NCBI GenBank assembly: GCA_963702845.1
Contig: OY969763.1
Span: 3,584,001 to 3,648,000 of the forward strand
Direction: 5' to 3'
Source: an uncultured Verrucomicrobiae bacterium
GTDB lineage: Bacteria > Verrucomicrobiota > Verrucomicrobiia > Limisphaerales > Palsa-1400
DNA: 64,000 nucleotides
Of the stretch, positions 1 through 64,000 are shown piece by piece. The notes beneath the pieces are model-generated. The model worked only from the letters and a program-made list of their open reading frames with translations. It was not told the DNA's origin and ran no database searches. How positions within the stretch are numbered: position 1 is the first letter of the stretch; each line of letters opens with the position of its first letter. The position numbers and the translations under genes are program-made.

Positions 1-1
1 A

Positions 2-802
2 GTTTTCACGATTTACGAAGGCGATTTTCCGCAACGTTTTCTTCCCGGCGTCTACACCTCAATGCCACAGTCGATTTGGAACGTCGGCCGTTTTGCGACC
101 GGCAGTTACTCCTATTGCTACGCCAAACACGGCAACCCCGTTGACCTGCTAAAAGACAAAACGCGAACCGGCGAATTTTTATTTTCATTCATTGGCCGCG
201 GTCGCGCCAAAGTCCGCGAGGCACTGTTTAAACTGAAGTTCAACAGAGCTGACATTGTCATCGAAGACAGTTCGAACTTTAACTATTTCACCAGCCAGAC
301 CAATCAGCAGCTTGATCGTCAGCTCCATTATCTGGATGTCTGCATGAAGTCGCGCTTTATGCTCTGCCCGCGGGGCCAAGGCGCGTCCAGTATTCGGTTG
401 TTCGACGCCATGCAGATGGGCGTTGCGCCTGTCATTATTTCGGACAAATGGATTCGACCCGAAGGTCCAGACTGGAAGAGTTTCGCAGTCTTCGTCGCAG
501 AGAAAGACCTCGCGCGCTTGCCAGAGTTGATCGCGCCGTATGACTCCCGCTGGCGCGAAATGGGGCAACTCGCGCGCACTGCCTGGGAGAAGTGGTTTCG
601 GCTCGAGGACGAGTTCAATTGCATCGTCGAGAGCCTAGCGCGTATCAAAGCGAATCGAGTGATTCCTGAAAGAATCACGCGCCTCAGTTGGCCATTGATC
701 GTGGCGCGCCTTCAGTTGCGTCGCAACCTTTCGCGTTTGAAACACCCGGCACAAACAAGCTCTGCCCCGCTGGCGACAGCTCAACCGAGGTCCGGCACTT
801 AA
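2..802 (+). CDS. Exostosin-family (GT47-like) glycosyltransferase, 5'-partial
   Basis: Frame open from position 2 (VFTIYEGDFP...); motif SRFMLCPRGQGASSIRLFDAMQMGVAPVIISD typical of exostosin domains. Confidence 0.8.
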   Translation, partial: VFTIYEGDFPQRFLPGVYTSMPQSIWNVGRFATGSYSYCYAKHGNPVDLLKDKTRTGEFLFSFIGRGRAKVREALFKLKFNRADIVIEDSSNFNYFTSQTNQQLDRQLHYLDVCMKSRFMLCPRGQGASSIRLFDAMQMGVAPVIISDKWIRPEGPDWKSFAVFVAEKDLARLPELIAPYDSRWREMGQLARTAWEKWFRLEDEFNCIVESLARIKANRVIPERITRLSWPLIVARLQLRRNLSRLKHPAQTSSAPLATAQPRSGT

Positions 803-804
803 GA

Positions 805-1980
805 ATGCAAACGGAACCCACAGGCCCCATCGAGCTTTCAATTGTCATTCCTTGCCTGAACGAAGGCGAGACGTTGGAGCATTGCATTCGCAAGGCACAG
901 TCGGCGTTGCTCGCCGGCAATATCAAGGGCGAAATTATTATCGCCGATAACGGCAGTCGCGACGACTCGATCGCAATCGCTGAACGTCTCGGCGCGCGTG
1001 TCGTTCATGTTTCAGAAAAAGGTTACGGCAACGCGCTCATGGGCGGCCTCAATTCCGCTCGCGGCAAATATCTGCTGATGGGCGATGCCGATGGCAGTTA
1101 CGATTTTGAAGAAGCGCCGCGTTTTGTCGCAAAATTGCGCGAAGGTTACGATCTCGTGCAAGGTTGTCGTTTGCCGAGTGGCGGAGGGACGATCGCTGAA
1201 GGTGCGATGCCGATCACGCATCGACTGATTGGCAACCCGGCGTTTTCGTTTTTAGCGCGCAATATGTTCAAGGCGCGCATTCATGACATCTATTGCGGGC
1301 TGCGCGCATTCACGTGCGAGTTTTATCAGCAACTCGAGTTGCGTTGCGTTGGGATGGAGTTCGCAACGGAGATGATCATCAAGGCGAGCTTGCAGGGTGC
1401 GAACATTGCCGAGATTCCGATTACGTTGCACAAGGACCGTCGTGTCACAAACAAGCCGCACTTGAAAACAATTCGTGATGGCTGGCGGACGTTGCGTTTT
1501 TTTCTGCTCTGCAGTCCGCGGTGGTTGTTTTTCATTCCGGGCATGGCGCTGATGTTTTTAGGATTCGTCGGATACGGTCTCGCGTTGCCCGGCGTGAAGA
1601 TTGGCCCGGCGAAATTCGATGCGCACACGTTGCTCTTCGCGAGTCTTGGGTTGATGCTGGGGTATCAATCGACCTGGTTCGCGATTATTGCAAAGACCTT
1701 CGCGATCACTGAGAAGTTGTTACCGAACGATCCGCGCATCACGCGGTTTCTTCAAATCACGACGCTGGAACGCGGCCTCGTGCTTGGCGTAATGGGGATG
1801 ATTGCCGGCGTCTTTTTAATGGGCGATGCAGTGTGGCAATGGCGCGCGGCTGGGTTCGGGCATCTCGAATATAGTTACACGATGCGCTGGGTGATTCCGG
1901 GCGTGACTCTGTGTGCGCTGGGATTTCAAACGATACTTTCGTGTTTCATCGTTAGCTTGCTTGGGTTGGCGCGGAAGTGA
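805..1980 (+). CDS. GT2 glycosyltransferase (DPM1/polyprenol-phosphate sugar synthase-like) with C-terminal TM helices
   Basis: LSIVIPCLNE, ADNGSRD, MGDADGSYD motifs; hydrophobic C-terminus; ATG at 805 just after the previous stop. Confidence 0.88.
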   Translation: MQTEPTGPIELSIVIPCLNEGETLEHCIRKAQSALLAGNIKGEIIIADNGSRDDSIAIAERLGARVVHVSEKGYGNALMGGLNSARGKYLLMGDADGSYDFEEAPRFVAKLREGYDLVQGCRLPSGGGTIAEGAMPITHRLIGNPAFSFLARNMFKARIHDIYCGLRAFTCEFYQQLELRCVGMEFATEMIIKASLQGANIAEIPITLHKDRRVTNKPHLKTIRDGWRTLRFFLLCSPRWLFFIPGMALMFLGFVGYGLALPGVKIGPAKFDAHTLLFASLGLMLGYQSTWFAIIAKTFAITEKLLPNDPRITRFLQITTLERGLVLGVMGMIAGVFLMGDAVWQWRAAGFGHLEYSYTMRWVIPGVTLCALGFQTILSCFIVSLLGLARK

Positions 1981-1981
1981 T

Positions 1982-2094
1982 TTCGGAGTGCGGGCGTCTC
2001 GCCAGCAGCGAGATTAAATCGTGCCGGTATTGAAAAGCTCCAAGTAAGGTTTGCATTTCGACGTTGCTGCGGACGTGGACGTCCGCACTCCGAA
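1982..2094. repeat. Inverted pair of REP-like palindromes between convergent genes
   Basis: ttcggagtgcgggcgtc...gcagc (1982-2009) matches the reverse complement of gctgcggacgtggacgtccgcactccgaa (2066-2094). Confidence 0.7.
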
Positions 2095-2098
2095 GGCG

Positions 2099-4233
2099 CT
2101 AGTCCTTCAACGTTCGCGCGACTTCTTTTGGATCTTTCGTTGGTGGCTGACAGGCTGTGCCGGTGCAGAGGAACACAACAGGCGCATCTTTGGTCGGCAA
2201 AGTTTTTGCGAACTCTTCGACGGGGCCGGCATTGGAGAGCACCACTTTATTTGGCTGATAGACAGAATGGATTGCGTGCAACATTTGTCGTCTTTCCCGA
2301 CGAGCACGGCGCGTTTGGGTTCGTGCAAAAGGAAATCGAGCGCGAGCAGCATGTGCGGCACGGCTTGTGGAAACTCTTGCAGGCGCGCCGAGAAATGTTG
2401 GAGAGTTTTTTCGGCAGCATCTTTGAAATGCTTGTTGTCGGTGATGGCCGAAAGCTTCAACAGTGCCAGCGAGGCGACGGAGTTGCCGGACGGTTCTGCT
2501 CCATCGTAGTCCTCCTTCGTGCGCATGATCAGGTCTTTCGCATCGGCTGCACTTTCGTAAAACCCGCCGTCTTTCGGATCGTAAAACCGCGTCGGTCATC
2601 GAGTCGGCGAAGTCGATGGCGAATTGCAAATGTTTCGGATCAAGGGTTGCTTCGTATAAATCCAAAACGCCGGAGAGCAAATAGGCGTAGGCATCGAGCA
2701 ATTGCACGTTGTCGCGTTCGCCGTCGCGCCAGCGGTGATAAAGAGTTTTGGTCTTGGCATCCCACAGATGCGATTGCAAGAACGCGAGGTTCGTTTCGGC
2801 GGCCTGACGATATTGCGCGCCACCGAGGACTGCGTAAGATCGAGCAATCGCGCCGAGCATCAAGCCGTTCCACGACGCGAGGACTTTGTCGTCGAGATGG
2901 GGGCGGACGCGTTTGGTGCGGGCGTCGAACATTTTTTTGTTTGCGGAATCGAGAACTTTCCGTTCAGCGTCCGAGAGCTTCGGATCAACGATGCTCAATA
3001 CGTTTTGGTTGGGCAGCGGGTTCGGGTCGCTGTGGTCGACGAAATTGCCTTCTTCAGTAATGCCGAAATAGCGCGTTGCGACTTTGAATTCGTCGGGAGT
3101 GAGCAGGTGTTTCAGTTCGGTGATTGTCCAGCAGTAGAACTTACCTTCTTTGCCTTCGCTGTCGGCGTCTTCGGCGGAATAAAAACCGCCATCGCGATGG
3201 GTCATGTCGCGCAGAACATATTGAATCGTTTCGCGGACGGTGTTGGCATATTGCTATTTGCCGCTGATGAGATAGGCGTCGAGGTAGAGGTTCACCAACT
3301 GCGCATTGTCATAAAGCATCTTCTCGAAATGCGGGCACAAGCCATTGCGCATCGACGGAATAACGCGCGAAGCCGCCGCCGAGTTGGTCATACATGCCGC
3401 CGGCAGCCATGTGATCGCAGGTGTGCATGACCATTTGATGGCTTGTTGATCTTTGGCGCGGGCTCCGTAGCGCAGCACAAACAGCGGTTGGCTTGGGCGT
3501 GGGAATTTCGGGGCATCGCCGAAGCCGCCATTGGTGGGATCGATACTCTTGTTTGAACTGCAATCGCCGCGTGCTTGAAACTTCGAGTTGAAAGTGCGCG
3601 TTCGTCGGTTCCTGATTCGTGATGTTAATGAGGCGATTGTGCAAGTTCAGCGCGGAGGCGAGCACTTCGTCGTGACGGGTTTCCCAGACGTTTGCGATTT
3701 GTTTTAGCAAATCAAGAAAGCTGACACGACCGTATCTGGCTTCCGGTGGAAAATACGTTCCGCCATAGAACGGTTTAGATCAGGCGTAAGAAAACAATTT
3801 AACGGCCAACCGCCCTGGCCTGTGATGGCCTGCACCGTCGTCATGTAAATCTTGTCGACGTCCGGCCGTTCTTCGCGGTCAACTTTGATGCTGACGAAAT
3901 GTTTGTTGAGAAACTCAGCGACTTTTTCGTCTTCGAACGATTCGCGTTCCATCACGTGGCACCAATGACAAGTCGAATAGCCGATGCTCAGGAAAATGGG
4001 TTTGTTCTCCTTACGCGCTTTGGCAAACGCTTCGTCGCCCCAGGCATACCAATCAACGGGGTTATGTTGCATGCTGCAAGAGATACGGTGATTTCTCCCG
4101 CGCGAGGCGATTGGTGTGGGCGTGCGTGACTGACATAGGTTTCAATTCAACATTGTTGGTGGCAGCACGAAAGAGCAAATGCAAAGAACGCGCTGAAGAG
4201 CATCAGGCTGGACCGGATTCGCAAGAGCGGCAT
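2099..4233 (-). CDS. YyaL/SPATA20-like thioredoxin-domain protein (DUF255 plus alpha/alpha barrel), broken by several frameshifts
   Basis: Fragments in different frames: [24 protein letters not shown]...[70 protein letters not shown]. Confidence 0.85.
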
Positions 4234-4499
4234 TGCTCAAAGAAACGCAATGGCGAAGGAAAGCCAATGGAAATTCGGACGCACCGCCAAATTTCACGTT
4301 CCGGTTGGCTATTTATGCGGAACGCACGCTGTATTTTGTGAAATTTGCGGTTGAAGAACTCACTTTACTGAGTCGTAAGACACTGTGGCTGAGCCACATT
4401 GCACTTTAATGTATTTTTGCCTTGGAAATTTGCACATGTATGTAAGTTGCTGTATTGTAGTCAGTTATTGGATTTGCTCAGTTTTTCCTCTACTCTCCT

Positions 4500-4527
4500 T
4501 TGACAGATTCGCCTATGCGTGTATTGT
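4500..4527 (+). promoter_or_regulatory. Putative sigma70 promoter for the rpoD-like gene
   Basis: TTGACA (4500-4505), 16 bp spacer, TATTGT (4522-4527). Confidence 0.45.
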
Positions 4528-4639
4528 TGGGGCGGTAACGTAGGTATCCTGGGGCGTTTTCAGGAGACAAGGAAGGTCTTGGTGGACACCGAGGCCACAG
4601 GTTTCTCTGAATTAACAATGATATCGGTGTCGGAAAAAT

Positions 4640-6535
4640 ATGTTAAGAAAGAGAGTTTACCGGGTTCGCGCCCGCGTCCCTCAAAGCGGGATTCCACGCC
4701 ACGACGCTAGCTGGGCCCGCGCTCTTCAAAAAAGCGTTCGGTCGCCAAAAAGGCGCGGTTTGATTTTCAGGGCGCAAAGCACCTCGACTAAAGTCGCCGA
4801 AGACCGGAAAGGGAATGGAAAAGGACAAAAGCCGGCAAAGGCGCCACGGCGCTGCCCGCATCCGGTAACCCAGCTGCTCCCGCCAGCAGATTGATCCAGC
4901 TTTTATCCAGGAAAAGGTCAAGGAACTGCTCCGTTTGGCGCAGGACCAAGGCTATCTGACCTACGACGACGTGAATGACGCGTTGCCGGACGAAGTCGTC
5001 ACGCCTGAAGTTCTCGATGAGATTTATACCAAGTTGCGCGGGTTCGACGTTGAAGTCGTCGAATCGCCGGAGCTTGGAACCCGCCGCTGCCAAGGAACGG
5101 AAGAACGCGAAGAGCCTGAAGATTCCTCGCGTCTCGATATTCTCGATGACCCGGTCCAGATGTATCTCCGCCAGATGGGCAAGGTGCCCCTGTTGACGCG
5201 CGAGCAGGAAGTTGAAATTTGCAAGCGCATTGAAGAAGGCGATACGGAAGCGCGCCATATTCTGTTCAAGTTCGGTTTTACCGCGAAGGAACACGTTGCG
5301 CTGGCGGAAAAGTTGATTTGTGATCCGCCGAAGGAACGTTTTGACCGGGTTGTCGTCGACAAGCAGGTCGAAAATCGCGCCGCGCATTTGCTGACTTTGA
5401 AGCGTTTGATCAAGCGCACGCGTGAGATCGACGAAAAGATGGACGAACTTTACGAGAAATGGCACGACGCGAAGAAGGCGCAGAAGGATCACTACTGGAA
5501 AAAGATCGAGGCTATGGACAAGAAGCTGCAGGCGATTTACCCGAAGTTTTATTACAAGCCGAAGGTGGTCGAAGAAGTGATGCTTGTCGCAGACAATCTG
5601 CGCGACAAGATCCAGACCAGCCTCCGTGCGATCGCTGAGCTGGAACGCGCCCGCAAGTCGGCCACGGTCGAGCAACAGATTCGAACGCCGAGAAGGCTCG
5701 CATCGTTGAATTTGAAAAGTTTGCGCGCATGCCGCATCAGCAATACATGACCGAGCATGCTGCGATGAAGAAAGCTGCCGGCAAAGCCGATACCGCCAAG
5801 AGCGAAATGGCTGCTGCGAATCTGCGTCTCGTGATTTCGATCGCGAAGAAGCACACGAATCGCGGCCTCTCGTTCCTCGATCTGATTCAGGAAGGCAACA
5901 TGGGCCTGATGAAGGGCGTCGAGAAATTTGAGTATCGCCGCGGCTACAAGTTTTCAACTTATGCCATCTGGTGGATTCGCCAGGCGATCACCCGCGCGGT
6001 AGCCGACCAGGCTCGCACGGTGCGTATTCCGGTGCACATGATCGAAGTCATCAACCGCGTCATGCGCGTGCAGAAGCGCTTGATGCAGGAACTCGGTCGT
6101 GAAGCTGAGCCGGAAGAAATTGCGGACGAACTGAACATCCCGGTCGCGCGTGTGCGTGCGATTTTGAAGATGGCGCAGCAATCCGTCTCGCTGCAGGCGC
6201 CTGTTGGCGACGGCGATGACGCGAGCGTTGGTGATTTCATCGAAGATAAGAAAGCTGCGAATCCGTCGGAAGTGACGAGCTATAGCTTGCTCAAGGATAC
6301 TTTGTCGGACGTCCTCGCGACGTTGACTGAACGCGAACGCAAGATTGTGGAAATGCGTTTTGGTCTGGTGGACGGTTACGAACGCACGCTCGAAGAAATC
6401 GGCAAGCAATACAACGTCACCCGCGAACGTATTCGCCAGATCGAAGCCAAAGCGTTGCGCAAGATGCGTCACCCGACCCGTCTGCGTCACCTCCAAGGCT
6501 TCCTTGATAGCGAAGCCACTGCTGAGCAGGTGTAA
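4640..6535 (+). CDS. rpoD: RNA polymerase sigma-70 factor, RpoD-type (frameshifted; start uncertain)
   Basis: Region 1.1 ([14 protein letters not shown]), 1.2 ([21 protein letters not shown]), 2 ([38 protein letters not shown]), 4 (TLEEIG...[15 protein letters not shown]); frameshift near 5690 and upstream of 4935. Confidence 0.88.
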
Positions 6536-6557
6536 GCCTGAGCTAAATATTTACGCG

Positions 6558-6590
6558 AAGCGCGAATCAGAAATGGTTCGCGCTTTTTTG
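6558..6590 (+). terminator. Rho-independent terminator after rpoD
   Basis: 12 bp stem aagcgcgaatca/tggttcgcgctt, GAAA loop, T-tract. Confidence 0.85.
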
Positions 6591-6634
6591 TTGGCACATG
6601 TCACCTTTCCCTGCTCCGGTCCGTCAAATGAAAC

Positions 6635-8071
6635 ATGCACCACCCGCTCGTTGCGATCACGTTAGCAACTGCTTTGAGTTGCTCGGCACAGGCGTTGAAG
6701 TCTGAGCACTTCGACAAAGACCCGGGGTGGGAGAGTTTCGGGAATCGTGCGCCGAAGAAGCACATCGTTGCACACCAGGACTTCGGATACAGCCCCAACA
6801 GCGATTTCGTTGGAAAAGGAAAAGGTGAAATCGGCGGGAGAATTCAACGTTCGACGGTCCCGGCCTACTACGCTGAAGCGATTGCGCCAAAAACGCTGAA
6901 TGACAGATTAAGCGCGTCGGGCACGTTCACGGTTCCTGAGAAGTCGGGCGGCGGGTTGTGGTTTGGCTGGTTTAAGGCCGATCAGGAAGGTGGCAGTGGA
7001 CGTCCGGTGAGCGGCCTTGGGATGGATATTGGATTTAAAACCGGCGGCGGACATTTGGCGGTGCGATTAACAACTAAACAAAACCAAGCCGCCGGTGTGT
7101 TGGTGACTGCTTTGAAAGCAAACAAGACCGGCGGCAAACCCGTCGATGCTGTCATGCTCCAAGCCGACGGCACACGTTATACATGGACTCTGGATTACGA
7201 TCCAAGTGGCGCCAGTGGCAAGGGTCAGGTTCAATTCGTCGTTCGCAGCAATCGTTCCAAACCGCAGGAGTTCGAGGGTAAAGTTTTCACAGCTGATTTG
7301 CCTGCTGGTTACAAAAATCAGGGCACAGCGTTCGATCGGTTTGGAATTCTAAACATCATGAAGACGGGTGGGACGGTGACGATTTACTTCAACGATTTGA
7401 CGCATGACGGCAAGCATGAGGATTTTTCCACCGATCCGAATTGGCTCGGCGTGAGTAATCACGGCAATGTCGCGGAGCGCGATCAAGTAGCGGTGCAGGA
7501 TTTTGGTTATGAACCGAAGTCAAATATCGCCGGGGGTGAGACCGGCGAAATCGGCGGAGTGTTTTGGCGCACTGAAACAGATCCTGGATTTTACGCTGGT
7601 CGTACGAGCCCAATGACGTTGGACAATAAACTGACGGCGCATGGGAAGGTGCAAATGCTTGTCGGCGCACCAGACTCGAATATGTACATCGGCTGGTTCA
7701 CCTCGAGTGACAAACAGAAATCACCAGTTCAAGCGGGAAATTTCCTCGGAGTTTCCATCGGAGGGCCCACGCGCATCGGACATTATTTCAATCCGGCGTA
7801 TACAACTTCAACCGGTGAACGTGGCAGAGTAAAATCGGGCGGACCGATCATCGCGCCAGGTAACAAATACGAATGGTCACTGCAATACGATCCAACAGGT
7901 AATGGCAACGTCACAGTGACCCTTGGCAAAGATTCGGTGACACTACCGTTGAAGCCGAGCGATCGAAAGCGAGGAGCGCAATTTGATCACTTTGGCGTTC
8001 TAACCTCGGGACCAGGCGGGCAGATGGTGAAAATTTATTTCGACGATTTAGAATACACGGTCGGGCCGTAA
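6635..8071 (+). CDS. Secreted hypothetical protein made of two tandem homologous beta-rich domains
   Basis: N-terminal signal peptide; internal duplication (HFDKDPGW..QDFGY..GEIGG..FDRFG..IYFNDL vs DFSTDPNW..QDFGY..GEIGG..FDHFG..IYFDDL). Confidence 0.75.
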   Translation: MHHPLVAITLATALSCSAQALKSEHFDKDPGWESFGNRAPKKHIVAHQDFGYSPNSDFVGKGKGEIGGRIQRSTVPAYYAEAIAPKTLNDRLSASGTFTVPEKSGGGLWFGWFKADQEGGSGRPVSGLGMDIGFKTGGGHLAVRLTTKQNQAAGVLVTALKANKTGGKPVDAVMLQADGTRYTWTLDYDPSGASGKGQVQFVVRSNRSKPQEFEGKVFTADLPAGYKNQGTAFDRFGILNIMKTGGTVTIYFNDLTHDGKHEDFSTDPNWLGVSNHGNVAERDQVAVQDFGYEPKSNIAGGETGEIGGVFWRTETDPGFYAGRTSPMTLDNKLTAHGKVQMLVGAPDSNMYIGWFTSSDKQKSPVQAGNFLGVSIGGPTRIGHYFNPAYTTSTGERGRVKSGGPIIAPGNKYEWSLQYDPTGNGNVTVTLGKDSVTLPLKPSDRKRGAQFDHFGVLTSGPGGQMVKIYFDDLEYTVGP

Positions 8072-8154
8072 GGAGCGGGAAGTCAGTCGCAGGCGCAACT
8101 AATTTGCAGTCTGGAATTGACCTGATAGATTGGTGTCGCCTTCACTAATCATTT

Positions 8155-9222
8155 ATGACCGAGCAAACCAGGGTAAATCGCCCAACTGCCACGACGACCG
8201 CGTCTACTCCTACCCCTCTATCGCAGGGCGATGTCGCTGCCATTGACGAATTGCGGGCTTCTTATTCAAGAATGCGGGCGGAATTGGCGAAGGTAATTAT
8301 TGGCCAGGACCTCGTCATCGAGCAGCTGCTGATTTGCATTCTCGCGCGGGGACATGGATTGCTGATGGGCGTGCCCGGTTTGGCGAAGACGACGATCGTC
8401 AATTCGCTTTCGCAGGTGATGTCGTTGCAGTTTAACCGCATTCAGTTTACTCCGGACTTGATGCCATCGGATATCACCGGCACGGATATTTTGCAGGAGA
8501 CGGACCAACCGGGACGACGCGCGTTCGTGTTCGTGAAAGGGCCGATTTTTGCAAACATCATTTTAGCGGACGAAATCAATCGCACGCCGCCGAAAACGCA
8601 ATCGGCATTGCTCGAAGCGATGCAGGAACATCGCGTCACGGTTGCGGGACGAATGTTTCCCCTGCCCGCTCCGTTTTTCGTGCTCGCGACGCAAAATCCA
8701 ATCGAGCAGGAAGGCACGTATCCGTTGCCGGAAGCGCAACTGGATCGCTTCATGTTTTTCATCAACGTCGATTATCCGACGCGCGATGAGGAAGGGCGCA
8801 TTGCCCGCGAAACTACCGGTGCAGCTCCGCAAGCGCTGGCGCACATGATTGATGGGAAACAGATTTCGGATTTCCAGGAAGTGGTGCAACGAATGCCGGT
8901 GCCGGACCATATTTACGATTTGGCGGTCGACCTGACGCGGCGCTCACGTCCTTCGTCCGATCAAACTCCGGATTGGATTAAGCGTTGGGTGACGTGGGGT
9001 GCCGGACCGCGCGCGGTCCAGTATTTGATTCGCGGCGCAAAGGCTCGTGCGGTCTTGCACGGCAGTTATTTGGTGCGCATGGAAGATTTGGAAGCAGTGG
9101 CCCATCCTGTCTTGCGGCATCGCATTCTGACAAATTTCCAGGCGCAGTCGGAAGGCGTGGGTAGCGCGGACATTATTAATCGCCTTCTCGAAGATTTGCG
9201 CGGAGAAAACCGCCGTGGCTGA
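8155..9222 (+). CDS. moxR: MoxR-family AAA+ ATPase
   Basis: GVPGLAKT, RIQFTPDLMPSDITG, LADEINRTPPKTQSALLEAMQE, ATQNPIEQEGTYPLPEAQLDRF. Confidence 0.93.
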   Translation: MTEQTRVNRPTATTTASTPTPLSQGDVAAIDELRASYSRMRAELAKVIIGQDLVIEQLLICILARGHGLLMGVPGLAKTTIVNSLSQVMSLQFNRIQFTPDLMPSDITGTDILQETDQPGRRAFVFVKGPIFANIILADEINRTPPKTQSALLEAMQEHRVTVAGRMFPLPAPFFVLATQNPIEQEGTYPLPEAQLDRFMFFINVDYPTRDEEGRIARETTGAAPQALAHMIDGKQISDFQEVVQRMPVPDHIYDLAVDLTRRSRPSSDQTPDWIKRWVTWGAGPRAVQYLIRGAKARAVLHGSYLVRMEDLEAVAHPVLRHRILTNFQAQSEGVGSADIINRLLEDLRGENRRG

Positions 9223-10117
9223 GCCGAACAAATTCTTGAATTCGGAAGTGCTGGGCCGGTTGATGAACCTGCCGTTGTTGGCGCGCTTTCCAATGGAGGG
9301 TTCGGTTTCGGGGCATCACAAAAGTCCACACCGCGGTTCCAGCGTGGAATTCGCGGAATACCGCAACTACGTTCCGGGTGATGACATCCGCCGCCTCGAT
9401 TGGCGCGTATTTGCCCGCAGCGATCGTTTCTATCTGAAGGAATTCGAGGCTGAAACAAACTTGCGCTGTTACTTCGTACTCGATTGCAGCGGATCGATGA
9501 AATTCGGAACAACCGGAGAGTCGAAGCTGGAATACGGCAAACGGCTTGTGGCAACTCTTGCTTACCTCGCGGCCCATCAAGGGGATGCTGTTGGATTGAT
9601 CTGTGCGGGCGACAAGACCATTTTCGAAATTCCGCCCAAGCGCAATCCTGCGCACTTGAAGACGCTTTTTGAAACGTTGGAGAAGGCGGAGCCACGCGGT
9701 GAAACCGGGCTGATTCCAGTTCTTCATGACATTGCGGAAAAAATTCGACGCCGCGCGCTGGTCGTTATCATCTCGGATTTCTTCTGCGATTTGGAACCGC
9801 TCATGAGTTGCTTCCAACACTTACGATTTCGCAAACACGACCTTGCTGTGTTTCATCTGCTCGACCGCGCTGAATTGGATTTTCAATTCAGTCGTCCGGT
9901 GCGATTTGTAGACTTGGAAACATCGATGAACCTCGTCACGGAGCCGGCCAGTATTCGGGATCGTTACCTGGAACAATTACGGTTGTTTCTGGATCGTTTG
10001 CGGACGGGTTGCAACGAGTTCACGGCAGATTACCGGCAGGTCGTAACCGATCAGAGTTACGAGAAGGTTATCGCAGAATTTCTCATCGAGCGCTCGCGCG
10101 CGGCGGCAACGAGATGA
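9215..10117 (+). CDS. DUF58 (vWA-like) MoxR partner
   Basis: GHHKSPHRGSSVEFAEYRNYVPGDDIRRLDWR, LDCSGSM; overlaps the moxR stop. Confidence 0.9.
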   Translation: MAEPNKFLNSEVLGRLMNLPLLARFPMEGSVSGHHKSPHRGSSVEFAEYRNYVPGDDIRRLDWRVFARSDRFYLKEFEAETNLRCYFVLDCSGSMKFGTTGESKLEYGKRLVATLAYLAAHQGDAVGLICAGDKTIFEIPPKRNPAHLKTLFETLEKAEPRGETGLIPVLHDIAEKIRRRALVVIISDFFCDLEPLMSCFQHLRFRKHDLAVFHLLDRAELDFQFSRPVRFVDLETSMNLVTEPASIRDRYLEQLRLFLDRLRTGCNEFTADYRQVVTDQSYEKVIAEFLIERSRAAATR

Positions 10118-10133
10118 TTTTGCAACGCGGTGA

Positions 10134-12318
10134 TTAAAGTGCCTTCGAAGCAGCCAGTTTGTTGATCGTGTTGTAGATCGCGCCTCGCATGATTTTTCCA
10201 TCCGCTGCGTTGACGTTGAATTTGATCTCCATCTGCATCACCGGCTTCAGATCGTTTATTTGCAGAAAGACGGAATGGCCATCGGGCAACAACTTGGCCG
10301 AAGTGACATTGACAGTGTCGTGACCTTCGGTGTTCGGTTTGTCGGTTAGATAATCTTTCGAGCCGTATTTCTTTTGATAGTGGTAGTTCCACTGCTCGAT
10401 GGCGTAACTGCCAGCGTTTTCCGCAGTTGAGCGGTCGAGCGCGTCGGTGAAACCGAGTTCGATGCCGTTGCTGAAGGCGTGCAAAGTGTTCGGTAGATAA
10501 ACATTTTTACCAGTGTAACGAACGCGTTGGAGACTGCCGTCCTTTATGGCTTTTGTTTCCCAACCCATCGAACCCGCAACATAGAGTTGGCCATCCTGTT
10601 TTCGGAACGTGCCGCGCATCGCACCAGACAGGAAGTGCGGCTTCATCTCAATGACTCCACCTTGCGAAACACCGTCCACGACCTCGCGCAAAACCACCAT
10701 CATCGAACATTGACCATACGAAAAATGTAGCAATTGTCCTTTCAACGGTCCCCATTTTTCGCTGGTAGCCCACACTTCACTGCCGCTGGAATTATCGATC
10801 CGGTGCGGAATCCAACAGAGCGGCTGATCGTAACCCAGAGGACGATCATTTGTGATTTTCGGCCCTTCGAAACCATACCAACCGCCGGGCTTCACCTCGC
10901 AAATCGCAGATGAGGGCGTCCATTCACCTTGCTGCGGGACAACAGTAATCACGCCAGTAGGGCTGACGGCCAAACCGTTCGGATTGCGCCAGCCGGCCGC
11001 AACCGTCATTCCCGATTGTCCATCACGAGCGACGCGGTGGAGTCCCACCGGGTCGACGTAGTAAAAATTGCCGCCGTATCCGTTTCCAAACATGCAACGA
11101 AATGATGGCGCTCAGCAGACGTTTGAATTCCGTTGTAAAAACTTTCGTAGAGATCGGCCTCACCGTCGCCATTCAGGTCGCGCAAACGTGTAATCTGATC
11201 GCGACCTAGCACGTAGATTTGATTTTGAATCACCTTTAAACCGAGCGCCTGATAAAGCCCCGTCGCGAAGCGATGCCATCGGATTTTTTGCAATGTGTTA
11301 TCGATGCCGCTGGCGGTCCAAACATCTCCATGAAGAGTGCAGACAGCGGCATCACCATTGTCAAAAAAGTCCACACCTGTCAGGAACATCAGAGCCTTGT
11401 CCGGGTTGTCGTAAGGAACAGGAATTGTGTCGACGACATAAGGCTCGGTTGATGGAGCAATTTCTCCAACAGTATTTAGAGTTTTCCAATGGCTCGGGCC
11501 GGGTTTGCTTAGAGCCGTCAAATCTTCCGGATTTGCGCTGGCTTTCACTAAAGTGGCGAATGAATCCAGCCCTGCTAAATCGCACTGAGTGAAAAACACC
11601 TTCGATAGCTGCTTCTGATCATGCGGCCCAAACATCACGACGAAGTGGTTGTCACTGACGCCGAGCTTTACTTCTGGAGCGCCTCGCACAGCGGCGGCGA
11701 AGACTTTTCCGCCGTCTTCGTAGTATGCAATTTGCAGTCCTTCCAGCATGCGTAACATAGGACGACTGTTGGTCGGAACGATCGCAAGGATCAGGTTCAA
11801 AGGACTGCTGCTGGCGTCGACTTGAAAGCTCCGCGTGAAGGCGGATGATGTTGCGTTTGTTTCGAACCATGGCGATTCAAGAACACCCGCCGCGAGCAGG
11901 CTGTACGAAAGAATGACGCGATTGCTGCTGACCGAAAAACCGCGATAGCGTGCAGGAAAGCTCCAAAGCTCGGATTGCGGAACGAAATAGGTAACATTCC
12001 CGGAAATTTGTGGCGGATTGACGACTGCAAACTTTATGGGATTGAAATGCAAAAAACCGCCGGTCCATGCAATCCGCATAGTGCCCGCAGCAGTGTCATA
12101 ACAGACGGCAGCCTCATTTTTATCACCGACTTTGATCGATAGCGCCTTAACAATCGTCGCATTGCTTTGCTCGATACTGGAGGACAGGAACTGACCCAGT
12201 CCGTGCTATTCCAACGTTCATCTCGCCACGAACTATCCTTGTCGTATTGGCCGGTCCTCCGCAGGGTCGGCGTTGGCGGCATAAGCGCGAAAAACAGAAG
12301 AAGGGCAGCAAATCGCAT
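10134..12318 (-). CDS. Secreted DUF6797-like plus beta-propeller protein (PVC-type), frameshifted
   Basis: Signal-like start MRFAALLLFFAL; MRIAWTGGFL; FATGLYQALGL, DLNGDGEADLYE, AAGWRNPNGL, QQGEWTPSS; shifts near 11075 and 12090-12200. Confidence 0.65.
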
Positions 12319-12459
12319 GGCGCAAACCTTAAGCATTTGCGGCGCGATGCTAAAGAACAATAGACGGCTCAAATTATCTGACCCGCGTCAATACAGTCGT
12401 TTTCTGACCTTTCAATTTTTTGCGGAAATGGTTTAATCTTACTTTGGTCATTCGCATTC

Positions 12460-13689
12460 ATGAGTCAGCGCAAAACAGTGTATTTCGATAACAACGCGAC
12501 GACGCGGGTTGCCCCCGAGGTGTTCGACGCGATGGCTCCTTATTTGCGCGATTTTTACGGGAATCCCTCGAGCGCTTATCGTTTCGGCAGCCAGGTTGGC
12601 AAAGATATCGAAGCGGCGCGCGAGAAAGTGGCAAAGCTGATTGGCGCTGATCCGAAGGAAGTCATTTTCACAAGCTGCGGCACGGAAAGTAATAACACAG
12701 CCATTCACAGCGCGCTCATTACTCAGCCGAAAAAGAAGCACATCGTCACGACGGCGGTCGAGCATTCCGCGATCATCAAGTATTGCTGATTTTTTACGGA
12801 AGACAGGGTTACGAAATCACTTTGTTGCCGGTGGATTCAGACGGCCAACTCGACCTGCATCTTGCTCGACAAATCGATTCGTCCGGACACGGCCATCGTT
12901 TCCGTAATGTGGGCGAATAACGAAACGGGCATTGTTTTCCCGATCGAAGAAATCGCCGCGATCTGCCGGATGCACGATGTGCTCTTTCACACAGACGCGA
13001 CGCAAGTGCCCGGCAAGATGGCGATCGATGTGAACGCGCTTGGCGTCAACATGCTGACGCTTTCCGCACACAAGCTTCATGCGCCAAAGGGCATCGGCCT
13101 CCTTTACGTAAAGAAGCGTACAAAATTTCAGCCTTACATTATCGGCGGGCATCAGGAACGTGGTTTTCGCGGCGGCACGGAGAACGTCGCGAACATGATT
13201 GCGTTTGGTCGCGCTGCTGAATTGGCCATCGCACATTTGCAGGACGAGAACACGCGTGTGCGTGCGCTTCGTGACAAGCTGGAGAACGGCATTCTAAAGA
13301 GCATTCCGAACACGGTTCGCACTGGTCCCAAAGAACCGCGTTTGCCGAATACGAGCAACATTGCGTTCGATAACTGCGAAGCTGAAGCGATGTTGATGCT
13401 ACTGGATCAAGCCGGAATTTGTGCGTCGAGCGGTTCCGCTTGCACAACCGGTTCGCTCGATCCGTCGCACGTGTTACTTGCGATGGGCATCAAACCGATG
13501 CGCGCGCGTTGCTGCATTCGTTTCAGCCTGGGCATTTACAATACGGAAGAAGAAGTCGATTACGTGCTCCAGCAATTGCCGCCGATGATCGCGAAGCTGC
13601 GCGAAATTTCGCCCGTGAAACAAATCGATTCACATCGGAAGCACGAAACCCATTTTGCGGAAACTACGACTCGCGCCAAGGTGGCGTGA
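12460..13689 (+). CDS. nifS: Cysteine desulfurase (NifS/IscS group I), frameshifted near 12785-12860
   Basis: YFDNNATT, GNPSS, FTSCGTESNN, HTDATQ, SAHKLHAPKG (PLP Lys), SSGSACTTGS. Confidence 0.9.
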
Positions 13690-13708
13690 GGAGTTCCTCA
13701 ACCTAAGT

Positions 13709-14713
13709 ATGAATCAGAAACCTCATGTAGCAGTTGTCGGCGCCACAGGCGCTGTTGGTATCGAAATGATCAAAACGCTGGAGAAGCGAAACTTCCCGGT
13801 CGGCAAATTGACCTTGCTCGCGTCCGCGCGCTCGGTCGGCAAGACGCTGACTTATCGTGGCCAGACTCATGACCGTCCAGGAACTGACTAAAGATTCTTT
13901 TGCAGGAATCGACATCGCACTGTTCAGCGCCGGTGGAAGTATTTCGAAGGAATACGCGCCCATCGCGGCGAAAGCCGGTTGTGTGGTCGTCGACAATTCC
14001 AGCGCATTTCGCATGGACGATTCCGTGCCGCTGGTTGTTCCCGAAATCAACGCCTCGGATATCAAAGGGCACAAGAACATCATCGCGAATCCGAACTGCA
14101 CTACGGCAATCACATTGATGGCCCTGTATCCGCTGCACAAGGCTTTCGGGGTGAAGCGCATTTTTGCGTCGAGCTACCAAGCCGTTTCCGGCACCGGCGC
14201 GAAAGCAATTGAAGAATTAAAGCGCCAGGTCGAACAAGTCGTTTCTGGCCAACCGGTGACGAAAGAAGTTTATCCGCACCAAATCGCGTTCAACGTTTTG
14301 CCGCACGTCGATGTGTTCCTCCCGAGTGGTTACACCAAGGAAGAACAGAAGATGGAAAACGAAGGTCGCAAGATCATGCATCACCCGGGATTCCGCGCGA
14401 GCGTGACTTGCGTGCGTGTCCCAGTTTATCGCGCGCACTCAATCTCGGTCAGCGCGGAGTTCGAAAAGCCAGTCACCGTGGAAGCCGCTCGCGCAATTCT
14501 CGCAAAGCGCCCGGCCTCGACGTGGTGGATGATCCGGAGAAAAAGGAATATCCCCTGCCCCTCTACGCGGCTGAGAAATATAATTGTCAGGTTGGTCGTT
14601 TGCGTAAAGACTCTGCCCTCGATAATGGCTTGTGCTTCTGGGTCGCCGGCGATCAGTTGCTCAAGGGCGCGGCGCTCAATGCAGTGCAGATTGCGGAAGA
14701 GTTGTTGAAGTAA
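13709..14713 (+). CDS. asd: Aspartate-semialdehyde dehydrogenase (two frameshifts)
   Basis: [57 protein letters not shown]. Confidence 0.93.
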
Positions 14714-14725
14714 AATTGTTAAAAG

Positions 14726-14762
14726 AAAAAGCGCGAGCGCTAGTAACGCTCGCGCTTTTTTT
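14726..14762. terminator. Bidirectional Rho-independent terminator
   Basis: aaaaagcgcgagcg / cgctcgcgcttttt stem with A- and T-tracts between convergent genes. Confidence 0.85.
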
Positions 14763-14772
14763 GTGACTCAAG

Positions 14773-15592
14773 TTAGAAACTGGCCGTCGCGGCGGTGTTG
14801 CCACTGGTATCGGTTAGCGTCACCTGATTAACATCGCGCAGGCTAACATTCCGCAAATTCCTCAACACAGTGCTGCCAGATTTCGTCGTCGTTACCATTC
14901 CAGACGGCTGATCGTTGACAGTGACATTGAGCACGGTGTTCGTTGGCAAGTTACTGCCGGTAACTACTAGTGCGCCGGAAACAGTATTATTGACTGCAAC
15001 GACACTTAGACTCGCGCTGCCGGTCGCGTGTGGCGAAACGTGCCGGGCGACAACTTCACATTCGCGCGCATCGACGACAAACGAGCCTTTGGCAAGATTC
15101 ACCAGGTCGCCGATGAGATCGGTCGTACCATTCGAATCAGACACTGTGATTTGCGCCATGTCCATCGGGTCAGCGGCATCGGAAAATTTGAAGTGATTGG
15201 CGGAATGGAACCGACCGCGGCCTTTGCCGTGTTCATCGCCTTTTCCCTGCGAATGAGGATGGCCGACGGTAATACTTCCAACAGTTATAGATTCGCCACT
15301 GGATTTGAGCACGGCGGCAACGCTGTAATCACCTTCTGACGAGGCCAAAGGTTTCAATTTCCATCTGCGAATAGTTTGTGCCGTTGCGATTTTGTGCCTG
15401 CAGATTCAGTTGCCCGCTCGCGCCCGGAGCGTTGTCCATTGACGTAAGTTTGATGTGGGCGTTGAAAGTTTCCTGGCCATGGATGTGACCACCTTGTTTG
15501 TGATCGTTTTCTCCATCGTCAGCCGATGCAATTTGCGTGAATGTAAGTGAAGCGACAAGCCCGAGTGTGGAACCAATAAACCCTAACCTCAT
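14773..15592 (-). CDS. Secreted hypothetical protein (frameshift near 15345)
   Basis: Signal peptide MRLGFIGSTLGLVASLTFTQIASA; continues in ORF 14773..15357; beta-rich. Confidence 0.55.
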
Positions 15593-15662
15593 ACGCCATG
15601 ACGTTCGCTCGCCAGCAGGCGTCTGACAAGTGAACAGGCGCAAAGTATAAGATGAAATAATG

Positions 15663-16073
15663 CTACTTCGGCTGTGTCGTTTTTGCGCTGACGCTGGTGA
15701 TGTGCGCCACTTTGGTCGCATCCATCACTTTGATGATCCGACCAAAGGGAGCGTCGGTATCTGCGCTAATATAGACTGTCACTTTCGGATCGCCCTTTGC
15801 GGCTTCGGTCAGTGCGTTTTGCAATTGGTCCATCGTCACGGGATCTTTGTGCAAATAAACCGTGCCTTGCTTGTCGATGAAAACATCCAAAGCCTTGTCT
15901 TCGGTCGCGCCGGCCTTTTGCTGTTTGGACTCGGGTAACGACAGTTTAATCGCGGGCTGCTGCCGAACCGTCGTCGTGACGATCAGGAAGATGAGCACGA
16001 CAATCAGGACGTCGATCAGCGAGATGATGATTACGCTGGGGGCGTTTCTTCGTCGTGGTGGTGCAAATTGCAT
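15663..16073 (-). CDS. exbD: ExbD/TolR biopolymer transport protein
   Basis: ISLIDVLIVVLIFLIVTTT TM with conserved Asp, LSLPES, ISADTDAPFGRIIKVMD. Confidence 0.88.
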   Translation of the reverse strand: MQFAPPRRRNAPSVIIISLIDVLIVVLIFLIVTTTVRQQPAIKLSLPESKQQKAGATEDKALDVFIDKQGTVYLHKDPVTMDQLQNALTEAAKGDPKVTVYISADTDAPFGRIIKVMDATKVAHITSVSAKTTQPK

Positions 16074-16110
16074 TGGCGCGGTCTCAAGGTATGAAGCGGC
16101 TGATGCCTCG

Positions 16111-18429
16111 TCAATTCTTGCCTGATGCCGGCACCATATAAACGCGGTCGATATAAATGGCTTTGATATGTTTGTCGCCGGACGGCGCAATCCAAATGTC
16201 GCGATCGGGATCTGTTTTAACCGTTCCAATTAGATGCGGATGGTAGCCATCGCCGAGTTCTTTAACTTTGGGTGTGATGGTCGCGACGAATTCCTTGTTC
16301 GTATTACCATAAACGCCAGCAGAAAAAGCGGCGGTGTCGGGCGAGCATTGGTCATTCGTCTCGACGCGCGCGATGACATAAACCTGCCATTTTCCATGTT
16401 GCGCGCGTTTCGGAAGCTGCGTTCCGGCAATCCGGAAGGCCCATTCCTGATGCGTGCCCGGCATCCAGACGGCGCGCAGGTCAGAGGCACTCGGATCGAA
16501 CCGGATCTCCGAGTATTCACCGGGCTTGTAACAGACAGCGCTATTGTCCTGCAAATCGATTGCATGATGCGGGTTTGGCAGATCTTTGGGTGGACGCGGA
16601 TTCCAAATGCGCTTAGGCGGTTCCGGCCCGAGGTCGGGCGGGTCTTTTTGGAAATCGGCAAGGAATTGGGAGACTTGTTTGCCGCGTTCACTGACTACAC
16701 GAACAACGGTCCAATCTTTGCCCGGAACGCCATCGCAGGTTTTTGCGAATTCGTCGGCGACGGTTTTGCGCGCTGTCGGCAATGGCCATTTGCCGTTTTT
16801 CTCCCAACATTCGTGCCGCAGCTTTTGCCAGTTATCGAGCCAGACAAATAAAACAGGCAGATGCGCGATCTTAACGCGCGCAAGTTTGTCGGGATCATTG
16901 GCGGCGGCGCGTTCGGCCGCTTGCCAGAGCAGTTCGGCTTTCGTTAATGGCGCGAACTTGGTGAAAGGCGGCTCTTTGCGGAGATAACAGGCCAGGAAGT
17001 AACTCTTCGAGTCCTCGTGCAGAAATTGTAGATAATCGTAGACGTATTTTGCGGCGGGCTTGCCGTAATAACCGTCGAGGAATTCGCGAATCAATTTTTT
17101 ATCGTCCTGTTTCGGATTCCACATGAGCTGTGCGAGAACCCAGGCGCGGAGTTCGGCCATTTCGTGACCTTGACCGGCATACGCGCCCTCGGAGAAGAAA
17201 CCTTTGACATTGTTTTGCTGGAAAATGCGAGCGTCGTCACCCATCACAAACCAATTCGGGTGCGGATAGAGGTAATGGCTAAAATCGGTTGTGTAATCCC
17301 AGACGTAAAGGTGATCGCAAATTTTGGACCAGGCTTTGAGATCGTCGAGGAAATCGGCGTTTGATTTGTCGGTGAACGGCTCGCGGAAATTACATTCGAT
17401 GGAGCAGAGGCGAACTGTGACGTTTTTGCGCGGGCGAATGTTTTTGGGCGCGTGCCGGGTGTATTGATAGGCAAACGTATCCACGAGCACGTTTGGAAAT
17501 TCGGGTTCGATTTGCTCGGCGACGTAGTTGACGAAATCGATCATGGTGCCGGCGTGACTGCCTTCGGCATCGTCGATGGCTTTGCAGTTCGGACATTCGC
17601 ACCAACCGAAGTTGTCATTTTGGGTAACGGAAATAATTTGGTCGTCAGGCGATTCGCGGAGCGATTCTTTGACGCGTTGCACCATGTATTTGCGGAGCTC
17701 TCGGTTGGTCAGGCAAAGCTGGGCGGCTTCGTGAGTGCGCTTGCCCTTGACGAGGCTGAACCATTCGGGATGTTCCTTGAAATGGTTCTCCGGCGAGACG
17801 AGTGGGTAAAAAGTATGGCAAAAGCCTTTATATTTGATGCAGCCGCCGAGGTCTTCGGGAACGATCCAGCTTTCGTTGTTTACGCAGTTGTGTGCTTTCC
17901 AATGCGGTTCGAAACCAGGATACCAATAAGGCCCGCGATATTCGAATGCCGGCGTTTCGTTGATATTGAGACTGCTGATTTTCAATGTCGGCTTTTGTGG
18001 AAGATTCGTCGCCCATGGCGTCCACCAACGCACGCCGCATTGTTCCTGAAGAAAGCGATTCACTGCATACATCGTCCCGCGCGGACGTCTACCGGCGAGT
18101 AACAGCTTGTTGCCTTTCACCTTCATGATGAGTTCTTCGGGGCCAAACTGGTCGAGTTTCACGTCGGGAAAATATTTTGCAGCGAGCGCGCCGGGACCGA
18201 CAATGATCGCGGGTTTATCAGACACGTCCGACGATACTTCGAATTGGGCGCCGGTCATTTCGTGCAAGGTGTGTGCGAGGTCCTTTACAGCATTCGATTC
18301 GGTTGCGGTGGCGTTGGGCTGTTGAACGAGAATGCAACTGGCCTTGCCGCTTTGGGAAATTTTGAATGCGGCGGACGCAGACAAACAAAGGGTTAGCAGA
18401 GCCACGAAAACGAACGCATGGACTTTCAT
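16111..18429 (-). CDS. DUF4838-family secreted protein (glycoside hydrolase-like TIM barrel)
   Basis: Signal peptide; RGTMYAVNRFL..GVRWW, HPEWFSL, QLCLTN, CECPNC, FAYQYT, VWDY. Confidence 0.78.
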   Translation of the reverse strand: MKVHAFVFVALLTLCLSASAAFKISQSGKASCILVQQPNATATESNAVKDLAHTLHEMTGAQFEVSSDVSDKPAIIVGPGALAAKYFPDVKLDQFGPEELIMKVKGNKLLLAGRRPRGTMYAVNRFLQEQCGVRWWTPWATNLPQKPTLKISSLNINETPAFEYRGPYWYPGFEPHWKAHNCVNNESWIVPEDLGGCIKYKGFCHTFYPLVSPENHFKEHPEWFSLVKGKRTHEAAQLCLTNRELRKYMVQRVKESLRESPDDQIISVTQNDNFGWCECPNCKAIDDAEGSHAGTMIDFVNYVAEQIEPEFPNVLVDTFAYQYTRHAPKNIRPRKNVTVRLCSIECNFREPFTDKSNADFLDDLKAWSKICDHLYVWDYTTDFSHYLYPHPNWFVMGDDARIFQQNNVKGFFSEGAYAGQGHEMAELRAWVLAQLMWNPKQDDKKLIREFLDGYYGKPAAKYVYDYLQFLHEDSKSYFLACYLRKEPPFTKFAPLTKAELLWQAAERAAANDPDKLARVKIAHLPVLFVWLDNWQKLRHECWEKNGKWPLPTARKTVADEFAKTCDGVPGKDWTVVRVVSERGKQVSQFLADFQKDPPDLGPEPPKRIWNPRPPKDLPNPHHAIDLQDNSAVCYKPGEYSEIRFDPSASDLRAVWMPGTHQEWAFRIAGTQLPKRAQHGKWQVYVIARVETNDQCSPDTAAFSAGVYGNTNKEFVATITPKVKELGDGYHPHLIGTVKTDPDRDIWIAPSGDKHIKAIYIDRVYMVPASGKN

Positions 18430-18596
18430 TGAGTGCATAATTGACGGTCGATTCTACAGTTAAATTCGAACTTCGACGGTACTTAATACGTCCCTCATTC
18501 GATTCAAAAAAAACTTGTAATGCTTCCCCCTACGGATATAACTATCGCATATCAACCCCCAAACGCTTTCGGTCACGTCACCGGAAACCATGTGCC

Positions 18597-21146
18597 ATGA
18601 GTCGGTTTTTAATTTTTTGGGTTACCGCGATGTTATTGACTGAGCGTGCCTCGGCCCAGTTGATTACTAATCTCGCGTCATTCACTGGCGCGAATGGCGC
18701 ACAGCCGATTGCAACCCTTGTCCAGGCAACCGACGGCAATTTTTACGGGACCACCACGAATCGTGGCGCTTCAGGTTTCGGAACAGTTTTCAAAATGACC
18801 CCGGCTGGGACGCTGAGCGCACTCGTTTCGTTCAACAGCAATAACGGTGCGTATCCGCTCTCAGGTGTGATTCAGGGGACCAACGGCGATCTGTTCGGCA
18901 CAACGCGGGATGGCGGTGCGGGAGCAGTCGGAACAGTTTTCAAAGTGACGCTCGGCGGCGCGTTGACGACACTCTATTCATTTCACGACACCGACGGCGC
19001 GCATCCATACGGCGGCCTCGTCCAGGGAAGTGACGGCAACTTTTACGGCACTACATTCGATGGCGGCAACTTGCATCTCGGCACAATTTTCAAAATCACC
19101 GCTAATGGCACATTGACCAGTCTCGCCGAATTTGGACAAACCAACGGTGCCAATCCAACGGCTTCGTTAATTCAAGCGAGCGCCGGCAGTTTTTACGGAA
19201 CCACTTCGTCGGGTGGAAATCTCACGACAAATGGCATCACGTATTTATACGGTACGGTGTTCAACTTCAGCGGCGGAACAATCACCACTCTGAATTCGTT
19301 CGGCCCCGACAACGGAGCGCTTCCCTACTCTGCTGTCGCACACGGTAACGATAATAATTTTTATGGGACCACCATCGGCCCCGGCTCCGGCACAGCGTTC
19401 AAAATGCAATCTGACGGAACATTGACGTCCACGGCACTCAACCCCGACGGCGATCAACCCTTCGGCACTCTGATGCAAGCGAACGACGGAAATTTCTACG
19501 GCACTACGCGACAGACGATCTTCCAACTGACGCCGGGAGGAACGGTCACAACCATTGCGAACATCGCCGGCGTCAGCTCGTCCGGGCTGATTCAGGCTGC
19601 GGACGGAAACTTTTACGGGACGACCGCTTTCGGTGGGAACCAAAGCACCGGCTCAGTTTTCCGTGTCGTGCCGCGGCCGCAGTTTGCGACGCAACCGGCC
19701 AGCCAAACCGTTTACAGCAACGCGAACGTAGTCTTGACCGCGTCGGCCACCGGCATCGCACCCTTGAATTATCAGTGGCGCAAGAACGGCGCAGATATTC
19801 CGGGCGCAACCGTCTCGTCCTTCACACTGACGAGCGCGCAGCAGTCCGACTCCGGGACTTACACGGTCGCGGTGACGAATGGCTTTGGCAGTTCCAACAG
19901 CGTCGCCGCAGTTGTATCCGTGCTTCCGCCAACGATCGTTCGTTTTCAAAATGCAATACACAATACAGACGGCAGCATCGGCATCGCGTGGTCGGCTGAT
20001 GTGGGCACCGGTTACGATCTGCAATTTAAGAGCAGCCTGACGAACACGCTGTGGTCGACCGTGTCCTCATACACGGCGAGCTCAAATACACTCGCGTTGA
20101 ACATCACACCGGGGGCAAACGCCCAAGGCTTCTACCGCGTTTCGTCGTTTTACAACGTCAGCGATCCGATTGGCTTCGTGCAACTGACGTTGCTCAGCAA
20201 CTCGGATTCGTATGTTTCGGTTCCTTTCCTTCGCCCTGCCGCGGCGACGGCACTCGTGAATTCCATCTCGAGCAATGTTGTTACAGTGACGCAACAATAT
20301 CCTGCGACATGGACGGCGAATCAGTTCGTCTATTCGGCAGGCACGCAATCTAACAACTACTACTTGCGTTTCACATCCGGTGGGTCGGAGGGTCGCACAT
20401 TTACGATCACTGCGAACACATCGAGTTCCGTAACGCTCAACCTCAACGGCAATTCTCTAGCGGGAGTTGCTGCCAGCGATTCATTCGCCATCGAACCTTA
20501 CTGGACGCTCAATTCCGTGTTCCCAAACGGCGCTGGCGTCAATGTTTCGCCGACGGTTGGAAATCGAAATACAGAAATTCTAATTCCCGATTTTATTACC
20601 GCCGGAATCAACCTGAGCGCAGCGAAAATTTATTTCTTCAATGCCGGCATTTGGAAACAAACCGGCCAAGGTGGCATCGATCATGGGGACGACATCCTCC
20701 AACTGAACGCGCCGTTGATCGTACGGCACAATGTCTCCACAAACACCACTTTGGTTTGTGCGGGTTCGGTGCCGTTACATCATTGGAACATTCCACTCAG
20801 AACTCCCGGCGGTTCTGCAGGCGATAAACAGGACAGCTATTTTGCCATCGCACGTCCAATTCCGGTTTCACTGGACGATTCCGGCTTATTCTCGAGCGGT
20901 GCGTTTGCCGCCAGTCCCCTGCCCGGCTCGCGCACGGACGAACTGTTCACATTCGACAACAGTGTGGTCGCGAAAAACAAATCGTCTTCCGCAATTTATT
21001 TTTATTGGAACAGCGCCTGGCGTCGAGTCGGCGCGGGCAGCGCCGTATTTGGCGACACACAAGTCTTTATGCCCGGGACAGGCGTAATCATTCGGAAAGG
21101 AACCAACATTGTCACACCCATTTGGACCAACACTCCGACGTACTGA
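18597..21146 (+). CDS. Secreted protein: GloVer-type tandem repeats, Ig-like domain, TIGR02597-like C-terminal domain
   Basis: About 7 repeats like LVQGSDGNFYGTT..GG...GTVFK; YQWRKNG...DSGTYTV Ig; SDPIGFVQLTLLSNSDSYVSVPFLRP...PYWTLNSVFP. Confidence 0.75.
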   Translation: MSRFLIFWVTAMLLTERASAQLITNLASFTGANGAQPIATLVQATDGNFYGTTTNRGASGFGTVFKMTPAGTLSALVSFNSNNGAYPLSGVIQGTNGDLFGTTRDGGAGAVGTVFKVTLGGALTTLYSFHDTDGAHPYGGLVQGSDGNFYGTTFDGGNLHLGTIFKITANGTLTSLAEFGQTNGANPTASLIQASAGSFYGTTSSGGNLTTNGITYLYGTVFNFSGGTITTLNSFGPDNGALPYSAVAHGNDNNFYGTTIGPGSGTAFKMQSDGTLTSTALNPDGDQPFGTLMQANDGNFYGTTRQTIFQLTPGGTVTTIANIAGVSSSGLIQAADGNFYGTTAFGGNQSTGSVFRVVPRPQFATQPASQTVYSNANVVLTASATGIAPLNYQWRKNGADIPGATVSSFTLTSAQQSDSGTYTVAVTNGFGSSNSVAAVVSVLPPTIVRFQNAIHNTDGSIGIAWSADVGTGYDLQFKSSLTNTLWSTVSSYTASSNTLALNITPGANAQGFYRVSSFYNVSDPIGFVQLTLLSNSDSYVSVPFLRPAAATALVNSISSNVVTVTQQYPATWTANQFVYSAGTQSNNYYLRFTSGGSEGRTFTITANTSSSVTLNLNGNSLAGVAASDSFAIEPYWTLNSVFPNGAGVNVSPTVGNRNTEILIPDFITAGINLSAAKIYFFNAGIWKQTGQGGIDHGDDILQLNAPLIVRHNVSTNTTLVCAGSVPLHHWNIPLRTPGGSAGDKQDSYFAIARPIPVSLDDSGLFSSGAFAASPLPGSRTDELFTFDNSVVAKNKSSSAIYFYWNSAWRRVGAGSAVFGDTQVFMPGTGVIIRKGTNIVTPIWTNTPTY

Positions 21147-21267
21147 TGCGTTAAATATCCTGATGATTCGCGCGCTGAAACGTGAGCGTCGTGCCCGCAC
21201 GTTCATCGCCCCATCAGGGGAGTCCCTTATTGCTACTATAGGCAAACCTGATAATATCGACCACGTC

Positions 21268-23475
21268 ATGAAAAAACCCCGCGCCCATCGTGGAGGAACT
21301 TTACTGAAAAGCATCCTGCTGGTATTCCTGGTCACACTATTACCGAATCCACTGCGCGCGCAGTCGCCGGTAACCATTTACAACTTCAGCAAAGTTGGGT
21401 CGGTTAAAAATTTGCGCTTCCAACCATATCCCAGTGCGGCCGCGTATGCTTTCCTCGGTGGCACTAACATCGCGTTACTGACGCCCGATCCGAATTTCGT
21501 TTTGTCACCTTATCTGATCGGCACGGTAATCATCACCAATTCACCGAGCAACACCGTCACCTTAACCAATTTCGGCTACGAGTGGCGGACCACGAACAGT
21601 CTCCCGCTCAGTTTTTATCAGATCCAGGTTACGCCAATGAACAGCAATGCGGTGCTCTCCGCGCATTTGCTGAATCGGCTTTCCTACGGACCAACTCCCG
21701 ATGAACTCGATCGCGTCACCGCAATGGGTCCCGACGCGTTTATCAACGAGCAGTTGAATCCAGAGACCAACTCCGAAACGGCCGATTCATTGGCGAGCAT
21801 CGTGGCGCTCCAGAACAAACTTGCCGGCCCGACCAAAGTCATCGACCTCGCCCGCCAACTCCAAGCAGACACCAACGGCGTCGTCACCAACGTGATTTGC
21901 ACCAGCACGAACGCGACCATCGCCGACTTACGCGCCTGGCACACCTTGCGCGCCGTGAATGCGAAACGGCAGCTGACGGAGATTCTGCTGCAATTCTTTG
22001 AGAACCATTTCGTGACGCAGTACTCGAAATCCCAGACTTATTTTAATGGCAAATACAACGGTGACGACAACATCATGGAAGACCGCGTTTCAACCCAGTT
22101 GGAGTATCTTGAGAATCTGCGTTGGCGTCAGGCGCTACTGCAACCGAGTTGCACATTTTCAAACCTGCTGACCATCAGCGCCGAAAGCCTCGCGATGATC
22201 ATCTACCTCGACACCGTCACCAGCACGGGTAACGGCAACAATATCGCCAACGAAAACTATGCGCGCGAATTGCAGGAGCTGTTCTGTCTGGGCGTTGACA
22301 ATGGCTATGATCAAAACGATGTCACGACGATGTCGCGGGTGTGGAGCGGTTGGACTTCTGAAATCATCGATCCCGCTAACGTAGGCAATCGGTTCGCCAC
22401 ACAAACAACCAACGTCTATCCATTCGTCACGAATAATTTTTCGGCAATCTCCAACCTCTCTGGCGTTTGGAATTTTGTGTTCAAGTCCTCGACTCACAAC
22501 ACGAATTCCAAATACATCTATTTCGTCACCAACGGCACGGATGTAACGGCAAAGACCGTGCCGTCACGATTCGGCTCGCCGTGGGCTGGTCGTTCTTATG
22601 GTTTGGCCATCCCGTCGCGCGCAGGCACCAATGGGTTGCAAGATGGCTACGATGTCATCGCTCACCTGTCCAACTTGCCGTTCACGGAAGAGTATCTCTC
22701 GGTCAAACTTTGCAATTTGTTTGTGCATGACGGGTTCGCATTGGGATATGACTACACGGACCCAAATCTTTCGCCCGAAGGTCAGCTGGTCCACCAGTGC
22801 ATGCTCGCATGGGAAAACAGCAGTCCGAAAGGAAACATCCGCGCTGTCTTGAGCACGATTTTCAGCTCCGACCTTTTCCGCAGCCAGACAGCAATCATGG
22901 CAAAAGTGAAAACACCTATGGAGATGGTGGTCAGCACTGTGCGTTCGATTCGAATTTTTACGAACAACACCTACACGGCAGACACAGATGGTTATTCATT
23001 CAGCCTCCCGATGGATCGAATGGGCACGATGGACCTGTTTGATCGCAACGATCCCAATGGTTATCCCGAAGACGCCCAGGGTTGGATCAGCGGTGGCACG
23101 CTGGCGGAGCGCGTAAGATTTATTCAATCGTTCTGCATCGCCAGCGGCACGAGCGGTCACAGCGGCGCCCAAAGCGGCACCGGGAATGACGCAGCCAACT
23201 GCACGTGCAATCCCGTCGTCCTGATTAATTACAAAATGCCCTCCACGAATTGGTACAACGAATCTGCCATAGCTGATTACCTGTTGAAAATTCTATTCCC
23301 CACTGAAGGCGCCGGAAACCTGACACTCTACAAAGCCGCCACGGTTAATTATTTATCGACCGACGACAGCGGCAACGCTTCGTTATTAAATTCGTTGAGC
23401 GCCGCCAATTATGACACACGCATCCGCGGAGCTGTCGGGATGCTGATGAGCTTCGCACGTTTTCAGGAACAATAA
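21268..23475 (+). CDS. DUF1800-family protein with N-terminal extension
   Basis: AHLLNRLSYGP, QLTEILLQFFENHF, NENYARELQELFCLG, KVKTPMEMVVS. Confidence 0.85.
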   Translation: MKKPRAHRGGTLLKSILLVFLVTLLPNPLRAQSPVTIYNFSKVGSVKNLRFQPYPSAAAYAFLGGTNIALLTPDPNFVLSPYLIGTVIITNSPSNTVTLTNFGYEWRTTNSLPLSFYQIQVTPMNSNAVLSAHLLNRLSYGPTPDELDRVTAMGPDAFINEQLNPETNSETADSLASIVALQNKLAGPTKVIDLARQLQADTNGVVTNVICTSTNATIADLRAWHTLRAVNAKRQLTEILLQFFENHFVTQYSKSQTYFNGKYNGDDNIMEDRVSTQLEYLENLRWRQALLQPSCTFSNLLTISAESLAMIIYLDTVTSTGNGNNIANENYARELQELFCLGVDNGYDQNDVTTMSRVWSGWTSEIIDPANVGNRFATQTTNVYPFVTNNFSAISNLSGVWNFVFKSSTHNTNSKYIYFVTNGTDVTAKTVPSRFGSPWAGRSYGLAIPSRAGTNGLQDGYDVIAHLSNLPFTEEYLSVKLCNLFVHDGFALGYDYTDPNLSPEGQLVHQCMLAWENSSPKGNIRAVLSTIFSSDLFRSQTAIMAKVKTPMEMVVSTVRSIRIFTNNTYTADTDGYSFSLPMDRMGTMDLFDRNDPNGYPEDAQGWISGGTLAERVRFIQSFCIASGTSGHSGAQSGTGNDAANCTCNPVVLINYKMPSTNWYNESAIADYLLKILFPTEGAGNLTLYKAATVNYLSTDDSGNASLLNSLSAANYDTRIRGAVGMLMSFARFQEQ

Positions 23476-23478
23476 GCC

Positions 23479-25122
23479 ATGCAAACTTTTAACGTCATCA
23501 CACGCCGCGGATTCATGGATCGCAGTTTGAAGATCGGTCTCGGCGTCGCGCTCTCGACCTTAACCGACATTCCGCTCGTGCTCAAACGTGCGCTCGCCGA
23601 TGGCAGCATCGGTGGCAACGGCAAAAAAGTTATATTCCTGTGGATGCGCGGCGCGAACGACGCGTTGAACTCGCTCATTCCGGTCAACGACAGCGCGTAT
23701 GCGACTTCCCGGTCGTCCATTTTAATTCCGACCACTGGCACTCGTTACAACAACAGCAGCGGTCCTTGCGATTTCACACCGGCCAACGGCGGCGACACCT
23801 TCCCCGCTGATGCCAACCTTAAACAATACGCGATTGCCCTCCAAAACGGCTTTGCCGCTTTGAATCCATCTCTGAAATTTCTCGCGCCGGTTTACAATGC
23901 CGGCGAACTCGCGCTGATCCATCGCGTCGGTTACCCGAACCAATCGCGTTCGCATTTTGATTCGCAAAATTATTGGGAGAACGGCGCGCCGAACAACAAA
24001 CTGGTCACTGACGGAATTTTCTATCGCACGATGGTGCAATCGATCCTCAATGGCACCGCCAAGAACCAGGGCCTGACCGGCGTTTCGATTCAATCCGCGT
24101 TGCCGATGATCTTGCGCGGCAGCGGCACGCCGATGACGAATCTGACGGACCCCACTCGCTACAATCTGCTCGGCATCCCGAACACAACAGCGGGCAATAC
24201 GAAAGCGGATAAGTTCATGAACGCGGCGACTGATTATCCGTTCACCCCGAAACTGGACCGCGATTTTCTTCAGCAGAATTACGAAAATCTCGCGACCACC
24301 TTGCAGGTTTTTGCGGGAATCGATTTTTCGGAAACCGGCAACACATTCACCGAAGACCCGAACAATCCAATCGATGGCAGTTCGACGCCTTACAGTCTGT
24401 TTCCGACAACCAATGCCAAAAACGGCGGAGGCGTGACGAATCGTTACGTCGTGGACACTGGCGCTTATACCTTGTTCAAGAACATCAAAGCGGCCGCGCT
24501 CATTCTCAATAAGACCGACGCAATTATTGCCGGCACGGAATTCAGCGGCTTCGACACCCACAACTCGCAAGGCAACTACAGTGGCTCACACGCGAATTTG
24601 CAACGCCGAATAGCATGGGCCATGTATGCGTTGAAACAATATTTTACGCGCTACTCCGATAAAGTTTCGTGGGACGATGTCATTGTCGTGACTCTCTCTG
24701 AGTTCGGTCGCACCACCAAAGAAAACGGCTCCAAAGGCACCGACCATGCCGAAGCAGGCGTGATGTTTGTTGCCGGTGGTAGCGTAAAGGGCTACGGCAA
24801 AACTCCAACTGGCGGTGCCGGTGCCCGCACCAGCGGAGTATTTTGCTGCGGACCCAATTCCGAAGTTTACAACGGCAATACCATCCACTGGAACACCGGC
24901 ACCAGCGGGTCAATGTTCTTCGGCCCGACGAAAAACTATTTGCAACGCGCCGTCGATTATCGATCCGTGCTCGGCGAAATCATTCGCGATCACCTCGGCG
25001 CAAGCCAGACCCAGTTGAACAGCATTATTCCCGGCTACGCGGTGTCGAACGAAAAATTGTTAGGCGGCGGACTCTCCGGAATTGATAACACGACAATTGC
25101 CGGCGAATTGAATATTATCTAG
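23479..25122 (+). CDS. DUF1501-family Tat-exported protein
   Basis: TRRGFM twin-arginine motif; RGANDALN, SRSHFDSQ, GFDTH, SEFGRT..ENG..GTDH. Confidence 0.87.
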   Translation: MQTFNVITRRGFMDRSLKIGLGVALSTLTDIPLVLKRALADGSIGGNGKKVIFLWMRGANDALNSLIPVNDSAYATSRSSILIPTTGTRYNNSSGPCDFTPANGGDTFPADANLKQYAIALQNGFAALNPSLKFLAPVYNAGELALIHRVGYPNQSRSHFDSQNYWENGAPNNKLVTDGIFYRTMVQSILNGTAKNQGLTGVSIQSALPMILRGSGTPMTNLTDPTRYNLLGIPNTTAGNTKADKFMNAATDYPFTPKLDRDFLQQNYENLATTLQVFAGIDFSETGNTFTEDPNNPIDGSSTPYSLFPTTNAKNGGGVTNRYVVDTGAYTLFKNIKAAALILNKTDAIIAGTEFSGFDTHNSQGNYSGSHANLQRRIAWAMYALKQYFTRYSDKVSWDDVIVVTLSEFGRTTKENGSKGTDHAEAGVMFVAGGSVKGYGKTPTGGAGARTSGVFCCGPNSEVYNGNTIHWNTGTSGSMFFGPTKNYLQRAVDYRSVLGEIIRDHLGASQTQLNSIIPGYAVSNEKLLGGGLSGIDNTTIAGELNII

Positions 25123-25124
25123 GC

Positions 25125-26018
25125 GTGCGTTTTGCCTTCGTTCTGTTTCTCGCTGCGTGCCTCACGGCGACGGCGGCCACGTTAGACCAACCGATGGTCC
25201 CGGGCGCAGACACGTGTCTCATTGAGATCGCACCCGACAACAACATGGGCGGGCAAACCTATTTCAACGCGGGCTCTAACATGCAGGCCACTCGCAACCG
25301 AGGTTTGCTTCGATTTGACTTGAGCCAAATCCCACCCGGTTCACTGATTACCTCCGCGACATTGACGCTGTGGGTTGTTGGAGTTCCAACGGATGGCCCG
25401 GCTGGTTCCATTTTCGATTTGCACCGGATGCTAAAACCGTGGGGCGAAGGCTCCGAACTCGCAACCGTCGGCGCTGGTCGCGGCTCACCGGCAACAACGA
25501 ACGAAGCAACATGGAATGATCGCTTCGCTTATGCCAACGCGCCATGGACCGCTCCCGGCGGCGAAGCTGACACCGATTACGTTGCCGTCAGCACCGCCGA
25601 AAAATTTATCTCGGACGCGACCTCATACGACTTCCGCTTTGGCACCCTCGCTCAAGACATCCAATATTGGCTCAACAATCCTCAATCGAACTTCGGCTGG
25701 ATGTTGATGGCCCGCGATGAATCGCAGATTTCGACAGCGCGGCGTTTTGGTTCACGCGAAGATCCCGACAACACACCCACGCTCGATATTTCCTTCATCC
25801 CCGCCACGCACATCGACGCACCGACCATTTCCAGCAACCAATTTACTTTCAGCTTCGTCGCTTTCGCGCAACAGAACTATGCCGTGGAGTATTCTGATGC
25901 GCTCGCAACGAATTGGACCGTGCTGACCAACATCCCCGCGCAACTTGCGCAAACAAACATCATCGTCTCCGACGCCCTCACTCCGACACAACGCTACTAC
26001 CGCGTCAACGCGCAGTAA
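25125..26018 (+). CDS. DNRLRE-like secreted protein with C-terminal beta-sandwich (…RYYRV)
   Basis: Signal peptide; ADTCL..NNMGG..RGLLRFDLSQIPPGSLITSATLTL; WLNNPQSNFGWML. Confidence 0.72.
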   Translation: MRFAFVLFLAACLTATAATLDQPMVPGADTCLIEIAPDNNMGGQTYFNAGSNMQATRNRGLLRFDLSQIPPGSLITSATLTLWVVGVPTDGPAGSIFDLHRMLKPWGEGSELATVGAGRGSPATTNEATWNDRFAYANAPWTAPGGEADTDYVAVSTAEKFISDATSYDFRFGTLAQDIQYWLNNPQSNFGWMLMARDESQISTARRFGSREDPDNTPTLDISFIPATHIDAPTISSNQFTFSFVAFAQQNYAVEYSDALATNWTVLTNIPAQLAQTNIIVSDALTPTQRYYRVNAQ

Positions 26019-27119
26019 TTACCGACCCACCTGTCCGCACAACACCGCCCGACGCGCCCCGGTTGTCTGCGGCAAATTCCCGGGCTTCCCATTCATCCGC
26101 AACCAGGCCAGCAACGCGAACGCCGCCGGCTCTATCGCCTGCACCGGCCAACCAAGCGACTCGCTCGTCATCACTTGAGTCGTCGGTGGGAATTGCGCGC
26201 TGATGGCTTTCACCAGGTGCGGATTGGCTGCGCCGCCGCCGGTGAGAATCAGCCGGTCAGGAACCGAGGGGAGATGCCGTTCGTAATTGAGCGCGAGCGA
26301 CCGCGCCGTAAATTCAGTAAACGTCGCCAAAACGTCGAACTTGCTCAGCCGTTTCGTTTCGCGGATCGCCGTTTTAAAAAATGGTTCGCCGAATAATTCA
26401 CGGCCAGTGCTCTTCGGAGGCTTGCGCTGAAAATATTCGTGCCGCAGCCAGCGTTGAACGAGCGGCTTGCACATCTCCCCGCGCGCCGCCCACATTCCGC
26501 CCTTATCCATGTGCTGGGCGCCACGGGTAAAATGCCGCATCGCCAAATCAATCAGCACATTGGCCGGCCCGGTATCGAACGCGAGCATCTTCGGCTGGGA
26601 ACCCCGTCGCCAGTCCATCGCTGTCACGTTGCTAATGCCGCCTAAATTGTTCACGCAAACGTGCTGACCGCGCTGTGCGAAAACGAATTGATGAAAGATC
26701 GTCGCTAACGGCGCACCCTGCCCTCCGGCCGCAATATCCGCGGAGCGAAAATTGCTCACCACCGGCGCACCCAACGCTTCAACGAGATAAGCCGGTTCGC
26801 CAAGCTGAATCGTCGCCGGAGCTTTTTTATCGGGGTTGTGGAAAATAGTCTGCCCGTGCAAACCGACAACATCCGGCCGCTTTCCTTTTTTCGCATGCGC
26901 CGCGTAAAATCGGCCAAGGTCATGATGCATCTGGCCGACCTCGTATGAGCTCGCTTCATTCGCAGCAGCTCGATGCAAGTTCTTGCGCAGGGCATTGGGA
27001 AAATCCGCCGACCAAAGCTTTTCCAGCTCCACGGACTTGTCAGTTATACGGCACGAGGCGTAATCAACCGAATCAATGCTGGTGCCGGACATAATCCCAA
27101 GAACACGCGAAGATTTCAT
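26019..27119 (-). CDS. anmK: Anhydro-N-acetylmuramic acid kinase
   Basis: GIMSGTSIDSVD, GLHGQTIFH, DIAAGGQGAPL, FDTGPAN, PPKSTGRELF. Confidence 0.95.
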   Translation of the reverse strand: MKSSRVLGIMSGTSIDSVDYASCRITDKSVELEKLWSADFPNALRKNLHRAAANEASSYEVGQMHHDLGRFYAAHAKKGKRPDVVGLHGQTIFHNPDKKAPATIQLGEPAYLVEALGAPVVSNFRSADIAAGGQGAPLATIFHQFVFAQRGQHVCVNNLGGISNVTAMDWRRGSQPKMLAFDTGPANVLIDLAMRHFTRGAQHMDKGGMWAARGEMCKPLVQRWLRHEYFQRKPPKSTGRELFGEPFFKTAIRETKRLSKFDVLATFTEFTARSLALNYERHLPSVPDRLILTGGGAANPHLVKAISAQFPPTTQVMTSESLGWPVQAIEPAAFALLAWLRMNGKPGNLPQTTGARRAVLCGQVGR

Positions 27120-27240
27120 CGGACAAACATTAGTAAATTGACAGTTTTTGTAAACTTAAGCTGTGTTTTACAACGTGAATCCATTGACAAACTTTCACGC
27201 CATGGGCACAATCCTCCGCGTAGCCCAGACGTTCCCAGTT

Positions 27241-30200
27241 ATGAAAACTGCCCTTTCACACCTTATTGTAGTCTCACTGTCACTCACCTTGTCGTTGACT
27301 GCAGTCAACGCCCAGACCACTTACACATTGGATGCTGCTGGAAGCTTCGGCTCACGCGGCGACGGCAGCATTCAGCCGGACGATTCCATTGGGACTAATC
27401 CGCAGAGCGGTAACGACATTAAAATCAGCGCGCCCGGCGGCCACGGCGTTCAACCTGGCGACGCAACCATTTCGACTAACGGCTTCGACATGCGCGGCAT
27501 GACCTACGATCCTGTCACCGGCCACCTCGTGTTCGTGGATACACACACCGGTTCGGGCGGCTCGCAAACTATGGCCACGAATTCCGCCATTTACATTCTC
27601 GACGGCAACACCGGCCAGATCCTCAGTGCGCTTAATACGAACGGCATTATCAACGATACCGGAGGTGTTGGTTGCGTCGTCACCGCAGCGGTCGCCGACG
27701 ACGGCGTGATCTACGTCGCCAACCAAATTAACAATGCCACCCTTGGCAGTTTCAAAATCTATCGCTGGCCAACAGCCAACGTAAATGCCCCGAACTTCAA
27801 TGAGGTAGCGCAGGTCGCATTCTCCAATAAACTGGAAGTCAGCGAGCGTCTCTCTCAGACAATTGACATTCGCGGGTCCGGAACCAACACGCAGATCATC
27901 GTTGGGACGTCGTCAGTTCAGTCGGGCGATCCCGGCACGAACTGCTGGATATTCACGACGGTAGACGGAACCAACTTCCTTCAGCACCGCATTTACTTTC
28001 CTGGTATTACGACCGCCAACTTTAACGACGGCATCGCCTTCGGTCCCGGGAACACGTTCTTCGCCAAACAAGTCGGCAAACCCCTCCTGGTCTTGAGCTA
28101 TGACCCGGTCACTTACGCCGGAACAGTGATCAAAAGCTTCGTTGCTTCTTCGCCCAACGATCCGTTGCTCAACATCTCTGCCATCACCTACGATCCAGCC
28201 ACCAAACTGCTCGGTGGCCTCGAAGAAATCGGCGGCACCGCATCTGGCGGTCGCGGAAACGTTTGGTTGTTTGATTTTTCTGATCCGACCAATCACGCCC
28301 CGGCAGTTCTTAGTTCGCGCACATTCATTCCAAATTTCCAGAAAACAACCGCGCCGATGGGCTACCTTCGCTTCGGTGGCGGAAAACTTTATGCGCACGC
28401 GTCGAACAACGGTTTCCTGACAAGTTCGGTTAAATCGTCAGCCCTCGATGTTCCATCCTTCACCCTCGACCTGCCCCAAACAAATAAAGTGCCGGTGACA
28501 TTGAGCGCGCATTTCGAAGTTCAAGCTGTCTATGACGTGACGAACTATCAATGGTATTCCAACAACGTCGCCATTCCCGGAGCGAACACCTACTACTATG
28601 ACATCACCAATGTTCAATCGAGCATGAACAATTCAGTGTTCAAGGTGATTGCCTATAACGCGGCCAGTTCCATCACGAGCACTTCTTGCAAACTCAAAGT
28701 CGTTAATCCCACCGATTTCTTCCACCTGACAAGCCTCTGGACGGCCGTTGCGAACACCTCCACGGCGGCGACTAATTACATCACCTCCAACGGCGGAAGC
28801 GGCACACCCAAGGAACGCACGATTGCTTACAATGCCTTCTCCAATCAACTGCTCGTCGTGCGAGGCTCGGCCACGACGCCCATAGTGTTCGTGGTCGATG
28901 CCGCCACTGGCACGAACCTTTACACGTTGAACATGTCAACCAACGTCAAAGGTGGACAAACCCTTTCCTTGTGCGGCATTGGCGTCGCCGATGACGGTGC
29001 CGTCTACGCCTGCAACGTTGCCTCTGATGCGACCTTCCGAATTTATCGCTGGGCCGATACAGGCTCGAACACGCTGCCACAGGTCATCTATGGCACGAAC
29101 TCCGCCAGCGGCCAATACAACCCGATCGGCGATTTTGTCGGCAATGTGTTCTTTCGGTTTGGCGATAACCTCGCTGTTCATGGTTCGGGCGTGAACACTG
29201 AAATCATTCTCGATTCTCAAAACTCTACGAAATATTTCTCCGTCATTCGCCCCGTCGACGACACGATGACAAATTGGAATTCGACCGGCTACCTATTGCA
29301 GAACAAGCAGGGCAGCTACGGTTCAGAATCATACGGCACAAGTATCGGCCGCAGCTTGCAGTTTGGAGCAAGCGGCACCACTTCAACATTCTGGCAGAAA
29401 CGATACAGCACTGCAGGCGCACCGGTCGCGCAAATGAGCTATACGTCCGGCGGTGGTTTGTCGCCGCTGGTATTGGCGAACTTTTCCTTGCCGATGTTCA
29501 CCAACGGCTCCATCGGCCTGAACTTCTCGCTCAATATCGCGGCAGCAGTTAACTTCGTCGGAGGCATCGGCAGCGCTAATACATCACCAGACACCCTGAG
29601 CTACTACGACTTCAGCGACCCGACTCAGTCAGTTCTCTTGAGTCAAGTTGCGTTGGCGGGCTCCAACTCTGGTGGCCATACGGCCAATGCCAACGCCATC
29701 AGTCAGGTCATTTTCGGATCGAATCCAACGACTGGATCCAACTACGTTTTCGTCATTAACGGAAACAACGGGGTCAATGCCTACTCTCTCGAAGGCGGCT
29801 CAATTCCCGCACCAAAAGTGCTCATCCAGCCACACAACGTGCGGATGCTCACTGGCTCGTCCAGTAGTATGTCCGTCACACTCGATCAGCCTTGTAACAT
29901 TACCTGGTATAAAGGCACGAACTCGCCAGTGAACACCGGCGTGAGCGGCTCCACTTATCCCATTCCAAATGCTCAGCCGACCGACGGCGGTGATTATTTC
30001 GTCGTCGCGTTCAATGGAAACGGCTCCGTGACCAGCCTTGTAGCACACGTCACAGTGGCTGATGCCTCACAATTCCCAACGCTCGCGCAAGTGTGGGGAG
30101 CCGGCGCCGGCAATAGTTCGTACCCATACGTGACATCTGCTGGTGGCCCGAATACACCCGCCGAACGTTCGTTCGCTTACAATCGTGTGGCAAATCAGTT

Positions 30201-31306
30201 GGTGGTTGTCCGCTGCCCTCCGGCCAGCACGACCTACACCTTGTCGGTCGTCGACGCCAACACGGGTAACTTCCTCTACACGATGAATACAACTGGGGTG
30301 GTTCATGAGCCGGGATCTGAAGTGAGCGGCTCAAATCCGATTGACCTCGTCGGCGCCGCCTGCGCTGATGACGGTGCGCTTTATATTGCCGGAACGTCTC
30401 CAAATGCTTCAGGCGGTTCAGCCGGAGATCCCACCAAGATGATGCACATCTACCGTTGGCCGGATACCGGCGCGAGCACCGCTCCCGTCCTCGTTTTTCA
30501 AGGCGACCCGAGCGGACAACCGGCGGGCATCAATCTCCGATGGGGTGATGTTCTCGCGGCCCGTGGTTCCGGCACAAACACCGAACTATTCATGAACTCC
30601 TTTGAAGGTACTGTACGCTGCCGTGTTGCAACCGACTGATAGCACCATGGCAACATTCACCAACCTGTTCTTCAACGATGTCGCTGGCGGTGGTTCCATC
30701 GGCCGCAGTGTTCAGTTTGGCCCTGGAAACTCGGTCTTCGAGAAGCGTCGCGGTAATTCGCTGATCTATTCTTCCTACACTCTGTCGAACCAAACCGCCC
30801 AATTGATTTTCAACGCCCCGTCAACAGCGACGTTGGGAGGTCTCGCCGTAGACTTGGCCAATAACCTCGGCGCCGGCGTCGACTTCATCGGTGCGGCCAA
30901 CACCAAGCCGGACGCGGTATCGTTATATGACATCGCCGACCCGACTTCTCCGCTGTTGCTTGGTCAATACAACTTCCCGTCCAACCAGATCGCCAACGCC
31001 AACTCCATTTGCCAGACGCTCGTCGTCAGCAATCGCGTGTTCGCCCTCGACGGCAACAACGGCATGGTTGCATTCAATATTCTTCCTCCAGCGAGCGCGA
31101 ATCCGCCCGCGTTGAGCATCAGCCTCTCGGGCCAGAACGTCATCGTGTCTTGGCCGCAACAAGGCAGCTTCACGTTGCAAGGAGTCGGCTCGTTAACGAC
31201 CCCGATAGGTTGGACCGATCTCAGCACTGGAACGCCTGCCAACGGCCAATATGTCGTGACCAATTCGATCATTGCTCCTGCGGTTTTCTATCGTTTGCGA
31301 CAGTAA
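27241..31306 (+). CDS. Large secreted protein: three DUF4623-like propeller modules separated by Ig-like domains (one frameshift near 30613)
   Basis: Three copies of [ER.xAY...D..TG...ADDG..Y...IYRW...RG.G.NT]; Ig motifs YQWYSNN and ITWYKG; C-terminal FYRLRQ. Confidence 0.72.
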
Positions 31307-31337
31307 CGGCTCAAAAAAAACAATTTTGAGTTTCAAA

Positions 31338-31374
31338 AACACGCTGGGCGTATTTAAGTTACGCCCAGCGTGTT
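31338..31374. promoter_or_regulatory. Perfect 15 bp inverted repeat covering the aroA start codon
   Basis: aacacgctgggcgta - tttaagt - tacgcccagcgtgtt; the GTG start at 31370 lies in the right arm. Confidence 0.6.
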
Positions 31375-32755
31375 GCAGCCCATACCGGAAGTCATAGAAA
31401 TCGTCCCACTCAGGGAACCATTGCGTGCAGCGATTACGGTCCCTGGCTCAAAGAGCATCACCAATCGCGCGCTGATCCTGGCCGCGCTCTCACCTTCGAT
31501 CACCCGTTTGAAAGGCGCGCTTTGGAGCGACGATACTCAGGTGATGGTCGACGCCCTGCGGAAACTTGGATTTCCCATTCAGGTTGCTACTGATCCGGGC
31601 GAGCCGTCCAATCGGACTATCACTGTTCAGGGTGGCAGCGGAACAATCCCTGACGCCGGAACCGTTGGTTTGCCGCTCGAACTATATGTCGGCAACGCCG
31701 GCACTGCGGCTCGATTCCTGTCCGCTTTAGTTTGTCTCGGTCATGGAGTTTACATGTTGCGCGGCACTCCGCGAATGCACGAGCGCCCGCAAGCCGCTCT
31801 CTTCAACGCGCTGCGGCAACTTGGATATAAAATCGAGTCGCCCAACAACAAACTTCCCGCAATCATTCACGCCACCGGCCCGCGTCAGGGCTCTTGCCAA
31901 ATCGATCTTCACGAAAGCTCCCAATTTGCCTCTGCCCTGATGCTCTGCGCAAAGGCGGGTGATTGGAACGTTCAGGTTATCGGAGAGGATGCCGAAGAGG
32001 CACCTTACGTCGCGATGACCCAGAAGCTGATCGACGCCTTCGCAAAAAACAACGGCGAGTTTGCAATTGAGCCAGACACTTCCAGCGCCAGCTACTTTGT
32101 CGCGGCCAATTGGTTGGTGCGTTTGATCGCGCGCGAAAGTTTGGACCGCGAAGAATACAATTCCGAGAATTACCGGCACAAGCAGCGGGGCTATACGGAA
32201 CTTTACAACCAACTGACGCTCGTCCATGTCACCGGTTTTCCAAAATCGGATTGGCAAATCGACACCGCGTTCGAGCATTTCATCCCGCTGCCAAAACAAA
32301 TCTCGCGCCACACGGAGCTTGGTGACAGCATCATGACCGCCATGGTGCTCGCGCCCTTCGCAAATCAACCGACCACGTTCACAGACCTGCAAAATCTGCG
32401 TCTGCAGGAATGTGATCGCGTCAGCGCCATGCAGACGGAACTGACCAAATGCGGCGTGCGGGTGGAGGTTTCCGGTGACGACTTGACCGTTTTTCCATCG
32501 TCAAAGACATTGCACGGTGCTGAAATCGAGACCTATGATGACCATCGGATGGCAATGTGTTTTGCAATCTTCGGGTTGCGTGTTCCGGGGATTAGGTTAA
32601 TAAATCCTTCGTGCGTGAAGAAAACATTTCCCAACTTCTTCCAGAAACTCGCGACCCCGGCGCCGGCAGGCCTTGGCGTGCAGATTCTGGACGCGGAAAC
32701 GCAATTGGTTTTGTCGCCACAGGAGTTGGCAGTCAACCTGGAACAATCAACCTGA
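31370..32755 (+). CDS. aroA: EPSP synthase
   Basis: PGSKSITNR, GNAGTAARF, SSQFASAL, LRLQECDR, DDHRMAM, CVKKTFPNFF. Confidence 0.93.
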   Translation: MLQPIPEVIEIVPLREPLRAAITVPGSKSITNRALILAALSPSITRLKGALWSDDTQVMVDALRKLGFPIQVATDPGEPSNRTITVQGGSGTIPDAGTVGLPLELYVGNAGTAARFLSALVCLGHGVYMLRGTPRMHERPQAALFNALRQLGYKIESPNNKLPAIIHATGPRQGSCQIDLHESSQFASALMLCAKAGDWNVQVIGEDAEEAPYVAMTQKLIDAFAKNNGEFAIEPDTSSASYFVAANWLVRLIARESLDREEYNSENYRHKQRGYTELYNQLTLVHVTGFPKSDWQIDTAFEHFIPLPKQISRHTELGDSIMTAMVLAPFANQPTTFTDLQNLRLQECDRVSAMQTELTKCGVRVEVSGDDLTVFPSSKTLHGAEIETYDDHRMAMCFAIFGLRVPGIRLINPSCVKKTFPNFFQKLATPAPAGLGVQILDAETQLVLSPQELAVNLEQST

Positions 32756-32761
32756 CCGCCC

Positions 32762-33439
32762 GTGAACCAGCCCATCGTCATCGCGATCGACGGCACGAGT
32801 GCCAGTGGCAAAAGCACCAACGCGCGGATTATTGCGCGCGAACTCGGCTACATCCATGTCGATACCGGCGCGATGTATCGCACCCTCGCCTGGTATTGCT
32901 TGCAGAAGAAAGTGGACGTCGACGATGTCAAAGCTGTGTCCGCCTTTGCCGCAGTTGGAAGACCAGCCTGGAATGCGTCGACAATGAAATTTCCATTCTC
33001 GTCGAAGGTTACCATCCAGCCAAAGAGATTCGCACTGCTCAAGTCACCGAAGCGGTCAGTCCACATCGCCGCATACCCAAAAGTGCGCGATTGGATGAAA
33101 GCGAAGCAGCGCGAATGCGCGAAGTTCGGCAATCTCGTCATGGAAGGCCGCGACATCGGCACGAATGTCTTTCCAGAATCGGAATATAAATTTTACCTGG
33201 ATGCTTGCTTGAAGGAGCGCTCCAAGCGCCGCGCTGCCGACGGTGTGCAGGAAAACCTCGCTGCTCGCGATCAACGCGATAGCCAGCGCGCCAGCGCTCC
33301 GTTGATGGTCGCGCTAGGGGCGATGATCGTGAACACGTCTGAGATGACAGCTCAGCAATCCAGCGAAAAGATTCTGGCCGAAATCCGAAAGCGGCTCGCC
33401 GCCAATCAACAGGAGCGACTGGCCAGAGCACAGACGTGA
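32762..33439 (+). CDS. cmk: Cytidylate kinase (compensating internal frameshifts about 32940-33055)
   Basis: IAIDGTSASGKST, DTGAMYR, VMEGRDIGT, RDQRDSQR. Confidence 0.9.
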   Translation: MNQPIVIAIDGTSASGKSTNARIIARELGYIHVDTGAMYRTLAWYCLQKKVDVDDVKAVSAFAAVGRPAWNASTMKFPFSSKVTIQPKRFALLKSPKRSVHIAAYPKVRDWMKAKQRECAKFGNLVMEGRDIGTNVFPESEYKFYLDACLKERSKRRAADGVQENLAARDQRDSQRASAPLMVALGAMIVNTSEMTAQQSSEKILAEIRKRLAANQQERLARAQT

Positions 33440-34074
33440 ACTTTTCCTATCGGCTCGGCTGGCACTTTTTTCGCGCGCTGTTCAAACTGTATTTCCGCTG
33501 GCGCGTCTACAATCCCGAACGCGTTCCGCTCGAAGGCCCGGTAATCCTTGCTGCCAATCACGCCAGTTTCATTGATCCGCCTCTCGTCGGAGCAGGACTG
33601 CCGCGCCTGGTCAATTATCTCGCTCGCGAATCGCTCTTTCACGTGCCTGTTCTCGCGGCCATTTTGCGTTCGTGGAAAGTCGTTCCGGTCGATCGCGACG
33701 CCGGGACCGGCCGCGGATTGAAAACCATCCTGCAGCGCCTTGCCCAGGGCGGCGCCATCATTCTGTTTCCAGAAGGCACACGATCGAAGGATGGCAATCT
33801 GCAACCGGCTCGTTCCGGCATCGGCTTAACGGTCATCAAGTCCAAAGCTCCGGTCGTGCCCGTGCGCGTATTCGGAACGTTCGAAGCTTATGGCCGGAAT
33901 AACAGATTCCCCCGCCCTCATCAATTGCAGGTGAAATACGGCAAGCCGTTGCTCTTCGAAAAAGAACGCGCCGAGGCGGAGAATTGCACCAAGGATCGCC
34001 TCAAACAAATCTACCAGGAAATCGCCAACACAATCATGCGCGAGATTTCCACGCTTGAGCCACGCACCGATTAA
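33436..34074 (+). CDS. plsC: 1-acyl-sn-glycerol-3-phosphate acyltransferase
   Basis: NHASFIDPP (HX4D), FPEGTRS. Confidence 0.88.
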   Translation: MNFSYRLGWHFFRALFKLYFRWRVYNPERVPLEGPVILAANHASFIDPPLVGAGLPRLVNYLARESLFHVPVLAAILRSWKVVPVDRDAGTGRGLKTILQRLAQGGAIILFPEGTRSKDGNLQPARSGIGLTVIKSKAPVVPVRVFGTFEAYGRNNRFPRPHQLQVKYGKPLLFEKERAEAENCTKDRLKQIYQEIANTIMREISTLEPRTD

Positions 34075-35318
34075 AGCGCCGCTGCAACTGCCGATGGCGG
34101 CACGGCTTTTTCTTCGCGTGTGCCGAGATTTTTCACTTTCGCAATGAGCGCGCCCTGCTCATCCGCTTCGATCTTCACCGTATACCGCGCTTTCAACTCC
34201 ATCGCCCGTTTGAATTGCTTGTCGGACTTCGCAGGCGTGAATGAGTATTCGACCGCATGGCCGCCATCGCGCAATTTCTGCACCAAATCGAGCGATGTGT
34301 TCCGCAACGCTTCGTCCTCAATCATGACAAAAACGGCGATTTTGGAATCGAACTGCGGGAGCAAGCCACGCTCCTTCAGCAATTCCAGCAGCACGACGTC
34401 GCCCATTCCAAAGCCGAGCGCCGGCGAATCCACTTTGCCGCCGCTGATGAGCTTCACGAGATTGTCATAACGACCACCACCAGCGATGGCGCGAAACTCG
34501 CCTTTCCGATCGAACGCTTCGAATACGACACCGGTGTAATACGCGAGACCGCGAATGACGTGGTAGTCGATTTTCACGTAGTCACCCAGACCACGCGCCT
34601 GCAAGTTTTTGACGATCACGTCCAGCTCCGGCGTCGGCTCACCGCTCTTGATGAAGTCGTTCACTTCTTGCAACGAGATACCGACGGCAGCCAGCTTTTT
34701 TTCGCTTTCTTCGGGCACATCGCGCTCGAGCTTGTCGATGGCTTGATAAAACGCGTAGGCCTGCTCCGGCTTGCCATTGCGTTTCTGAAAAAAATCCTGC
34801 CACGCATTGCGGCTGCTGAGGCGAATGACGAAATCGTCCGCCTTCAACCCGAAACCTCGCAACGAATCAATCAACAAGGCCAGCAATTCCGCGTCCGATG
34901 AGCTGTCGCTTTCGCCGAGAATGTCGGCGTTAAATTGAAAGTGTTCGCGCAGACGGCCCTTCTGTTGCCTCTCGTAACGGAAGAGTTGTGGAACCGCGAA
35001 CCACTTCACCGGCTTTTTGTAATTGCGCTCGTGCGCTGCAAACATGCGGGCCAAGGTCGGCGTCATCTCCGGCCGCAACGAAACGGCGCGTTCGCCTTTG
35101 TCCGTAAAATTGTAAAGCTGACCAACGATTTCCTCGCCGCTCTTGAGCGTGTAAAGTTCCAACGGCTCAATCGGCGGACCATCGTATTCGCGAAACCCGT
35201 AGCGACGGGCGACATTGCGCCAGGTGTCGAAGATGTATTGGCGCGCGTCGGCGCTCCAGACGTCCTTGTGGGGCAAGGGTTCCGGATAGAAATCGCGAAA
35301 GCCGGGCAGTCGTTCCAT
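34071..35318 (-). CDS. hisS: Histidyl-tRNA synthetase
   Basis: LRPEMTP, FRYERQQKGRLREHFQ, RGLAYYTG, GGGRYDNL, GFGMG. Confidence 0.96.
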   Translation of the reverse strand: MERLPGFRDFYPEPLPHKDVWSADARQYIFDTWRNVARRYGFREYDGPPIEPLELYTLKSGEEIVGQLYNFTDKGERAVSLRPEMTPTLARMFAAHERNYKKPVKWFAVPQLFRYERQQKGRLREHFQFNADILGESDSSSDAELLALLIDSLRGFGLKADDFVIRLSSRNAWQDFFQKRNGKPEQAYAFYQAIDKLERDVPEESEKKLAAVGISLQEVNDFIKSGEPTPELDVIVKNLQARGLGDYVKIDYHVIRGLAYYTGVVFEAFDRKGEFRAIAGGGRYDNLVKLISGGKVDSPALGFGMGDVVLLELLKERGLLPQFDSKIAVFVMIEDEALRNTSLDLVQKLRDGGHAVEYSFTPAKSDKQFKRAMELKARYTVKIEADEQGALIAKVKNLGTREEKAVPPSAVAAAL

Positions 35319-35427
35319 ATCAGACGTTCCAAAAAGCCAGAAAACCTGTGTTTTGAGAATACAAATCGTCAGCGAACCTGATTTCTCGCGAAGGACGCAA
35401 GGGGTTCTCGATAAAATTCAAAAATGT

Positions 35428-35660
35428 TTCCCATTCCTTCCCTTTCTTTCCCATTCCTTCTCTTTGGAGAAACATGGAGAAACATCCGAGAAGAGTTGGA
35501 GAAACTTCGGAGAAACTCTTTAGCGATAAAGTTGCCCCAATGTTTCTCCGTTGCGGCTTCTTGCGAAAGCCTGCGAAAAATAAAAATTATTTTTTTTGGC
35601 GTTATGAGCCGTTATAAAGCGTTATGAACCGTTATGACCCGCTTTGAGGCGTTACAGGCG
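35428..35660. repeat. Four distinct arrays of 10-11 bp tandem direct repeats
   Basis: ttcccattcc x3.5 (35428-35465); ggagaaacat x5 (35466-35518); ttgcgaaagc-like x3 (35551-35580); gttatgaacc-like x6 (35601-35660). Confidence 0.85.
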
Positions 35661-35807
35661 TAACGGATGATGTCGTAGCAACTTTGTATGCGTCCAAATT
35701 CGTCGGCAGGTAACAAAAAAGTTGCGCTGCCCGGTTTCCATACACTGCTTCCGTGTCGGCTCGGGTCTGCAAAACACCCCTGGCGTCGTGTCGATCCCTG
35801 GTTCCCG

Positions 35808-35819
35808 TGTCAAAGAGCA
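35808..35819 (-). promoter_or_regulatory. boxA-like Nus antitermination site
   Basis: Minus strand TGCTCTTTGACA, one mismatch to E. coli rrn boxA TGCTCTTTAACA, preceded by short hairpins. Confidence 0.6.
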
Positions 35820-35878
35820 CCAAGCAAAGCTTGGAACCACCTTGTTAAGGTGGATGCTGCCATTTTAGCAGCGGCTGT

Positions 35879-35907
35879 ATATTATAATGAAGTAGCGGCT
35901 TAGTCAA
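35879..35907 (-). promoter_or_regulatory. Near-consensus sigma70 promoter
   Basis: TTGACT (35907-35902), 17 bp, TAATAT (35884-35879), overlapping a TATAAT at 15 bp spacing. Confidence 0.62.
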
Positions 35908-36404
35908 ATCGTTTTGCGTTCTTTGAGCAATGCTTCGAGATCGAGGGGATGGGTGAACATCTGGAGGTTGCCTTGTGCGTCGCGGGGCCATTCAGCCTGT
36001 GGACGGTCCCAGTAGAGTTCGACGCCGTTGTTGTCGGGGTCGCGGAGATAGAGGGCTTGGCTGACGCCGTGGTCGGAGGCGCCTTGGAGTTGGATTCCGG
36101 CAGCGATGAGCCTGCTCAAGGCGTCGGCGAGTTCGGCGCGCGTCGGATAGAGAATAGCCACATGATAAAGGCCGGTCGTGCCGTCGGCGGGTGGCCGGCC
36201 GTCTTTGCTCTCCCAGGTGTTGAGGCCGATGTGATGATGGTAGCCGCCGGCGGAGAGGAATGCGGCTTGTGTGCCGTAACGTTGGGTGAGTTGGAATCCA
36301 AGGATATCGCGATAGAAAGCGAGGGCGCGATCGAGGTCGGCGACCTTCAAATGAACGTGGCCGATTCGGACGTCGGGATGGATCGTTTTTGCGGTCGTTT
36401 GCAT
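35904..36404 (-). CDS. VOC/glyoxalase family protein (CatE-like)
   Basis: IGHVHLKVADL, GGYHHHIGLNTW, GLYHVAI, DHGVSQALYLRDPDNNGVELY. Confidence 0.9.
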   Translation of the reverse strand: MQTTAKTIHPDVRIGHVHLKVADLDRALAFYRDILGFQLTQRYGTQAAFLSAGGYHHHIGLNTWESKDGRPPADGTTGLYHVAILYPTRAELADALSRLIAAGIQLQGASDHGVSQALYLRDPDNNGVELYWDRPQAEWPRDAQGNLQMFTHPLDLEALLKERKTI

Positions 36405-36458
36405 GACAGGTGCAAGTTGGTGTCAACGGTGGGCTGGGTCAAATGAGGCGTGGTGGAG

Positions 36459-36688
36459 GTCGAAAGTCGAAAGTCGAGGGTCGAGGGCTAAGGACGGAAC
36501 GAACTGAAGGCGCGGAGGTTTCACAGAAGGGAACGAAGTGGGACCGCGAAATGCGCTAAATGCGCTAAATGCGCGAATGGATTCAGTTGGATGAGAGTAG
36601 AACTAACCGCTGAACCGCTGAAAGGGATGGCCGCGAAAAGGCACAGAAGGCGCACAAGGGATTATTTGGAAATCAGGAACTCAGGAAA
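36459..36688 (+). repeat. String of different 7-9 bp-period short tandem repeats
   Basis: gtcgaaa/gtcgagg x4; gcgctaaat x3-4; aaccgctg x2; gcacagaag-like; tcaggaac x2-3. Confidence 0.7.
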
Positions 36689-36822
36689 TGGTTGTGGTCG
36701 ATAGTCGAAGCCAAAGTCACTGCATTGGATGTTCAGTGTGTGTGTTTTACAGCAACAAAAATCCTTTCACTTTCCCACCCCGTCGCGTAAGACATTCCAG
36801 GACTCCGGCGAATCAACCAAAC

Positions 36823-37065
36823 GTGAACAACGACTCTAATTCCAAATCCAAAAAGATTTCCGACGGTTCAGCCTTTGAATTGGAAGCACAGCTTTGGGCC
36901 GCAGCCGAGAAAATCCGCGATTTCATTCTCGCCAACTTGCCATTCAACATGAGCGATTGGGGCGACGAAAATCTCCGTCAGGAAATGCGCTGGAAGTTCG
37001 GGATGCTGTCCCGCCTTTCCGCGCTGCTGTCGGACGAGTTGCGCGTAAAGGAGGCTTATGCCTGA
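36823..37065 (+). pseudogene. Collapsed type I R-M remnant (hsdM start, hsdM motif IV, hsdS end)
   Basis: [13 protein letters not shown] (HsdM N-terminus), [28 protein letters not shown] (NPPF motif degenerate to NLPF), LLSDELRV (HsdS C-terminal LLSGELRV-like). Confidence 0.75.
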
Positions 37066-38047
37066 AGCACAAAAACGACATCGCCGAATGTTTTCGGTAA
37101 GTCACGAACTCGTCGAAAAATCGCGAGAGGCGGCCTTGGCGGCTGTTCAGATCTTCAACAATCCTCAAGTCACTTTCAAATCAGAGATATTCATCGTTTT
37201 GATGAACATCGCGTGGACATATCTTTTACATGGCTACTACCGAAAAAAAGGGATTGAGTATCGCTACTTTGAATTGAAAGGCAAAATCCGCCGATTCGAT
37301 CATACCAAGGCTGGTGCTTACAAATATTGGGAGCTAGAACGCTGCTTGAACGAGAAAAACAGCCCTGTAGATAAAGATACGTCGAACAACCTTGGATTTC
37401 TAATTGGGATACGGCACGAAATTGAGCATCAAATGACAACTCGAATTGATGCCTCGCTAAGCGCGAAATTCCAAGCCTGTTGCCTAAACTACAACGATTA
37501 CGTCAAAAAGCTTTTTGGTAACGAGTTGGGCATTGATAAGCATCTTGCGTTCAGCCTGCAGTTCTCTTCCATTTCTCGTGAACAAGCGGACACGTTAGGA
37601 GCCGCATCGAACCTCCCCAGCCATATCAAAAGCTTTGTCGATGGTTTTGAAGGCAAACTTTCGGATGAAGAGTTTAACAGCCCCAAGTTTGCCTATCGCG
37701 TGCTGTTTGTGGCAAAAACCGCAAATCGTAAGGGACAAGCCGATCAGGTGGTCGAATTTGTGAAGTCTGATAGCGAACTGGCAAAGCAAGTTAACGCGAC
37801 ATATGTCATCACAAAAGAGACAGAGCGACAGAAATATCGGCCGGGAAAAATTGTCGCCATAATGCAGAAAGATGGTTTCAAGGCTTTCAATATGCACGAA
37901 CACACGGAATTCTGGAAAGCCGAAGATGCAAAAATGGATGGGAAAGGTTTCGGTGTGTTAGTCGAAGATTGCTGGTATTGGTACGAACCTTGGCTCGAAA
38001 AAGTGCGAGAGCATTGCAAAGCAAATGAAGCCCATTACAAACAATAA
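37058..38047 (+). CDS. DUF3644 family protein (HEPN-type RX4H motif)
   Basis: [19 protein letters not shown]...[20 protein letters not shown] motif at 37412-37429; RBS aaggagg 37048-37054; visibly AT-richer. Confidence 0.8.
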
Positions 38048-38109
38048 TTCCAGCAGGCTAGCGCTGCCCTCGAGCGAGTTGCGCGCGCCCAAACTTCAGA
38101 ACTGAGTCC

Positions 38110-40205
38110 ATGCCGTACAATCCTACACGTGCTCTCCAACTCCTGCGCCTCGGCACGCAGAATCCCGCTGCCGCCTTCCATGACAGGCAGGAAGCAGCCA
38201 TAGAACATGTGGTGGACGGCCGCGGGCGTTTATTGGTTGTACAAAAGACTGGCTGGGGCAAAAGCTCGGTATATTTCATTGCGACCAAGCTGCTGCGTGA
38301 AGACGGGCTTGGACCGGCCATATTGATTTCGCCACTGCTGGCTTTGATGCGGAATCAAATTGCAGCGGCAGAACGGATGGGTGTTCGTGCTGTGACCATC
38401 CACTCCGGAAATCGTGACGAGTGGAATACATTGAGACGGCCATAGCTCGAAACGAAGTAGATATCCTCCTCATCCACCCGAAGCGTCTGATGAACGAACA
38501 GTTCAACACTCAGGTGCTGGCTCGAATCGCTGGAACCGTTTCGATGTTGGTCATAGATGAAGCTCATTGCATTTCGGATTGGGGCCATGATTTTGTTCCC
38601 GAGTATCGCCTCATTGAGCGACGGATTCGGCTGCTACCGCAGAATCTGCGCGTGCTGGCAACCACTGCGACCGCAAACAACCGAGTGATGGAGGACTTGG
38701 AAACGGTGCTCGGGCCGAATCTGGCAGTGTTGCGTGGGGATCTGAGCCGTTCTACTTTGCTGTTGCAAACCATGCGAATGCCAAGTCAGGCAGAGCGGCT
38801 GGCGTGGCTTGCAACCCACCTCCCGAACATCCCAGGCAGCGGCATCATCTACGCGCTGACGCAACGTGACGCCGAGTGCGTAGCTGCGTGGCTGAAATTG
38901 CGCGGACTGGCTGTAGAGGCATACCACAGCGGTCTCGCACCAGAACACACTAATGCCTTGGAAGACGGACTCCTCGCGAATGAGGTAAAAGCATTGGTTG
39001 CCACCACCAAGCTTGGCATGGGCTTCGACAAACCAGACCTTGCCTTCGTGATTCACTACCAGACGCCCGGTTCGGTCGTTGCTTACTACCAACAGGTGGG
39101 CCGTGCCGGACGAAATCTTCCTGCCGCACTTCCTGGAGCGCACGCAGTATTACTGAGCGGCAGAGAAGAGACCGATATCACAAATTATTTCATCGGGAGT
39201 GCCTTTCCCACAAGGGACGAAGTGGCGGCTGTGTTGGCCGCACTCGCTACGGAAGCGGAAGGTCTTTCAATAAACGGATTGATGGAGCGGGTGAATGTTA
39301 GCTACGGAAGAATCGAGAAAGCGCTGTTGCTCATGTCGCTGGAATCGCCTGCGCCGATTGCCAAGCAGGATAGCAAATGGACGTTAACAGCATCGAATCT
39401 GAGCGAGGAATTCTGGCAACGTGCCGAACGATTGACTGCACTACGCCGAACCGAACAGTCACAGATGCAGGAATATGTTCAGATTCAGAACGGCCACATG
39501 GAGTTTCTGATACGTGCGCTTGATGGTGATCCCAGTCTGTATCATCCCCCCAATCTCGCGCCGCTATCAGCGACCGTAAGCGCAATTATCGCAAGAGATG
39601 CTGTGGCATTCCTACGGCGAACAAGTCTTCCCCTGGAACCTCGCAAAAAATGGCCGCCGGGAGGTCTCGCGAGTATCGGCGTGCGTGGTAATACAAACAT
39701 AGCGCCGGAGCAGAATCTACGGTCAGGAAAAATTCTGTGCATGTGGGGAGACGCCGGTTGGGGCGAGTTGGTTCGCTTAGGGAAGTATCACGATGGCCAT
39801 TTCTCAGACGATCTGGTGACCGCCTGTGCGACTCTGGTTCGGGAATGGTCACCCGTCCCTGCACCGCAATGGGTGACGAGCATTCCTTCTCTTCGCCATC
39901 CAAACCTCGTGCCAGACTTCGCGCGACGCCTCGCCGCCGCCTTGAATTTGCCATTCCAGCCCGTGCTGCAAAAGTCAGACATGCGCCCGCCGCAAAAAGA
40001 GATGGCGAACAGCAGCCAGCAGGCACGGAACGTGGACGGCTCTCTACGGATTCAGGGCAATGTGCCGACGGGTCCTGTGCTGCTAGTGGATGATATGGTA
40101 GATTCAAAGTGGACTTTGACGGTTGCCGCTTATCTTTTAACCTCAAACGGCAGCGGGCCGGTGTATCCTTTGGCACTGGCTTCAACTGCAAACTCTGACG
40201 AATGA
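38110..40205 (+). CDS. recQ: RecQ-family helicase with C-terminal phosphoribosyltransferase (ComF-like) domain (frameshift near 38425)
   Basis: QKTGWGKS, ISPLLALMRNQ, DEAHCISDWGHDF, TATA, LGMGFDKPD, YYQQVGRAGR; C-terminal VLLVDDMVDSKWTL. Confidence 0.88.
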
Positions 40206-41491
40206 TCGAGCCGCTTACACCAAATACGCAAGCCATCCTGTTACTGACCGCCCCGCTGATCGCCGGACGCAGTGATTCATCGCGCGATCTGCTTACCTTG
40301 GGCGAATACAACCGGCTCGCCCGCATTCTGCGGGAGAAGCAGAAGCAGCCCGCCGATTTGATCGGACCAGACGCAGAGGAGTTAATCGGGCTTTGTGCGC
40401 AGCCTTTTGGCAGGGCGCGATTGGACGCGCTGCTCGGGCGAGGGTTTTTGCTCAGTCAGGCAGTGGAGCGGTGGAACACACGGGCGATTTGGGTAATCAG
40501 CCGGGCGGATTCACGTTATCCCAAGCGTCTGAAAGCACGGCTCAAGGAAGACGCTCCGCCGCTGCTTTATGGCTGCGGCGAAATTGCTTTGCTGGAAAAA
40601 GGCGGTTTGGCGGTCGTCGGTTCGCGACATGTGGATGACGAACTCATCAGTTTCACAGAGGATGTGGGGCGGCTTGCGGCAAAGGCGCACCGAACCATCA
40701 TCTCCGGCGGAGCGAAAGGAATTGATCGGGCAGCAATGCATGGCGCTGTACTCGCGGACGGCGATGTCGCAGGCGTAATGGCGGACAGTTTGGAACGGGC
40801 AGCGTTGGCGCGAGATAATCGGGAGCCTTTGATGGAGGGCCGACTGATTCTAATTTCTCCTTATGATCCGGCAGCGGGATTTAATGTGGGGCACGCGATG
40901 CAGCGCAATAAGGTCATCTACGCACTTGCCGATGCGGCTTTAGTGGTGACTTCAGATTTTGAAAAGGGAGGCACTTGGACGGGGGCGATAGAGCAGCTTG
41001 AACGTTTTCATTTTGTTCCGGTATTTGTGCGGAATGGAAGCAATGCTGGGCGTGGAAACTCGGCGCTCATCCAGCATGGTGGGTCGCCATGGCCGAATCC
41101 GAAGGATGCAGAAGAACTAGGTCAGATGCTTTCGGCAGCACTGGAATCGGTGGCTGCGGAACCGAAACAGGAAGCGCTTTCATTCGCGCTCAAGGAGCAA
41201 CCAATTGTTTACAGGGCCTCGGCCAAGGCAGTCGAGCCTGCCACCATCGATGATGCGCCCAAAGTAAGTTCGTCCCCAGCCGAAGAACTTTTCAAAACCG
41301 TGCGAGAGATACTGAGACGGGAACTTGTGGTTGGCCAAACTGAAGCGGAGATCGTGAGTTTGTTAGATGTCACCAAGTCCCAAGCAAAGGAGTGGCTGAC
41401 CAAACTGATGAAAGAAGGAACGATCGAGAAAGTCAAAAAAACCAAGCCAGTTCAATATCGGGCATCAACGGTCTCTGACCGGCTGCTTTAA
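40202..41491 (+). CDS. dprA: DprA/SMF (SLOG) family protein with C-terminal wHTH
   Basis: YPKRL..PPLLY, AVVGSR, ISGGAKGID, MQRNKVIYALAD, GGTW; ATGA overlap with the helicase stop. Confidence 0.88.
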   Translation: MIEPLTPNTQAILLLTAPLIAGRSDSSRDLLTLGEYNRLARILREKQKQPADLIGPDAEELIGLCAQPFGRARLDALLGRGFLLSQAVERWNTRAIWVISRADSRYPKRLKARLKEDAPPLLYGCGEIALLEKGGLAVVGSRHVDDELISFTEDVGRLAAKAHRTIISGGAKGIDRAAMHGAVLADGDVAGVMADSLERAALARDNREPLMEGRLILISPYDPAAGFNVGHAMQRNKVIYALADAALVVTSDFEKGGTWTGAIEQLERFHFVPVFVRNGSNAGRGNSALIQHGGSPWPNPKDAEELGQMLSAALESVAAEPKQEALSFALKEQPIVYRASAKAVEPATIDDAPKVSSSPAEELFKTVREILRRELVVGQTEAEIVSLLDVTKSQAKEWLTKLMKEGTIEKVKKTKPVQYRASTVSDRLL

Positions 41492-41590
41492 TGAGCTGGG
41501 AACATTTGCCGATTGAAATTGACTACAAGAACACCGCAGGTCGGCCCAAAACAAGCCCGACTCCTCTGCGCTGAGTAGGCTGGTTAAAAT

Positions 41591-41734
41591 AAAAACCCAC
41601 GGATTACGAAAAAACGCAATCCGTGGTTTGGAAATGAACCTGCGGCGCGCGGCGGAACGCCGCCCGAACTCGCAGGCGGGACGCCTGCGCTACCCACAAA
41701 AAAACCACGGAGCGCTAAATGCGATCCGTGGTTT
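41591..41734 (-). terminator. Two similar terminator hairpins downstream of tsf, flanking a REP
   Basis: ccacggatt/aatccgtgg (41597-41626) and aaaccacgga/tccgtggttt (41702-41734), each preceded by an A-run on +. Confidence 0.75.
41672..41693 (-). repeat. GTAG-type REP
   Basis: Minus strand GTAGC-GCAGGCG-TCC-CGCCTGC. Confidence 0.7.
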
Positions 41735-41778
41735 GGAATTGTTTATCGGAACCGCTTGCTGACGCGCGCAGCTCTGTT

Positions 41779-42621
41779 TTAAGCGGTTTTTTCGCCGACT
41801 TGGAAGCGGACGAAGCGGCGGATAACGATTTCGTCACCTAATTGCTTCGCGATGCTGCCTAGGTGCTCTTTGACGGAGACTTCGGAGTTGCGCTTGACGA
41901 AGCCTTGGTCAACTAAGCAATGGGTCTGGTAGAACTTTTCCAGTTTGCCTTCGACGATTTTGGCGATGGCTTGCGGTGGTTTGCCTTTGACTTGTTCGGC
42001 GGCGATTTCCTTTTCCTTGGTCAGGACGTCGGGATTAATCTCGTCGCGGTGAACGGCGTGCGGGCTGCCAGCAGCAATCTGCAAGGTGATGTCGCGAACG
42101 AGTTGTTTGAAGTCGTCGGTGGCGACGGTCGAGTCTTTGCCAGCGCCGACTTCCACCAATACACCAACTTTCGCACCGGTGTGGATGTAGGCGGCAACCA
42201 TTCCGCTGCCGTTGATTTCAAAACGGACGAAGCGCGGGATCTGGATGTTTTCACCTGTCTTGGCGACAGCGGCGACGCGGTCGGGTTCGAGCGACGCGAT
42301 GGTCGCGCCGGTGGCGAATTTTTTGGCGACGTCATCGCAGAAGGCTTTGAAGCTTTCGTTGCGGGCGACGAAGTCGGTTTCGCAGTTGATTTCGGCCAGG
42401 ACACCGACTTTGGAGCCGGGCTGGATGTATTGCGCGATCAAGCCGTCTTTGGCATCGCGATCGGCCTTTTTGGCGGCAGTAGCGACGCCTTTTTTGCGCA
42501 GGAGATCGACAGCGGCTTCGACGTTGCCGCCGGTCTCGACTAAAGCTTTTTTGCACTCCATCAGGCCTGCGCCTGTGAGTTCGCGCAGTTTGCCCACGCT
42601 TGCAGCAGTAATTTCGCTCAT
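41779..42621 (-). CDS. tsf: Elongation factor Ts
   Basis: LRELTGAGLMECKKAL, EINCETDFVARN, IVEGKLEKF. Confidence 0.97.
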   Translation of the reverse strand: MSEITAASVGKLRELTGAGLMECKKALVETGGNVEAAVDLLRKKGVATAAKKADRDAKDGLIAQYIQPGSKVGVLAEINCETDFVARNESFKAFCDDVAKKFATGATIASLEPDRVAAVAKTGENIQIPRFVRFEINGSGMVAAYIHTGAKVGVLVEVGAGKDSTVATDDFKQLVRDITLQIAAGSPHAVHRDEINPDVLTKEKEIAAEQVKGKPPQAIAKIVEGKLEKFYQTHCLVDQGFVKRNSEVSVKEHLGSIAKQLGDEIVIRRFVRFQVGEKTA

Positions 42622-42705
42622 TTTATAAAATGGTTGAGGGTTGAGGGTTGATGGGCGGAAAAGCTAATGCTTCTCCGCCCACCGATATTCTCTCGCCCGT
42701 TATTG

Positions 42706-43500
42706 TTAGGCGGTGGCCGGAGCGGGTTCCGCAGCGGGTGCGGGTGCAGCAGCCGGCGCAGGTGCCGAGGCCTGCTCTTCAGCAGCGTCGCGACGGCGAA
42801 CGTGTTTGGCCACGTATTCGGCGCGAGCCTGGGTGATCGTTTGCACGACGGTTTGCAGGATCAAACGCACGGAACGAATGGCGTCGTCGTTGGCGGCGAT
42901 AGGATATTCGACGAGGTCAGGATCGCAGTTGGTATCAACAATGGCGATGATCGGGATCTTCAAGCGACGCGCTTCAGCGATGGCGTTGTGTTCGCGCTTG
43001 ATGTCGACGACGAACATGGCTTGCGGAAATTTTTCGAGCATACCGCGAACGCCGTCGAGGTTCTTGAACAAACGGGCGGCTTCACGGCGATACATGGATT
43101 GCTCCTGTTTGCCGTATTGATTGATGCTGCCGTCGGTTTCCCATTTTTCAATGGTCTTGAGACGCTTGATGGAGCGTTCGACGGTTTTGAAATTCGTTAA
43201 GGTGCCGCCGAGCCAACGTTCGGTGACATAGTATTGACCGCAGGTCTTGGCCGATTCTTTGACGGCTTCCTGGGCTTGCTTCTTGGTGCCGACAAACAAA
43301 ATTTGTCCGCCACCGGAAACGATCTTGCGCATGAATTCGCAAGCTGCGTCGAGTTGGGCGAGGCTCTTGCTGAGGTCGATGATGTGGATGCCGTTGCGGG
43401 CGTCGAAGATGAATTTCTTCATCTTGGGGTTCCAACGTTTGGTCTGGTGACCGAAATGAACGCCTGCGTCCAACAATTCTTTAATACCAATGCTGATCAT
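42706..43500 (-). CDS. rpsB: 30S ribosomal protein S2
   Basis: [47 protein letters not shown]. Confidence 0.97.
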
Positions 43501-43723
43501 AATTTTCCTTTGTTAAAGACTCACTCGAAATTATATCGAGTCAGCCATCCCGCGGAACACGGGATTGATTTAGGTGTTGTTATGGCCGCCACCCTCACGC
43601 GAGGATGACCGGAAGCTCCGGCTGCCGTTTAGACCATTTTCCTTATGGCACCGAACTTCGGTTCCAAAAGGGCCGGTAAACGTAACAGACGGAGCGCATT
43701 GCGCCAATTGTTTTTTGCAAATT

Positions 43724-44251
43724 GTGAAACAGGTGTTTGAAGTATGGATTTTAGCGGGAGGCCTGAGCTCGCGGATGGGGCGTGATAAATCGGGTATCCA
43801 CCTGCACGGCAAGCGTTTACTGGCGCGCATAAAACAGGAAGCTGCCAAAACGGGCTGGGCGGTGCGGGTTTTGCGAAAGGATGCGGTGGAACGGTGCGGC
43901 CCTCTGGGAGGCGTGTATACGGCACTGAAAAGGTCGCGGGCGGATGCTGTTTTGTTGCTCGCGTGCGATATGCCGTTTCTGTCGGTCACGCTTCTGAAGC
44001 GCCTGGCCAACGCGTTGAAATCGAATACGACGGCGGTTTTTACGAAGCAAGGTAAGTATGCTGGATTTCCTTTCGCACTGCGGACGAGCACGGTGACGCA
44101 AGTTGAGGAGCAAATTGCATCCGGCGATTTTTCGCTTCAAACTCTCGCGCGCTCCATGCGTGCGAAATTGATCCGTGCCAAACAATCTGAGTTGTTCGAC
44201 ATCGATACGCCGAGCGACCTCGCAGCAGCGCACGAACGGTTGAAGAAATAA
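43724..44251 (+). CDS. mobA: Molybdenum cofactor guanylyltransferase
   Basis: ILAGGLSSRMGRDK, GPLGG, LACDMPF, DIDTPSDL. Confidence 0.82.
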   Translation: MKQVFEVWILAGGLSSRMGRDKSGIHLHGKRLLARIKQEAAKTGWAVRVLRKDAVERCGPLGGVYTALKRSRADAVLLLACDMPFLSVTLLKRLANALKSNTTAVFTKQGKYAGFPFALRTSTVTQVEEQIASGDFSLQTLARSMRAKLIRAKQSELFDIDTPSDLAAAHERLKK

Positions 44252-44253
44252 AT

Positions 44254-45144
44254 ATGCAAATCGTCCAGGTCGCACGAAACGCCATGGCTACGAGGTTCGA
44301 GATCGTCCTTCATGGCACGAACGCGACGGCGTTGCGCGCGGCGGGCGAAGAGGCGTTGGACGAAATCACGCGGCTCGAAGGGCAGTTGAGTCTCTACAGA
44401 GCGAGCAGTGAAATTGCGCGAGTGAATGCTCGTGCGGCCTACGAACCGGTCCGAGTCACACCCGCTGTTTTCAAGCTTCTGCAACATGCGCGCGATTTGA
44501 GTGAGCAGTGCGGCGGCGCTTTCGACATCACGATCGCGCCGCTCGTGCGATGCTGGGGTTTCATGGGCGGCACCGGCCAGCCTGCCGACCCAAAACAACT
44601 CGCCGAAGCTCGCCAATGCATCGGCATGGCCCACGTTCATTTCGACGACGCAAACCACACGATTCGATTCGCCAAACTTGGAATGATGATCGACCTCGGA
44701 GCGATCGGTAAAGGCTACGCTATCGACCGTGCTGTGGAATTCCTTCGCGAGGCCGGTATTGAAAGCGCGCTGATCCACGGCGGCACGAGCACCGTTTACG
44801 GCATCGGCAAGCCGATGGATAGCGAGGCATGGAAAGTCGCGGTCGCGGACGCCTTCGGAACGCCCGCAGCCACTTCGGCGAATCTGCCGACGATGACTCT
44901 TCGCGATGAGGCCCTGTCCGTCTCCGCGATCTGGGGCCGCTCGTTCGAGAAGGATGGCAAAACGCTCGGCCACGTAATTGATCCACGAACGGGCGAGCCT
45001 TGCCAAGGTGCTGCATTGGCTGCGGTTATCAGTAAATCAGCGACGGATTCAGACGCCCTCTCCACTGCCCTGCTCGTCCTCGGACGGGACGGTGAAAGCC
45101 GGCTGAAACAGGCATTTCCTGCTATACGCACTTTTCTCCTCTAG
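44254..45144 (+). CDS. apbE: FAD:protein FMN transferase (ApbE family), no signal peptide
   Basis: AMATRF, GAFDITIAPL, DLGAIGKGYAID, HVIDPRTG, DALSTA. Confidence 0.9.
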   Translation: MQIVQVARNAMATRFEIVLHGTNATALRAAGEEALDEITRLEGQLSLYRASSEIARVNARAAYEPVRVTPAVFKLLQHARDLSEQCGGAFDITIAPLVRCWGFMGGTGQPADPKQLAEARQCIGMAHVHFDDANHTIRFAKLGMMIDLGAIGKGYAIDRAVEFLREAGIESALIHGGTSTVYGIGKPMDSEAWKVAVADAFGTPAATSANLPTMTLRDEALSVSAIWGRSFEKDGKTLGHVIDPRTGEPCQGAALAAVISKSATDSDALSTALLVLGRDGESRLKQAFPAIRTFLL

Positions 45145-45195
45145 GAGACGTTATCCGAATTCAATCTGCGGCTAAAACGAGCTTTTCAGCGCGAA

Positions 45196-46137
45196 GTGAT
45201 TGAAAATCGTCCGCAAAACCGCTATCGTGGTTGCGTGCTAGATGACCGATCTTACATGCGCACGGATGCCCGCTTTCGCTGGTCGGTCACGACTGTGCTG
45301 TTGATTACGCTGGTCGTCTGCTACATCGCGCAGCTTATTCTACAGCGCGCTTTCCCGACGATTCAGTATCTCGATGGCAGTCGTGGCGGTTTCTTCGCGA
45401 ATTTCGCACTGAGCGTCGACGGTTTGAAACATGGGAGAATTTGGGAACTAATCACGTTCCAATTCATGCATGCAAGCGTCATGCACCTGTTGATGAACGC
45501 GCTCGGCGTTTTCTTTTTTGGACGTGCGATCGAAGAAGCGATCGGCGGTCGGGAATTGCTCAGGCTTTATTTGCTCAGCGGAACATTCGGTGGACTGCTC
45601 CAGGTTGGCTTGGAACAAATGTTTCACGGATATTTCCCGGAGAGCGTCGTCGGCGCCTCGGCCGGTGTGTTCGGTTTGATTGCTGCATTCGCCACGCGCG
45701 CTCCGGACATGCCGATCACGTTGCTATTGTTTTTCTTTCTGCCGGTGACCTTCCCGGCGAAAGTTTTGCTGATGATCGAAGCATTGATCGCGATTTTTGG
45801 CCTGCTTCCCATTGGATTCATGCCGGGAGTCGCTCACGGCGCGCACCTTGGTGGAATGCTGACTGGCATTGGTTTCATCAAATGGATGAATCGCCCGCGG
45901 CGATCTGTCGTGGTGTGGAAGCCCGAGCGTCGCAAACCGCAACTTGTCAGCAACGCGCCGAAACGCGCAGCGTGGCGCAAGCCGCGCAAGAAAGCCGAAG
46001 AAGTTCCAACCGGCGAATTCATCAGCCGCGAAGTCGATCCTATTTTGGAAAAAATCTCTGCCCACGGCATCCACAGCCTGACCGATCAGGAGCGCAAAAT
46101 CCTCGAAGCCGCTCGCGATAAAATGGCCAAGCGGTAA
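45196..46137 (+). CDS. Rhomboid intramembrane serine protease with C-terminal DUF6576-like tail
   Basis: FMHASVMHLLMN, GASAG (catalytic Ser), AHGAHLGG, VDPILEKISAHGIHSLT. Confidence 0.9.
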   Translation: MIENRPQNRYRGCVLDDRSYMRTDARFRWSVTTVLLITLVVCYIAQLILQRAFPTIQYLDGSRGGFFANFALSVDGLKHGRIWELITFQFMHASVMHLLMNALGVFFFGRAIEEAIGGRELLRLYLLSGTFGGLLQVGLEQMFHGYFPESVVGASAGVFGLIAAFATRAPDMPITLLLFFFLPVTFPAKVLLMIEALIAIFGLLPIGFMPGVAHGAHLGGMLTGIGFIKWMNRPRRSVVVWKPERRKPQLVSNAPKRAAWRKPRKKAEEVPTGEFISREVDPILEKISAHGIHSLTDQERKILEAARDKMAKR

Positions 46138-46207
46138 GTGCGTTGGATCAACGCGCCAACATTTTGGACTGCGCCATTTGTTCGTTTTGTTTCGAAGAGC
46201 AAGTCAC

Positions 46208-46239
46208 AAAAAAACCGCGATGCATTGGCTGCATCGCGG
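46208..46239 (-). terminator. Rho-independent terminator
   Basis: ccgcgatgca/tgcatcgcgg stem with an A7 run on + (U-tract on -). Confidence 0.8.
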
Positions 46240-46263
46240 AATACAAAAAGTTAATTGTAGGCG

Positions 46264-46581
46264 TTAAGGGCTAGACATCATACTCAACTGCGCCTGCGCT
46301 ACGCGGGATAAATTCGTAAAGAGCATGGAAATCAAATAGCCAGCATGGCGGTTGCCATTGCACGCCACGATCACTCCGGTGCATTCGAGTTTGCGCTCGC
46401 CGCCCGGAACTTCGAGCATGAGGTTCATCTCCGTCCAGGTTTCAATTGGCTCGTAGCTGCGGAACTCGATTCCGTTTTTACGCACTTTGACAGAGTGGGC
46501 TGGCAGCGTCAGACAAAGTTGGTTGCTTTGACGAACTGCAGCGCCAGGAAATGTTGTTTCCAGAGATTTTCTTGCGCTCAT
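46264..46581 (-). CDS. Small hypothetical protein, PilZ-like barrel
   Basis: NGIEFRS...LECTGVIVAC...YLISMLFTNL pattern; upstream TTGACC..TACACT promoter-like sequence. Confidence 0.55.
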   Translation of the reverse strand: MSARKSLETTFPGAAVRQSNQLCLTLPAHSVKVRKNGIEFRSYEPIETWTEMNLMLEVPGGERKLECTGVIVACNGNRHAGYLISMLFTNLSRVAQAQLSMMSSP

Positions 46582-46898
46582 AGTGATTACCTCAGTGTAG
46601 CACCGATTGAGCACGGGTCAAATGTCCGAGGGCCGTTAATGGCATTTTCTCTGGACACTTTTTGCCGTGGCTTCCCCAGTAAATGTAACATGAAACTGTG
46701 CCTCGACGTGGTAGGTTAGGACTGAGGAGACATCTCGAGGGAAATGGCAAACAGGCACGTTCGGCTGAAGCAACTGCACGAGCAAAGGCAGATGTTTGGA
46801 TCGGCGCTAATGCGCAAGAGTAGTTGTTCGTTTGGATTTACACAGCCGTTCTCCGGCTACGTTCGGTGCATATTCGTATGCATTCGAATCCTCACTGA

Positions 46899-48305
46899 TT
46901 ATTGATCTGACGCGTTGGCGTTTTGGGAAGCATTCGGATTGATGGCGGCGGCTTGTTTGGCTTTCCGTGCTTGTTTTCTGGCTTTTTTGGCTTGCGCGGC
47001 TGGACCGTTCTTTTCAGCCGGGGCCTGGATGCCTCCGGCGGGATTGAGTTCGTCCAAGACGCCTTGAAGGTGTTTGCGCTCGGCGGTAGCCGCTTGGTCT
47101 TGACTGTCTGAGGACACGAGAATCTCTTTGAACGGAGCCCCGCGCATGTCGAAGAGTTCGCTGGATTCGTTCAGTTTCCAGTCGCGGTCACGGTCGAACC
47201 ATTTGCGGCCGAGTTGGACGTAGATCCAGTCGCGCGGCCAAGTGGAAGATTGGCCGAGGAGTTGCGGGGCGAAGGTTCGGCCGTCGATGATGCGTTTCGG
47301 CGGCAGTGTTGCGCCGGCGATTTCGGCGATGGTGGGATAGAAATCGGTGATGTTGATGAGGGCTTCAGTGACTTTGCCAGCGGGGACTTTTCCGGGCCAA
47401 TTGGCGAGGCTAGGAACGAGTGCGCCGCATTCGAGCATGGTGGCTTTGTGGCCGCTGAGGTCTTTGCCGTGGACGGTGCAGCGCGTGTACCACGGCGCAG
47501 CTGTGCCGTTGTCGCCAGCGAAAAGGATGAGGGTGTTGTCGCGCAATTTCAGACGGTCGAGTTCGGTTACAAGTTTACCGATGAGTTTGTCCATGTAAGT
47601 GACGTTATCTTTGTATATTTGAAAAAGGTCTTTGGTGCCGGGCGCGGTGTCGGGTGTGCGCAGGATTTGGCCGTGAACGTGGGACATCGGATAGTAGAGA
47701 TAGAAAGGCTGGTCCTTGTGGCGGTTGATGAAGTCGACGACGAATTTGTGCATGACGTCGGGCAGGTATTCGCCGTCGTGCAACGGAACTTCTTTGCCGT
47801 TGAGTGTGTAGAACTTGGCCTGGGGTTGGGTGTTCCAGTATTTGCCGCTGCCGACGAAGCGCAGGTATTCATCAAACCCCCAATCGCCGGGTTGCAGCGG
47901 CAGTTGAGCCCATTTGCCGCACTGGGCGGTGACGTAGCCCGCTTGTTTGAGGATGACGGGCATCATGGTTTCGTTGGCGGGTTTGAGGAGGTTTCCGGTG
48001 TCGTTGCGGGTCATACCGGTGTGAAAAGCGTATCGGCCGGTCATGAGCAACGCGCGAGACGGACCACATAGCGGCGCGGCATAGCAATGGTCAAAGCGCA
48101 AGCCGTCTTTCGCAAGGGCGTCGAGGTTCGGCGTCTTGAAGTTGTCGGCGCCGTAGCAACTGACGTTGCCGATGCCAAGGTCGTCGGCGAGGATAAAGAT
48201 GATGTTTGGTTTGGCCGGTGCGCCGTGGGATAGACAAGCGAACAAAACGAGGAAACAAGCAGTGAGGATTGGTTTGGTTTTCACAATATTATGCAACGAT
48301 GCCAT
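46899..48305 (-). CDS. Sulfatase (formylglycine-dependent, arylsulfatase-like)
   Basis: PNIIFILADDLG, LCGPSRALLMTGRY (CxPxR), GKW, GDNG; signal peptide. Confidence 0.93.
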   Translation of the reverse strand: MASLHNIVKTKPILTACFLVLFACLSHGAPAKPNIIFILADDLGIGNVSCYGADNFKTPNLDALAKDGLRFDHCYAAPLCGPSRALLMTGRYAFHTGMTRNDTGNLLKPANETMMPVILKQAGYVTAQCGKWAQLPLQPGDWGFDEYLRFVGSGKYWNTQPQAKFYTLNGKEVPLHDGEYLPDVMHKFVVDFINRHKDQPFYLYYPMSHVHGQILRTPDTAPGTKDLFQIYKDNVTYMDKLIGKLVTELDRLKLRDNTLILFAGDNGTAAPWYTRCTVHGKDLSGHKATMLECGALVPSLANWPGKVPAGKVTEALINITDFYPTIAEIAGATLPPKRIIDGRTFAPQLLGQSSTWPRDWIYVQLGRKWFDRDRDWKLNESSELFDMRGAPFKEILVSSDSQDQAATAERKHLQGVLDELNPAGGIQAPAEKNGPAAQAKKARKQARKAKQAAAINPNASQNANASDQ

Positions 48306-48456
48306 GGGGTCGGGTAAACAGACGCGGGCGGGAAGGGTTGGTTACAAGACTTACGTCGCTCACAACTATTCAACCGCTGTGTATGGAGGCCATCCACTCC
48401 AAAAACTCGCCCGAATTGTAATTGGAAATTCTCCGCCCGAAGCCTAAAGTTGCCTC

Positions 48457-49050
48457 ATGGATACCCAAATCCTGCTGAGCATTTGTGTCGGGATCGGTTT
48501 GAGCGCAGCGTGCGGTTTCCGCGTGTTCGTTCCCCTGCTCGCTGTCAGCATCGGCGCGCTGACCGGGCACCTTCACCTCGCACAGAATTTTGCGTGGATT
48601 GGCAGTAAACCCGCGCTCATCGCTTTCGCCGTCGCGACCGTTTTCGAAATCGGTGCATATTACATTCCATTTCTCGACAACGTTCTCGACACAATCGCCG
48701 GTCCAACAGCTGCAATCGCCGGCATCCTGGTAACCGCCTCGGTAATGGCCGACGTGGATCCGATGTGGCGCTGGACTCTGGCCGTTATCGCTGGCGGCGG
48801 CATCGCAGGCTCAACCCAGCTCGCCACCACGAAACTGCGCCTCGCCTCCAGCGCAACCACAGGCGGATTTGGCAATCACGTCCTGTCCACGATCGAAGCG
48901 GTATTTTCGTCCGGCCTTTCTTTTCTGGCGATTGCTCTGCCCGTAGTTGCCGTTCTTTTCGTCATCATTATTCTGATCGCTTGCTGGCTGTTGATTTACG
49001 CCATCGGCAAACGCCTCTTCCGCTGGCTTCGACCAAAGCCAGCGGCTTAG
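48457..49050 (+). CDS. DUF4126 membrane protein
   Basis: GIGLSAACGFRVFVPLL, EIGAYYIPFLDNVLD, TTGGFGN. Confidence 0.85.
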   Translation: MDTQILLSICVGIGLSAACGFRVFVPLLAVSIGALTGHLHLAQNFAWIGSKPALIAFAVATVFEIGAYYIPFLDNVLDTIAGPTAAIAGILVTASVMADVDPMWRWTLAVIAGGGIAGSTQLATTKLRLASSATTGGFGNHVLSTIEAVFSSGLSFLAIALPVVAVLFVIIILIACWLLIYAIGKRLFRWLRPKPAA

Positions 49051-49054
49051 GGTC

Positions 49055-50425
49055 ATGGAAGCGCTACTGCTCATTGTTATTGTTGGCGCGTTCATCGCAA
49101 TCGTTGTCGACCTGCTCGAGCAACTGCCCACAATCGAAAGCCACAAAATCCGAAAGTGGCTCATCGCATGGTTTATCAAAGGCGTCATCGTCCCAATCGT
49201 GGTCTGGATGCTTTTCAACATGGGCGTGTTCCAAAACCTGCCCGATTTTGTTTCGTCCCGAATGCTCCAAAAAATGGGTGGTGTGAATCGCGATGCCACG
49301 CTCCTGCTCATATTCGTCGGCGTCATCGTGATTACCACGTATTGGACAGCGCTCACGTCTGGTTGGCTCCTTGCCATGTTAACTTCTTACGATCTCGACG
49401 GGCGCGAGGTCTTTAAACGTATTCGTTGGCTCGCGGTTCTGTTAAGTCCGCTCGCGCTGTTGATTGTTGCGTCCTTCGGCTGGGGCGCACTTGGTGTCGC
49501 CGGGACCGTGTGGTTGCTGCCGGTCGTGAAAGCCGCTGGTTCCGTCACCGGCGAACCCAAGCGTCGGACCCGTCCTACTTATTCCAAAGCCGCTGTTCAC
49601 CTCCAGCGCGGCAAATACGAAGACGCAGAACAGGAGGTCCTCGCCGAACTGGAACGATGCCAGGATGATTTCGACGGCTGGATGCTTCTCGCCGATCTCT
49701 ACGCCAATCACTTCAACGACCTGCCCGCTGCGGCACGCATGATTAATGAAACCTGCGACCAGCCTACAACCACTATTTCTGAAATCGCCGTCGCATATCA
49801 CCGACTCGCCGATTGGTATGTGAAACAGGATAACAATTCCAATGCCGCGATCGAAGCTCTCGAGCAAATATGCCGTCGCTATCCCAACACCCACGTCGAG
49901 CGCATGGCGCGCTTGCGCATCCGCAACATCAGCGGCGAAGAAGAACAAAAACCCACCGCAAGCCGCACGATTCGGCTCCCATCGCTAGGCAAAGAAATAG
50001 AGCGCGAGAGTCCGAGCGAACAGAATGTTGAAGCCGCTGCCGCTCAAGCCCGTCGTTACTCTGAGATCCTGAAGAAAAACCCCAACGACCTCGCCGCCCG
50101 CGAAACATTTGCGCGCGTCCTTGCTGAACAGCTGGGCAAAGCCGATGTCGCGATCGAACAACTCGAATCTTTGCTCGACCTCGCCGCAACCGACGAAGCC
50201 GCTCAAGCCAGAATTCCAGAGTGGCTCTCGCTCATCAGCTCATGGCAATTAAAATATCGCAACGACGAACCCGCCGCTGTTGCAATAATGAAACGCCTCG
50301 TCCGCGATCATTCGAGTACCGCCCAAGCCTTCGCCGCGCAACGCCGGTTGCACATGATCGAAATGGAACACCGGATGCGCAGGCATCGCGATTCACGCGC
50401 ACTCACAGGATTATCCGAAACGTAA
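49055..50425 (+). CDS. Membrane protein with TPR-like C-terminal domain
   Basis: Several N-terminal TM segments, then helical TPR-like repeats. Confidence 0.65.
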   Translation: MEALLLIVIVGAFIAIVVDLLEQLPTIESHKIRKWLIAWFIKGVIVPIVVWMLFNMGVFQNLPDFVSSRMLQKMGGVNRDATLLLIFVGVIVITTYWTALTSGWLLAMLTSYDLDGREVFKRIRWLAVLLSPLALLIVASFGWGALGVAGTVWLLPVVKAAGSVTGEPKRRTRPTYSKAAVHLQRGKYEDAEQEVLAELERCQDDFDGWMLLADLYANHFNDLPAAARMINETCDQPTTTISEIAVAYHRLADWYVKQDNNSNAAIEALEQICRRYPNTHVERMARLRIRNISGEEEQKPTASRTIRLPSLGKEIERESPSEQNVEAAAAQARRYSEILKKNPNDLAARETFARVLAEQLGKADVAIEQLESLLDLAATDEAAQARIPEWLSLISSWQLKYRNDEPAAVAIMKRLVRDHSSTAQAFAAQRRLHMIEMEHRMRRHRDSRALTGLSET

Positions 50426-50432
50426 TCCCACT

Positions 50433-50804
50433 CTACTTCTCGATCGGAAGTTCGCTCTCCTTCCAGGCCTCAAAGCCACCTTCCATCTCCACCACGGGAT
50501 AGCCGCGACTCGCGAATTCAACGGCTGCTTTCGCAGCGAGATGGCATTGCTGCGTGTAGCAATAAAGAATGTTCCGTTTGTCCTTCTCCAATCCTTCGCA
50601 CGTTGACCATTTGTCTGGCGGACAATTCGTCGCGCCTGGAATGTGCCCCTTCGCGTAATCGTCTGCATAACGGACATCGATGACGTTTACGTCCTCGTGT
50701 TCATCGATGAGATGGCTGACTTCGACAGGTCCAGTCGTAAACGAGAGTTTATCTTCGAAGAATTCTTTGCATTGAGCCGGATTTGGTAATTCAGCAGTTA
50801 ACAT
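50433..50804 (-). CDS. Rhodanese-like protein
   Basis: VIDVR..DYAKGHIPGA, LYCY, MEGGFEAW; RBS ggagg upstream of 50804. Confidence 0.88.
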   Translation of the reverse strand: MLTAELPNPAQCKEFFEDKLSFTTGPVEVSHLIDEHEDVNVIDVRYADDYAKGHIPGATNCPPDKWSTCEGLEKDKRNILYCYTQQCHLAAKAAVEFASRGYPVVEMEGGFEAWKESELPIEK

Positions 50805-50871
50805 ATTTACCTCCCTAATAAAACCAAACCCCGAAGCGCGATCCGGGCAAGTTGAAGTTGTCCGTCGCAAC

Positions 50872-53133
50872 TTAGAATCCGCGGAAATTACGGCAGGCAA
50901 AAAGCTGGACGCGGCGCATCACTCCGCGATCGGCATATTTCACATCAAATACCCCGAGGTCCGTGACCGATCCGAACTCTTTTGCGATATCCGGAGGAGC
51001 CGGTTTAAGCTTCAACGGTTCGTGACTAAACAAATCTCCTTCGCGATTCCACCAGCGCTTCACCCAATCGTCGCGCAACGGCTCACGATCAATCTCTCTC
51101 ATGAAAATCGCATTGTCTCCAAATCGATTCGTGTAGCTTGGCCAAAAATAAAACTGATTCGCCGGATGCGTGCTTGCTTCGAAATAAACCAGCGGTGCGT
51201 TCGCCACATTGGTTTTCGCTTCTGGTAGATAAAACGTCACCTGCGCAGTGAATCCATAATGCTCACCAATGATGAATGTCGGTTTACCTTCAGTCGCCAA
51301 TTGCGTTCTCACGTCACCCACAATCGCGGCCAATTCCTTCCAGCCATGAACGCGATGCAACAGATCTTTTGCCGGCGGTAAAGATCGACCGAGCATTTTG
51401 TCAATGAGCTTAGTATCGTGCGCTAGCACCACGGCAAGCCCACCCACAACAAGGCCAAGCACAATTCCGAATTTCAGAACCCACCTCAACAACCTCAGAA
51501 TCCCCTTCGACCATCCCTGAACGCGTGGCCATATATTTTGCCACCAAATGACCGTCAGCGTGAACCAGGGAATGACCGCAGGAACAATCCAGTTTTCCAA
51601 AATGCGCGTGTGAAAACTCAGAATGAAATAAAAGACAACCACCGGTGCTCCCATAGCGAACAGATAAACGTGCAGCGGCGTGCGATTTCTTTTCCAACAT
51701 AATGCCACGATCGTGGCCAATGTTCCGATGACATAGATTGGGTTCAGCAGGCCAAATTCGCTCGATACGAATCGGCGTACGAACTTCCATTGCAACTGCA
51801 ACTTCTCGTGGAGATTTCCATCTGTTGCGACATGCTCCACGGTGATCCATCCGTGTTGCGCATTCCAAATCAGAATTGGCAATGAGCAGAGGCCGACAAT
51901 TAGCAATGCAAGATACGGTCCCGCCGTTTTCAAATGCTTACGCGCGATTGGAACCAATGCAAACACCAACACCCAACTCAACAACTGAAACAGGTTCGTA
52001 TACTTGCTCAGTAGTCCAAGTCCCATCCAGACGCCAACGAGTAACCAATCGCGCAATGTTCCATTCTCCTGAACCGCGCGCCAACCAACAATCATCGCCA
52101 GCGTGTAGAAGAAAACCGATAGCGGATCGATCGTCATCAGAATCGAACCTAGTGCAATTAATGGAGCCGTCGTCGTAATCGCAACCAGCCAAACACCTGC
52201 ACGGGCATTCGCGACCCTTGCCATAAAACGCAAAACCGCCAACGACAATAACGCTCCAAATACTGGAGAGAAGAACCGCACCCCAAATTCGCTGTCACCC
52301 CAGATGTGCGTGCCGAGCCACTGCGTGTGCGCGATCATCAATGGCTTGCTGTAATAAGAAAGCGCCGGATGCTTCGACCAAATCCACTGATAGGCCTCGT
52401 CCTCGCTCAGTTCGAGTTTACCCGAAGCGAGAAAAAGCAACCGCGCCAACAGCAACACGCCAATCAGCACATAACCAAAGCGCAACCATTGGAGCTCGCG
52501 GGTCGCCGGGGTTGCTTCAATGCGCTTCTCGCTCGTCAGCCTCGGCTCCAGCAGCGACGGCATTTTATTGAACCAAATCGGAAACCAGCGCGGGCCGAAG
52601 TTCTTCCAAAGCGCATCCAGCGACCAAACAATTCCCGCGCCGTAACCGGCACCCAGAATTGTCCCTGCAAGCACATCGCTCGGATAATGCACACCATTGT
52701 AAATTCGCGATAACCCAACGAGAACGGCGATTGGCAGCATCACCCAGATACTCCGCCGATAGTAGATGAACGCGATCATCGTTACCGAAAACCAATTGGC
52801 CGCATGCGCCGATGGCATGCTGTAGCTCCCACCCATTCCAACCCGGAGGCCGACGTCCGGTAATCCGAGGAACGGCCGCGGCCGCGCAACAGCGTGCTTG
52901 ATCGTGTTCACAATGAGCCCATCTCCAATAATCAGTCCAAGCACCAACATGATGGCGCAGACCGGTCCCCGTCGTCCGCCCCTCCACACGAGCAGCACGA
53001 CAGCGAGTGCGATAAAAGTGCCGAAGTGCGGCGGTGAACTGGCGAAGGGCATCAGCCAATCGAAAAACGAATTGGACAGCGACGCGTTGATGAACCGAAA
53101 AAGGTTCACGTCGATAGTTTGGAGCCAGTGCAT
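50872..53133 (-). CDS. PAP2 phosphatase fused to ArnT/PMT-type (GT-C) glycosyltransferase
   Basis: N-terminal KHAVARPRP, SMPSAH, SRIYNGVHYPSD; then DEAYQWIW...YYSKP...GVRF...LSKY. Confidence 0.85.
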   Translation of the reverse strand: MHWLQTIDVNLFRFINASLSNSFFDWLMPFASSPPHFGTFIALAVVLLVWRGGRRGPVCAIMLVLGLIIGDGLIVNTIKHAVARPRPFLGLPDVGLRVGMGGSYSMPSAHAANWFSVTMIAFIYYRRSIWVMLPIAVLVGLSRIYNGVHYPSDVLAGTILGAGYGAGIVWSLDALWKNFGPRWFPIWFNKMPSLLEPRLTSEKRIEATPATRELQWLRFGYVLIGVLLLARLLFLASGKLELSEDEAYQWIWSKHPALSYYSKPLMIAHTQWLGTHIWGDSEFGVRFFSPVFGALLSLAVLRFMARVANARAGVWLVAITTTAPLIALGSILMTIDPLSVFFYTLAMIVGWRAVQENGTLRDWLLVGVWMGLGLLSKYTNLFQLLSWVLVFALVPIARKHLKTAGPYLALLIVGLCSLPILIWNAQHGWITVEHVATDGNLHEKLQLQWKFVRRFVSSEFGLLNPIYVIGTLATIVALCWKRNRTPLHVYLFAMGAPVVVFYFILSFHTRILENWIVPAVIPWFTLTVIWWQNIWPRVQGWSKGILRLLRWVLKFGIVLGLVVGGLAVVLAHDTKLIDKMLGRSLPPAKDLLHRVHGWKELAAIVGDVRTQLATEGKPTFIIGEHYGFTAQVTFYLPEAKTNVANAPLVYFEASTHPANQFYFWPSYTNRFGDNAIFMREIDREPLRDDWVKRWWNREGDLFSHEPLKLKPAPPDIAKEFGSVTDLGVFDVKYADRGVMRRVQLFACRNFRGF

Positions 53134-53161
53134 CGCTTGGTTGTTAGCGCGGAGACACTAG

Positions 53162-56041
53162 CTAACTGCCTAACGCCTCAAAAGCGTTTTTTAGCTGTTG
53201 CTGTTTGTTATGCCAATCGACGAGCCGCTGTTTGTGTTCGTCAATGACGTTGGCAGGGGCTTTGAGGAACGCGGGGTTCTTCAACTTGGCTTCCACTTTG
53301 TCGATCTCCGCCTGGACTTTCGCAAGCTCCTGTTCGAGCCGCGCCTTTTCCGCTGTGACATCGATCAATCCTTCGAGCGGCAAATATAAACTGCCCAAAT
53401 CAGCAATATGAACTGGCGTGCCCTTTGGTGGTTCGTATTCAGGATTAACGTCCAAAGATTCGGCATTGAGCAACAGCTTCATCACGGCGAGATCGTGCTC
53501 GGGCAGATCCTGCGCCGGCTTGAAAACAAACGGAACCCGTTTGCTCGCCTGAATGTTTGCCGTTTGCCGCAAATTGCGTCCGTTCACTATGAATGCGTTG
53601 CGGTCTTCGACGTATTTCAAATAGCAATCGTCGAGGCCGTAGAAATCGCGGAAGTCCTGGTCAAACGACTTCGGCCAGTTCGCGAACATGATCGTTTTAC
53701 CACCCTGGTTGTCCGGCAATTCCTGGTGGAAGCCCATGCCTTGCCAAAGCTCTTCGGTGATGAACGGCAAGAACGGATGGAACAAACGCAATGTGTTCGA
53801 CAAAACAAAATCAATGACGGCAAGCGTGTTCGCCTTGCGTGGCTCATCGGTGCTGTGCAAGGTCGGCTTGCAACTCTCGACATACCAGTCGCAAAACTCG
53901 CTCCAGAAAAATCGATACAGAACTTGTGCCGCCTCGTTAAACTTGTATTCGTTCAACGCCTCGGTCAGTTCGCGAATTGCTTGATCCAGCTTGAGCAGGA
54001 TCCATTTGTCGTCGTTCGTCAAAAGCTGCGGATTGATTTCGCCTTCCACTTCACCCGCGTGCATCTGACGGAACCGGCACGCGTTCCAAAGTTTGTTACA
54101 GAAGTTGCGCGCCAGTTCGACCTGCTGTTCATCAAACAATACGTCCTGTCCCAACGGTGCCGAGCGCATCACGCCGAACCGCAACGCATCCGCGCCGTAC
54201 GTTTTGATAAGATCAAGTGGGTCCGGCGAGTTGCCCAGACTCTTCGACATCTTGCGCCCCTGCTTGTCGCGGATGATGCCCGTGAAATACACGTTCCGGA
54301 ACGGCATCTCGCCCATGTATTCGTAACCCGCCATGATCATGCGCGCGACCCAGAAGAAAATGATGTCTGGGCCGGTGACGAGATCGGTCGTCGGATAAAA
54401 CTTCTTCAACGTGGGCGTCTTTTCCGGCCAACCCATGGTCGCAAACGGCCAGAGCCACGAGCTGAACCATGTATCCATCACGTCGGGATCCTGTTCGTAT
54501 CCAAGTTGCTTTAGTTCCTCTTCAAGTTCAGGCCAATCAGTCGCGACCGTAATTTTCAACCCATTCTCAACTGACACTAAGTCGAATCGCCAATTATAAT
54601 CTCCCATCGCAATACTTGTGTCCGCTGCATCCTTGGGCACGGGATTAGTTTTGCGGTTTACAGTTCCGGTAAGATGTTGGGCAGTGCCGGACTCTGGCCA
54701 AGCGAACAACTCTTTTGGACCAAGCTTCGGGCGTGCTGCCGCAAAGGTTTCTTTGGTGACAACTTTTGTCCATACCGGAATGCGATGCCCCCACCAAAGT
54801 TGCCGCGAGATGCACCAGTCCTGAATGCCTTGCATCCAGTGGGCATAAACTTTTGACCAGCGCTCGGGATGGAACTTCATGCTTCCATCTGCGACGCATT
54901 TGGTCGACGGCTCAAGGCTCGGATATTTCAAAAACCATTGTTCGCTCAGATATGGTTCGATCGGAACGCCCGCGCGTTCGCTGAAGCCAACATTATTCTC
55001 ATACGGCTTTTCTTCCACCATCGCGCCGATTTCTTTCAGCTTCTCGACGGCGACTTTGCGCGCCTCGAAGCGATCGAGCCCGCGCAGATCCGCGCCGGCC
55101 AAATCATTCATCGACGCGTCCGGATTCATGATGTTCACGAGCGCGAGCTTATGCCGTTGCCCGATTTCAAAGTCCGCCTTGTCATGCGCGGGCGTCACTT
55201 TCAACACGCCGGTGCCGAATTCAAAATCAACATGCTTATCGCCGATAATCGGAATCAGCTTTTGCTCCTGAGGCAATTCGACCGGCAGCGGTCGCACAAT
55301 ATGTTTCCCAATAAGATGCGCATAACGCTTGTCATGAGGATTCACCGCCACCGCTGTATCACCTGGAATTGTTTCCGGCCTGGTCGTGGCAATCGTCAAC
55401 CACGTATTCGGCTCTTCGGCAACCTGCACCTTGAAGTGATACATGAAGCCCTTCTGCGGTTTCATTTCCACTTCTTCATCAGACAACGCCGTCTGCGTCG
55501 CTGGACACCAATTGACCAAGCGCTTCCCGCGATAGATCAGGCCCTTCTTATAAAGATCAACAAACACCCTCGTGACGCACTGCACATATTCGGGGTCCAT
55601 CGTGAACCGCTCGCGTGTCCAATCGCACGAACAGCCCAGCTTCTTCAATTGATCGATGATGATGCCGCCGTGCTTTTCCTTCCACGTCCAAACGCGCTTA
55701 ATAAATTCCTCGCGCCCGATATCTTTCTTGGCCTTCTTCTCCTGCGCACGAATTTGCTTTGCCACAATGCCCTCGGTCGCGATCCCCGCGTGATCGGTCC
55801 CCGGCAACCAAAGAACTTCCTTCCCATCCATGCGCGCCTTGCGCGAGAGAATGTCCTGGATCGTGTTGTTGAGGACATGCCCCATGTGCAACACGCCGGT
55901 CACGTTCGGCGGTGGAATGACGATCGAGTATGCCGGCTTGGCAGAATGTTCGTTGCCGTGGAAGCACTTCTGCTCCAGCCAATAGGAATACCATTTCGAT
56001 TCAACCGACTGCGGTTCGTAAGCTTTTGGAATTTCAGCCAC
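53162..56041 (-). CDS. valS: Valyl-tRNA synthetase
   Basis: PPPNVTGVLHMGH, ATTRPET, DWCISRQLWWGHRIP, KMSKS, C-terminal coiled coil. Confidence 0.97.
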   Translation of the reverse strand: MAEIPKAYEPQSVESKWYSYWLEQKCFHGNEHSAKPAYSIVIPPPNVTGVLHMGHVLNNTIQDILSRKARMDGKEVLWLPGTDHAGIATEGIVAKQIRAQEKKAKKDIGREEFIKRVWTWKEKHGGIIIDQLKKLGCSCDWTRERFTMDPEYVQCVTRVFVDLYKKGLIYRGKRLVNWCPATQTALSDEEVEMKPQKGFMYHFKVQVAEEPNTWLTIATTRPETIPGDTAVAVNPHDKRYAHLIGKHIVRPLPVELPQEQKLIPIIGDKHVDFEFGTGVLKVTPAHDKADFEIGQRHKLALVNIMNPDASMNDLAGADLRGLDRFEARKVAVEKLKEIGAMVEEKPYENNVGFSERAGVPIEPYLSEQWFLKYPSLEPSTKCVADGSMKFHPERWSKVYAHWMQGIQDWCISRQLWWGHRIPVWTKVVTKETFAAARPKLGPKELFAWPESGTAQHLTGTVNRKTNPVPKDAADTSIAMGDYNWRFDLVSVENGLKITVATDWPELEEELKQLGYEQDPDVMDTWFSSWLWPFATMGWPEKTPTLKKFYPTTDLVTGPDIIFFWVARMIMAGYEYMGEMPFRNVYFTGIIRDKQGRKMSKSLGNSPDPLDLIKTYGADALRFGVMRSAPLGQDVLFDEQQVELARNFCNKLWNACRFRQMHAGEVEGEINPQLLTNDDKWILLKLDQAIRELTEALNEYKFNEAAQVLYRFFWSEFCDWYVESCKPTLHSTDEPRKANTLAVIDFVLSNTLRLFHPFLPFITEELWQGMGFHQELPDNQGGKTIMFANWPKSFDQDFRDFYGLDDCYLKYVEDRNAFIVNGRNLRQTANIQASKRVPFVFKPAQDLPEHDLAVMKLLLNAESLDVNPEYEPPKGTPVHIADLGSLYLPLEGLIDVTAEKARLEQELAKVQAEIDKVEAKLKNPAFLKAPANVIDEHKQRLVDWHNKQQQLKNAFEALGS

Positions 56042-56134
56042 AGGTCAGAATATTACAGGAGAGTTCGGCGAGGACAACTCTTGAGGTTTAGTGTGTCAGA
56101 TTGTCCCAAAGCAGCGCCAAAACTTTTCCGGGAA

Positions 56135-56303
56135 GGTGTATTTTGGTGTATTTAGGTGTATCCGGACGGTGGTTCTGCGGATTGATTAACATCTTTTGGT
56201 TTTGGTTTAAAAAAGTTTAAATTTGTTTAAATTAGGGTGGGCTGCGTGGATCGCAGGTAAATTTAGGCTCGGTTAACTTCGGTTAACCTCGGTTAGCTTC
56301 GGA
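56135..56303. repeat. Three distinct arrays of 10 bp tandem direct repeats
   Basis: ggtgtatttt x3 (56135-56164); gtttaaattt x3 (56205-56234); ggttaacttc x3+ (56271-56303). Confidence 0.85.
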
Positions 56304-56333
56304 TTATCGATAACGCTAAACTGAGCATCCGGA

Positions 56334-56345
56334 TTTCAAAGAACA
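56334..56345 (-). promoter_or_regulatory. boxA-like Nus antitermination site
   Basis: Minus strand TGTTCTTTGAAA. Confidence 0.55.
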
Positions 56346-56404
56346 TTACGGATTTCAGGTCTGGCCGAGAGTCCGCGGCCGGAATGCACCGGCGGTTGCT
56401 GCAT

Positions 56405-56433
56405 AGACTATAGTGAAGGTACGACAGTGTCAA
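56405..56433 (-). promoter_or_regulatory. Near-consensus sigma70 promoter
   Basis: TTGACA (56433-56428), 17 bp, TAGTCT (56410-56405), overlapping a TATAGT at 15 bp spacing. Confidence 0.62.
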
Positions 56434-56514
56434 GCCGAACGTCGGCCTCGCATAGTTGAGTGTTGATGGATGAGGGAAGAATTAACCACGGATGGACACG
56501 AATCAACGCAGATG

Positions 56515-56692
56515 GGATGAGCAGGTTGTTTGGGTGGTTTCGCCTTTCAAGAGAGTTTCGAAATGGGATGGTGCGAGTGGCGGAATCGATTTGCAGGTTT
56601 GTCATATGGTCGTATTTCTGGATGCGTTCGTTTGCGTAGTGCTTGGCTCCGGCCTGGAGCGCCCAATCTTTGAATGTTCGGACTAAGCCCAC
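56515..56692 (-). pseudogene. Probable truncated gene fragment
   Basis: MGLVRTFKDWALQAGAKHYANERIQKYDHMTNLQIDSATRTI then a shift to HFETLLKGETT; runs into a short-repeat element at 56484-56513. Confidence 0.4.
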
Positions 56693-56833
56693 GGGAAATT
56701 TATCTCACTAACGGCTAATTTACACTAGTCGGAACGAACTTGGGAGGTGGATGGCTTGTCGAAAAAACACTACGTGGGAGATGCCCGATTTCCCCTTTCC
56801 TCGAACCATACGATTCGTTAGCGTTTGGGTCTC

Positions 56834-58649
56834 ATGGGCGGCCGTTACGGATCAATCCATATTCGAACTGACGACCGCGACGCGGTGCTGCGCGCGCTGG
56901 ATAAATTCGAGGTGAATCTAACGCGCAACTTTCTGGTCGCTCCAGTGATCGATGGTTGGGTCACTGTTTTTCCGGAGCACAACGGACAAGATGCGGCCGT
57001 TTTCGAACCTTTAGCCAACAAATTGTCCGGTTACGCTCTTGTTTGCTGTTTGGTGCACGATGACGATGTATTCGCGTATTGGTTATACGATCGAGGGCAA
57101 CTCATAGATAGTTACAACTCTTGTCCTGACTACTTTGGTTCGAAAGAGCCCTCCGCTACGCGGAGGCAATGCGCAGTCGTTCCGTTTTCTCGTATCAGAT
57201 GCGACAAAACTCCGTGAACTGCAGAAAATATTGGATGCGGACCGGTTTGCTTTCGAGTTGGAGCGGCAAGACAAGTTTGCGGAAATATTGGGGCTGCCGA
57301 ATACGGCGTATGCGTATGAATATCTTCGGGCTGGTGAGACAGATGGCGTGCGAGGGTGGAAGAAGTTTGTCCATGTCCCCAATCTTGCTCCTGAAAAGGC
57401 GGCAAAGCGCGCAGCGAGGGCAAAGCTCAAAACCGACTTCAAACAGTTGCAGAGCGAAGGAATGTTGCTCGTCGACGAACTTGGCGAAAAGGGGAAGGTG
57501 AAGGGACGGTTCGACTATCCACTTTGGACGGCGAACCCTTCGACACCTGAAGTGCTGATGATGTGGAAGGACTCGGCGATGGTGAACCCGGAGGCCGGAG
57601 AGTGGCGGCGATTGTCTGGCCCGAATTGGCAAGAAGGTTCTTGCGACTGCCCGGCGGCTACAGATGCACGTGAAGTTAAGATCAGCCCCTCTGGAAGGTT
57701 ACTTGCAGAAATTTCACGACTTGGAGATCGTGTTAACGTGTGGGATTTGCGAGAGCGGAAAATCCTCCGCACAAAAACCTTTCCGCGAATGGCGAAGGGA
57801 CTGACATTTTCTCCTGACGAGAATTGGATATACACAGTTGCGCCACCAATTGAACTGCATCGCATCTCGCTTCGCTCTGGAATTGAAGACTGCGTGCTTG
57901 GAGGCGATTACGTCAGCTTTGAACACGTTGCTGTGCATCCGGATGGTTTGATGGCTGCAGTTGTAGACAACTTTGGTGTTCTTATCGCTGTCGATTTAAC
58001 GCAAATGCGCATTATCAATGAGGTTTGGATTAAAGAGACGAAGAGCCTGCTTTCGGAAAATCAGAGGGAAGAGTTAATTGCGCGAGCGTCGCAGAGTATA
58101 GTTGCCGAATTGAAGCAGCATTTGCCGCAATCGGAGGTTGATGAGCACATTAAAAGGTCAGCGCGTCATCATCTTCCAAAAGATGCGATCCGACTTTGCG
58201 GGTTCAGTCCCGATGGGAGATTCTTGTTCTGTGGAACACACGAGGGCGTTCGTGTACTTGATTTTAACGAGGTGCTTCGTTGTTCGAGAATGCAGCCCGT
58301 CCGTGTACAATCCGGTGCTGATGCCGACGAGTTGCCCGGAGACGATGCCTCTTACTCGGTTGGCCACAAGCTTGTCTATTGTATCGTATATGATGCGCTA
58401 GCTAACCGCATTATATTCTCTGGCGTGGAAGGGAAAATTAAGTTTTTGGATTTGGAGACGCAGAACGCGGGAGACTTGATTACCATCCCCGGGAGGCTGG
58501 CAATTTCGCACCTTGATCTCACTGCTGATCGATCGGCCTTCGTAACAACAGCGATGCGGGTGCAGTTCAAAGGAGCTGATCCAACGCCAACTCGTTTTCA
58601 ATTGTGGAATTATCGCGCACTGTGTGAACGAAACAACCTGCGTTGGTGA
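56834..58649 (+). CDS. Hypothetical N-terminal domain plus WD40-like beta-propeller (frameshift near 57145)
   Basis: HDDDVFAYWLY..DSYNSCPDYF N-domain; ISPSGRLLA, VNVWDL, FSPDENW, VHPDG, FSPDGRFL repeats. Confidence 0.65.
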
Positions 58650-58975
58650 GTAGCCCCATCTACGCGTCCGTGAAAATCGGTCCACGATGTGATCACGCCG
58701 CCAAACGGTGAGAGTTGGGAATTGGGACCGCGACAGCCGCGCCGCCCCCCATTCAAAAAATTAGGGAATTTACCCAAGGTTTCAGGGCAATCCCACGGCC
58801 CGCGCCTACATCCTAGGCTATTATCATGTCATCCCTCTGGGATTTCAAAGTGGCTGCGCGAGGCCGGCTATTTTGCGGCGCAGCGGCCGGTGTTTGCGAG
58901 TAGGTGGCGATGTGGCCGGGTTATGGCGGATTCTGCGGTTGATTGAAGGATGATGGACCAAGACAAGTAAAAATC

Positions 58976-59000
58976 GGACGACGTGGAAGTCGTCCCTACC
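58976..59000 (-). repeat. GTAG-type REP
   Basis: Minus strand GGTAG-GGACGAC-TTCCAC-GTCGTCC. Confidence 0.7.
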
Positions 59001-59066
59001 AGATTTTGGACGATTCCTAAATAGTTGTGAATGGTTAGCATCGCCTTGTGGCATCCTCATAAAACG

Positions 59067-60125
59067 ATGAGCGACTTCGTAAATGTCCGGTTCAGGTTCA
59101 CGATTACTTTGCTGTTTGGGTTCTTGCTGATTGTGTTTACGGGGCAGGCAGCGGAACCGGCTAGCTTGCGGGAGGCGGCGCAGGCGCGGGGCAAGCTGGT
59201 TGGGTTCGCGATGTTTGGTAAGCCCGGACGGGAGGCAAAATTTGATGAGACGGCGGCGCGGGAGTTTAATGTGGTGGTTTGCGAAAATGCGATGAAGTTT
59301 GGATGCGTTTGCCCCAATGCGCGGGGGCAATATGACTTCAGTGTACCGGATGCGATCGTCGGTTTTGCGCAAACGAATAATATGAAGGTGCGCGGGCATT
59401 GCCTAGTGTGGCACTTTCAGCAACCGCAATGGTTTTCGCGAGAGAATTGGTCGAAACAAGAAATGGCGGATATCGTCCATGAACACATTCGCACGATGCT
59501 CACGCGATACAAAGGGAAGGTTTTTGCGTGGGATGTGGTGAATGAGGCGATTTCGGATTCGGCAGGCCCGCGCGATATCTATCGCAAAGACAATTACTAT
59601 GACGTGCTTGGGCCGGAATATTTGGACATGGCGTTTCGTTGGGCGCGCGAGGCCGACCCAAATGCCAAGCTTTTTTATAATGAGTATGGGACGGAATTTG
59701 GCGGTGTGAAGTTTGAGAAGATGTATGAGATGCTCAAGGGCATGAAGGCGCGAGGGGTTCCGGTTGATGGTGTGGGGCTGCAAATGCACATCGGTCTAGG
59801 GGCGAAAGGCCAAACGAAGAAATTGGCCGACACGATCCGAAGATTGGGTGAGTTGGGCCTGGAGGTGCAGATCACGGAATTGGACGTTGCGATGGACTTG
59901 CCCAGCAATGCTAAAAAGCTGCAAACCCAGGCAGAAATCTTTGGCGACATAACAGCAATCGCAATGGAGGAACGCGCATGCACTGCATTGTTGATGTGGG
60001 GTTTTACGGATAAGCACTCCTGGCTGCCGCAGTTTTCAGATGGCAAACGCGGCTGCGGCTTGATCTTCGACGAACAATACCGGCCCAAACCCGCTTACAC
60101 CGCCATGCTCAAGGCGTTGAAATAA
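59067..60125 (+). CDS. GH10 endo-1,4-beta-xylanase
   Basis: ENAMKF, RGHCLVWH, WDVVNE (acid/base), GLQMH, ITELDV (nucleophile); signal peptide. Confidence 0.93.
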   Translation: MSDFVNVRFRFTITLLFGFLLIVFTGQAAEPASLREAAQARGKLVGFAMFGKPGREAKFDETAAREFNVVVCENAMKFGCVCPNARGQYDFSVPDAIVGFAQTNNMKVRGHCLVWHFQQPQWFSRENWSKQEMADIVHEHIRTMLTRYKGKVFAWDVVNEAISDSAGPRDIYRKDNYYDVLGPEYLDMAFRWAREADPNAKLFYNEYGTEFGGVKFEKMYEMLKGMKARGVPVDGVGLQMHIGLGAKGQTKKLADTIRRLGELGLEVQITELDVAMDLPSNAKKLQTQAEIFGDITAIAMEERACTALLMWGFTDKHSWLPQFSDGKRGCGLIFDEQYRPKPAYTAMLKALK

Positions 60126-60236
60126 GTCGAAAGTCGAAACCGCAGATAGACACGGATGAACACCGATGGACTGCGAAGGTCGTGTTAGCGCTGCAATAGT
60201 TGGAACCGACGCCTGTTTCCGTCAATGTTTCGGGAT

Positions 60237-60659
60237 TTATACGGCAGCAGTCAGGGTTGCTTTGCGCGGCTTTTTAGAGCGGGGCAGAATTGATTTGGCA
60301 GCCAATTTCGGAGCTTTCTGTTTTGGGACCTTGATGACCGGGGCATTTCGATCTCGAAACGCGATGGCATCCTCGTCGAGCAAAATGAGATAGCGTCCGC
60401 AATTGCCGCAGGTCGCGGCGTCGAGGCCGAGGACCAAAGAATTGATCACGTTGAGTGGGACCTGGATTTGGCAGCCTTTGCAAACACCGTTTTGAACCCG
60501 CGCCACGCCTTTTTTCCCGCGCGAGAGGAATTTGTCGAAGTGATTGAGGATGTGAGCGGGAATCTGTTCACGCAAGGCCAGTGAGACGGTGGGGTCTTTA
60601 CCAGGCGTTTCGAGAGACATCGTTTGCAGCGTCAACAATTGCGAAATACATTTCTTCAC
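60237..60659 (-). CDS. C4-type zinc-ribbon protein (DUF164/zf-RING_7-like), short form
   Basis: GVARVQNGVCKGCQIQVP...CGNCGRYL. Confidence 0.78.
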   Translation of the reverse strand: MKKCISQLLTLQTMSLETPGKDPTVSLALREQIPAHILNHFDKFLSRGKKGVARVQNGVCKGCQIQVPLNVINSLVLGLDAATCGNCGRYLILLDEDAIAFRDRNAPVIKVPKQKAPKLAAKSILPRSKKPRKATLTAAV

Positions 60660-60724
60660 AACTGACGTTGGTGCCGAAAGTTCGAGATAGCGAGACTTTA
60701 ATTTGGCGCCGCGAGGAACCTGCT

Positions 60725-61135
60725 TTAACAAATGACTTCAAACTCGCCGACTTGACGGAAGTGTTTATCAAACGACGCCGCCCGCTGTAAACCAAGACGA
60801 CGCATGACAACGAACGACACAGCATCGCAAAACGAATATTGCTTGTCATTGTGCTGCCGCAATAAATCCAGCGCTTCTGATTCCTCGACTGGCGATATCG
60901 GCTCCCACTTCATCGCCCGATTCTGTTGGGCATCGTTGATTATTTGTAAACGGATCTGAGATGAGCGTGTGAAGTGCGCGTGGACTTCGGCAAAAACCAA
61001 ACTTGTGAACACAAGCTGCGTTCGCTCGGCGAGAAGTTGTCGGGTCGATTGGCGAGCCTTTTCATGCCACGGCTCCCGACAGTCGCGCAACGCAATCCAG
61101 AACGAAGAGTCTATAAAGACCTTTCCGGTCATCAA
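60725..61135 (-). CDS. vapC: PIN-domain toxin
   Basis: VFIDSSFWIAL, VFAEV, SFCDAVSFVVM, SFDKHF. Confidence 0.9.
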   Translation of the reverse strand: MMTGKVFIDSSFWIALRDCREPWHEKARQSTRQLLAERTQLVFTSLVFAEVHAHFTRSSQIRLQIINDAQQNRAMKWEPISPVEESEALDLLRQHNDKQYSFCDAVSFVVMRRLGLQRAASFDKHFRQVGEFEVIC

Positions 61136-61623
61136 CGCTTTCGCTCCTCTTCTTCCAATTTGCTGATCATCTCGTCGTAAGCTTTGGCACTCGCCGGATT
61201 TTCAAAGTAATCGTCCGGCAACGGCGGCGCCTCCACCCACTCGCCCTTTTGCTTAATCCATTTTTTCGGGCCGCCGTAGAGGTAATGATCATGGTTGATC
61301 GCGCCGTCCTCAGGGCCCATGAAATTTGGATCAGCCGGCTGATCAAGCAGCGGGTTGTTCATCCAAACGTCATCCGGAAGCTCCATTTTTTCATCGATGT
61401 AATCGCGAATAACCGCAGCCATCGGTGTGCCCAGGCGCGATGCTTCTGCCTGCACGAACTGATGTTCCTGCCTGCTCAAGTATATTTGCGTTCTAATCAT
61501 TGGGCTCCCTCCCAGCGTTTCTTCAGGCCGCAGCGCCAGCGCGTCCCGCAGCATCGCACCTTGCGGTTTATGCGCAGGATATTTTGCGGACTTAACCTGT
61601 TTCTTCGCTTTCATACATTCCAA
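61132..61623 (-). CDS. Putative RHH antitoxin (VapB-like)
   Basis: MIRTQIYL...MAAVIRDYID RHH, DGAINHDHYLYG tail; stop overlaps the vapC start. Confidence 0.75.
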   Translation of the reverse strand: MECMKAKKQVKSAKYPAHKPQGAMLRDALALRPEETLGGSPMIRTQIYLSRQEHQFVQAEASRLGTPMAAVIRDYIDEKMELPDDVWMNNPLLDQPADPNFMGPEDGAINHDHYLYGGPKKWIKQKGEWVEAPPLPDDYFENPASAKAYDEMISKLEEEERKR

Positions 61624-61645
61624 TGTATATACATCACTGCTCCTG

Positions 61646-63208
61646 TCAACCTTTTTTCATCAAGCAATATTCCATGCTATCGACAAGCGCCTGGAGGCTC
61701 GCCTCGATAATGTTGTCATCGACTCCGACAGTCCCCCATTCATCCTTGCCATCGCTCGATTGGATGAGCACACGCGTCTTTGCCGCTGTGCCCGTGGCTG
61801 AATCCAGAATGCGCACTTTATAGTCGGTGAGCTTTATTTTTTTCACCTGGGGATAAAATTCCGACAACGCTTCGCGCAACGCTTTATCGAGAGCGTTCAC
61901 GGGACCGTCGCCTTCAGCAACAGTGTGTGCCTCTTTGCCATCAACGTGCACCTTGATCGTCGCTTCACAAATCGACTTACCACCTTCACCGCGCATCGAA
62001 ACATGATACCCATGCACTTTAAACGGCAATTGGTGGTGATGCATCGCCTTGCGAATCAATACGGCCAGCGATCCAGCCGCTGCCTCAAATTCATAACCCT
62101 CGTGTTCCAGTTGCTTGATTCGACCCAAAATTGCTTTCAACTCCGGCGTATCATTGCTCAGCTTGATGCCGAGCTCCTGCGCCTTCATCACAATATTACT
62201 GCGCCCGGCCAAGTCGCTGATCAGCACCGTGCGAGTATTACCGACGACCGATGGATCGACATGCTCGTAGCTGCTGACCAACTTCTGCACCGCATTCACA
62301 TGCGTGCCGCCCTTGTGTGAAAACGCCGCCGAGCCTACCCACGGCTGCCGCGGGCTGTGGCGCAAGTTCGCAATCTCATCCACAAACTGCGACAATTCCT
62401 TCAACTGGCGCAACGCGCGATCCGGCAAACAAAACTTCTTCATCTTGAGAGCCACGTTCGGAATCACGCTCGTCAAATTACAATTGCCCGTGCGTTCGCC
62501 GTAGCCGTTGATCGTCCCTTGCACATGCACCGCGCCGACTTCTAAACCGGCCAAGGCATTCGCCACTCCGAGACCGATGTCATCGTGCGTATGCATGCCG
62601 ATCGGACGCTTCAAATGTTCGCGCGCCACCTTCGTGATGGTCGCAATCTCGCCAGGCAAAGAGCCACCGTTTGTGTCGCACAAAACGATGATATCTGCTC
62701 CAGCCTCCTCGGCCGCCTTCCATGTCGCGATAGCATACTTTGGATCGAGCTTATAACCGTCGAACGCGTGCTCTGCGTCATAAACGACATATTTTCGATG
62801 CGACTTTAAATGCCGCACCGTATCCGCGATCATCGCCAAATTCTCCGCCGGCGTCGTTCGCAAAACTTCCTTCACGTGCAACATGGAGGTCTTCCCGTAA
62901 ATCGTCACGACAGGCGTCGCGGCGTCGAGCAATAGCTGCACCTGTTCGTCGTCCTCAACGCGCACTCCTTTTCGCCGCGTCGATCCAAACGCCGCCAGTT
63001 TCGCGTTCTTAAACTTCTTCCGTTTCGCCTGTGCGAAAAATTCAATATCCTTTGGATTCGACCCCGGCCAGCCGCCTTCAATGTAATGCACACCGAACGC
63101 GTCGAGTCTTTCGGCAATTCGCAGCTTATCCGCGACCGAAAAATTGATGCCTTCACCCTGACTGCCATCGCGCAGGGTCGTGTCATATATTTCCACTTCA
63201 GGTCTCAT
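61646..63208 (-). CDS. cimA: Citramalate synthase
   Basis: YDTTLRDGSQGEG, EGGWPGSNPKD, DAEHAFDG, HTHDD, GYGERTGN, HKGG, GDGPVNALD. Confidence 0.9.
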   Translation of the reverse strand: MRPEVEIYDTTLRDGSQGEGINFSVADKLRIAERLDAFGVHYIEGGWPGSNPKDIEFFAQAKRKKFKNAKLAAFGSTRRKGVRVEDDEQVQLLLDAATPVVTIYGKTSMLHVKEVLRTTPAENLAMIADTVRHLKSHRKYVVYDAEHAFDGYKLDPKYAIATWKAAEEAGADIIVLCDTNGGSLPGEIATITKVAREHLKRPIGMHTHDDIGLGVANALAGLEVGAVHVQGTINGYGERTGNCNLTSVIPNVALKMKKFCLPDRALRQLKELSQFVDEIANLRHSPRQPWVGSAAFSHKGGTHVNAVQKLVSSYEHVDPSVVGNTRTVLISDLAGRSNIVMKAQELGIKLSNDTPELKAILGRIKQLEHEGYEFEAAAGSLAVLIRKAMHHHQLPFKVHGYHVSMRGEGGKSICEATIKVHVDGKEAHTVAEGDGPVNALDKALREALSEFYPQVKKIKLTDYKVRILDSATGTAAKTRVLIQSSDGKDEWGTVGVDDNIIEASLQALVDSMEYCLMKKG

Positions 63209-63356
63209 AAAATCCGCCACAGCGGAACTCAGTATTTACGTCATGGAAGCTTCAATTGCACGAATTATCAAGGGAGCGGGCACCCTCAAAACCAGCTGGC
63301 ACACGTGTGAATAATTCCCTCTGGTCTCAATGCAACTGCGCAGTAAGTTACCCTGT

Positions 63357-64000
63357 ATGGCCGCTTCGCAGACTGCAAAACCACTGACTTGGGCATCCGG
63401 CTCCACGCCGGGCTTGAAAGCCGGCACTTCAATTATTCACAGGATGTCGCCCATCTCGATAACTATCCTGACCGCCGCAACCGCTCTCGGACTGGACCTC
63501 GCGATCGGCACCTTCGCCTCGGAAGCGACCGATGCCTTCTATTTTATGGCCGCTGCAGCCGGCGCTTACGTCGGGGGCTGGCGGTTCGGGTTGTTCTCTG
63601 TCGCACTAGGACTGCTGCCAAACGTCGTCCTCTTCAACACCCCACATTACTCACTTGCGATCGGTGTCTATGGTTGGGAACACGTTGTGGTAACCAGCGT
63701 CATAGCGGCGGTTCTCGCAGCACTTGTGGGGCGCCTGCGCAAAGAACAAGACGCTTTGAAAAACCTCAACAACGAACTCGAAATTCGCGTTAGCCATCGC
63801 ACTGCCGAACTCAAGGAGTCCAATCGCCAACTCGAAGCCTTTTGCCACACCCTCGCTCATGACCTCCGCGCTCCGTTGCGCGCTATCCAAGGCTTCTCTC
63901 AGATTACACTCGCCGACCACGCTCACCAAATCGGCGACATCGGCATACAAGATCTAACCCGCATCGGCACCTCCGCCGAGATGATGGGTCGCCTTATCCA
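63357..64000 (+). CDS. Membrane sensor histidine kinase, 3'-partial (start uncertain: 63330/63357/63444)
   Basis: Open frame to the window end (not in the ORF track): TM segments, then ELEIRVSHRTAELKESNRQLEAFCHTLAHDLRAPLRAIQGF (HisKA H-box). Confidence 0.85.
   Translation, partial: MAASQTAKPLTWASGSTPGLKAGTSIIHRMSPISITILTAATALGLDLAIGTFASEATDAFYFMAAAAGAYVGGWRFGLFSVALGLLPNVVLFNTPHYSLAIGVYGWEHVVVTSVIAAVLAALVGRLRKEQDALKNLNNELEIRVSHRTAELKESNRQLEAFCHTLAHDLRAPLRAIQGFSQITLADHAHQIGDIGIQDLTRIGTSAEMMGRLI

Follow-up and report, generated by a model that had tools for sequence, protein, structure and literature searches.

What a non-coding cassette made of a promoter, a boxA and stacks of short phased repeats is for is the question raised by two loci beside hisS and valS in a 64,000-nucleotide stretch of DNA (the window) from an uncultured Verrucomicrobiae bacterium, whose genome (G000) is a single contig of 6.03 Mb, 90% complete. 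The original prediction gave the two loci one shared minus-strand layout, and both cassettes were found where it had placed them (Table 1). Its promoters, TTGAC(T/A) with a 17-bp spacer and TAnnnT, were confirmed as TTGACT/TAATAT and TTGACA/TAGTCT, and its view that neither locus holds a credible ORF was borne out, the longest sense-strand ATG ORFs being 29 and 31 aa; ORFs this short argue against the tail of a decayed gene as the source of the cassettes. Four arrays span 35637-35426 in the hisS cassette and three span 56296-56133 in the valS cassette, both on the minus strand. Tandem Repeats Finder (TRF) listed six of the seven, with a period of 10 or 11; the degenerate TTTCGCA array is absent from its list. 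An Rfam search of the whole window gave no match at the gathering threshold, and searches with each cassette gave none at E<=1. To the earlier description can be added the spacer motif, the 5' hairpins, inverted copies that precede some arrays, and the recurrence of the repeat units at other cassettes. A CRISPR array was rejected as an identity, as the units run head to tail at 10/11 bp without spacers and Rfam has no match; no cas genes were seen beside the two window cassettes.

Table 1. Features of the hisS and valS cassettes and their neighbours (positions in the window)
Feature	Position	Strand	Remark
hisS cassette, sigma70-type promoter TTGACT-17-TAATAT	35879..35907	-	TTGACT 35907-35902, TAATAT 35884-35879
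hisS cassette, promoter-spacer motif GCCGCTACTTCA; candidate regulator site	35888..35899	-	family consensus GYMGYDRCTTYA
hisS cassette, three 5' hairpins in promoter-to-boxA interval	35820..35875	-	predicted by folding
hisS cassette, boxA TGCTCTTTGACA	35808..35819	-
Array 1, TCATAACGGC x4, 10 bp	35598..35637	-	core is the array 3' of terS at three loci
A/T tract directly after array 1	35597-35577	-
Array 2, TTTCGCA x3, degenerate, 10 bp	35551..35578	-
Inverted copy GGAGAAAC belonging to array 3	35549-35542
Array 3, GTTTCTCCAA x5, 10/11 bp	35463..35516	-	module common to 11 cassettes; no terS neighbour found
Array 4, GGAATGGGAA x3-4, 10 bp	35426..35462	-	no terS neighbour found
Short flanking repeat CCTTGCGTCCTTCGCG	35381..35402	-	type seen at some cassette edges
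hisS	34071..35318	-	neighbour outside cassette
Glyoxalase-family gene	35904..36404	-	neighbour, start of accessory region
valS cassette, promoter TTGACA-17-TAGTCT	56405..56433	-	TTGACA 56433-56428, TAGTCT 56410-56405; under scan threshold
valS cassette, promoter-spacer motif GTCGTACCTTCA	56425-56414	-
valS cassette, first 5' hairpin	56377..56395	-
valS cassette, boxA TGTTCTTTGAAA	56334..56345	-
Array 5, TAACCGAGGT x3, 10 bp	56266..56296	-	related to CCGAAC array before terS start, G000 4753165
Array 6, TTTAAAC x3 + CCAAAACCAAAAGATGTTA	56187..56233	-	terS-terL junction module, elsewhere running into terL start codon
Array 7, ATACACCTAA x3, 10 bp	56133..56162	-	also in congener's valS cassette; no terS neighbour found
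valS own candidate promoter TTGTCC-16-TAATAT	56050..56077	-	kept in G001, without cassette here
valS	53162..56041	-	neighbour
Truncated, frameshifted small-gene copy	56408..56692	-	intact copy about 3 kb from rpsJ cassette

Several cassettes adjoin accessory islands. The island in the window (36688-41491) is defence-like, with an N6-methylase fragment, a DUF3644 gene, a split DEAD helicase gene and a DprA/SLOG protein gene. A separate class of 7-9 bp tandem repeats (36457-36689, 56484-56513) edges accessory DNA, and a PIN-domain gene at 60725-61135 may form a toxin-antitoxin pair with the adjacent ORF. The rpsJ cassette carries the ATACACC array that it shares with the valS cassette. The truncated gene copy at 56408-56692, with its intact counterpart near the rpsJ cassette, suggests that flanking DNA moves with the cassettes.

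The two loci are members of a dispersed family of about fifty, wider than was first reported, with at least 48 cassettes in G000 that have the TTGAC promoter, the conserved spacer motif, 5' hairpins and boxA. A promoter-plus-boxA search returned 52 matches in G000 and 7 in the reversed sequence; of the 52, 45 are intergenic by our gene calls. The counting set is the 48 that start with TTGAC (four were dropped, and a few other known cassettes lie outside it). A loose promoter regular expression (104 matches, control 151) and a weight-matrix scan (101, control 65) were not specific alone. Arrays of 10/11-bp period lie downstream of boxA in 40 of the 48 and upstream in 2. The expected association of boxA with downstream periodicity held for the 68 TG[CT]TCTTTGA sites in G000 also, where at least three period-10/11 marks were found downstream of 20 and upstream of one, against a background of 135 in 5000 random 450-mers. 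Intergenic periodicity in G000 peaks at 10 (1532) and 20 (1352); the count at 11 is 677, and periods 7 and 14 form a class of their own. Array clusters with at least six marks number 98, and 110 of the 126 with at least five are intergenic. Array modules are shuffled, with at least 21 orders among the 48 cassettes for the 15 patterns scored. There is no replichore bias, the leading strand carrying 24 of the 48. Short flanking repeats occur at 7 of 48 cassette edges against 45 of 2136 in the background, and neither terminal inverted repeats nor target duplications were noticed in an informal look. The forecast of a dispersed, apparently undescribed non-coding family is upheld by the number of cassettes, the lack of an Rfam match and a literature search that found no description in main texts, though supplements could tabulate such elements. 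The family is real, built from known packaging parts and apparently undescribed; its new points are the boxA leaders, the stacked array types, the turnover of arrays at orthologous loci, the contrast between viral and chromosomal loci, and the bias towards aminoacyl-tRNA synthetase (aaRS) genes.

The 12-mer likened to boxA is credible as such, since the rrn leader of the same genome has TGCTCATTGAAA, close to the cassette consensus YGYTCTTTGAMA, and the NusB and Rho families are both encoded in G000. Over the 48 cassettes the boxA columns are near-invariant, which is partly built into the search pattern. Two NusB-family matches lie at G000:C1 5110923 and 3888377, and two Rho RNA-binding-domain matches at 4238664 and 2028759. 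The LexA box is TGTTC-N4-GAACA, and the boxA-like sites do not fit it. Cassette leaders fold better than shuffled sequences (mean z -1.69, 33 of 48 below -1) when compared with an upstream control (-0.09, 9 of 48); the stem sequences vary between cassettes, and boxA is more unpaired. For whole-cassette RNA, z is -4.5 at hisS and -1.8 at valS, and no intrinsic terminator follows the arrays in either. In the available part of the published account, the Bacillus subtilis rrn leader has a hairpin followed by boxA, and AUGAUCUUUGAAA binds NusB (PMC13753749). The rrn and CRISPR boxA leaders treated there are like the cassettes in placing a 5' hairpin and then boxA before untranslated RNA, and unlike them in that the cassettes hold neither structural RNA nor spacers between constant repeats. 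A hairpin and boxA lie directly 3' of a terS stop codon at G000:C1 3107973 (minus strand) and at locus L083, and a boxA cassette and a terS promoter stand back to back at G000:C1 1783424-1783460 and 1875559-1875595.

Turnover of repeat units at orthologous loci, another expectation, was found in the congeners. The hisS cassette of G002 has a similar promoter and first hairpin and the boxA CGATCTTTGAAA, with entirely different arrays; its valS cassette is shorter and has only the ATACACC array in common with G000. In G001, also of this genus, the candidate valS promoter is conserved and there is no cassette at valS. At hisS loci of other genera boxA was present in 0 of 16, one of them having a short array. 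The promoter motif was counted 37 times in G000 (control 3), 19 in G002 (2), 2 in G001 (2), and 0-2 in 28 other genomes of the family, and promoter plus boxA 21 times in G000 and 0-3 in 120 genomes of the order. Among the genomes searched, the expansion is confined to one genus. G000 and G002, whose synonymous sites differ at 42-62%, share one non-coding module with 91% identity over 137 nt.

Clustering of the ORFs beside arrays yielded two multi-copy families related, in different degrees, to the small terminase (TerS). Family B, with about 13 loci in G000 (16 matches counting pieces), is a Mu-gp27-like TerS; one copy exceeds the cut-off for PF11985, and PHROG 426 is matched at E 8e-10. Seven of its loci, among host genes, are followed by terL, and one of these also by a portal gene. 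Six aligned full-length TerL copies keep Walker-like ATPase and nuclease motifs. The seven solo terS-terL pairs, among host genes and without capsid genes, lie at G000:C1 2301953-2305865, 2758758-2761080, 2183025-2185238, 2594969-2597513, 3497671-3499985, 4753165-4755668 and 5838310-5840969; one terL is split. In G000, terS and terL are also represented by many stubs and frameshifted copies. The gp27-like profile has matches in 17 of 121 genomes of the order, with 11-18 in four of them. The TerS model has a confidently predicted N-terminal helical domain (residues 31-100); a fold search with the family B model (pTM 0.37) against the PDB gave nothing at E<=0.001, and a viral search with a single G000 TerS protein found none. 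Family A is a 123-aa protein with an HTH and a long helix, in seven copies (L001:1292-1663 and six paralogs), and is only weakly TerS-like; the viral search found no relative, and a fold search of its model against viral structures gave nothing at E<=0.001. Arrays adjoin the family A gene at 23 of 30 loci (four from G000). Its array stacks are convergent to the 3' end of the gene, and 11 and 16 matches occur in other genomes of the order.

Three of the seven array types in the window adjoin terS genes elsewhere in G000; the other four have no terS neighbour, and the cassettes themselves lack terS. The hisS TCATAACG array (TAACG) matches those found 3' of terS at three G000 loci, the valS TTTAAAC-CCAAAACCAAAAGATGTTA module matches the terS-terL junction at three loci (TT[AC]AAC), and the valS AACCGA array resembles a CCGAAC array 5' of the terS start at one locus. 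Three further cassette array types stand at terS 5' ends in G001 and G002, and arrays were found at 13 of 22 terS loci of five relatives. The terS genes at 274329 and 2131622 have closer HTH regions, yet different arrays. Mobile-element proteins had been proposed as partners of the arrays, with Xis and BldC as examples. The general proposal stands, the array-linked proteins being small-terminase-like HTH proteins; the examples do not, as no Xis or BldC gene recurred beside arrays among the neighbour-clustering matches listed. A third promoter-like element, the palindrome CACTTGGAC-N-GTCCAAGTG, was seen at G000:C1 2301890 and at least seven more sites (plus strand), and precedes four terS genes and several short ORFs.

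Phased arrays are a trait of solo terS genes on chromosomes, not of their phage relatives. In A2, a sister terS subfamily absent from the G000 query set, a period-10 array lies at the gene start or stop in 49 of 80 chromosomal loci, the best of 173, and in 0 of 48 viral loci; period-10 marks number 458, against 15-70 at other periods. The core RTCMRRS, a motif chosen after the arrays had been inspected, is repeated in tandem in 77 of the same best 80 loci on the sense strand, in 3 of 80 on the antisense strand, and in 6 of the 48 viral loci, which are longer. A search of viral contigs for one exact array pattern found 0. After the A2 gene, a long ORF of one cluster, presumably terL from its motifs, follows in 32 of 48 viral loci and in 0 of 71 chromosomal ones. 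Part of this contrast could be an effect of clade, since the viral members are more distant. The arrays are not simply phage pac sites, since true viral homologs lack them.

Another promoter subtype combines the core of the cassette promoter with TTTCCCT repeats upstream of it. It was found at 29 sites in G000 (control 0), among them those in front of the prohead protease/capsid and connector (adaptor)/portal genes, of four terS genes and of one boxA cassette. The head module (L264, G000:C1 5239999-5251132) encodes a protease, capsid, connector, portal and a terL with an in-frame stop. The capsid gene is single-copy, with 89-90% identity to its counterpart in each congener and 75-77% to those of two further genera, a dN/dS of 0.10-0.17 and synonymous divergence like that of hisS and valS; the capsid-connector-portal order is kept in relatives. 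It is present in all three genomes of the genus and in two neighbouring genera; 7 of 31 genomes of the family match and 24 do not, and in G003 and G007 the capsid is present and the promoter motif absent. Judged from these sequence comparisons, the module is vertically inherited and under purifying selection. Two tail families, PF10145 and PF04984, were searched for and not found in G000, a genome 90% complete. Host genes separate the head genes from an HTH repressor gene and a probable DnaB-like ORF 13-17 kb away. A second head module (L265, G000:C1 1732453-1741249) has a DUF4055 gene, a Gp13-like capsid and other promoters.

At just under an even chance, we read the cassettes as gene-less, recombined stacks of pac-like, putative TerS-binding tracks that serve a domesticated packaging system. 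A ring-shaped TerS would wrap the arrays with its HTH domains and recruit TerL, so that each cassette might act as a multi-specificity, pac-like start for the packaging of host DNA, destined for the cell's own tail-less heads or for those of a helper phage. The hairpin-boxA leader would keep Rho from stopping RNA polymerase on its way through the untranslated arrays. Homologous recombination may then carry a cassette with its flanks into related genomes, in which case copies next to conserved genes, for instance those of synthetases and ribosomal proteins, would be at an advantage. The pac-track reading draws on the one-turn phasing, the units that flank terS and terL, the shared promoter core, the shuffling and replacement of modules, the A2 contrast and the selection on the capsid gene; against it, four window arrays lack a terS neighbour in G000, true viral homologs lack arrays, terS copies with closer HTH regions can have different arrays, and boxA and 5' hairpins are needless for a purely DNA role. 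Against a working particle are the two tail families not found, the stop in the module terL and the 24 of 31 family genomes without capsid. An extended version is unlikely: site-directed gene transfer in which tail-less heads, a sequence-specific TerS panel and some fifty antiterminated, swappable array cassettes, mostly near core translation genes, would program packaging or the interception of phage terminase.

By analogy, the cassette would work most like a pac region in a GTA-like setting. In the portions of the SPP1 and SF6 literature available, the SPP1 pac contains direct repeats and coincides in part with promoters and with the start of terS (PMC6316719, PMC4737164), TerS and TerL suffice for its cleavage (PMC6316719), and the SF6 TerS HTH binds pac non-specifically, ignoring the box repeats and favouring bent DNA (PMC4737164). 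The SF6 behaviour weakens a sequence-specific reading of the arrays and fits their conserved phase. SPP1/SF6 pac is alike in having direct repeats at promoters and at the start of an HTH small-terminase gene, the promoter overlapping the site; as described in those portions, it is unlike the cassettes in having one copy per phage genome, against about 50 on the G000 chromosome, no demonstrated specific reading of repeats, no stacked different arrays and no Nus boxA, the SPP1 'boxA' being an unrelated name. Gene transfer agents of the RcGTA type are alike in that the host carries their head and terminase genes, which are passed on vertically and have a promoter in common; in the available text RcGTA has no discrete packaging start sites (PMC7947584). 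No adjacent replication or integrase genes were seen at the solo terS-terL loci, a GTA-like trait; unlike such agents, G000 yielded no tail genes of its own for the two families searched. A tail-less head that might be completed with phage tails is a likeness to cf-PICIs; on the part of the preprint available, these are compact self-packaging mobile islands, whereas the G000 genes are dispersed and the capsid diverges with core genes (bioRxiv 10.1101/2025.02.11.637232). The PeSL of T4-type phages, repeated promoter and stem-loop modules that act as exchange points, are also similar; as far as the available text goes, they belong to phage genomes, have a terminator function and flank swapped genes, without boxA or phased arrays (PMC4122927). 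Identity with PeSL was rejected on the chromosomal location, the hairpins followed by boxA, and a payload of arrays, not genes.

Four other readings have to be weighed against pac-like tracks. The neighbouring genes raise the possibility of translation-gene leaders or roadblock sensors, in which TerS binding would stop antiterminated read-through into synthetase and ribosomal-protein genes. Among the 28 co-oriented neighbours are five aaRS genes, S1, S10, S15, YebC, a DEAD helicase and an S4-FtsJ methyltransferase (five synthetase, three ribosomal-protein and three other translation-linked genes), and the synthetases are over-represented (5 of 28 against about 0.14 expected from an estimated 25 or so synthetase genes among 5093 called G000 genes). 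Yet 20 of the 48 cassettes face a convergent gene, co-orientation with the downstream gene (28 of 48) equals the background of 0.58, the promoter of valS stands between the arrays and the gene and is kept in a congener without a cassette, and no boxA cassette was found at the 16 hisS loci of other genera, all of which makes this reading very improbable. The suggestion that the cassettes are regulatory leaders of aaRS genes finds no support: random orientation, valS's own promoter and the different hisS arrays of a congener argue that they are not synthetase leaders. A T-box or other aaRS leader RNA was rejected too, there being no Rfam match and no fixed position upstream of aaRS genes. Stable non-coding RNAs, with hairpins and Nus antitermination and with repeats that mimic the surroundings of terS/terL starts and stops and so titrate an RNA-binding regulator, would suit the well-folded leaders and the hisS cassette RNA, the strand-specific arrays and the rrn-like order of hairpin and boxA (PMC13753749, in the part available). 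They are improbable given the modest valS value, the absence of an intrinsic terminator after the arrays, GTAGC/GAAGT arrays that echo the untranscribed promoter spacer, and dozens of unit spellings that keep a 10/11-base period; it is this phase that favours a role as double-stranded DNA over an RNA sponge.

The replacement of arrays at one site between two congeners, the many module orders, a 137-nt module conserved beyond synonymous sites and the cassettes beside accessory islands would suit an anti-phage decoy library, in which arrays and solo TerS titrate or misdirect the terminase of invading Mu-like phages, with the result that host DNA is packed into the heads or the chromosome is cleaved, and array turnover reflects an arms race. 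Decoys, however, should match phage sites, and neither arrays at the 48 viral terS loci nor one exact array pattern in viral contigs was found; host TerL and head genes are, moreover, under purifying selection. We regard the decoy library as quite unlikely. A similarly low probability attaches to the idea of relics, selfish or neutral: PeSL-like modules of promoter and hairpin that stayed behind when the terS body between arrays was lost, that recombination between similar copies multiplied, and whose arrays would have no present role. The terS/terL stubs and frameshifts, random strand and replichore, expansion in one genus among those searched and excess of flanking short repeats are as relics would predict; the high non-coding conservation between congeners, the boxA columns, near-invariant partly through the search pattern, and the one unit core kept across the whole A2 subfamily are not.

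How TerS chooses its start site is unsettled, and the cassettes and terS loci supply numerous natural pairings of a TerS with an array, each spelled differently, on which recognition of sequence or of shape is directly testable. The predicted boxA leaders of the cassettes would extend boxA antitermination beyond rRNA, suhB and CRISPR leaders. If the cassettes are decoys, they would represent a non-coding defence against phage packaging; if they direct packaging, they would constitute host-encoded, programmable gene transfer in soil-type Verrucomicrobiota.
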